Below are positions 1-64,000 of a stretch of DNA of 64,000 nucleotides, one piece after another. Positions within the stretch are counted from its first letter, which is position 1; the number at the start of each line of letters is the position of its first letter. The notes beneath the pieces are model-generated. The model was not told the origin of the DNA. It did not search any database and was given only the letters and a program-made list of their open reading frames with translations. Origin of the DNA: Paraspadella gotoi (lineage: Eukaryota > Animalia > Chaetognatha); NCBI GenBank assembly GCA_051294375.1, contig CM119267.1, positions 15,416,105 to 15,480,104 on the forward strand, written 5' to 3'. Both the position numbers and the translations under genes were made by a program.

Positions 1-1828
1 CGTAAATTATCAAACCATCGAGTTTTACAACGCTTGTGATTCGGTTCTTCGATTCTCCGATTTTCGCGACCGTCCTGATGATACTGCGCGGCCAAATCGT
101 CCAGGTCGTTGTCCAATCTAGTCGCATCAAACGTAATTCGCGACGAATCCTCTGAGTTCTCGCCGAAAATTTCCTCCAATGCAGAATCGAGCGCCAACCG
201 TTTTCGCTTCGAGTTTCCGCCTTTTATAGGGGCCGAGCGTAGTCGGTTATCTTCCGCTGGTCCACGGCGAACAAAAACGAGCGCCGCTGTGAAAGCATTC
301 CGCACACGCGCCTCTTTCGCGCGCTCTTTAGTCGGGTTGTAAAAAGAGGAAAACTTAAACTCTTTTTTGTTTTGAGTTCTTTCGTCTCCTTTCATCGGAC
401 TGGTCGTCAGAGTCTTCTGCCATTCGAGAAAAACCTCGTCTGCCCAAGTCAGCGAATGTTTCATTGGCAGACCAGTACCGAAGGCTCCTTTCTGGATTTC
501 GAAAAGTCGCGAGACGTGATCTGTCGACGCAATATGGAGCCCCATGCTTAGTAGGCGATCGATGCCGGAATTGCTTTGAACGGAGGTTCCTTTAAAGATT
601 AAGGATTTTTGAATTATAAGGGAGCTACCCATTACATTTGGGTCATTCTTACCGGTCATATTCAGCAACGTTAGTTTCGTAAATCCGACCAGATAGCGAA
701 CACTAACAAAAAAGTAATCAAAAGAATAACAAAAAGGTGTAAGGGGCGAAAGTTTCTTCCCGACATGTATTAAACCCATAACGAAACTCACCATAACCCC
801 GAGAGATTATAGTTTCCCGAAAGATCGAGCTCGCTTAAACGGGCGAGGCTTTCCCCGCCGCACATCCTGAAGCGCGACGTTATCATCCTCAAGTCTTCGT
901 CCTTCAAGTCACAACCGACGAGCGCCAGCTTAACGAGACTGGTCATCCGCCCGACGCCCAGAAGTAGCGAACGCCGAATCCCCGGAGATTCAAACTCGAC
1001 GTCTGGAGATTCCCTCGTGGAAGTCGAGAGAGAAGGGGTTAATTTGACCGTCAGTGCCACATTGGAGCTCCGTCCTCAATGATCACCTCGTAGGCGAACC
1101 TCCTGCAACGAGGTTCGGCACGCATCGGCGACGACGTCGACGACGCCGGCGGAAATTAGCGAGTGTCTCAGATCGCAAACGGAGACGAAGCGGCACCCGT
1201 AGGCGTCGGCGAAAAGACGGAAGGCTTCAACCGAGTCTTCTGGGAGGCGAAACTTGCCGAAGCGGCGAGCCTCCTCGAACAACTGGCGTCCCACGTCTTC
1301 AGGAAATTCGATGAGGGATTCCACCAAATCGACGTGGGAAGCGACAAAGGAGAGAGCAATCTGTGACGGAAAATAAATTTATGAAAAATACAAAATAAAT
1401 TTTTTTCCTAGAAATATAAAGTCATTAATTAAAAAACGTATTGGGGGGCCAGCTTAGTATTTTTTATTAAATTTATTAAATAATTAATTTATTAAATTAG
1501 CTTCTATTTTAAATAGCAACACTGATTTACTGCAGATATTAATTAGTAAATAATATTAATTCAATTGAATTTAATCTTCAGTGTAAATCACCTGAAATAA
1601 TTTCTTGGGTCTAGCACCGTTTGCAACGATGTTTGCAGTCTTCTCTTTCGGCTTTTCAGTCTCTTTTAAGTCCTCACAATTGAGAACAGACGGCTCCAAA
1701 ACCTTTGGCGGGACTTTCCGCTTTCCCCGAACCGGCTCTTGGACCCCGTCAAACCGAACCGTTGTCGTTCCGCGATACAACTCGCCACTTCCCTCGTAAA
1801 CGTAAACCTCTCCCGACCAGTCCCCCAT
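1..1828 (-). CDS. LRRC42: Leucine-rich repeat protein 42-like, 3' end runs off the window
   Basis: Spliced exons 1828-1592, 1360-1087, 1002-~793, ~703-653, ~589-<1 give KKLFQ|IALSFVASHVDLVESLIEFPEDVGRQLF...FADAYG...LDLSGN...TWADEVFLEWQ, matching remembered LRRC42 motifs (SLIGFPEQIAEKLF, FTEAYG, GWADQIVLQWE). Confidence 0.8.
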
Positions 1829-2229
1829 ATTTTCAAGTTTTGCCTCGCAAGAAGCGATGCTCTGGGTAATTAATATTTAATAACTTTCCTTCCTGAACAT
1901 TGGCTGGCAGTAAGGATACGAGTTAAGCAAAGGTGAAAATAAAATGTGAACGATTTAGGTTGATATGGCGGGTAAAGGAAACATTAAGTATATCGAACAA
2001 CTTAAGCCGAGATATCACGAATATTGATAAAAACAAAGAAAGAGACCAGCTATTATGATTTCATTCAATTAAAATGCGCGAGGAATTCAAAGAGAAATGT
2101 GTGTATGCATGTGTGGCGAACGCCTAAGTCGCCTCACGGTTCCATAAAATCTATTCCTCGATTTCTTATTAAAATAAAATAACGATAAATAGCGACTAAA
2201 CTACAACACCGACGACGACGACGATAAGA

Positions 2230-5200
2230 CTAGGATTGGATTTGTTGCTCAGGGTCGTGATGAGAATATTTAACCATTTGCTGCTGCAACAGAGCGATTG
2301 TTCGATCCTTGGAAGCCAATTTTTGACTCAGGAAAGCCATCTGGTTCCTGTAGACAAAGGATAGGTCAATTGACAAGAAACAAACATTGCGGTAAGAGTA
2401 TTACAACAAATAATTCGGTCAATAACCTCAGCTCTTGATTTTCTGCAGCGAGGGTTTCCGGATCAGTAGTAGTAGACTCGATTAGTGTGGCGGGGTCAAA
2501 ACCAGGATGAGATTCGTTCATCGGAAAGTGCGCCGAATGTCTCTTGGACATCTGAGTTTTAAACGTCGGAAGTAAATTGTTGCAGTTGCTACAGTGGCTG
2601 GAGGGCCAGAGAAAAGAGCGAGCGTGACCAGGTGAGGCCGCGGGTGAGTAAGCCTGAGAAAATAAAAAATACTACTAAATTATAAAATTAAATGGTTTTG
2701 TTTTTTCATAATAATAGCTTACCACGGCACTGAACTCATCCTGCTGTAATATCCTCTTCAATTTGAACAACATGGTTTTCATGGAAATAACGTCCTGGAG
2801 AGAGCGACGATACGTGACCCCATCCAACACGAACGCCAGCCCGTCCGGGTCGGGTTCAATCGGAAGAGACTTGGGAGGTCGGAATTTGGGCAGCGTGGTA
2901 GCGGGGGCGGACCATCTTGGCGTGGCAGTGGCGGACAGCGATCGCCCGCCTCCCTTCGCGCCCAGAGGAGAAGCCGTCCGGGATACCTCGACGACGGAGG
3001 CGCAGCGCTGTTTAAGCACGGGCGACGCCGACGACCCTTGTTCAATCGCATCCTTGTCGACGCCTCGAAAGGCAGTCACTTTGGAGCAGGACCAGACGCT
3101 GGGATGGCTATCCATCAGACCTCCGTTGGAGGGTCGTGACGACGATGACGAGCCCGACGTTTTTTTCTTCGGCGAAGATCCCGCGGTGCTCGAGGAAATG
3201 TCGAGACTACGTTGAAGCAAATCCAATTCTTCCCTGATCTCGTCCAATCCGTCGAGAAAGTGTCCATCGCCGCCGCCTTCTTCATTGTACGTCATCATAT
3301 CGCCCCCGGCGAGTGATTTAGAGCGCGGCTCGGTCGCCGATTCTTTCCGTCGAGCGGGAGACGAATCTTTTCTTCGACGAAGGACGACGGGGTCGAGGGT
3401 ATCGTCGACCGAGTTGTCTACGTCGAGCATCAGGTCGTTAGAGTCGAGTGAACACGAGGACAAAGTCTCAATGTCGGGTAAGTTAATCGAACCCGCGTCG
3501 GCGTCGCTTTGAGATCGAGTCATGGGATGATCGTCAGATTCGACGAAGTCGCTGTCGCTAACGGAGCGGGATTGATCGGCAGCCTGGTCGGCGGAGGCGG
3601 AAATCCCCTTGGGAAACGCTTCTTCCTCCTCCACCGACGACCCTTTGCCCAAGTCGAGGAGATCATCGGCCCGAAGGCGAGAGATGTTAACAGATTTAGC
3701 TGCTTTGGATTCATCGTCGACACCGGCGTCCGCCTTCTTGAGGGGACTCGTCGAGCGGGAAGAGGCGCTTTCCACGAAGCTTTTTTCTTTAACGACGACC
3801 GGCGCCGATTTAAACGTCACTGATGTCGGAGGCGCGAGAGGCGTTTCCACATCTTCTTCTAGGCTGTAGCTTTGTAGAGACAGATTGAGGTTAGTCTTGG
3901 GAATGGGTGATTCTGGGTCCACGATCTCGATGTCTTCATGAGCGTCGTCGTCGTCCTCACTGATTTCCGTTTGAAAGGACCCCTCTCTCGCAGGTTCGAC
4001 CTCTTTCGTTATGAGACTAGAATTTGCAGCAATAGTTTCCTTCTCTGTCGCTGATTGAGCGACGGCGACAACCTTCTCGCTGACCATGGCGTCGCTCGAG
4101 GCTTTTTCGTCGTTCCTCACTAGGTTGTTGTTGAAGTTGAGCACGGCCTTCCTCGCGGGAGACTTGACGGGAGTATCGATTGGGCCGGCGACGTCGCTGC
4201 TCTGAAGAGAAACGAAATCCTCGGAAGAAGATGCGTCGATAAAGTTGAGACCGTCAACGGAGAAATGGTTGTTGTCACGACGGGAAGATTGCGTCGAAGC
4301 CGGTCGAGACTCGGCAATGGAATTGGAAAGAATCGCTTGGCCGACGGATTCTTCTCGATTATCCCCCATCAAAGACGCCGTCCCGGGTTCCCCGCCGTCC
4401 GCCGCGCTCTTCCCAAAACCGAAAGCCCGCGTGATCAGCTCCTTGCGAATCCGTTCGTTCGGGGACTTTATGGGAGGGGGAGCTGGGGCGGCGGCGAAAG
4501 CGCGCGAAGCGGCGGCGGGTGGCATGAGTCTGGACTTGATTCCGTCGTAACGGAACCCGAATCCAGAGTTTTTAATCTTCCCTATGCCGCCGCTCTGCGC
4601 CTTTCCACTCTTCGTAGGCTGGGGAATGGGGGTCGGGGCCGAAGGCTCAGCCGCCGAGGTTTTTTCAACTGGCTTCGGTGAGCGAACGATCCCGAATTGG
4701 AAATTACGCCCCGATTTGTTTGAGGGGATGGTGCTGTTAGGGGCTCCAACACCCAGGCTGGTGGTCCCAGAGGACTTAGAGCCGCCCAAGAGACGCGATC
4801 GCCCACGCGCCGGAATCGGAAGACCGCGAGATTTCAATGAGAGGCCCGAAGACGGCGAGGTTGTTAAACCGGGAGAGGTTGTCTCGGTTTCGGCGTCTCC
4901 ATTCGTCGAGCGAGAAGTACATTGGTTGTTGTTGATGCTGTTTTTATTGTTTCTTCGAATATTGCTACTGTTGTTGTTGTTGTTTGATCTGAAACCGAAT
5001 CTCGCTGTAACAGGAGAGTTGTCCACGGGAGTAGCATTGTCGATGGCAGCGTCCTCTAGACTCTCCACCGATGCGCAGGGGATGACTCTTCGGGGGATAA
5101 ACTGGTCTTCTAGATTTAATTCCCTCGCTGATGGTGAAGTCCCCGACGACGACGTCGCCACCGCCACTCGGGTTTTGCTTTTCGGTCGCGGGAGTCCACG

Positions 5201-5608
5201 ACCACGGCCAGACACGGGAGCCTTGGCCCGACCCTCCCGCTCCCGAAGCCCACCGTTAGAAGAGCCAGGGGCGAGCGCGTTGTTGCTTAGCCCAGAAGGT
5301 CGAAATCCGAAGCCTTCTCTCGTGGCAGAACCCGCCGATATTTTATCGCCTGGTCCTCTGGGATGAGCCATATTCGCGCCGGGTTCCTCGGATACGGCGG
5401 CGTGGAACCCGTTGACCGCCGGAGCGTTCGATCGCGGCGAGACCAGAGACTTGGGTGAGAAAAGACGAAAGGAGCGGTAGGAGAGGGAGGATTTAAGACT
5501 TGGGGTGTCGGCGAACGAATCCGCGTCGCTCGCCGATCGAGATGGGGGAATTCTTTGCTTAGGCGCTGCGGTGTTGGTTAAAGAAGGGCGTGATTGTTGA
5601 GAGCCCAT
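2230..5608 (-). CDS. Serine-rich coiled-coil protein (CCSER1/2-like)
   Basis: Long S/P-rich disordered exon 5608-2723, then exons 2653-~2427 and 2348-2230; C-terminal QDVISMKTMLFKLKRILQQ and LSQKLASKDRTIALLQQQM resemble the CCSER conserved coiled coils; N-terminus MGSQQS fits an N-myristoylation motif. Confidence 0.65.
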
Positions 5609-6033
5609 TTGATAATTAAGCGATTTGGAAGGTGACAGGGAGAGGGGGATCGGCGTGGCAAAGGCGGTCCAAGGGGTCGCGTGAAAGAAGATGCGAGAAT
5701 GACTGGAATGTTTTTTCGTAGGGAAAGTTGGGCATCTCGAAAGAAAAAAGTTCCATAACTGATAACACCGTTAGAGGGAAAAGCGCTTAAAAGGTTTTAT
5801 ATAAATTATCTCTTGACTAGTACGACTTGCTGAAAAAAATAAAAAAAATAAATATCATCCAATACCTCACAAAAACAACTTCATGAACATGAAGTTAATG
5901 ATAATAAAAATAATAATTAAGTCACCTATGACTAGATCATCTAGATCAAAATTTCACATACGCGATTTGTTTTCTTAGCAGTAAATATGAACAAAAACCA
6001 GAATTAGTAATTCATGAGATTTCGAAAATTTTA

Positions 6034-7351
6034 TCACAGACGAGATTTAATTTGATTGTCTAAAGACAAAAAACGACATATTTCCGTTGAGATGACATCG
6101 GACTTTTCAATCGGCACCGAATGTCCGCAAGAAGTGATCATGACCAATTGACTGCCGGCAATTCCTAGATTCATAAATATGATTGTGAATAAACAAAAAA
6201 GATTGGTTAATTTAGCCTACTTTTGGCAGGACCTTGATGAAGAACTTCTGCCCCACGACTATTAACGATAGCGTCAGAGTCGCCCCAGAGCACCAGAGTA
6301 GGACATTTTACAAAAGTCATGTAAACGTTGGTAAGGTTAGACATTGGATCGTTCATCTGTTTAAATTAAAATTATTTTCGAATTTGTTTTGACAAAGTTC
6401 GTGACCTCACCCTAACAAACCTTAACTTGAAGAAATTTCCACATTTTTTTAAAGGCGGGATTATATGGCCTTCTTTTTTCCAGGTATGCGGCCAATTGCT
6501 CTGACGAAAAGTATAATGATTCCTTGTTACAAACCAACACTTTCATATTAAACCTCATTTCCTCGATCGTTTCGGGGATGAGATATTTGCGGATCGGATT
6601 TTCTACATCGTTGTCTTCATCGTCCTCAGTGATGTTTTCTTTTTTCGATTGGTACTCCACGATAGCGTCATAAAATTCCGAGGTTTCGGGGAAGGTCGCG
6701 ATTCCAGGACAAATGGCGATCAAGCTCCGCACCTCATCTGGATACAAAGCCGCCATGATGACGCCCACGGCGCCCCCCAGAGAATGTCCTCCGACGTGGT
6801 AGCGGCGTAGACCTAATTCCCGGGTCGATCGAGACGGATACAAAGCGGACAAACGAACGGAAAAGTCTTTGATCGGCTCTCACCGAGTGTTTCGGTGAAT
6901 TGGTGAACGCGTACGGCCATGTCCTTGGCGGTGAAACTGTCGGTTTCTCGGAAAGTCGTTGACCCGTGGCCGGGAAGATCAACGGCAATAACATGCAGAG
7001 ATTCTGGTAGCTGCTCTAACACCGTCCGCCATGTTCCTTTAGATCTGTTTTAATTTGAGAATTTAGAATTCCGTTTCCGAATGCTCGGTGCACAGGGAAG
7101 AGGGAAGCGTCCAACGGCTCATTTCATTACCCGGTGAATCCGTGCATCAGAATGAGCGTGTCGTTGAGCGACTGATCGCCCTGTTCGACGAAGGACACTT
7201 CATAGTCGGGATCGTCCGATAACTTAATTTTTTTCAGCATGACGCGATTTTTACGCTTTTTTTTTAAATTATAAACGGTCTCATAGTAAGAATATATGAG
7301 GTAGGTCAAACCGACAGTTCCGATAAAACACAACGTCGCCAATATTTTCAT
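6034..7351 (-). CDS. Alpha/beta-hydrolase, monoacylglycerol lipase ABHD6-like
   Basis: Five exons; N-terminal hydrophobic anchor, HGFTG oxyanion motif, VDLPGHG, GHSLGG nucleophile elbow, LWGDSD and CGH catalytic motifs; stop TGA at 6034-6036. Confidence 0.8.
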
Positions 7352-8467
7352 CTCAAGAAAGAACACGGGAAGAAAATATGTGATGATAATGGAAAAATCC
7401 ACATGTAAATAACTGTATGGTTAACAATGTAACTTCTAAAAAAGTTAACACGTTCAAAAGAACATTTCTAGTATGTAATGCGAAAAAGTAATCGACCAGG
7501 CTATCACATAATTAAAGGCAATATATATATTATATACTATATATAGTTTAATTGAAAATATCTCTCGGCACACGCAAACGCAAACAAAAAAAGAATATAT
7601 TTATTATAATTAAATTTAGCACTTTTAGACATAATCGTACTAATAAGTTTCTAAAAAGTATCCCCAATGAGCTTTTATATTTATACGTATATTTCTGTAT
7701 TTAAAATGACGTGTTTCTATCATCTTTGATTCTTTATGTTAGAGGCTTCGACCCTAATTGTTATTTTTTTCAGGAAAACAAAACAGGTTGTTACAACTGG
7801 ATACGTATTTCTGTAGTACTCTGCACTTTTTATATTCGACCTCAGAAGAATTCATCTCTATTTTAGTCTGTCTGACAATGGGGCATTTTAATAGTCAAAT
7901 CAGTCATTAATTTGCATAAATCTAAAAATTCTAGAATCTATACTCACAAAACAGTAAAAGCAAATTTAGGGCTACACTGAATGAGATTTATCTTTTTTAT
8001 CTATCTTATTACATATAAATATTTCTGTCTAGGGCATGAAATCGAATGGGCAAAAAAGTTCACCTTTCTAAAGACACTTAAAAGATCATTGGCAGATACA
8101 TCAAACACGTTGCATATTATGTGTAATTGAATAATTTTATCATATTTACGTTACAAGGATATAAAAAATAAAGATACAACCATCCGAAAACATTTCAACA
8201 AGTAAACAGGAAAAAACATTTGATATCATGATTATACAGGTTGTCTTAAAAATAACGTTAGTATTCAGGGACAATTTTATTAGATCCAACACAAATCAAA
8301 AAATTATCAAGTAAATTTTACTATCAATACTAATTAATATGTGTTTTATCACCGTAAGCATCTGCTTAAAATATTATTCATTGACATGCATAACTGACGA
8401 GTTGTTAAGCGCATATGTTAGGGGGCAAACCATATTTCATATTTCACATATTTCAGCTGCAACCCTT

Positions 8468-10234
8468 TCATCGAAACCGATGTAAAGGAAAAGGTGGCAT
8501 GAATCTGGGCCGAAATCCTGGACGACGTAGAAGATGCGGCGGCGGTGGGCGGTGATTGTGAGGAATAGGAAGACGAAATCGCATATTTTGTGGCCGCAAA
8601 ATGATAGGCGTGGTGTCGCATCTCATGGGCACAGGATTTGGGGAATTATTACAGTTGACATCGTGACTCTCCTTCAATTCTGGCACCTTAGTTTCTCTTG
8701 GCTTCTCATCGGATTTGACATTTTCTACGAAGGAATTAATTACGTCCAAACGAAATGCGACGGGAATATCTGGGTCCTCGCCGAGTCGACGAGCAGATTC
8801 CAATTTTTCCAAGAATCGTCGAATGGACGCGGATGAAGAAAAAGCGAGAATAACTCTAAATATTTCTCCTTCATTAGTGCGAAGTTCGTTTTTAAATTTT
8901 ACATCGACTACGTCATGGCGCATCGCATCGTTGAGATACTTAACGTGAGCGAATTGCCTCGTCATCTCAAGCATAACTTGTAGTTCTTCGCGATAAACGG
9001 CGTCGGGAGAGCTTCGAAAGGGCATTGATAAAAAATTCTTCATAGCCGCTTTCGCCTTCTCCCTTTCTTCGACGGTGGCGTATTGTGGATTGTATTCAGT
9101 TTCGGCGTCTCGAGAAACCTCGATCTCTTCGTCGCTGAAGAAGACGTCATAGGGTGCATTTTGAGCGGAGTTGGCCGAGTCGAGGTTCAGATTGACCGCA
9201 TCGGGGTTCGAATCCCCCGCATCGGTGTTCGGATAAACAGCATGGAGGTTCAAATTAACCGCATCGAGATTCGGATTGACCGCATCGAGATTCGGATCGG
9301 TATGCAAGTCGATAGAAGGGGAAGATGAGTCGAAATATTGAGCCGAAGGGCCAATTAACTCAGGGTTATCATCTGAACATGGCAAAGGAACGTTTGCATT
9401 AGACTGTGAAATGACCGAATCGCGTAACGGATCAGCAGAATGTGGCAATCGAAAGCGAGAATGGGAAGAGTGTTCAGCCGTCGTATTTCCTTCTTCAATG
9501 ATGAGCGTTTCGAACTGATTAATGGTAACGAAGGAGGGCGAGGCCTCCAAAAAGCCCGATTCGCTCGAGATCGATTCTTTTTCCAGTTCAGCCGAGTTCG
9601 ATCCGTTTTCGCGTTGTAACTTTTTCTTCTTCTTTCGCTTCTTTTTATCGGCCTCCTTCCATTCCTGTTCGAGTTCATTCGGCACGGATTCAGACGAGAC
9701 AACCCCAATGGAATCGACGAGGTCGACCAGCTGTACCATCCTTGAAATTCGATCAAACACCTCCGCCTTTTTCTTGAGCCTTTGGTTCTCTTCACGAAGA
9801 CTCGCAACCATCGTTTCAGCCATCCCGATGCGGTCCTCCAGCTCGGCAGCCTCCTTCGATTTGGCCGCCTCTACGCTCGCCAGCAACGCCTCCGACAGCT
9901 CTAGCTTTTTCCGCAAAGCCTTCAATTCACCCTCGCGTGAGAAAGCTCCTTCGACAAGCTCTTCCGCGAGCAAAATCTGACTTCGGAGTTCATCGTGTTG
10001 TTCCTCGTTGTCAGACTGGAAAGAGAAGAAAAGTCGCCTGACGACCCCACGCGCGGGGTTCGTCTCGAACCGAACCTTGCAAGAGGGACAGAGCGCGGGC
10101 TGCTGTTGCGCCTGAGATTTGCGAGCCCAATCGAGGAGGCATTCCAAATGAAAAGTGTGACCGCAGGCGCACGCCGCTATGTTCTCCAAATTGTCAAAAA
10201 TTTCGAAACAGATGGGACAATTTGGTAGTTTCAT
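8468..10234 (-). CDS. Intronless RING-H2/coiled-coil E3 ligase, TRAIP-like N-terminus
   Basis: 588-aa ORF starting CPIC...CGHTFHLEC...CPSC...RRLFF followed by a coiled coil; the C-terminal half is not recognisable. Confidence 0.75.
   Translation of the reverse strand: MKLPNCPICFEIFDNLENIAACACGHTFHLECLLDWARKSQAQQQPALCPSCKVRFETNPARGVVRRLFFSFQSDNEEQHDELRSQILLAEELVEGAFSREGELKALRKKLELSEALLASVEAAKSKEAAELEDRIGMAETMVASLREENQRLKKKAEVFDRISRMVQLVDLVDSIGVVSSESVPNELEQEWKEADKKKRKKKKKLQRENGSNSAELEKESISSESGFLEASPSFVTINQFETLIIEEGNTTAEHSSHSRFRLPHSADPLRDSVISQSNANVPLPCSDDNPELIGPSAQYFDSSSPSIDLHTDPNLDAVNPNLDAVNLNLHAVYPNTDAGDSNPDAVNLNLDSANSAQNAPYDVFFSDEEIEVSRDAETEYNPQYATVEEREKAKAAMKNFLSMPFRSSPDAVYREELQVMLEMTRQFAHVKYLNDAMRHDVVDVKFKNELRTNEGEIFRVILAFSSSASIRRFLEKLESARRLGEDPDIPVAFRLDVINSFVENVKSDEKPRETKVPELKESHDVNCNNSPNPVPMRCDTTPIILRPQNMRFRLPIPHNHRPPPPHLLRRPGFRPRFMPPFPLHRFR
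9175..9300 (-). repeat. Coding 21-bp tandem repeat (PNLDAVN-like heptads, about 6 degenerate units)
   Basis: accgcatcgagattcggattg-like units repeated; protein DPNLDAVNPNLDAVNLNLHAVYPNTDAGDSNPDAVNLNLD. Confidence 0.8.
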
Positions 10235-10471
10235 TATAATAATTACGTAGTAAATACACTGAGCATAACTTCATGAAAGCGCTTTCGGTTTAGAACTAGA
10301 AAAAAAAATTGCAACAGTGTAATTCCATTAGTTTGCACATTTAACTACATTTAATTAAACTTAACTATATCAGCTGTGAATGCTCAGATTAATGAATCTT
10401 TTAGTGAAGGAATGATGAAGAGTTCGGAAGTGAGGTCAACCGTCTCTGTATGTCTCCCTCTAAATTAAAGT

Positions 10472-11595
10472 TTAATCGTTGACTTTTTGGAAGTATTTGA
10501 GCTTGTCGCTTGGGTTGGGGATGATGGTGTCGGCCCCGGGTTTCCATCCGGCAGGGCAAACCTCTCCGTGCTTATCCGTGTATTGAAAAGCCTGCACGAG
10601 GCGAAGCGTTTCGTCGACTGACCGGCCGACAGGTAGATCGTTCATCGTAATTTGCCTGAGCAAATACATAATTTATTAATAAATTCAAAAAAAGAAGCAA
10701 AAGGCAAAGAACGATTAAAATAACACTTTTTTTTGTTGTAAAGATACCTCAAAACACCCTTGTCGTCAACGATAAAGAGACCACGAAGCGAATGACCCGC
10801 GTCCTCCAGGTAGACCCCGTAATCTTTGGAGATCTTGTGCGTCAAGTCAGACAAAAGAGGAATATCCAGGCTCCCCAATCCGCCATCTTTACGAGGAGTC
10901 TTTATCCAGGCCAAGTGCGTGAATTGAGAGTCGACAGAAACGCCCACAACTTCCGCGTTGATAGCTCGGAATTCTTTAGCCCGATCACTGAAAAAGAGCG
11001 GAAAAAATGACGTGAAAAATATTTGGTTTAGAAAAACTAACCACTGACAAGTAAACACACTCGACAATTGATAATATTAATGAAATTGGTACAACCAATA
11101 TAAAAATTATCCATTCATTTAATAGATAAGCGATCTTGCCCCTGACAGGCTTTGGGGGTTTAAGGCCTCCATCACTCTTACAAAAAAATTACATAGCAGG
11201 TCCCTGCAAGCTTTCAATCAAGCCTCTCTTACAATCTCTATCAATAAAGTGGTATAATTTTTAAAAACTACCAACCTGAAGGCAATAATTTCCGTTGGAC
11301 AAACGAAAGTAAAGTCGAGCGGGTAAAAGAAGAATACCAAATACTTTCCCTTGAACATGTTGAGATTTAAGTCCTTGAACTCAGCGCCGACGACTGCGGT
11401 GCCTTCCCAATATGGAGCCGGCTTGGAAATAAGCGCCTTGCTCACTGAAAGCTGATGCGATCCGGCGCGGGGCTCTTGCGGGTAGACGAGACCCTCACCG
11501 AAAGAATGGCACGCCTCATCGCGACCAATCGCCGTCGCAAAATGGCAGGCAATCAACAAATTCGCCAAGGCGAAAATGATGAGACGCCCCTCCAT
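10472..11595 (-). CDS. PRDX4: Peroxiredoxin-4 (ER/secreted 2-Cys Prx)
   Basis: Signal peptide, [15 protein letters not shown] and GEVCPAGW motifs, three exons. Confidence 0.93.
11081..11240 (-). repeat. Dispersed repeat copy in PRDX4 intron 1
   Basis: Reverse complement of the core of the 54901-55811 unit (tgaaattggtacaaccaata...aaggcctccatcactcttaca...gtccctgcaag). Confidence 0.85.
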
Positions 11596-11804
11596 GGTGT
11601 TTAGATTGCTTTAAAATGTTATCTTTAAAAAATGTGATGACAAAAGAAAATAATGACTAGACGAAACATTAATTTCTCACAATGGACCAAAAACGACTTG
11701 ATGAAAAATGAGAAACTTACGTAGATCTTAACACAAATTCCTCCAAAAGATAAGATTTTCTATGACAAGGTCACTTGAACTTTGAATCGGAATCGGTTTT
11801 CACG

Positions 11805-14186
11805 TCAGGCTGATTTGGAAATAGTTTCTACCATTTCTTGGAGCAATTGCTTTACTTCATCTACTTCATCTAAGCTTCGACTGGATAAAATTAGTTGGGA
11901 ACCAAGATCCGAATCTTCGTTGTAAGTCTTGTCAGATTGAATTCCGCCCGCGAATTCTTCACCGTCCGCAACCTCATCCGATTCCTCAATGCCTTTTTCC
12001 GACGGAAACAGCTCGGGAAAAATTTCCCGTGCAAACATGTTCCTGATCTTCGTCTGATCAACGGCGTGGCAATTGGTCTTGTGGACGTCGCCGACGCCCA
12101 ACCCGACGGCTTCGGCGACCCTTTGCGAGGGAAACAAGCACTTGTAGCACTTAAGCACGTTGGGAACCAGCACGTCGCAGAAGAGCACGCAGAGACGCTT
12201 GAAGGCGGCCGTTTCGGGCTCGTCGAGGGCGTTCCTTAGATCCTCAAAGGTGGCGACGAGGACGCCTGCCAGATCGAGAAGAAGCGTTGCCAGGGCGTCC
12301 TTTGTCTGAAAGAGCAGAGTGATGGTCGCAGTGGGGCGAAAATCGTTGAGGGCGTTAATGATGTCGTTGTAGAAGGAAGCGAGAGGAGGAAATTCGAGCA
12401 GAGAGAGAGGAGGAGCGGGAGGAGCGTTGGAAATGGCGGCTACGTTTTGGAAAGATCCTTCAGAGGTATCGGCGCCCGAGACGAGATCAAAGCTTAAAGC
12501 AAGAACGCCGCCCGAAGCCGCCATCGACGTAGAGGCGGGTTCGGAGGAGAAAGAAAGCACTTTAAGGTCCTCTTGGAAGTTCCGAAGAGCGCCGTCCAAT
12601 GAACGAACGAAAAAGGCAAGGGCAGTCTACAAAGAAAAAAATTACGAGAGTAATTGTTACAGTGTAGCGTACCTTGTTACTAATTTTTTTTTTTTTTATA
12701 AAAAACGGCATTTTTTTTATCAAGACCAAACCTCCTCAAAAATAGGAACGAGCAAAGGTCGAAGATCAACGCCGACTCGGCCGAAACTAAGACCGAAGTA
12801 CATGCACTGACTGGCCACGGCGTCCAATCGCGAACGGAGCGACGGCGAAGCCAAGTCTTTTTTCAATGTCGATAGAAACGATTCGACTTTAACTAAAATC
12901 CACGAATAAAGAATGGAGGAGTCGTTGCAGACCGTCGACGGGGCGGAACCTAGAGACAGACGACAGGTTGTATTGTGGTCAATTCACAAAAAAAATTGAC
13001 AAAAACCCTATAAACTTATATTGAGAAATGTTGCATCGTATTTATTACCCGCGGCGGTTCTTTTGACGTTAGCCCTGACTTCGTCGTCGTCGGTAAAGAT
13101 TGCTTTGTACTGGGTGATAATGTCGAAGAAGTGGATGCGAGTTACGTCGATAGTTTTCATCAAATGGTTATATGCGTCGTCCGAGGGAATGCTGGATATT
13201 AACCGAATTAAACATTTTAACTTTATTTATTTATCTACTTAATCTCTTTACTCTTTACCCAGAGAGAATCGTTTGGAACCAAGAATCCCTGGCGTTAAGG
13301 AATAAAACTCGAAGCTCAGTTTCGGAAAAAGCGTCGAGCCGTCGAATGTGTCCGATCACTTTCAAACAGACTGGAAGAGTTAACTGCGCCGTCCTCAGTT
13401 GGGCGATCAGTTGGCCAATCATAGACTGGATACAAGCGCGAACTTCGTTGAGAATGCTTCGGACCTGAATACAATGGATTCCCGATGATCAAAAGGCCAT
13501 AGGCAGCTCGCGTCTCTTTCGTCTCATACCAGCGGGATGTGAGAACCGTGTTTCTTGTCCATGCGTCTTATATAGTTGGCCAGTTCCAGGGCCTCGTCGA
13601 AATATCCGTTCTTGACGCAAGTGTCGATCAGTTGAGGAATCTCTAAGATCTCTAATAACTGAGTATGTTTCTGTAGAATTTGACCGTTAAGCTGAAATGA
13701 AAAAAATACTAAGAGTTACTTGAAGGCCTTGAAAACATATTAAACTCATAAGTAGCTAACCTTCCTCTTTTTGCTAATTTCCTCGGCCTGAACTTGAAAA
13801 TCTTTGCAACTGGTAGTGCAAGACGGAAGTTTCTCGTCCAACATGGACCCCAGTCGAGCTTCCACACCGACGAAGTCTTCAAAAATTTCTTTGGAGCATT
13901 CTTGAAAAAAAAAATGAAGCGTAAATCCAAAATTCAGACGCAATAACAATTACATATGAAAAGTTTGATGACGCTTACCGGCTGTCTGAATAAAAGTTTT
14001 GTAGTTTTGACTCGCTAAGTCTTTAGTCTCCTCCAAGATAGCGCTACGTTCTTCGGAAAGGCGTTCCGGTTCCTTCGTGAGGCGATCGAGACCGAAGGAG
14101 CTTAGTTGTGCCAAATAAGCGGAAATCTCCGGATTGAGGCCAATCCTCGAGTCTAGGCTAGACAGGAATGAAGTGCTTTCTTCCAT
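11805..14186 (-). CDS. COG8: Conserved oligomeric Golgi complex subunit 8
   Basis: Spliced exons give [82 protein letters not shown]. Confidence 0.92.
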
Positions 14187-14342
14187 TTTTTAAATTAACT
14201 TCTGAAACAGAACAATATTACACAAAATATCTATTTTCTCAATGCTCTAGCAAAAATTTTTGAACTTAAAAATGAAAAGGGCCAAAGAAATTTAACGACG
14301 ACAAGTCTCAAATCCAACATTAACATCATCGTCGGCCTTCTT

Positions 14343-16061
14343 TCACTCGTCGGGAACCTCGATCTCGCCGTCGTTGATCTTGTCGATGACGTCGTGCGGC
14401 GCCATTCCGTCGATGGAGCAGCCGATGGACTGCGCCGTGCCGAGGATTTCCTTGACGGTGCCCTCCAGGCGGCGCGCCATCGAACGCTCACGCATAATGC
14501 GGGCGATGTTGAGGATTTCCTCGAAGGAGACGTTGCCGCTGTGCTTGATGTTCTTGACCTTCTTGCGGTCGCGAGGCGGCTCCTTGAGGGCACGAATGAG
14601 AAGGGCCGAGGCGCTGGGGACCACGCTTACCTGCGCCTGGCGATTCTGGATGGTCAGCTTGACGGTGATGCGGAGGCCTTTCCAGTCCTGCGTCGCCTTG
14701 GCGATGTCATCTCCGACTTTTTTCGGAGATAGACCTGGGAAAAGTAACAATGATAAATATTTTTAAAAAATATTTTATTTTAAAAGAAATTGGTAAGAAG
14801 ACTCCTCACTAGGGTGAAGTGAAAGTTTGGAATCAAAATTTAGCAGTTATATCTTGAACACTATCATATTAGTGAATACTATTACTAATCTGTAGTTATT
14901 TTTTTTTTACAAATATAAAATGTCAAAATTTCAAAATGTTTTTTTTTAAATTCTGAGAACAGATTCAGATTCCTTGTTAAAAGTTGATGAAGGAAAATAT
15001 AAATCTTAAAATTTAAAAATTTGCATTTTGAAATTTTAGCTTATTATATACATATATATATACTTACTACTATATATAAATGTAGCTCACTAGTGCCCAC
15101 TAAAGTATAAAATTAACAAGTTTGCGCAATGTCGGATCTGCCCACGATCATTATCGGTAATTAAATAATTAATAATTAATTAATTAATTCAAGTTAAGTA
15201 ATTAATTAGTCAATTAAATAAATAAATTGATCCAAAATGTTTGTTTTAATTGATAAATTGACGGATTATTAATAATTGATTAATTAATTGACTAATTGAT
15301 TAATTAACTGATTAATTTATATATCTTACATTTACATTTAATATAAAAAGAAAAAGTAGCATAATCAATTAGTGAAACAGGTTTTTTTTTCATTTAAACT
15401 CATTTCCACGATTCAACGATTCCTGTTGGACAAACATTGTCCAACATTCCATCGAAACTTGATTTCCAGCTTAATCACACATTTTCTTACCCACATACAA
15501 ATTTTTAGGTCAATTGCCCCATCCACTTATGAGTAATTGGTGTTCAAATAATGAAATATATTTTTTTGTTTTTTCCATTAAAACTCATTTCCACTCGGAC
15601 GATTCCATCGAAACATCATATCCAGCTCAATCACACACTTCCCTAACCACATACAAAATTTCATTCCAATCCATCCATCGAATCACGAGTAATTGGTGTT
15701 TTTTGTTAAGGACGGACAGACAGACGGACATCGTTTTTTTTGCATAATTTATCATAATTCGATGTTTTGACATGAAATAAATTAATGCCCGACAAGATTG
15801 AGGGGGCGGACCGACGGACCGACAAAGTGAATTATAGAGTCGGGATCTTCTTATAAGCAGATCCGACTAAAAAATAAATTTACCAGAGTATTTTTATTGG
15901 TTTTTATGTTTATGTTTTATACATTTTATCATTTTCACATCACTCTACTCCTCACCCAAAGGTCCGATCTTGGGAGCCAGGGTGGCGGTGGCTCCGACTT
16001 CACCTCCGACGGCGCGAAGGCACACGACCTTGATTTCGTTGGGGTCGAACTTGGGAGGCAT
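14343..16061 (-). CDS. RPL12: 60S ribosomal protein L12 (uL11)
   Basis: Exon 16061-15956 [11 protein letters not shown]...LAPKIGPLG joined to exon 14734-14343 [14 protein letters not shown]... Confidence 0.97.
15115..15874 (+). mobile_element. Non-autonomous Helentron/DINE-1-like element (HINE) in RPL12 intron
   Basis: Starts AACAAG; subterminal inverted repeat GTCGGATCTGC 15131-15141 / GCAGATCCGAC 15857-15867; 3' hairpin 15838-15868 followed by an A run; GACG/GACA microsatellite; internal core duplicated (~15390-15545 and ~15570-15700); second copy at 18887-19454. Confidence 0.65.
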
Positions 16062-16072
16062 TTCGTCGTTCA

Positions 16073-16103
16073 GGCGAAAAAAAAACAGCGAAAAAAAGGC
16101 AGG
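16073..16103 (-). promoter_or_regulatory. 5'TOP/TCT-like pyrimidine tract upstream of RPL12
   Basis: Minus strand cctgcctttttttcgctgtttttttttcgcc ends 11 nt before the ATG; typical of ribosomal protein transcription starts. Confidence 0.5.
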
Positions 16104-16472
16104 TGTCGGATGACTGACAAATTCAGACGACCGAAAACGTTGCACCTGTTATTTCTTTCGCTAAAGTTTTAACAAACTACAAATAGATTTTGGGTGTAAA
16201 CAGTGTATATCATATATTTATTTAACCGTTTCAAAGACGAAATAAATACAATTAAACGAAACCACTTCTAATTCTAAAGCTGGAATTTGTTTTTTTACTC
16301 TTTCACAAAAAAAAAAAATAAAAATAGCGTCAAGGTGCAAAATTAACGAAATGAAGCCCGGAGTGCTAGTTCAGCGGGTGCTACCGACGTAAAAAATACG
16401 AATACCACAATTTCTTTCCCCAACTAGAAAAAAAAAACCTGCTAAAAGCAACCTACGTTAACTAAATATTTT

Positions 16473-18264
16473 TCAGACACAGTATTGATAAGGTTCCAGC
16501 TTGCCCATATTGGTGTTGGGCATGTGGAAGGGCGAAAACCAGACGAGTCCGAAAGGCGAACCGAAGACAGATTTAATGTTGGCCCACCGTGATTTTCGGC
16601 CCCACGAACCTCCTTCCTTCTTCAAAGCCTCGATCCCAGTTTCATCTTTGCATATGGAGTTCAGCTAAAAAAATTGCGTCGAGGCTTGGTTAAAGAAAAA
16701 ATGGAGAAAAGAAAACGGAACTCCCATAGAATTTACTTGAATTGCAATTAACATGCATATTAATTTTCTTATTACAAAAAACCTTGAAAAAATCGCACCT
16801 GAGTTAGGCACATGATGGTGGTGAAAAGGGCGAAGAGCAAAGCTTCAAAGGCGAGAATGATGATGAGGACGAGAGCGAGGGGCCGCCTAAAAACGCTGCA
16901 CCCGAAGCGAGCAACGTCGCGAGACTCGCCGGTGTCGGACGTCGAACCGGCCGGCCGTCGATCCGAGAAGAGACCGTGATGTTGAACGTTTTTAAAGAAT
17001 TGACCAGGAGTGTCGACGGCGTGAATTTCTAAACCCAAGTCGATTCGTTAATTTTTCATTTTCTTTGTTTTAGGTGGCATTCTTACCGGATGCGACGCAG
17101 GTTAGGAAATGGACAATTATCAAGAGCATGGCGTGTAAGGAAATGACGGCGATGTACAAAGTGAAGAGAACGAAGAATTTTTGGTTGTTCTCACCCACGC
17201 AGTTGTTGATCCAAGGGCAGTGGTGGTCCATTTTACGAACGCATCTACCAAAAGGTATTGTTAATAACAAATGACATTGATTGAATCATGAGAGAAGCTC
17301 ACCTTTGACAAATGCTACAATGATGAGATCGTTCAGGTTTGATACTACAGCATTTGGCGCATTTGTAGACTATTTGATTATGTTTGAAACCCATTTTTTG
17401 AATGTTATCCGGAGTGGCGTTGCCCATTGGAATGGCCCCAGGATCGGTCACCATCGCTTTCACGTGAGCAGAAGCTTTTGAAACCAAGGAAACTAACTTT
17501 GTATCGTCGTTGATAAAATTAATGTTTTGAATTACTTACTGGCGAGAAAAGCGAAAAGCAAGAAAATAACTGCGTTGACTATGTCGTAGACGTTGGTAAA
17601 ATCAGAGAGGATGACGTAATACACGACGAATACGGCATACGCGATCAAGAACCACGTCATCACGGCGCAGACGTAACCACATATATCGTTAACAAGCCAG
17701 ATCCGTATGCCACTGAGTAGAAAAAGAGAAGATGGCCCACATCTATTACCTGATAATAATTAATAATTATCTCACCGCAAAGAACGAAAGCATCGAAGCA
17801 CGGGGCAGCACTGAACGAGTTCCACGTCCTGAACTCCCGCCTGATTCGTTCTTCGCGGCGTCGTCACTTGTACTCGAGGTCCTGGGTCGGCTCCATGAAG
17901 ACGGTCCCCTGCGTAGAAGACGAGGCGGAGTTTTAGTGAAATAAGAGGGATAGAAAACGGGATAAAATCCCGTGTGCGTCTTAACATCTTACAAGCTCTC
18001 TCCACTCTCTGGAAATACGTGCGGCTCTTTCTCTTTTTCTGCTTCACAGACGTTTTACTGGTTCTCTTTGAGAGTTTAACGGACCCTAACGGTGTGATTT
18101 ACCATAGAAAATGAGCCACCGTATCGAGTCGCAAAAACTAACAAAGGCTTACCCATGCTTTCGGCAAGCCAATCGGAGGGAGTTTCCGTGGGACTAAAGG
18201 AATCCTCTTCGGTGGCATCGTCGTTAGATTGATTAGAGTTGTCTTGACTTTCTTCATCAGCCAT
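16473..18264 (-). CDS. Palmitoyltransferase ZDHHC3/7 family
   Basis: [62 protein letters not shown] and C-terminal YQYCV. Confidence 0.9.
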
Positions 18265-18886
18265 TTTTTAAAGGCACAAGATATAAATCGAAGAAGTTTG
18301 AAACGTAATTGCAGTCATTTATTATCCTATGCTAGTTCATGTTTCTTTTATCGTGTCTAATGGTAAGTTTGAATTAATTACCCTCATCTTTCCAAAAAGA
18401 TCGCTTGAATCAAAAATTAAAACGTAAAATTTCATTCACAAAATATGCACTTTATGAGCAAAGATTTTAATTTATTTAAGTTAAAAAAATTAGTCAATCG
18501 CTTCCGTTCTTTTGAACGCTAAGATTTTAAACAAATTTAGATCATCACTCATCACGGAAAGGAAAGTATATTTTTAAAAAAGCCAAAAAATACAAACAAA
18601 AACACAATCCCCCCAAAAAATTGCTTGTATAATCACGGATTTGACAAAATGAAAACGAGTGGTCATGTAAATGATATGAAAATGGAAAAACCGGAAGCCG
18701 CACATAATATGGGTTTAAAAACAAATAAGTGTTATTTGGTACAACTACGTAATCGGTAGCATGAAGTGAAAGTTTCAAGTTCAAATCTAATCTTAAAAAA
18801 AAAAACTGATTGTTATTGTTTAAAAATTATATGAATGCCTATAAAATAATATAATTTGCAAAACTTAAATTTTAAATTATTCATTA

Positions 18887-19454
18887 TTCAAGTTTGTGCA
18901 AACAATGCCGCATATACTCACGATCATTTAGTAGCTGATCAGATCAGTGATCAGATAATAAGTTAATTTTCAGATGTATTTTTACCATTTTTTGGTCATT
19001 CATTCGGTTATGGTCATTATGCAGATTTTGGTAATGGTTGTGGTGGTTGTTGTTGACTATGGTAATTATGCAGTAGTAGGAGTGGTTGTGGCGGCAGTTA
19101 TAATTGTAGTATTTATTGTTGTGGTGACATGAATTTTTAATTCATAGTGAAATATGTTTTTCGTTTTTTTCTATTTAAACTCATTTACATTCCATCGAAA
19201 TTTGATTTCCAGCTTAATTACATAGTTTCAAATGCCCAAATCAATCATAAGTAATAAGTGTTCAAAGCTAATGGGGATGTACCGACGGACGGACAGTTGA
19301 ACGGACGGACCAGTTGGCCGGACGGACATCGATTATTTTGCATAATATTTTGTAATTCGAAGTTATTTACCGACAAGATTATGGGGGTGGAACGACGGAA
19401 GGACAAGGTGAACTTTAAAAGCTGGAATCTGCTATATGCAGATCAGGCTAAAAA
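18887..19454 (+). mobile_element. Second, diverged HINE-like copy between PIN1 and ZDHHC
   Basis: Collinear blocks shared with 15115-15874: caagtttg...cacgatcatt, taaactcattt, cattccatcgaaa.ttgatttccagcttaat, gacggacatcg, ccgacaagatt, gcagatc...taaaaa. Confidence 0.65.
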
Positions 19455-19494
19455 TCCAGAATCTCATTCCAAGTTGTTAAAAAATGAAAGAGAT

Positions 19495-20199
19495 CTATGC
19501 TGTGCGTAAAATGATGTGAACCCCAGAATCGGTCCAAACTGGACCGCTCATGTCGCCCACCTAAATTTAAAACAAATTTTAAACAAATCGATATCGACAA
19601 GTTATCAAATTACGCGAGAGAACGTACCTCAAGCGCGAAAGCTGCGTCTTCGAACGGTTTTTGCATAGAGCCTCGACCGAAAGGCCCCAGATCTCCTCCA
19701 CGTTTTGCGGAACTGCAATCGGAAAAATCATTGGCCAACTCGGCGAAGGTTTTTTCGCCAGATTCGATCTGAAATTTCATTTGAAAGTTCCCTTTAAAAT
19801 AAATCGTCCGTTTGAATCAAAAAAATAGTTTTTGACTCGCCTGCTTTTGGTAACCCTCTAAAATCTCTAAGGCTTCTTCCTTCGTCCGAGTGATATTGTC
19901 CGAACGCCAACTCGATGGTCGACGAGAATCCCGATGTTTTACTAACAAATGAGACGCCTGTGAAAAAAATTATACCTCGTATAGTAGGTATATTGAAAAT
20001 TAAATTTGAGTAAATAAGTTATCCTCCCACCAAACAGAATTCAATTGAGCATTTTCACCTGAACTTTTCCGCCCCCATCGCCTTTCGCCGGGGAAGTAGG
20101 TCGCTCCCATTGGGATTCCTTAGTGTGTAAATTAAGGTAATATGACTTTCCACTGGACTTGGACGTCCTCTCCTCCCAACCTTCGGGAAGCTCGCTCAT
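19495..20199 (-). CDS. PIN1: Peptidyl-prolyl isomerase Pin1 (not in the ORF track)
   Basis: Four exons: WW domain [21 protein letters not shown]...SQWERP; [18 protein letters not shown]; [31 protein letters not shown]; [12 protein letters not shown]. Intron 19769-19840 is GC-AG. Confidence 0.95.
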
Positions 20200-20358
20200 T
20201 GTATGTCAATTCTATACAACACCTGAAGGAAAAATACTATATATATACGTAAAATAAAAGTAAATTTCAAACAAATTTCAACGTTTTTTTTCCCATTTCT
20301 CAAAAAAAGAAATAACAAATGGAATGACATTTTAGTATGGCACGACATATTGTAATGT

Positions 20359-23300
20359 TCACGACACGATCCTGGTGTCCGTATGCAGTTTCTGAAACCT
20401 TTTGAGTCGCCTGACCATGGCGAGTAAGAAACTAAACCTGTTGTTGGATTTAGCGTGAATCTGCTCGATCTCGGAGAGTTTTTTAAACAGGCCGTTACTG
20501 CCCAGATTCTTGGCCACTTCGCTTTTCAAGGCATTTAACTCCTGGAAGGTCAAATTGGTTTGTGATTCTGGAACTCGTTGCTCTTTGCCGGCAAGGATCC
20601 CGCCAACGGATCGCAGCGGGTGCTGTTGCTGCGGCAGATATATGGCGGCATCGGCGTCGACGGGCGAGCACCTCATCAGATAAACGTCGAGATGACGCCA
20701 CAGCAAGAAAACCAGGTTTTCCATCACTCCAAGCAATAGAGATCTCTGCTCGCTAACGGCATCAATGAGTTCGTCGAGTCGTTTGGCGGCGACCAACTGA
20801 CGTTCACCTGCCGGAATTTTTTCGTCCGTGGCAGCATCGAGCGAGGATGATGACGTGAGCTCTTGCAATTCGTCGCCGCGAAGATCCTGGACGGCTTCGC
20901 GCTTGCGGACGAGACGTTGTAAGTGGTCGCTGGTTGATAGAAAAAGGGTTGAATAAGTCTGCAGATGGTGCAGCGGCAGCGCAAGAGAAGGGATTTGCCC
21001 GCGATTAACGTAAGTCGTAGATATGTCACTTGGCGATTCATTGAAGGTAGGCGAAAAGACGAGGCGCGGAACCGTTCCGCCGGAATGAGCCAGAGACGAA
21101 AAGTAGGACAACACATTCGAGGCTACCTGCAAAATACCTAAGTGCAAACAGGATGTCCCGCCGAGATTCTCTCGTGATTTTAGAGAGTTTAGTGTATGCT
21201 CGGAAAGAAAGAAGCGAGGGAGGAGCGCCAACATTTGTCTCTCTATCCAACCTAATTGACTCATGAATTGCGGGGTCAGAGCCTCGTCTTCAAGAAAAGA
21301 ACCATCGGCGCCGTAAATGGAAGCTTTTGCTAGTACCGCCGTGACGACGTTGATCTCGTCCACGTGGACCATTTCCCATTCGTCGTGTCGCTCGCGCAAG
21401 ATAGAATGAAACGTCTCGGCGTGGGCAGCGACCATCAGCATCAACTTGGGCGCCGCCTGACGCCCGAGGGAAGTTAGAAGTGCCAGGCAAAGTTTCAAAG
21501 CTGGCATAAAGAGTTGTCGAAAATTGGCTACTTCGACAGCATCATGGTCGCCTGGTGAACTTTCTGGTCGCATGTCCAAGAACTTGCAGCAAGCGAGACG
21601 ATCCAATGCTGCAGCGTGGAGTACCGCCGACGCGCCAACGGTGGAAACAGTCGCCATTCGTATTAGCAAAGCTAACTTGGCTTCATATATGTATAAAGAT
21701 TTCGAAGCGGCTGCTGACTTTGTGCTCGGAGCCAGGAGAGATTGTAGAACTAAATCTTCTAACAAAAGGCTATCAACCAAGTGCTGCAAATAACCTTGGT
21801 TTGCCAGATAATGGATGATATTGTTCTGCTTATCAATGGCAACCATCGCATCGAGAAGAGAAAGCGCTAACATCTTTCCCACATGATGAGCATCGCATGC
21901 GTCGCGAGCAACCATTTCTAGAAAATTATCTCCAAAACTGTTAATGACATTTGCGTTTTCCACGCATAGTTTTTCAACGTCCATGGCCATTGCGCCAGAT
22001 TTGCTAAGAGAGGTTGGAAAATCGGCAATGTGTAAGTAGTTTAGCATCGCTCCGTAAATATTGGCGCGCTCATTAGGCAAAGTTCCGCCCGGCTTAAGCA
22101 CCATCTGAATTAACCCTTTTAATACGACAAGAAGCTGAGATGCGGATATTCCAAGATTGACAAAGAGACCCTGGGAAAAACCGGGTCCCATCCCTCGAAT
22201 TGCTGTGCGGTCTAGCATTGTCTTTTCAGTACGTTGCGTTGAGTCTTTTGCATTCATTGCTTTAAAACTCAATTCTGAAATTGCAGATGTAATTGAGTGA
22301 CGTAAATTTGCAACGAGAGTCAAGACAACACCGGCAGCAGGAGAAACTAACTCAGGAGCGCTATTGGAGTCAAGAATCTTCATCGTAAGGTGCTGCAAAA
22401 TCAGGAGAATAATGGAATTCTTAGATTGACCTTGGAGCCCATGAGATTCAAGTGGGCAAGCGGTAAGGAGTATCTCTGTCACTTGACGCCAAGCTTCAAA
22501 GGCTTGTTGCTGGCAGTGCATGTATTCTTTAGATTTGTTCTGTGCCACAACATGGTCAAGCAACATCTGAATTTCTCCTTTTATTTGTTGGCGAGGAGGT
22601 TGCGGATATGCAGATACAGGAGATTTTCCGTCGACAACAGTCTGGGACGGATATTGGGCAAAACCAGCATTTACTTCATTAAGAAGAATAGCGTGTAAAC
22701 TCTTAACATCACAGAGAACCAGGCCGGATTCCAACTGCAACTGACACGATCCGATAAGCTTTTCCAATGCCGTCAAATCAAACATATTTAACTCTGGAGG
22801 TTCTGGGATTTCAAGAGCAAAATCGATGGTATCCAGAATTTGCAGCAATTTCGGACGAAGCTGATTGCCACTGGTCACCATATCATTGATTGTCATTTGT
22901 GAACGGGCCAAAGCTTCAACAGCTAAAACACTAGCCTCCTCTGGACCATCTCGTTCTCCACTCATTAACCCTTGGGGGAATGCACTGCCAGGGGCCGAGC
23001 ATGATAATAACAGTTGAATGAGCCGTTGGTTGTGCGATCGTTGCTTACTCACAGCTGTTAGACGTAATTCTAAGGCAATAGTCTTAAGAATCCATGATTG
23101 CTGAACGAGAAGAGAAATGGGATTAAAATTGCGTATGCTAGGGGTAATTGTTGGGAGATATTGTAAGTGATTAAAGAGAAAATCTGATGAAGATCGCAGG
23201 TACCGCAAAACAGGATTACAAGTCTTTGGTTGAGAACAAATTATGTAAAGAATATGAAAGCCTATTCGTGCAGACTTATGCATGAGAACTTTTCCTTTTG

Positions 23301-26300
23301 CCATGATTGAGGAAGATGTTAATCCACGACCCAACAACGCTATGATGGCATGAAGACATGTTAAGGGAGATCCTAAAACACCAGCATCCTGAAGTTCTGC
23401 CTTGTTTGTTGGCTTCTTAGTGTCAAAACCTAACAAAAAATGGGCGAGATTTGGCGAGGGATGATCTATAAGACTCTCGAGTATGAGCTGTAAAATATTT
23501 TGGCGAGAAGCGACTCTTTGAGCAATTTCCGGATCAGAATCTTCTGATATTTGATCACTTTCCTCAGCTTCTAAACATTCAACAAATCCATGAAGTATTT
23601 CAGCAGAAAGTTTGAAGGAAGTCAGCAAAGAAACGAGCTCTTTTTGCATTATGGGACTTTTAGCAATAGATTTGATGATCTCAACAGCACAAAAAGAATG
23701 TTCTGGCAGGCTCATATTAAAAGTTATGAATATAGAAATGGTTGTAATATGGTCATTGGCCCCGGTCCGAGGGTTAATAGTAGTCAATAATGAATCTAAC
23801 TTGGTTAATAGCAAGGGAGATCCGGTCTCTCGAATAGCATCTAAAAACAACTGCTGTTTTTCTAACGTTGTTACTATTAGTTTTAAAGCATAAATTGTTG
23901 CCATTTTCTGGGCTTCAGGCGTAATCGGAGGATAGGCAAGCATCGATGAGCTAATTTCGAAGAGTAAAAGTAATATTTTTTTAAGCAACGCCCCATCTGT
24001 CAACAGATGCACCATAAGAACGAATCCTGGCGGTTTGGCAGATTCAACACTTCCCAATCCTTGCACTTCAACTGTCTGTTCTCCGAAGTGCTCAATAGCC
24101 ACCTCATATTGATTCAACAACTTTAACAAAATTTTCAAAACAGCAGTAGCTATTTCCCACTTTTGATTTGCATCTTTGTAAGCTCTTTGATCAAACTTAA
24201 GAAAGACTTCATTGATGAGGTACTCAAGATACGGACCAAAGCCTGGAATTCTCATTCCAGCGCCCAAGGCAGAAGGAATAGGAATATCTGTGAGAACATC
24301 GAGAAGTCGAATAAAGGCTAAAGTTATGGGGTACTCTTCGTTCCGCGACTCAACCTCCAATAGTTCCATTTCTATGTCTGAGGAACGCTCAATCTTTTTC
24401 ACAGTCTGAAAAACTTGCGACGCTTCCAAAGCTTGCCAAAGACTAAGGGCTACTTCCGGCATTGAGGCAAAGGCAGAAAGGACGTCAAACAGCGCTGCCT
24501 TTAAATTTGGTGGCACGGAGCATCCGGCCAAACCGAGAAACAACACGGCTACTGAGTAACGAGGATCTTCAATCAGCGACAGGCGTGCTGCCTCGTCATG
24601 GCGAATCACGACCTCCATAAGTCGCAAGACAGCTAATAAACCATCGAGCTCCTGACCGCTGATACTGCCACCTAAACTGGCACGTGTACCAGATGTGGCA
24701 ACAGAGGCCTCGTGTCTTAAGGCTACGAAATATTGGTTGAGGGATGAGAAAAAATGATCCCACGACACTGAAGATCCATGCGTCCCTTTTAAGTGCGAAC
24801 CCTGAGATCCATTGACCTTCAATAAATTGTTAACATGTTTAGCCGAGTTTCTTCCGTTGGCAAGACCACGAAGCATTCGTAAGTAAGGGACAAAGATTGA
24901 CGGGTATAAGAGCTCGCCGCTGGAGCGGACAAATTTGTGAAGAGAAACTTGACGTTGGGGTGGCGTCGAAGAAGAGACAGGTCGGGAGAATGTAGATGAG
25001 AAAGATGAAGGAATCAAGGATGATGAAAACGCGGTAGAAAGGTTTAGGTCGGAGCCTTGGGTTGGACACCAATATTCAAGGGAGAGCTCTAAGCCAAGAG
25101 GATCTTTTGAGTAGAATTCGCCTATCACTTCCAGAAGATTTTGAAACTCTTTTCCAGCGGAAGCAGAGGCGTTGGTTGGTGGATCGCGACCTTCTTGAAG
25201 GCAGGTCAGAAGAGTACGGGCGTGTTCATCAGCGCGATTTCTAAGTTCTTTTAGCTTCGCGGGCATTTGAACAATAAGATCGGTGATGAGGCGATGGACA
25301 GCTCGCTGGAAAAATTCGTCCCCTGTTAGAGGAAATTAGAAATTAAATAAGGAAATTAAATTATTTCAAGTAGCAAGCACTATAACTAGTCGAACCGTAA
25401 AAGGCAGATGATTTAAGAATGCCTTCCATAATGAAATCTAGAGCGCCATTGGAAAGTCCTTGCTCGACAATGGCTTCATCTTGTTCCAACACTTCGGTAG
25501 CAGGCATTGGCGCCGGTGCTCCTCCAATGTTCAGCGTCGTGGACGACTGATGAAGCCCTCCCCTATTTGACAATTGACGAAGCGCTAAGCCCCACGCTAA
25601 TTGGACGACGCCCAAGGCGCCCACTGAATTCCAGGTCGTTGTTGGACCAAGGCACAGCTGATTGTGAATCTGAATGTAAAAATTTAAATATTACAGGTAC
25701 CAATTAACAGGTATTTTTTAAAAAAATTTCCGACTTATGTTACCTGTTTCATGTATTCTACGTTGGACGTCATTGGCAGACGTTGCAAAATTTCGTCCGA
25801 ATCCTCTGAGGATTCGAGAATGGAAACGTCGACGGCGTAAAGACAACTCATCAACAGAGTAAGCGACATTCCGCCTAAAAAAAAAAAATCAATAGACGAC
25901 TATCGAGACTATTCAGACCAAAATTTTCCCTCGCGAACCCATGGAGGCGTCGACGCTGGAAGATAAAACGTCCCGCTCCCTGAAAAAAGCCAACAAGCGC
26001 TTCGTGTCCTCGAGATTCAATCCAGTTTGGGCGGAGAGTGCAAAAATGATTTCTGTCATGGCCAATCCGCTGTCGTAGTAGATATCTCGAACCTGAAAAA
26101 ATTCAAATGAATTGTTAAAATTTCAATTTTTTTTCCATTTTTACTTAAATAGTGTTCGTTCGTTAAAAAAATAAAAAGCACCTGCTTCCTGTGCTTAGGT
26201 AGACCGATCCCCCTTTCGGAACTCAGCTTTTCTGACTCGGCCACCCAATCGAAGGCGCAGACGAGATCGAGCAGCTGACCGACGATTCCGACGGCCACCA

Positions 26301-27320
26301 ACTCTTCGGTCAACTGTTGAGCAAAGACCGACACTTCGGGCGACAGATTGAGCGTCCAGCACCGACCGGGTCGAGCCTAAAATAAGGTTATTGGTCGTAC
26401 AGCCTAATAGTATTTAAATTACTTTGATGACAAGACGTTAAACTTTTAGTTTAATTGAATTAAATTTGATACAAAATAAAAAATTCGCATAGATTCACCT
26501 GCATAAGCGTCCTAAGAGCCCAGAGCAGCTTTCGTTGGGAGTCGTAGTAAAGCACAACGGCGACGAGGCCGCGACTTAGACCTGGAAAGTAGGGTTGCTG
26601 CGATTCGGCAGCCTCCAAAAGCCGCACCGCTGCCATCTCGTTCAAGTTGAACAAGTCGCTTAGAATGACGGCCTCGTCGACGAACCGCTTATCCCACTGG
26701 GATGACGCCTTACCACGAAAAAACAAAACATTTCGATATTACACAACCTCGATTTAAATTTAATGACCTTTCTCACAGCAAATACCTCCGTGGCTTCTTT
26801 CAACAGTTTTGTTCTTTGAGGCGCATTTCTGGGTGGATTTTTGAGGAGAGACTTTATTCTGGGCATCAACGCCTTTGTCGCGTTCTGTAACGAAAAATAT
26901 AAAAAGAGCGAAATTAAAAATAATAGCGTATCTAATATCTATCAAAAACTTCGGTCATATAACTAAAGAAATTAAAAATCTAGATACCGGAATTGCTTGC
27001 ATGTTTTTAAATAACTTTCCAATTAATCAACATAAATCTCTCAACAATTTTTGTGAAACACCAGGGCAAGCTCCCACTTGTAAATCTCTGAACGATTCCA
27101 TCTGCTTCTGCTTGACGACTGATTCGACGAGGGCGTTAAACTGAGAATTCTGAACCCAGAGATTTTCCCCTGCCGCCCAGGAGTCGCCGCCGCCGCCGCC
27201 GCCGAGCGAAGGCGTGGAAAACGACATTACGCCGGAGAGGGAGTGGGAGACAGCGGCGTGGGTCATGACCCCGCTGCCCGACGTTTGAAACGCCGAAAAT
27301 CCGTTAAACAAAGACGTCAT
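20359..27320 (-). CDS. NUP205: Nuclear pore complex protein Nup205
   Basis: FVDEAVILSDLFNLNE, QQPYFPGLSRGLVAVVLYYD, VESRNEEYP, WILKTIALELR, DACDAHHVGKMLALSLLD; several small 5' exons plus one ~4.96-kb terminal exon. Confidence 0.93.
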
Positions 27321-27499
27321 GAGTTTTTCGTTTTACGGGCGTTGTAAAATATCTGAATTGAGAATTACAATCAAAAATAACAAATCGCTTTGACTATAAA
27401 ATTTGATATTATAATTTTATAAGAACGAATGAACAAACAAAAAACAGTCAATTAGTAACTCTTAAAGTTAGACTTAATTTCTAAAATATCGTTTCCCCT

Positions 27500-30400
27500 T
27501 TAAGCGTTGATTTTTTCATTGCCTTCTCGATTTTCCTTTCTTTTTTTCTTCTTCTTCTTAATTTTTTCAACTGTCAAAGGTTGGTCATCAGATGTTTCAG
27601 TTTCATAAATAAGTTTATCGTCTTTTTCCTCTTTCCTGTCTTCAACGTCTGTCCTTTCTGTCTCAACCGAGCTCTCGGGTTTGGTCGCAATCGATCCTTT
27701 TTCCCTTTTCTTTTTTTTCTTTTTTTTATCATCGACCTCCATTACGTTCGAGCCGGATTCCTGATTGTCAGAGCAAGCCAGAAGAGAGAGATCCTGATCC
27801 AGGCGCCGGTCCTCCGAAGAACGCTCATTTCGGGATTTCTTTCTCATTGTGTCCGCAATATCAGCCTCATTCGATTCCATTTTCTTCTTTTTCATCTTTT
27901 TTTTCTTTTTTCTCATTTCACCCTCGACATTCGTCATGATTTGGGTTTTGGTTGACTCAACCCCACTTTGAAACTGTTGGCCATCCGACGCGATCTTATG
28001 AGTATCATTTTGTTTGCTTTGTTCTTTTTTCGGCGTCACTGGTAATTCAAAGCTCAGATCAAAAGAAAGAGAGAGATCCTGATCTTCATTTTTCTTTTCC
28101 ATCTTCGTAGCTTCGGGTTGGTCGCAAGTATTCAGGGTAGTTGTGGGGGTGGGCCCGACAGCGGTGTCTCTAGACGTAGGAGAATCTCGGAGCTCATCCA
28201 TGGTCGCGGAAGCTTCTGCCTCATTTCTCGCTGAAATTAGATCCGGAACTGACGCGCCTTGAGACAAGTCAGAAGATAAAGTTTGGTAGAGACTTTGATT
28301 TTTTTTCTTTTTCTTCTTTTTGGGTTCATAACTCGTCTCGTCCATCGCACCATCACAACGTTTCGATTCTTCCCCCTTCCGTTTCTTTTCCTTTTTATCA
28401 TTTCTCTTTTTCTCCCGAACATCGACTTGATCTTGATTCGGAAGAGTCTGGTCAGCGTCCTCTACTACTTCCAGTTTTCTCTTCTTTTTCTTCTCTTTGG
28501 TTCTCTCAATTTCGGATTGGCTATTAATTTCTTTTATCGCTTCTTCACTCTTGGCCTCATTGCCGCTCACGCTCTTTTCTCTTTTTCTTTTTTTTTTCTT
28601 TTTCTTCACTGCTTCCATTTCTTCATCGAGAAATTGAGTGGTCATTTCTTCATTTCGAGTCTCGTTGCCGATCAAGCTTGTCGCCTCGCTGTCTTCTCTT
28701 TTTCGCTTTTTCTTTTTCTTCACTTTATTTCCCGAGTGATACGGAGAATTATCAACATTGGATTCAATGCTACTTTTTTCAGATATTTTCTCCACATCGA
28801 AAACCGTGGACCGAGTGACGTCAAGGTTTTCGTCAACACTTTCTCTATGGACCTCGGTATCATTGGTCACGTGAGCACTTTCGCACTCGGTGGCGTCAAT
28901 CCCTTCACGAATTCGCTTTTTTTGTTTCTTTTTCTTCTTCTTATGACTTAGAGACTCATTCTCGGTCATCATTGTTATCGTTGTGGATTTCGCTTCCAAG
29001 GATTCCACTGTGTCATGGAACTCGTCCGCCAGACTGGGTTGAGCCGAAGCGAAGGACTCCTTATCCTCGGCTTCATCTCTGAAAGAGTCGAGGCTCGATT
29101 CTTCGGTTGTCGCCACTTTCGATTCCATATCTTTCTCAACGAAATTCTCGTCGTCGTATTCCGGTCTACAAAGATCCTCATTAAAATCTGAACTTTGACT
29201 TTCTTTTCTCGATTCTACGTCCGACATCTTCGTTTGATCCGAATCGGGGATGCTTTCCTCCATTTCCTTGGGGCCGTCGTTTTCGTCATTCCCCCATTTA
29301 TCAACGGTCGTTTTTTTTTCGTTAGAATTGGCGGGCGATTCGTCTCTGTCATAACTAGTATTCTTGGTTTTGTTAGAGATACTTTTTTCCAGACCCGAAT
29401 TCCGTTTTTCTGCTGCCCCTTGGGACGATTTCCTAAAATGATCTTCTTCCACCAGCCTCGTCTTCGTCACCTCCTCCAACCCAATCTCTCCACAGAATTT
29501 GCTCAATCCCGCCAAATAAGTTCGAGACTTCGTGCTCGGCGAAAGAAAAAGAGGGGCCGCTAGTTGCGACGCCGGAGAGCCGAACGGCGCCGCTCCGAAA
29601 GCTGGGGCCGTTTGAATCCGCTTTTGCACGGTAACGACCGGAACCCGAAGAGGAGCCGCACGCAACGCCCCGATTTCTCCGTCGCTGATCATCGGCAGAT
29701 ATTTGTGGGAGGGTTTGGCCATGGAGACGCACTGCACGACTGCATCGTTGGCGGCCGAACTCATTGAAAACGTGTCGGCGCCCGACAACGGTATATCCAC
29801 TTCCATCTGCTTTCTATCGGCGACGAGAAAGGCAGGGATGCGGAGAATCGCCAATTTGTAGCGAGGATCAGCCAACTTGTGCGCCAGGTCGCGACACTCG
29901 TACGATTTAGATGCTCTATAGCCGGCGACGGGCGCCGCGATGGGAAGTTTCGCCATTTCGACCCGCGCCTTCTCATCGACGGGAGCTTCGGTCAGTTTCG
30001 TCATGTCGAAATCGTTAAATAAATCCGGTTCGGACTCCGTGTCACTCAAAGCGTCAAAAAACGAGAGATTGTCCTTAAACGCCGACTGCTCGATGGGCGG
30101 CTTCCTCGCGGATTTCGCCGCCGACTTGGCCGCTGATTTCGCCTCCTTCTCCGGACTTTTCGTGGCCTTCGACAATTCCTGGGAAGGTTTTTCCCGAGTC
30201 CCGAGGCTTTTCTTCCGGCCACCGATCGAGGAGCGTTGAGTGGAAATCGCCTGACTAGAGGGGATAAAGTCGTCGGCATCGGCTTCTGATTCCGAGTTCA
30301 AAGTCTCCACTGCCGACAAGCAGTTGGAGGAGAGGATGGTCTCATTATTCGAGGGCGTCAAGTCGGCGCGAGGCGTCGCCCTGGATTCGTGATTCTCTTT

Positions 30401-30607
30401 TTTCTTCTTTTCCGATTCGGCGCGAGGGTCGCCGCCAGTCGGTTTAATCTTATTAGGCGTCGCGTTGGCATCGCGAGCGACGGGAGCGTGTGTCGGCGAG
30501 GCCTTTGAGGATTCGAGTTTCTCGACTGCTTCGGGCGGCGAATTCTCCGCGCCGTAGAGTCCTTCCAGCATGTTGTTGAGGTCGTCGTCGGAATCGGACG
30601 TTGCCAT
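27500..30607 (-). CDS. Intronless lysine-rich nucleolar-type protein, probable RNA polymerase I subunit RPA34/POLR1G (PAF49)-like
   Basis: Folded block LADPRYKLAILRIP...DIPLSGAD...GALRAAP resembles remembered POLR1G LTGPDTELWLIQAP...VPLSGSQ...GGLTCAS; long tail of poly-K tracts. First ATG at 30607. Confidence 0.55.
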   Translation of the reverse strand: MATSDSDDDLNNMLEGLYGAENSPPEAVEKLESSKASPTHAPVARDANATPNKIKPTGGDPRAESEKKKKENHESRATPRADLTPSNNETILSSNCLSAVETLNSESEADADDFIPSSQAISTQRSSIGGRKKSLGTREKPSQELSKATKSPEKEAKSAAKSAAKSARKPPIEQSAFKDNLSFFDALSDTESEPDLFNDFDMTKLTEAPVDEKARVEMAKLPIAAPVAGYRASKSYECRDLAHKLADPRYKLAILRIPAFLVADRKQMEVDIPLSGADTFSMSSAANDAVVQCVSMAKPSHKYLPMISDGEIGALRAAPLRVPVVTVQKRIQTAPAFGAAPFGSPASQLAAPLFLSPSTKSRTYLAGLSKFCGEIGLEEVTKTRLVEEDHFRKSSQGAAEKRNSGLEKSISNKTKNTSYDRDESPANSNEKKTTVDKWGNDENDGPKEMEESIPDSDQTKMSDVESRKESQSSDFNEDLCRPEYDDENFVEKDMESKVATTEESSLDSFRDEAEDKESFASAQPSLADEFHDTVESLEAKSTTITMMTENESLSHKKKKKKQKKRIREGIDATECESAHVTNDTEVHRESVDENLDVTRSTVFDVEKISEKSSIESNVDNSPYHSGNKVKKKKKRKREDSEATSLIGNETRNEEMTTQFLDEEMEAVKKKKKKRKREKSVSGNEAKSEEAIKEINSQSEIERTKEKKKKRKLEVVEDADQTLPNQDQVDVREKKRNDKKEKKRKGEESKRCDGAMDETSYEPKKKKKKKNQSLYQTLSSDLSQGASVPDLISARNEAEASATMDELRDSPTSRDTAVGPTPTTTLNTCDQPEATKMEKKNEDQDLSLSFDLSFELPVTPKKEQSKQNDTHKIASDGQQFQSGVESTKTQIMTNVEGEMRKKKKKMKKKKMESNEADIADTMRKKSRNERSSEDRRLDQDLSLLACSDNQESGSNVMEVDDKKKKKKKREKGSIATKPESSVETERTDVEDRKEEKDDKLIYETETSDDQPLTVEKIKKKKKKRKENREGNEKINA

Positions 30608-31104
30608 TCTGCTCAAGGCAACACGTCGGCCTGCTAAGATTAATTCCTATTAGATATTTGAATATGAAAAGACCAGCAAAAGTTGGAGCTCAAGCTTCAG
30701 AACGTGTAACGGAAGATTTTATGGTTCGTGCCATTATCTGAAAACGGCACGTGAAGGCAAAAAAATGAAGCCGTTTTTGTTTTCTTAACAGAGACCAACA
30801 AGGCTGCCTTTTTTGAGCCGACGCCATTGAACAACAAATTTAATCTTCTGAAACAAATGAACGTGCAAAGGCCCCAAAAATTAATTCCGCGACTAGGATA
30901 GCTTATCAAGTGTAAAAAAACACTTAAAAGTGAACTATGGTCATTAAAACTGAAAATCACTAATTCAAGTTGAAACAACCTGTCGAGCCATATATTAAAT
31001 AAAAACGATCCAATGATTCAGTCTTGATAACGCAAGGAATACAATTTTCCGGCCTAAACAAAAGACGTTTTGCTGACTTAGGGTTTGCATTGTGAGACTT
31101 AGTA

Positions 31105-31234
31105 GGGCTATCTTGCCCCTAACTTTGGATAGGCTTTGGTGGTTGAAGGCCTCCATCACTCTTACAAGATAATGATATAGTCGGTCCCTGCAAGCCTTCA
31201 ATAAAGACTGTCACAGTCTCGTTCATTCACTCCC
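31105..31234 (-). repeat. Dispersed repeat copy between ORC3 and the POLR1G-like gene
   Basis: gctatcttgcccct...aggcctccatcactcttacaagataatga...gtccctgcaag...cacagtctcgtt.attcactccc is the reverse complement of the 54978-55108 core. Confidence 0.85.
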
Positions 31235-31439
31235 TCTTCATTTTACTTCTACTTTATTTATTATTCAGTTTCTCTGGATAAAAATGTCAGTTCAATAAAA
31301 TTTTAAACGAGAGATTCAAGGCAAAGGTATATTTCTCGAAAATTAAACAAATTCATAAAAAATAAACATTTAAGTAAATTTGGATGTTTAGAGAGAAGAT
31401 TTTCAATCAGAAGTTGATGGTAAAACGATCAGGAGGCAA

Positions 31440-34400
31440 TTAAGATCCCCAAGTGAGCCTTATCACGTGATCGGTTTTTTTGGTTGTAGGTCCGATGAAG
31501 CCAAGAAACTGCAATTCTGAAACGGCCCGGATGAATCGCGCCTGAAGGACCGGATCCGGCTTTTTTCCGTCCGCCTCATCTAAAAAATGTTGTTTACTCG
31601 AGTTTGGTCATTTTATTATATTATCAAATTTGAAAATAATAAGACCTTTTTCTTCGTTTCCATCTTCGTGCCCGACTCGAACCACCTGAACAAAAGCCTG
31701 CAGCCAATCGTAAAGGTTTATATATCTAGGGCATTCTTGGTGCAGTTTGTAAGCGACCGAGACGTCAGGATAAGTAGCCAAGATTCTGTTCTTGTCCTCG
31801 ACGCCACCCTTGCAACATTCGCACTGGAGGTAGAGTTGCGGTAAAGCTAAGGCCCGAGATATCGATGCCCTCGGCGCCGGATTGAGAATCGCGCGGAGAT
31901 GGTGATGCCGATCGAAGTAAATCGCCTCGTGAAAGATCTGGCTTTTCGGCGACAATACGGTCGTTCTGAAAAAATCATCCAGGACGTCGAGCGTCTCCTT
32001 TCGGATTTTTTCGAAGCGCGAGAGAGACGGCGTTTTGGCGGCCATCTGCGTCTGCAGCGAAGCCTTTAACTCGTGGAGTTTGAGGCCTTTCTTCACCCCC
32101 GGTTTGACGGTCTTCGTCGAGGGGACGAAAGGCGACGAAGAAGCGCGGGTCTCCGCTTCTTCTTCCTTCTCGTTGTCGACATCAACGAGACGTCGCACGA
32201 AGTCCAACAACTTTTCCGTCAACTCTGCCACCAACTTTGACGACTCCAGCTTCTCGTCCGCTACTTCCTTCACAACAGCCTCTAACTTTCCGGTTAATTC
32301 CTCTTTACCCAACATCCTTAGCAACTGCATGGCGTGGGCGTAGACAGGACACTCCTTAGCGTCCAATTTGAGGTGCGTCTCGTAAAGGGCGTGGAGGCGC
32401 TGGCCAAACGGACGGCGAGGTAGATTGCGTCCCAGGACGAAAAGGAGGCGAACGGCGGCGAGAAAGTCGCGGTGCCTGTCGTGAAGCTGAAGGATCTTTG
32501 ACTGAAGGAATCCACGAAAAGGCGAATCCAAAGCCAGGGCACTTCGAGTCTCTTCGTTCGCGGACTCTAGATATTCCTAAAAAAAAAAACACCATAAAGG
32601 ATAAAATAAAATCAATTACCCTCCAGGGTATCACCTTGAACGAGGGAATAGCTTTAATTGCGCCGATGTCCTCTTTTCCCAGCCTTTGGACTCTTTTGAC
32701 CACGTCATTTTTTTCACAACAAAAATAACTGATAGGATTTCCGAGAAAATGTTCTATGAGGCAGACCTGCAAATGGAAAAAACAAAAATATCCTTAAAAC
32801 AATACATTTTTCTCTCGCTTTCTTTCTCTCCATCAAAATATCGGCTCTTTGGTCAATCAACGACCTTTAAAGTTTAAACGACCTGCAAACTGGCCACAAA
32901 ATTGGAGACGGAAAAATCGTGATAGTGAAAGACTTCACGGAGAAAGGCGAAAATTTTGGGGCCGAGTTTGAAGGGAAAGTCGGGCGCCAAGAGCGTCTGA
33001 TCGATGAGCGCCGAAAGGTAATCGACGGCCAAAGGGGATTGAAAAGTTTGTATGGCCAAAAGCGAAGAGACAGAGTGAGAGAGGAGTTGGTGGACTGTGG
33101 TCACTGAAGTCGCGATGCTACCATAATAATTAGGAAAATGAAAAATGTCAAAACGGATTAATTCAATTTTCACTTTTTTAACAGCTGACCTAAAAATAAA
33201 AACGAAAGGAACGCCCTCGGATCCGTGATGACCGGAACAAGAGACAATGAGCCGTTCCAAGACACCGGAATCAAACCTCTCCAGATCTTCGAAGACCACG
33301 ACGACGGGAGCCCGGTCGGGAACCTACTGAATAGGAGGAGAGATCACAATCAAAATTCCACAAATATCTCACAACAAGCGATCGTACCGTTTCCTTGTAC
33401 CAAGCGGTCAACACGGGCAGAGTGCAAAGCGAAGTTTTCCTTCGCTTAGCACCAACGGCGGTTCCCACGTCCTCGTCGTCTTCATCTTCGTTGGTCGTAT
33501 CCAGAGACGAGGCTATAGAATTAAACGAGGCGCGGTTATAATGATTGTCAAACTTGTGTAATGTATATATAAGTATACAAGAATAGGAAGATTGGTGAAC
33601 CTTGCGAAGACGGCAACGATTCGTTATTTATCAATTGAGAGACCAAATTAACCATCGTGTTCCGCACATTGCCGCAATTGTTGCTATTTAATGTCACGAT
33701 ATAAGGGGAGATTTTGTCCTGAAAATAAATCCTTATTATAACAATATCTGTAGATACTGAATACTGATCAATATCTATTTCTTTTGGGCAGACCAAATTG
33801 AATTTTTTACCTCGATTTTCTCCTTTAAAGTTTTCATAGCCAATTGATGGTCGGTCAGATTAACCCCTAACACCACAGCGCCGGTAGGTATACTCCCTAA
33901 GAAATGAATGATCATTGGAGTTGTATCAAGAGCCTAAACGGATTCAACCGATCAGAACGACTAAGAAGCAACCGAGGTCAGAGATCAGTTTAAATTCAAA
34001 ACTACGACTCGATTGCTAAACCTAGATAAACGGTTTATTTTCCACGACACTATTCTAAACTACGTATTAGTCTATTTTCTACTATTGTACTATTCTCCAT
34101 TCCTTCACCTGCCCCTTCTTTTTCTTTCCTCATTCTCGCGGCCTGAGTTTCGACGAAAGCGACGACGGCGTCGAAGACTTTAAGGTGAAGTTCCTTTTTG
34201 AGTTTTGACTCGCCGTCTCGGGCCAGTCGATCCAACAGCGTCTGTAATGTAGCGAGACGCATCGCCAACCATTTGCCCTGACCGAATAAAGCGTCGGGGT
34301 TGTCTGCCGGCGGTAAAACGGATTCGGCGGCGGCCACGTCGTCTTCGTCCATGTCCAAGTAATTTTTTAACTCGAGTCTCGACCTCCGGCCCTTGGAAGC

Positions 34401-34463
34401 GAAGCATCCCCGTGAAATGGCTGAGGCCTGAGAGGCCGAAGCCTGAGAACAAGAGATTTCCAT
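31440..34463 (-). CDS. ORC3: Origin recognition complex subunit 3
   Basis: [77 protein letters not shown]...[10 protein letters not shown]. Confidence 0.93.
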
Positions 34464-34893
34464 CGTATCCGACAGTCTAGCTTTTTTTCAAAATTAACTG
34501 CGATAGTTACGATTCCTTCGATTCTCAAAAGTTACAACTCGTTACAACTTTGTCAGTAAATCGTACTCATCTAAAAAAACCGCAATATTTTAAGTTTCTT
34601 AGTTTTATTTCGAAATGAAATCAACGTATCCTAAAAAGACAAGCATAAAATAAGAAGATGAAAAGTAAAATGTATTTTTTGTTTGGTACGTAACAGAACA
34701 CATGCGCAAATACAATTTTTTTGCCAGAAAAACTTTAGTTTAATTAATCTACGTATATGCGTTAAAACGGACAAAACAAAAAAGTCTTTCAATTGACAAT
34801 TAGGCCTTTACTCGTTTTGGCAACTAACTAAAAGTAAACAAACCGACTCAAAACAGTCTTCGCCGAAAGTAGGCGAATTTAAAAACGAATATA

Positions 34894-34902
34894 GGCCAAT
34901 CA
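34894..34902. promoter_or_regulatory. CCAAT box upstream of ORC3
   Basis: GGCCAATCA about 430 bp upstream of the ORC3 ATG, in the widest intergenic gap. Confidence 0.35.
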
Positions 34903-37051
34903 GAAGGTTTCTTGTTTTTGTCTAAAAAAATAGATACTACAATCACTGGTTCGTATTGGAGAAGATTAATTTGTAAGCTGCGTACATGTTTTGTCCAAAT
35001 CTCTAATTGTAGTGTTATGACTAGGGTCTTATAAATAGATGAAAATCATGTAAAAACAATTATCTACCACCTCTCAAACACCGAGGGGGGAAGCCAAAAT
35101 TATAACAAAACGGATCAGTGAATAAGTTCAAGCCGTTAGTTTTCCCTTTTTTCTAATGCCTAATTTTGGTTTTAATTCTTGGTCGTAGTTTGATCAAAAT
35201 TACAAATTTACAGAAAAGTAAGTTTTCTATTATTTTTCTAATTTAGTTAAATTGATTGCTACTCAAAGCTTGCAGGAAGGGGAATATACTCTCCAGTCTC
35301 CAGGGAAACCCAGGGAAATCGACAGTTCAAGTGGCAGACCGCGAGTGAAAACTAAAAAGGAATTGAGAGCACGCAACCCGATCAAGAGGCGGGGCTCTCT
35401 CACGTGCGATTTGGGATTTCCAGGGACAATTAAATAAGTCGGATATAAACACGTGATGTGATAAATAATATTTCATAAGAAAAGAGTCCCTATTTAGTGC
35501 ACATTTGAAAATCCAAACTGACTGAACCTCTTAAATTTAAAATATCCTAATTACTTTTCCACAAAAAACGGAAACAATGAAAGATAAATTTCAGTCATTT
35601 TTTGGGGTTTCAATTGCAAACACAATAGTCGGTGAAAAAGCGCGTTCTTTAGCGTAAATATTACCTGCATTTTGAAAGGGAAATACCGATTCTTTCTGCA
35701 ATCGTTCTCGATCATTTCGCGCGGTCAATGCCAACATTCATATTATTCATAATTAATAAAGTATTAAAACTCACGAAACGTACAAAGCAAAATACATTCA
35801 TGATAGTTTATTTTTGCGTATTCATGTTGATTGCTAGGAAATTTGGTCTAAAGTAGTAGAAGAATACCGTAAAGTAACCAATGATTACGCCGTGATTAGA
35901 TCGGAGGAACACGAAAGCGCGTGATATACGAGAAAGAGAGCTAGAGAGAAAATTTTATGGAAGTTATGGCAAAGGAAAAACGAAACCGGTAAACGGCGTC
36001 ACGTATGGAAACATTTATGGCGAATTAAAGCTTCAAACACAATTTACGAAACATTAATTCAGTTTTATAACTTTTTATGCTAAGCAAGCCACTTATATTA
36101 GCTTTTAGATGCACGTATTCTAAAGTCAGTTCGAGAAAAAAGGGTAATCCTTGCCAAAACTCTAAACACAAATGTTATACAGCATTCATGCATGCTACAA
36201 GACTTGAACCTTCGCATTATGAATTTTCGCTGAAGGGAATAAAGGATAATGATTTGAAAGACTAACACAAAATGGAAGATGTCTTTTCCAAAACCCTGGA
36301 GGGATTTACTGTTTCTATTGTCAGTCAAAATAAATTGGAGAGCTAAATACTGTTAAAGGCCTGGCAATTCAAACATACTTCCATGGGATTAACCCGGAAT
36401 GCCCATGCAATCCATTTATTTTAACCGAGCAACATAATCACGAACCAAACAAAACTTGGTTGCGTTTTGTCTTTCGGGCGGGAATGACCACAAGTCTGCG
36501 CGACAAGCTATCAATTTAAAAAGCAAAATAAAATTGAACTCATACTTAGAAGGGATTAAGTACTGCGCGATAAATTCGTCGATCCAAAGAAAAAAATAGA
36601 AAACCAACCCTTATCAATTAACAGAAATCGAGAAAAAAAAAATTAAGCCGGAAAATCTGCTTTTTTGCCGCTAAAAAAAAAGAAAAACGGATGGAGAAGT
36701 CGGCTAGGCAGTTATGCAGCTTTTGCGCAATGAACATTCCTCCTTAACCAATAAGAATATTAAGAACCGTTATATTATTAATATTTTTTAAATTTTGTCT
36801 TGAAAAGAACAAACAAAAAACGAAAACAATCGCTGCGAATTCGGCGGCAACGGAAAGAATCATTTGGAGGGAAAACAAAGAAATGACGTCCGCCAACAAA
36901 GTCGTCGGTCGAGCGCGATTCGAAAAAGCGAAGATCGCGCGACCGTGAATCTTCCGTCGACGAACGAAGCGCGAAAAGCGAGAAAGTTTCTTCCTTCTTT
37001 GTATTTATTTTTTTTTTGGTTTTGTTTAAAAACCGAACTCCTTCGCGTTCA

Positions 37052-48520
<11,469 letters not shown>

Positions 48521-49348
48521 TTTTTTTTATCGGTTTTTTCCTTGGTCACACAATTTTTTTAACACCAGTTTTTTTGTTTTTTTAATTTTTTTCTTTTTTC
48601 AAGTTAGAATCCGAACGGCGTCGGTCGAGGACGAGGAGCGCATGCAAAAGCGATTAAAGCAGGAAATTCGCGGTCCGAAGTTCATTTGCGAAAAAAAAAG
48701 CGATTTCGTGTGTTGATCCCTCTCGTAGAAGTTCGCGCCGTTGAAAACTTTTTTTTTTGATCGACGACAAAATCTGATAAAAAGATAAGGATTAATAATG
48801 CGGCCGACTGAAGGGCTAAACTTTTTTTTACGACCGAAGTTAATACCGAGAAAACTGAGTTAATAAATAATTATACTAATAACTTACCATAAACGGGATG
48901 ACGAGTAATAAATAAATAGCGGGGATGACGACAAAAACGAAAGTTTAAAATACTTGTGTTAAATTTAATCCATTATATATAGAGAGAAATAAAATTTTTA
49001 CGCGTGTCGGATGATTTAAAAATTTTAATTTTTAATCTGGTGCCGAAAGTCTTGGGATATTCATTAGAATCTCGCATGGAAGCCCTAAAAATAAGAAACA
49101 GTCAAAAAGAATATAAATTATCGTCAAAAACTCAAACAATAACAACCAGTCTAAGAGGAACAAAATTCTCGATAAATATTTTCGAACACACCAAGAGAAG
49201 ATGGAAAGACAAGGGGAAAAATTAATAGCAAAGGGAAAGAGAACGAAATCGAAAAATGAATCGTGCTCACTTCACCCCCTCCATTCTCGAAATTTGATCT
49301 TTTTAAAAGAGTAAAATAAATACAGTCTTGAATCGGAGAAAAAAAAAT

Positions 49349-59204
<9,856 letters not shown>

Positions 59205-59314
59205 AATTTTAAGTGACTTCTAAAAAGAAAAAAAATAACGGACACCAAAACCAAAACAAATAATATTACCAATTGACGTAGTTCGTATTGTATTGAAAAA
59301 AACTTTTTTCAATC

Positions 59315-60493
59315 TCAAAATATTATCTGATAATCAAATTTGTAAAGTTGACTCGTCGCCAATATTTTCAACGTCCGATGCAACATAACGGCGGTCAAAC
59401 CCCATATTTTGTGTTCATATGGTTCTCCGTGGAGAGCTGGATACACTGGAAGTACGTAGCCATTAATTTCTTTTCGGATGAATTTTCTAAAAGAAACAAA
59501 ATTCTCGCCGGCCATCTCCAAATAAACTATATTGAGAAAAATGAGAGATTTCATTCACCCGGTTTCGCCACTAGGAACCTTCGTGATTCTTTTGGATCGA
59601 AATTTGGTGTAGCGAGAATTTTTGGGGTCGCATAACGAGGCAATCGTTCGATGGAAAAAAACGTCCACCTCAGCCGGATTCGGTTTTAGGTGGGAGATTT
59701 CAATGTCGCAGAAACCTAGCGGCGAAAAAAAGGATACAAAATTAAATACTAAAAAAAAAAAAAAATTTCGGCAAACAGATTCCATCACGAAGCGACCCAT
59801 AACCTAAAACCGGAGTGGTAACGGTTTGACCTTCGACACGACCAGGCATTCGCGGCAACGTTCCCCAAACGTCGACTCTCTCAGGAGGTATTGCCAATTC
59901 TTCCTCGGCCTCGCGAAGAGCCGCTTTCACCGAATCTCCACCATCCTCCTCGTCTTCCATTCCTCCGGGAAAACAGACTTCTCCTGAAATAAAATCTACG
60001 TGGTTGCGTCGTGCGACAGTCACGACAAAAACTTTCGCGATGGATCCGCTGAGTCGCTGACCTCTGTGACGGCTCAAGTCCCTCGACCGCAAAGTGAAGA
60101 TGATAGAGGGCTCCGCGCCTACGAGGCACATGGGAATGAGGACCGCGCTCCTTCGCGCCGTCCTATCTTCGCCCTTGGACGCGTACGAGGCCGGCCATTT
60201 GGGAATCGTTCGGCGCACACGCTCCTTGTTGTCTTACGGAGGTGAAGGAATATCGATTTTTTTTGCTTCGCAGACTTTCTGGGGATTTTCTCTCTGGCAC
60301 GACAAATTTATTTTTTCACTTGCGTCATTTTATGTTCGTCTTGGAGGGGAAATAAAATGTGCTTACCATTTGAAAAAATGTTCGTAAAAGTCAGCGGCTG
60401 TTTGTAACTGCTCGTAGAGTAACAACAACTCGCACAACCGCCCATCGATCTGATTTGAAGATTTTCAATGGTCGAAAACATTTTGAGGGCCAT
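59315..60493 (-). CDS. NUDT8: CoA-diphosphatase Nudix hydrolase, NUDT8-like
   Basis: SAVLIPMC, FTLRSRDLSRHRGEVCFPGG, AALREAEEEL Nudix box, PNPAEVD, IWGLTAVMLH. Confidence 0.8.
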
Positions 60494-60745
60494 GGGATCT
60501 TAAGTTTTTAAGACAGCTTTCAGTTCATCTGTAAGTATCGGTAATAGAAAAAATAGAGATCGCTAAAATATGAAAAACGATCAAAAACTGGGAGCATAAA
60601 AGCAAAACGTATAACCTTCCCATTACATTAGCTATCACTTGAGACCGTTATAAAGATTCTGAATTGTTATGATTCATCTAGGATTTCCGAGTCATTGCAA
60701 GCCCGCATTTAAATCAAAAGGCCTTATATCTTTCACTTTATTCAA

Positions 60746-62864
60746 TCACAAGACCACAAAATGGTTCTTATCGACTACGTCCGCGACGACAGGTCCTTTC
60801 GAGTCGAAGGGTTTCGTAGCTTCCACGATTCCCCGCACCGCTTCCGGCGTCAGCTTTTTGGCGGAATCTTCGACGGTCGCGTTGTTGACGTCGATGCCGT
60901 GGGAATTGTCAGCGTTTTTGATAAGACGCTTCCACTGTTCGTTAGTCTAGGAACATAAATCGCCGAAATTTAAAACTATAGAGAGGATTAATATACAAGA
61001 TATATATATAATAAGATAACATTATATATAAAGTATATGAGGAAAAAAAGGATTTGTTTCTTAATGAGGCCACCTGCTCGATGATGTCGTGGGCAAACGC
61101 TCGGTTTTTTGCTTCTCCATTGAAGGCAAATTTGTTTTCGGGTTTTCCGTCGGGCATTTTGTAAATGCGGAACCATTCCACGGTGGCGGCAATGAAGCCT
61201 GGAAGGAGAAATTGCAGTTATCGATTTTCATCATGAAGCGAATTTTTCGGGTTGTCTTGGCCAGTTGTTATTAATGTGGATACCAGGCATGTTCTTCTCA
61301 ATGTCGGTGATGTCGTTGAGCGTCTTCGCCAGCGGATCGTTGATGTCTATAGCAAGAAGCTTCCAGTCCGTCTCTCCGTCGTCGATTAGAGCTAAAGTTC
61401 CCAACACCTTCACCTTAACAAGTATATAGTATAATATTATATTGTGAAATTAGCACTTTAATACTAAAAGAAAGAGAATTTCAAGGAAGAAACTTTCGAT
61501 GAACCAAAGGAATGAGCAAAGGAATAAGCTACATAAATAGGTAAATTTGAAAACTCTTACCTGAATGACGTCTCCGCGCTTGCAGACGCGTTGGCCGATC
61601 TCGCAAACGTCGATTGGGTCATTATCGCCGCCTTCCTTGGTGTTAGAATCGATGTGGTCGGGGTCTTCCCACGTTTGGGGAAGAGCTCCGTAGTTCCAGA
61701 TGTAACTTATTAAAATTAAAAAAGTATGTACGTAAAGGCAAAAAGGTTATAGAGCATTTTCGTTAAATTAGCCGACAATATTTTTACCCGTGGTGCGGAA
61801 AACAATTGTGAACAAATCTCAGTTTTCCTTTTTTTTCGTCTTGTTTAATCGGATTAAGTTTCTCTTTCGTTGCGATCTCCATCTAAAAATGTGAATGGTT
61901 GGAAAGGAGGAAGAGAAGAGATTAAATCGATTGTATCGTTTTTTAAAGTTAAACATTTTGAAAGCCAGCAGAAAAAGAGAGAGCTAGCATGATAGGAATA
62001 GAAGACAAGGCTTGGCTCTTAAAATTCGGCCAAAGTGAGCAAACAAGAGCCGGATTCTCTGGGTGACCAAATCAGAGAGATCCGAGTGAAACCCAAAACG
62101 CTATAAGAAACGGTTACAGGCGATACAAATTTTGGGAGATGAAATTTCTCCCCGCGCCCACCCGCCCGATTTCACGACCCTTATTCTGTCCCTGGCTAAA
62201 ACGTGTCGCCGCAAGGCTACCTTATTTCCGTTCATAATGTAAACAAAGAGGGCAGACAAAGAGCGAGTGGCTTCAATGCGCAGTATGCACATTGCACCAT
62301 CTACACGGATTAATAAGTAAATTTTTTAAATCAAATTACACCACACAAAAAGGACAAAATAACTCCAACGGATACCTTGGCGTTGGTCCACCGAGGAATT
62401 TCGACAACCATGTTGAAGGTTTTGTTTTCTTTATCCGCATAGAGAGGAATGTCGTGAAATGGGCTTAAGTATTTCCCTGAAAAAAAGATGAGATTATCTA
62501 ATTATCTATCTTATCTTACGCTTCGCGAAACCGTCTTAACGTTCTCACCGTCTCCGTCCTTGTAAAAGATGCGATAATCGGCGGTGTTGCGCTGACCCCG
62601 CTCCTCGATCGCGAAAGTAGCCATCGTTTTGGCGAGCGTGGAAGAGAAAAACGAGGATAAAGTCGAAGGGAATCGACTGGTCTCGAAAAGAGGACGACGA
62701 GGAGGAGGATGAGTAAAAAAAGTCCTCTTCGATCCCGAGACTGATGAGAAGGGATTCGCCGTAAAAACGACGGAGGCGCCTTCGTTGCGAGGAAGGAAAT
62801 AAACCGGCAAGCGCCGCGCGGAATTCCAGACTCCGTTAAAAGAGAGTAAAAGACCGAAAGTCAT
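60746..62864 (-). CDS. Family I inorganic pyrophosphatase (PPA1/PPA2-type)
   Basis: [78 protein letters not shown]; stop TGA 60746-60748. Confidence 0.95.
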
Positions 62865-63134
62865 CGGCGAATTTAGGCTGCATAATATGCATATGTATCT
62901 TAAATGATTAGAATCTCGTCGGAAGCGCTGGAACCGATGAATAAATTAAAGGCGTATCACCGGGTAAAATAGTTAAGGAAAAGGAGAAGAGAGAATCATG
63001 AAAAAAATTAAGAGACTGGAACATGTTCAATTAGCACAAGAAAACAAAATAATTGGGAAAAGGCGCGACAGGATTTTTAAAATAAATTCTTTAGTTTCGG
63101 GGTGTATTTTTAATTTCTTTTTCCTCTGCTTGGG

Positions 63135-64000
63135 TTACTTTTTCAACGAAAAGTAAAGTATTAGAGAAAGAACGCCGACGATGACGATGAGAATACCGAT
63201 GAAAATACACATTTTTTTCCTCGATTTCGTCTGATAGACTTTAGCCTTTTCCAAATGAACGGCACCGGATTCCACCTGAACAACGAATGAGCGCAAGGCG
63301 AAGGATAAATGGAGGAAAACGCGAATGCTACGATAAATTGACTCTGATAAGTACTTGTTCGTTAGCTTGCTCCACGTTTTGTTCGATCGAGTCGATGACT
63401 TCCCCCTGTTCCGAAATGAGCGTCCCGAGTTCTTTGAAAATCTCATTGATGTCGACAATGTCGCGTTCCAAGTTAAGAATGGCCTCTTCTCGCTCCTATA
63501 TGAATTATTTTTTAAATGGAATAAAATGTACAAGTGAGCTAAATCTCCGAAAACACACCTGGAGGAGGGCCAGATCGGCCTCCGCTTGTGCCTGATCTGC
63601 CAGCAACAGTGCCTGACGCTGTTGGGAGTCGTCGTCGGCCAAGAGCTCTGCCCCTCCGTTTTCCGACACGAGCAAATCATCTTCGTCAATCCAGACAGAC
63701 GTCTGAGGAATTGAAATATTTTTATAGTGAAAAATTATGAATACAAGAATATATTATTGTACAATGTACAAGAGAAAAGTGAGAAGTTTTAATAATAAAT
63801 CGAAAACATTTAAAAGGTGACTACCGTCCGAATCGAACCAGCTTAATCAAGTTAAAAATCGACAACCTTGAGTGGCTTATCCTTGGGCTTTTCCCGCCTT
63901 CTCGAAACGAAGGAAGTCTTCATCTTATCGGCCACTCTCCTTTGACTGCCAGTGTAATGTTGTACGGCGGCCTGAAATTCTTTCTTCAGTCGGTCGAGTT
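63135..64000 (-). CDS. Syntaxin-7/12 family Qa-SNARE, 5' part outside window
   Basis: [38 protein letters not shown] motif and C-terminal TM ([26 protein letters not shown]). Confidence 0.85.

What the first reader, a model, noticed from the sequence alone, without database searches (positions are those of the whole stretch)
1..64000. Seventeen co-oriented genes: candidate polycistronic (operon-like) domain in an animal genome
Seen: all 17 non-nested genes across 64 kb are on the minus strand and functionally unrelated; with independent random orientation the chance is (1/2)^16, about 1.5e-5. Stop-to-ATG gaps: STX-PPA 270, PPA-NUDT8 252, NUDT8-GAA 110, POLR1G-NUP205 179, NUP205-PIN1 159, RPL12-COG8 156, COG8-PRDX4 209, PRDX4-RING 237 bp; three more are ~400-425 bp. 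Known: such arrays are operons resolved by spliced-leader trans-splicing in nematodes, tunicates, flatworms and chaetognaths. Inference: one very long or several tandem operons; if the lineage has no described SL system this would be new.
Basis: partly seen in the sequence, partly recalled or inferred. Interest (0 to 1): 0.85.

Follow-up and report, generated by a model that had tools for sequence, protein, structure and literature searches.

The report
Arrow-worm operons lined up in tandem
Seventeen housekeeping genes face the same way, and the RNA of one of them starts with the known arrow-worm spliced leader, so this is likely a row of several ordinary arrow-worm operons rather than a new gene-expression system.

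Summary
The layout is real: 17 genes on the minus strand, and all 11 quoted gaps are right. A plus-strand CFAP99 gene is nested in a GAA intron. RNA contigs were laid on 58900-63900 only (3 of 16 junctions). One spliced contig starts with 19 non-genomic bases joined at the AG acceptor before NUDT8. They match the 3' end of published chaetognath leader SL1 at 19 of 19 (PMC2481426). So the animal is very likely a chaetognath, a phylum where leader trans-splicing and operons are already described genome-wide (PMC12460157; longest operon nine genes). Spliced contigs also cross the STX-PPA and NUDT8-GAA gaps. With published operon counts, about 1.5 runs of 17 or more are expected per genome. Best reading: three or more short operons plus same-strand neighbours. 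One 17-gene transcript is not excluded but is unlikely. The scan noted operon-like clusters in four other genomes, none named a chaetognath.

The parts
63135..64000 (-). Syntaxin (STX7/12-like by recall), 3' part; gene runs off the right edge
   Evidence: Pfam SNARE; three spliced introns in X1
60746..62864 (-). Inorganic pyrophosphatase, 370 aa
   Evidence: Pfam; six introns in X1; intact frame
60528..60530 (-). Trans-splice site: AG at 60530-60529, first genomic base of the SL-bearing RNA at 60528, 35 nt before the NUDT8 ATG
   Evidence: Loose end of X1 contig 2; genomic context; 19 of 19 match to SL1 in Table 3 of PMC2481426
59315..60493 (-). NUDIX hydrolase (NUDT8-like), 268 aa
   Evidence: Pfam; introns in X1; frame
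49349..59204 (-). GH31 alpha-glucosidase (GAA-like)
   Evidence: Pfam Trefoil and GH31; downstream exon matches maltase-glucoamylase, E 0.003; last exon assigned by eye, no PDB hit
51611..53763 (+). CFAP99, two exons, nested antisense in the GAA intron 50105-53939
   Evidence: PDB CFAP99 E 5e-37; flanking GAA exons
37052..48520 (-). Beta-spectrin
   Evidence: Pfam; homologues
31440..34463 (-). ORC3
   Evidence: Pfam
27500..30607 (-). Single-exon 1035-aa gene, RPA34/POLR1G-like (lead only)
   Evidence: ESM Atlas 0.88 to PF08208 clusters; no Pfam hit
20359..27320 (-). NUP205
   Evidence: Pfam E 5e-210; homologues
19495..20199 (-). PIN1-like WW/PPIase
   Evidence: Pfam WW; intact frame
16473..18264 (-). 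DHHC palmitoyltransferase
   Evidence: weak Pfam DHHC; DHHC motif in intact frame
14343..16061 (-). RPL12 (uL11)
   Evidence: Pfam; homologues
11805..14186 (-). COG8
   Evidence: Pfam Dor1; intact frame
10472..11595 (-). Peroxiredoxin (PRDX4-like)
   Evidence: Pfam AhpC-TSA; intact frame
8468..10234 (-). Single-exon RING-finger gene, 588 aa
   Evidence: Pfam zf-RING_2
6034..7351 (-). Alpha/beta hydrolase
   Evidence: Pfam; intact frame
2230..5608 (-). CCSER-like gene
   Evidence: ESM Atlas 0.92 to CCSE2 clusters
1..1828 (-). LRR gene (LRRC42-like by recall), runs off the left edge
   Evidence: weak Pfam LRR_6; exon structure read

Best explanation
This is likely arrow-worm (chaetognath) DNA in which several short operons, likely STX-PPA-NUDT8-GAA, POLR1G-NUP205-PIN1 and RPL12-COG8-PRDX4-RING, sit in a row with other same-strand genes, and a chaetognath spliced leader is joined to the RNA of one internal gene, NUDT8. 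Shown: the gene layout, the leader spliced at an AG acceptor 216 nt after the PPA stop codon, and spliced RNA contigs crossing two short gaps. Inferred: each cluster is transcribed from one upstream promoter. The spliceosome joins the leader to an unpaired acceptor shortly before each downstream ATG, which gives that mRNA a capped 5' end. The upstream mRNA's 3' UTR likely runs up to about that acceptor, leaving little or no spacer. Inferred: the five long gaps hold long 3' UTRs, repeat insertions and new promoters, so the 17-gene run is the sum of several units that share a strand.
For: Leader: X1 contig 2 matches 60528-60367 with 0 differences; its first 19 nt are absent from the window (no match with up to 3 mismatches), start right after a genomic AG, and equal the last 19 nt of SL1. 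Bridging: X1 contig 3 runs unbroken over 63273-62548 (STX last exon, 270-bp gap, PPA exon 1) and on to 60508, 20 nt past the NUDT8 splice site. Contig 1 runs unbroken over 59486-58987 (NUDT8 last exon, 110-bp gap, GAA exon 1). Both are spliced on either side. Acceptors: 8 of 8 short-gap genes have an acceptor-like AG within 100 nt of the ATG, against 2 of 8 long-gap genes (Fisher p 0.007) and 43% of 77 background windows; 7 of those 8 have no strong donor upstream in the gap. Literature: about half of Paraspadella gotoi genes are trans-spliced and 18% lie in operons enriched for metabolic genes (PMC12460157, passages). A Spadella operon has only 3 bases between poly(A) site and acceptor (PMC2481426, passage). 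With 5,061 genes in 2,151 operons, runs of 17 or more average 1.5 per simulated genome, and 81.5% of 200 simulations had one.
Against: RNA was laid on 3 of 16 junctions. The leader was seen on 1 of the 3 gene starts covered, in one contig of one run (3 further loose ends and 12 pieces were not shown). A contig across two genes does not show a single transcript. The acceptor test was not significant before the split by gap length (10 of 16; p 0.10 against background, 0.059 against the opposite strand), and the proven NUDT8 site (score 5.4) was not the top-scoring AG in its window. Protein trees did not place the animal, so the phylum rests on the leader alone. A leader on NUDT8 does not exclude a promoter of its own inside the PPA gene. 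The simulation borrows another assembly's counts and assumes random orientation of units.
Confidence: 0.8

Rival explanations
1. The whole 62-kb array, perhaps extending past the window, is one polycistronic unit or a strand-fixed domain like a trypanosome gene cluster.
For: No opposite-strand gene outside an intron among 17. X1 contig 3 carries about 3.5 kb upstream of position 63900, more than the rest of a syntaxin coding sequence. Repeat copies lie inside two of the five long gaps (31107-31212, 19187-19229), so these gaps may be inflated.
Against: Five gaps of 828-2588 bp; 6 of the 8 genes after gaps over 400 bp lack a good acceptor within 100 nt; an antisense gene lies inside GAA; the longest operon reported in P. 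gotoi has nine genes; chance plus short operons already gives such runs.
Confidence: 0.07
2. The genes are tightly packed but each has its own promoter; some are trans-spliced singly (outron type), and overlapping UTRs make the contigs join.
For: P. gotoi has more trans-spliced genes outside operons than inside (5,586 against 2,643 in one figure legend). An AATAAA lies just after the PPA stop (60742). Contigs cannot show single molecules.
Against: Gaps of 110-270 bp must hold a 3' UTR and a 5' UTR and are fully covered by RNA where tested. Only 1 of 8 short gaps has AATAAA and 3 of 8 have AATAAA or ATTAAA, no more than introns do.
Confidence: 0.11
3. The leader is an artefact (chimeric contig or cross-contamination), and the animal is not a chaetognath.
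For: One contig only; another X1 contig has an unexplained 255-nt foreign end 20 nt away; trees are uninformative.
Against: The junction falls exactly after a genomic AG, the body matches the window without a difference, contig depth is 75.6, and the foreign part equals a published leader at 19 of 19.
Confidence: 0.02

Closest known systems
Chaetognath SL-resolved operons (Spadella cephaloptera, PMC2481426; Paraspadella gotoi, PMC12460157)
   Same: Same leader (SL1 3' end, 19 of 19); co-oriented housekeeping genes under 250 bp apart; mix of ribosomal, metabolic and unrelated genes.
   Different: The co-oriented run (17 genes) is longer than the longest reported operon (9), but it is not shown to be one unit; clusters by the 250-bp rule hold 3-4 genes. 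Species not determined.
Ciona intestinalis operons lacking intercistronic DNA (PMC1488885)
   Same: RNA covers the gap up to and across the acceptor; most upstream genes lack AATAAA (7 of 8 here, 16 of 18 there); unresolved two-gene RNAs are detectable there.
   Different: Different leader and phylum; poly(A) sites were not mapped here, so the absence of a spacer is inferred.
Caenorhabditis elegans SL2 operons (as described in PMC1488885)
   Same: Polycistronic housekeeping clusters cut up by trans-splicing.
   Different: These have about 100-nt spacers and an operon-specific leader; no operon-specific leader was found in chaetognaths (PMC12460157).
Trypanosomatid directional gene clusters (recalled)
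   Same: Long same-strand runs of unrelated genes matured by a leader.
   Different: Here genes are intron-rich, only about half of chaetognath genes are trans-spliced, and an antisense gene lies within the run.

Membership tests
Chaetognath SL-resolved operon | Two or more co-oriented genes less than 250 bp apart (definition in PMC12460157) | tested here: met
   6 of 16 gaps are under 250 bp even from stop to ATG; two more (252, 270) are fully covered by RNA or hold the splice site
Chaetognath SL-resolved operon | At least one member carries a spliced leader | tested here: met
   NUDT8, 1 of 3 gene starts covered; met for the STX-PPA-NUDT8-GAA cluster only, other clusters untested
Chaetognath SL-resolved operon | Leader is a chaetognath SL form | tested here: met
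   19 of 19 to SL1, Table 3 of PMC2481426
Chaetognath SL-resolved operon | Leader is encoded by an SL RNA gene elsewhere in the genome | not testable with these tools
   Not in the window; no whole genome held
Chaetognath SL-resolved operon | One precursor RNA spans neighbouring genes | tested here: inconclusive
   Spliced contigs cross 2 of 3 gaps tested and pass the acceptor of the third, but contigs are not molecules
Chaetognath SL-resolved operon | One promoter per cluster | not testable with these tools
   No CAGE, ATAC or raw reads available
Ciona-type operon without intercistronic DNA | Upstream poly(A) site coincides with the downstream trans-splice acceptor | tested here: inconclusive
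   RNA cover reaches the acceptor; AATAAA in 1 of 8 gaps against 1.35 expected from introns; 3' ends not mapped
C. elegans SL2-type operon | A leader specific to downstream genes | not tested
   One leader seen once; PMC12460157 reports no operon-specific leader in P. gotoi
Single 17-gene polycistron or trypanosomatid-type cluster | No internal promoter and every gene trans-spliced | tested here: inconclusive
   Five long gaps, weak acceptors before 6 of 8 long-gap genes, nested antisense gene; 13 of 16 junctions without RNA data

The most novel reading that the evidence does not exclude
All 17 genes, and more beyond the right edge, form one polycistronic domain of over 60 kb, about twice the longest chaetognath operon reported, transcribed straight through a nested antisense cilia gene and cut up by leader splicing with no spacers. 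Chaetognath chromosomes would then carry trypanosome-like directional gene blocks that a 250-bp operon rule splits up.
Probability: 0.07. Interest if true: 0.6.

Novelty: new member of a known kind. Interest (0 to 1): 0.17.

Why it matters
As it stands it is a clear example of a described system: leader trans-splicing and operons in arrow worms. [quoted passage not shown] It would matter more only if the long gaps prove promoter-free, since animal operons would then reach a much larger size than reported.

Tried and rejected
Genome-wide strand runs and the SL RNA gene: no genome held. Run search: no holder is on record as RNA; X1 proved spliced. X2-X4 gave only short pieces, no gene start with a leader. 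Placing the animal by proteins failed: NUP205 sat in an open fork with no starred group (30 of 86 hits used; the first tree run did not finish); spectrin hits were limited to proteins under 2000 aa; RPL12's best named hits were a sea star and a tunicate at 86-88%; cluster look-up gave no organism names. Leader on RPL12 relatives: 1 of 80 metagenome loci was close to the query; it showed no leader, and no locus had an exact chaetognath leader end; uninformative. Hexamer coding model: poorly trained, found only a few known exons, discarded. X1's share of words in 8400-18300 (0.63) lies between coding-only (0.555) and coding plus gaps (0.68); not decisive. AATAAA depletion: not significant. Rfam and ARAGORN: 0 hits. 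P. gotoi supplements: 3 files held, none with the gene table, so it could not be checked whether this gene order is already annotated as operons. A full-text search for the leader's 3' 14-mer found 0 papers, including the source paper, which prints it with gaps. Nematode, kinorhynch and Xenoturbella origins were considered from recall and dropped after the leader match.

Full report
Observation. Six-frame ORFs, Pfam, PDB and ESM Atlas searches give 17 non-nested genes on the minus strand, from the right edge: syntaxin (partial), PPA, NUDT8-like, GAA-like, beta-spectrin, ORC3, RPA34-like, NUP205, PIN1, DHHC, RPL12, COG8, PRDX4-like, RING, alpha/beta hydrolase, CCSER-like, LRR gene (partial). 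Subfamily names finer than the Pfam family are recalled. Nine of 17 models were chained to an intact frame. The 16 stop-to-ATG gaps are 270, 252, 110, 828, 2588, 832, 179, 159, 1230, 411, 156, 209, 237, 1116, 425 and 401 bp. CFAP99 lies on the plus strand inside a GAA intron; counted in gene order it would split the run into 4 and 13.

Chance. The figure 1.5e-5 is for one chosen window. For 22,072 independently oriented genes, 0.17 runs of 17 or more are expected, and 16% of 1000 simulations had one. With 5,061 genes tied into 2,151 operons, the counts published for Paraspadella gotoi, the mean was 1.5 runs and 81.5% of 200 simulations had one (geometric operon sizes, random unit orientation).

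RNA. Six runs were listed, one (X1) holding 63% of the sampled words. Four were laid on 58900-63900, which holds 3 of the 16 junctions. X1 is spliced: 14 listed joints have GT-AG ends on the minus strand. Its contig 2 (182 nt, depth 75.6) matches 60528-60367 without a difference and begins with 19 nt that lie nowhere in the window (no match with up to 3 mismatches). The genome has AG directly before 60528. These 19 nt equal the 3' end of chaetognath SL1 in Table 3 of PMC2481426, a form listed for both Spadella cephaloptera and Flaccisagitta enflata. This shows trans-splicing at an internal gene, 216 nt after the PPA stop codon. It also makes a chaetognath origin very likely; the species was not determined and protein trees did not help. 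Contig 3 (5813 nt) runs spliced from syntaxin through the whole 270-bp gap into PPA and on to 60508. Contig 1 (3318 nt) runs spliced from NUDT8 through the 110-bp gap into GAA. No leader was listed for PPA or GAA; three loose ends and 12 pieces were not shown. My inference, from recalled knowledge of graph assemblers, is that short leader branches are clipped when a read-through path exists. That would explain why the leader survived only where that path breaks. The alternative is that these two genes are not trans-spliced. Contigs do not show single molecules.

Sequence signals. An acceptor matrix was built from 99 intron ends: 15 from X1, the rest read by eye; 2 acceptor and 7 donor guesses did not snap to AG or GT, and 5 doubtful donors were dropped. 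Within 100 nt of the ATG, 10 of 16 genes have an AG scoring at or above the lower quartile of true acceptors, against 43% of 77 noncoding windows (p 0.10) and 3 of 16 on the opposite strand (p 0.059). Seven of the 8 have no strong donor upstream in the gap. The matrix is crude: the proven NUDT8 site was not its top pick. AATAAA occurs in 1 of 8 short gaps, the same as the intron background.

Mechanism. Most likely (0.8) three or more operons of 3-4 genes, and possibly ZDHHC-RPL12 and hydrolase-CCSER-LRR links across the 400-bp gaps. Each would be transcribed from one promoter and resolved by leader addition at an unpaired acceptor close to where the upstream 3' UTR ends. Rivals are separate promoters with single-gene trans-splicing (0.11), one 17-gene unit (0.07) and artefact (0.02).

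Comparison. PMC2481426 (passages and section 12 read) describes the leaders and a two-gene operon with 3 bases between poly(A) site and acceptor. PMC12460157 (outline, passages, section 5, three supplementary files searched) reports 10,197 trans-spliced genes, 18% of genes in operons, 2,151 candidates by a 250-bp rule, no operon-specific leader and a longest operon of nine genes. Its gene table was not among the held supplements, so this locus may already be annotated there. PMC1488885 (passages and section 17 read) describes spacer-less Ciona operons, 16 of 18 without AATAAA. PMC7986045 was seen as passages only. Searches for other chaetognath operon work listed no further primary study; subscription papers are not covered.

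Verdict. Real layout, correct general idea, known system in a known lineage. Interest 0.17. The open and bolder question is whether the long gaps contain promoters at all.

Noticed in passing
window 60508: X1 contig 3 leaves the genome 20 nt past the NUDT8 splice site and goes on with 255 nt whose adjacent 30 nt are not in the window: chimera, allele or insertion, unexplained.
   Followed up: partly
window 63900 and beyond: X1 contig 3 carries about 3.5 kb upstream of 63900, more than the rest of a syntaxin coding sequence, so at least one more gene is probably joined beyond the right edge.
   Followed up: no
window 60233 and 60294: NUDT8 intron 1 uses two acceptors 61 nt apart; the deeper one (68 against 22) shifts the frame, leaving an 85-aa product from the first ATG or a 192-aa one from a later ATG.
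   Followed up: partly
window 60528-60520: The first genomic bases after the leader form a two-codon upstream ORF ahead of the NUDT8 start.
   Followed up: no
window 62864 and 62624: PPA has two in-frame ATGs 80 codons apart; the extension looks like a mitochondrial presequence (by eye), so alternative trans-splice sites could give two forms.
   Followed up: no
window 54886-55811, 11068-11238, 31107-31212: A 279-nt unit repeated three times in a GAA intron, with related inverted copies in the PRDX4 intron and the ORC3-POLR1G gap: a dispersed repeat family.
   Followed up: partly
window 15444-15700 and 19187-19229: A second dispersed repeat shared by the RPL12 intron and the PIN1-ZDHHC gap.
   Followed up: no
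window 50720-51450: Just upstream of nested CFAP99 lie a CCAAT box and an exon-like minus-strand stretch ending in a donor-like site; possibly a two-way promoter inside the GAA intron that also serves spectrin (by eye).
   Followed up: no
window 20359-25322: NUP205 ends in one exon of about 4.96 kb, while its first quarter has several short introns.
   Followed up: no

What the first reader, a model, noticed from the sequence alone, without database searches (positions are those of the whole stretch)
1862..62879. Splice-acceptor-like sites just before start codons (putative trans-splice sites)
Seen on the minus strand, AG position and distance to ATG: COG8 tgttctgtttcAG 14202-3 (15 nt); GAA ttttctttttAG 59220-1 (15 nt; both are followed by AAGT); PIN1 tttttccttcAG 20223-4 (23); NUP205 ttctcaattcAG 27353-4 (32); POLR1G-like taatcttagcAG 30631-2 (23); PPA attatgcAG 62878-9 (13); NUDT8 atacttacAG 60529-30 (35); LRRC42 taattacccAG 1862-3 (33); PRDX4 ttttttaaAG 11623-4 (27); ORC3 atcgcAG 34498-9 (34). 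For COG8, PIN1, NUP205 and the RING gene I see no good donor at intron distance in the gap. ZDHHC and RPL12 lack such a site and may head units. Caveat: AG is common and some of these sites are weak.
Basis: partly seen in the sequence, partly recalled or inferred. Interest (0 to 1): 0.75.

Follow-up and report, generated by a model that had tools for sequence, protein, structure and literature searches.

The report
Arrow-worm spliced-leader sites in operons
In spliced RNA, two tightly packed genes switch at the predicted AG to letters absent from the DNA there (read directly at one gene, inferred at the other) that match the end of the known arrow-worm spliced leader, so these are likely ordinary trans-splice sites of arrow-worm operons, a mechanism already published.

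Summary
RNA could be laid on 2 of them (one run, contigs).

PRDX4's contig joins the genome at the first base after the AG, preceded by 9 non-genomic letters, TTGTTTAAA. COG8's contig also reaches the first post-AG base at letter 10; its clipped letter, 2 mismatches and length of 1756 are what that leader predicts (inferred).

The 9-mer ends 25 of 26 published chaetognath spliced leaders (PMC2481426 Table 3). COG8 RNA runs to 1 base before PRDX4's AG; RPL12 RNA ends 16-32 bases before COG8's.

The other 8 sites are untested. Acceptor signal is enriched before genes with gaps under 300 nt (p 0.001-0.002, post hoc split), but not over all 16 genes by summed score (p 0.07-0.34). PPA and ORC3 are weak and have usable upstream donors.

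The scan noted such an operon earlier on other DNA of this genome (e1-10588163). The taxon is inferred, not tree-tested.

The parts
11623..11624 (-). PRDX4 trans-splice acceptor AG; RNA carries the leader TTGTTTAAA joined to 11622
   Evidence: record 1 aligns from 11622 at its letter 10 with 0 other letters; 9 loose letters listed in table 7
14202..14203 (-). COG8 trans-splice acceptor AG (first AG of a CAG-AAG pair); same leader inferred
   Evidence: record 3 letters 2-232 = 14209-13979 with 2 other letters; the leader predicts mismatches at 14210, 14204 and 14202 and a total length of 1756, as observed
11625..11804 (-). COG8 3' untranslated RNA, covering the pyrimidine tract of the PRDX4 acceptor and ending 1 base before its AG
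14204..14236 (-). RPL12-COG8 junction: RPL12 RNA ends at 14236 (X1), 14221 (X3) or 14220 (X4), 16-32 bases before the COG8 AG
   Evidence: records 4, 16, 20
8468..16085 (-). likely operon RPL12 - COG8 - PRDX4 - RING gene (stop-to-ATG gaps 156, 209, 237 nt)
   Evidence: polycistronic precursor not seen
10259..10297 (-). two candidate acceptors of the RING gene (ATG 10234): 10296-7 (6.3 bits) and 10259-60 (1.6 bits); untested
   Evidence: the PRDX4 contig length puts its 3' end near 10290 if colinear (arithmetic only)
20223..20224 (-). PIN1 predicted trans-splice acceptor (8.6 bits, no donor in the 159-nt gap)
   Evidence: no RNA laid
27353..27354 (-). NUP205 predicted trans-splice acceptor (6.3 bits, no donor in the 179-nt gap)
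   Evidence: no RNA laid
   Evidence: gaps 179 and 159 nt; names
30631..30632 (-). candidate acceptor before the POLR1G-like ORF (6.0 bits; 832-nt gap with a modest donor at 30979)
   Evidence: untested
59220..59221 (-). GAA-like (GH31) predicted trans-splice acceptor, the strongest site (9.8 bits, 110-nt gap, no donor)
   Evidence: no RNA laid
60529..60530 (-). NUDT8-like candidate acceptor (6.1 bits), directly followed by a two-codon upstream ORF
   Evidence: untested
62878..62879 (-). PPA candidate acceptor, weak (3.5 bits); a donor-like site at 62960 would make an 83-nt cis intron; a stronger AG lies at 62928
   Evidence: untested
49349..64000 (-). predicted operon: syntaxin-like (name from my reading, no Pfam hit) - PPA - NUDT8-like - GAA-like (gaps 270, 252, 110 nt)
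   Evidence: untested
34498..34499 (-). ORC3 candidate acceptor, weak (2.5 bits), in a 2.6-kb gap with good donors; not distinguishable from chance

Best explanation
The PRDX4 AG, and by inference the COG8 AG, is where RNA gains a leader absent from the DNA there, and most other short-gap AGs are likely the same: spliced-leader (SL) trans-splice acceptors that would cut polycistronic transcripts into single mRNAs in what is likely an arrow worm (chaetognath). Shown: spliced RNA leaves the genome at the PRDX4 AG and carries TTGTTTAAA; the upstream gene's RNA ends 1 base (COG8) or 16-32 bases (RPL12) before the next acceptor. Inferred: the same leader at COG8; that the 9 letters are the 3' end of a roughly 36-nt SL donated by a separate SL RNA; that one promoter at the head of each run (for example at RPL12) drives the genes behind it; that the spliceosome joins the SL donor to the unpaired AG and so gives each downstream mRNA a capped 5' end. 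The contigs likely stop after 9 letters because SL variants diverge at the tenth letter from their 3' end.
For:: six COG8 GT-AG introns are skipped exactly, so the run is spliced RNA, and its long pieces match the window with 0 other letters apart from the COG8 5' piece. PRDX4 record: 9 loose letters, then colinear from 11622. COG8 record: letter 10 = 14201; the leader predicts that record's clipped first letter, its 2 mismatches and its length (1756); 25 of 26 SL forms in PMC2481426 Table 3 end in this 9-mer, and letter 10 from the end varies (T 22, C 2, A 1; my count from the table); 5 exact copies in the window, none followed by GT; no usable donor in the COG8, PIN1, NUP205, GAA and RING gaps; acceptor enrichment only before short-gap genes; the same anatomy is published for Spadella (3 bases between poly(A) site and acceptor) and Paraspadella (nearly half of genes trans-spliced, 18% in operons).
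Against: Only 2 of 10 sites were laid, in one run, as contigs. The COG8 leader letters were not printed. Only 9 letters of leader were seen, not the GGAAGC-type 5' part. No SL RNA gene was found (no genome held; 0 Rfam matches in the window). No contig shown bridges two genes, so a polycistronic precursor is not shown. The summed acceptor score over all 16 genes is not significant.
Confidence: 0.92

Rival explanations
1. The leader is a cis-spliced non-coding first exon lying further upstream on the same strand, shared by COG8 and PRDX4.
For: Only 64 kb is visible and no genome is held. A cis 5'-UTR intron remains plausible for PPA (donor 62960, 57th percentile, 83-nt intron), ORC3 and the POLR1G-like gene.
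Against: No copy of the 9-mer followed by GT in the 50 kb upstream. A shared exon would have to splice over whole genes. The letters equal the 3' end of published chaetognath SLs.
Confidence: 0.03
2. The 9 letters are a library or assembly artefact (adapter, template switch, allele) and the genes have their own promoters.
For: One run, contigs only, library not on record. Run X4 does show a template-switch-like oligo as a loose end (identity recalled). The 9-mer is AT-rich and differs from the genome at only 3 of 9 places at both sites.
Against: The switch falls exactly at an AG in two genes with different flanks, at the same contig letter. It matches a published SL end. Upstream RNA ends 1 to 32 bases before the acceptor, leaving no room for a promoter.
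Confidence: 0.03
3. Trans-splicing is real at COG8 and PRDX4, but several other listed AGs (ORC3, PPA, LRRC42-like, POLR1G-like) are chance AGs, cis acceptors or the wrong AG of several. This can hold together with the best explanation.
For: ORC3 2.5 bits and PPA 3.5 bits, shuffle p 0.3-0.6; stronger AGs at 62928 and 1904; 19-38% of control non-coding windows hold an equally good AG.
Against: The RNA-supported PRDX4 site is itself unremarkable by score (5.7 bits, p 0.24-0.49), so weak scores do not exclude use. About half of Paraspadella genes are trans-spliced.
Confidence: 0.5

Closest known systems
Chaetognath SL trans-splicing and the RPS14-PCNA operon of Spadella cephaloptera (PMC2481426: passages with Table 3, and section 13 read; PMC2566580: passages)
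   Same: Leader ends in TTGTTTAAA; acceptor almost abuts the upstream gene's 3' end (3 bases there, 1 base at COG8-PRDX4 here); housekeeping genes.
   Different: Other genes. The full SL form here is unknown.
Paraspadella gotoi operons (PMC12460157: passages and section 10 read; 3 supplementary files searched for these gene names without a hit)
   Same: Same-strand genes under 250 bp apart resolved by SL; housekeeping content. Six gaps here are under 250 nt even measured stop to ATG.
   Different: Whether these gene runs are among its 1,470 validated operons could not be seen; its operon table was not among the text I could search.
Ciona intestinalis operons without intercistronic DNA, and C. 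elegans SL1-type operons (PMC1488885: passages)
   Same: The upstream 3' end coincides with the downstream acceptor, as at COG8-PRDX4.
   Different: Other phylum and another SL (16 nt in Ciona). Here the exact poly(A) site is not shown, and RPL12-COG8 keeps a gap of 16-32 bases.

Membership tests
SL trans-splicing (chaetognath type) | Same leader at the 5' end of unrelated mRNAs | tested here: met
   2 of 2 genes laid: PRDX4 letters shown, COG8 inferred from clip, mismatch count and length
SL trans-splicing (chaetognath type) | Leader absent from the DNA upstream of the gene | tested here: met
   3 of 9 mismatches to the DNA at both sites; no donor-flanked copy in the 64-kb window; DNA beyond the window not available
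SL trans-splicing (chaetognath type) | Junction at a 3' splice site AG without an upstream donor | tested here: met
   junctions at 11623 and 14202; best donors at the 6th and 0th percentile of true donors
SL trans-splicing (chaetognath type) | Leader equals a full chaetognath SL (about 36 nt) | tested here: inconclusive
   only the last 9 letters seen; they match 25 of 26 published forms
SL trans-splicing (chaetognath type) | Separate SL RNA gene with donor site, in 5S clusters | not testable with these tools
   no genome held; 0 Rfam matches in the window
SL trans-splicing (chaetognath type) | Trimethylguanosine cap on the leader (general SL feature, recalled) | not testable with these tools
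   needs a cap-specific experiment
SL trans-splicing (chaetognath type) | Host organism is a chaetognath | tested here: inconclusive
   animal proteins with no close named relative; leader match; earlier unreviewed note; no tree with chaetognath sequences was made
SL-resolved operon | Same-strand genes under about 250 bp apart, downstream gene SL-bearing | tested here: met
   RPL12-COG8-PRDX4: gaps 156 and 209 nt stop to ATG, 16-32 and 1 nt between RNA end and AG
SL-resolved operon | Polycistronic precursor from one promoter | tested here: inconclusive
   no listed contig bridges two genes (contigs drop rare forms, and 686 pieces were not shown)

The most novel reading that the evidence does not exclude
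In this arrow worm the trans-splice itself makes the upstream gene's 3' end, Ciona-style, so each precursor yields either COG8 or PRDX4 mRNA but not both; and a choice between acceptors before and inside the PPA presequence (62878 or 62928 versus 62677 or 62741) switches one pyrophosphatase gene between a mitochondrial and a cytosolic form.
Probability: 0.2. Interest if true: 0.4.

Novelty: new member of a known kind. Interest (0 to 1): 0.17.

Why it matters
It confirms that unpaired acceptors before start codons can reveal trans-splicing from DNA alone, and it gives a marker for the genome's phylum. It adds operons (RPL12-COG8-PRDX4-RING and two predicted runs) to a phylum with few described ones. 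The near-zero COG8-PRDX4 junction is a handy place to test how 3'-end formation and trans-splicing compete. The mechanism itself has been in print for chaetognaths since 2008.

Tried and rejected
No whole genome is held, so there was no SL RNA gene search and no genome-wide acceptor model. Rfam gave 0 matches.

No holder on record as RNA was listed; run X1 was judged RNA from its skipped introns. Runs X2-X4 hold only small parts and show nothing at the AGs. Reads were laid on 11001-14700 only, so the RPL12 5' end and the ZDHHC, PIN1, NUP205, POLR1G-like, ORC3, GAA, NUDT8, PPA, RING and LRRC42-like starts stay open. The RPL12 contig length leaves 24 letters before the ATG; its first 9 fall on a 9-T run, so length cannot tell leader from genomic letters.

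The automatic gene predictor recovered 6 of 6 RNA-shown COG8 introns but over-called introns (155), so I hand-picked 93 acceptors and 87 donors, most of them not RNA-checked. Searches used out-of-frame ATGs for the RING and CCSER-like genes; one search corrects them, and this lowered the all-16 significance (90-nt window: p 0.002 to 0.12).

The metagenome scan with RPL12 gave 80 loci at 60-82% identity; 1 of 80 held the 9-mer, deep inside the locus. Cluster look-ups named no organism. The Xenoturbella idea found 0 papers and was dropped after the leader match. The poly(A)-hexamer scan found no consistent signal: AATAAA within 150 nt in 1 of 11 gaps. The shared AAGT after two AGs has no support as a motif: the other 8 sites differ.
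Full report
Setting. The window is from a compact, intron-rich animal genome. By my reading, 16 gene starts plus the 3' part of a seventeenth gene lie on the minus strand, and one CFAP99-like gene lies on the plus strand inside a GH31 gene. Gene families were confirmed for RPL12, NUP205, RING, ORC3, peroxiredoxin, WW (PIN1), spectrin, NUDIX and abhydrolase, and pyrophosphatase, Dor1/COG8, GH31 and DHHC. The closest named NUP205 proteins are molluscan, hemichordate and nemertean at 38-39%, so no near relative is named in that database.

Observation. All 10 AGs, flanks and distances are correct. I scored them with a matrix from 93 hand-picked acceptors. Eight of 10 reach the lower quartile of true acceptors; PPA and ORC3 do not. 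As a chosen group the ten beat shuffles (p up to 0.002), which selection alone would help produce. Over all 16 genes the summed score does not beat shuffles (p 0.07-0.34), while the count of good sites is borderline (p 0.007-0.077). The signal sits in the 8 genes under 300 nt from the upstream stop (p 0.001-0.002, against 0.79-0.98 for the rest). Donor-like sites are missing from the COG8, PIN1, NUP205, GAA and RING gaps, weak for PRDX4, and present for PPA (an 83-nt intron would fit) and ORC3.

RNA. One run, X1, holds 0.60 of the sampled words. Laid on 11001-14700, its contigs skip six COG8 introns with GT-AG ends, so it is spliced RNA of this organism or a near-identical one. The PRDX4 contig matches from 11622, the first base after the named AG, at its tenth letter; the nine letters before it read TTGTTTAAA in sense and are not genomic. 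The COG8 contig aligns from 14209 at its second letter with two mismatches, which also puts the first post-AG base (14201) at letter ten. The same leader predicts a mismatch at 14210 (clipped) and at 14204 and 14202, and a length of 1756 to the contig's end; both the count and the length agree. The COG8 letters themselves were not printed, so this is inference. No listed contig continues colinearly through either AG. A pure poly(A) tail would have matched the next genomic A, so these letters are unexplained. RPL12 RNA ends 16-32 bases before the COG8 AG (records 4, 16, 20).

Origin of the leader. The 9-mer occurs 5 times in the window, never followed by GT. A paper search for the 9-mer with 'spliced leader' returned 2 papers, one of them the chaetognath transcriptome paper. 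Its Table 3 lists 26 SL forms from Spadella cephaloptera and Flaccisagitta enflata. By my count 25 end in these nine letters, and the tenth letter from the end varies (T 22, C 2, A 1). A branch there would explain why both contigs stop after nine letters (inference). The paper states that these SLs resemble those of no other phylum. An earlier unreviewed note on another piece of this genome also calls it arrow worm and describes an SL-resolved operon. I did not test the taxon with a tree; fetched relatives were too distant.

Mechanism. Most likely a promoter at the head of a run (RPL12 is a candidate: no AG within 40 nt of its ATG and a pyrimidine-rich start) makes a precursor through COG8, PRDX4 and probably the RING gene. 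Each downstream gene has a lone acceptor, to which the spliceosome joins the leader from an SL RNA, giving a capped mRNA. The upstream mRNA is ended just before that acceptor. Where the two sites coincide, as at COG8-PRDX4, the two products may exclude each other on one molecule, as discussed for Ciona. Shown: the junction and leader at PRDX4, and the 3' extents. Inferred: the COG8 leader, the SL RNA, the precursor, the promoter and all other sites.

Comparison. Spadella has an RPS14-PCNA operon with three bases between poly(A) site and acceptor and SL genes in 5S clusters. Paraspadella trans-splices 10,197 of 21,072 genes and has 18% of genes in operons, defined by gaps under 250 bp. Six gaps here are under 250 nt even from stop to ATG. 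A search of three of that paper's supplementary files for these gene names found nothing; its operon table may not have been among them, so whether these runs are already listed is open.

Verdict. It is a new instance of a published chaetognath mechanism. Interest is low (0.17); what remains of value is the list of candidate operons and the near-zero COG8-PRDX4 junction.

Noticed in passing
window 47443, 41900, 40651, 40395, 19840 (minus): 5 of my 87 hand-picked donors are GC (AG|GCGAGT or AG|GCAAGT), four in beta-spectrin and one in PIN1; more than the roughly 1% I recall for animals. Predicted from frame continuity, not RNA-checked. A search for 'chaetognath' with 'GC-AG' found 0 papers.
   Followed up: partly
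window 51602-53763 (plus): A CFAP99-like gene (E 5e-37) lies on the opposite strand inside a large intron of the GH31/GAA-like gene; it is the only plus-strand gene I found in the window.
   Followed up: partly
window 62864-62624 (minus): PPA has an 80-codon extension that looks like a mitochondrial presequence (my reading) before a second ATG at 62624, with acceptor-like AGs at 62677, 62741 and 62780 (5.2-5.7 bits) in between: possible two-form gene.
   Followed up: partly
window 60528-60520 (minus): The NUDT8-like acceptor is directly followed by ATG-AAC-TGA, a two-codon upstream ORF that would sit right behind a leader.
   Followed up: no
window 54900-55811: 324-bp tandem repeat, 2.8 copies, 99% identical, in a GAA-like intron; it holds a dispersed element also seen near 11130-11230 and 31110-31210, which draws very many contigs of X1 in the PRDX4 intron.
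   Followed up: no
window 20359-25322 (minus): NUP205 ends in one open frame of about 1,650 codons after seven short introns in its 5' part, with lower-GC codons than neighbouring genes; partial intron loss by a cDNA copy is one idea.
   Followed up: no
window 14220-14637: Runs X3 and X4 (coded organism C) hold RPL12 pieces identical to the window over 417 and 369 letters at low depth: carry-over, prey or a mixed sample.
   Followed up: no
window 5830 and 5756-5608 (minus): A very strong acceptor (10.2 bits) lies 221 nt before the in-frame ATG of the CCSER-like gene, with an out-of-frame upstream ORF starting at 5756.
   Followed up: no
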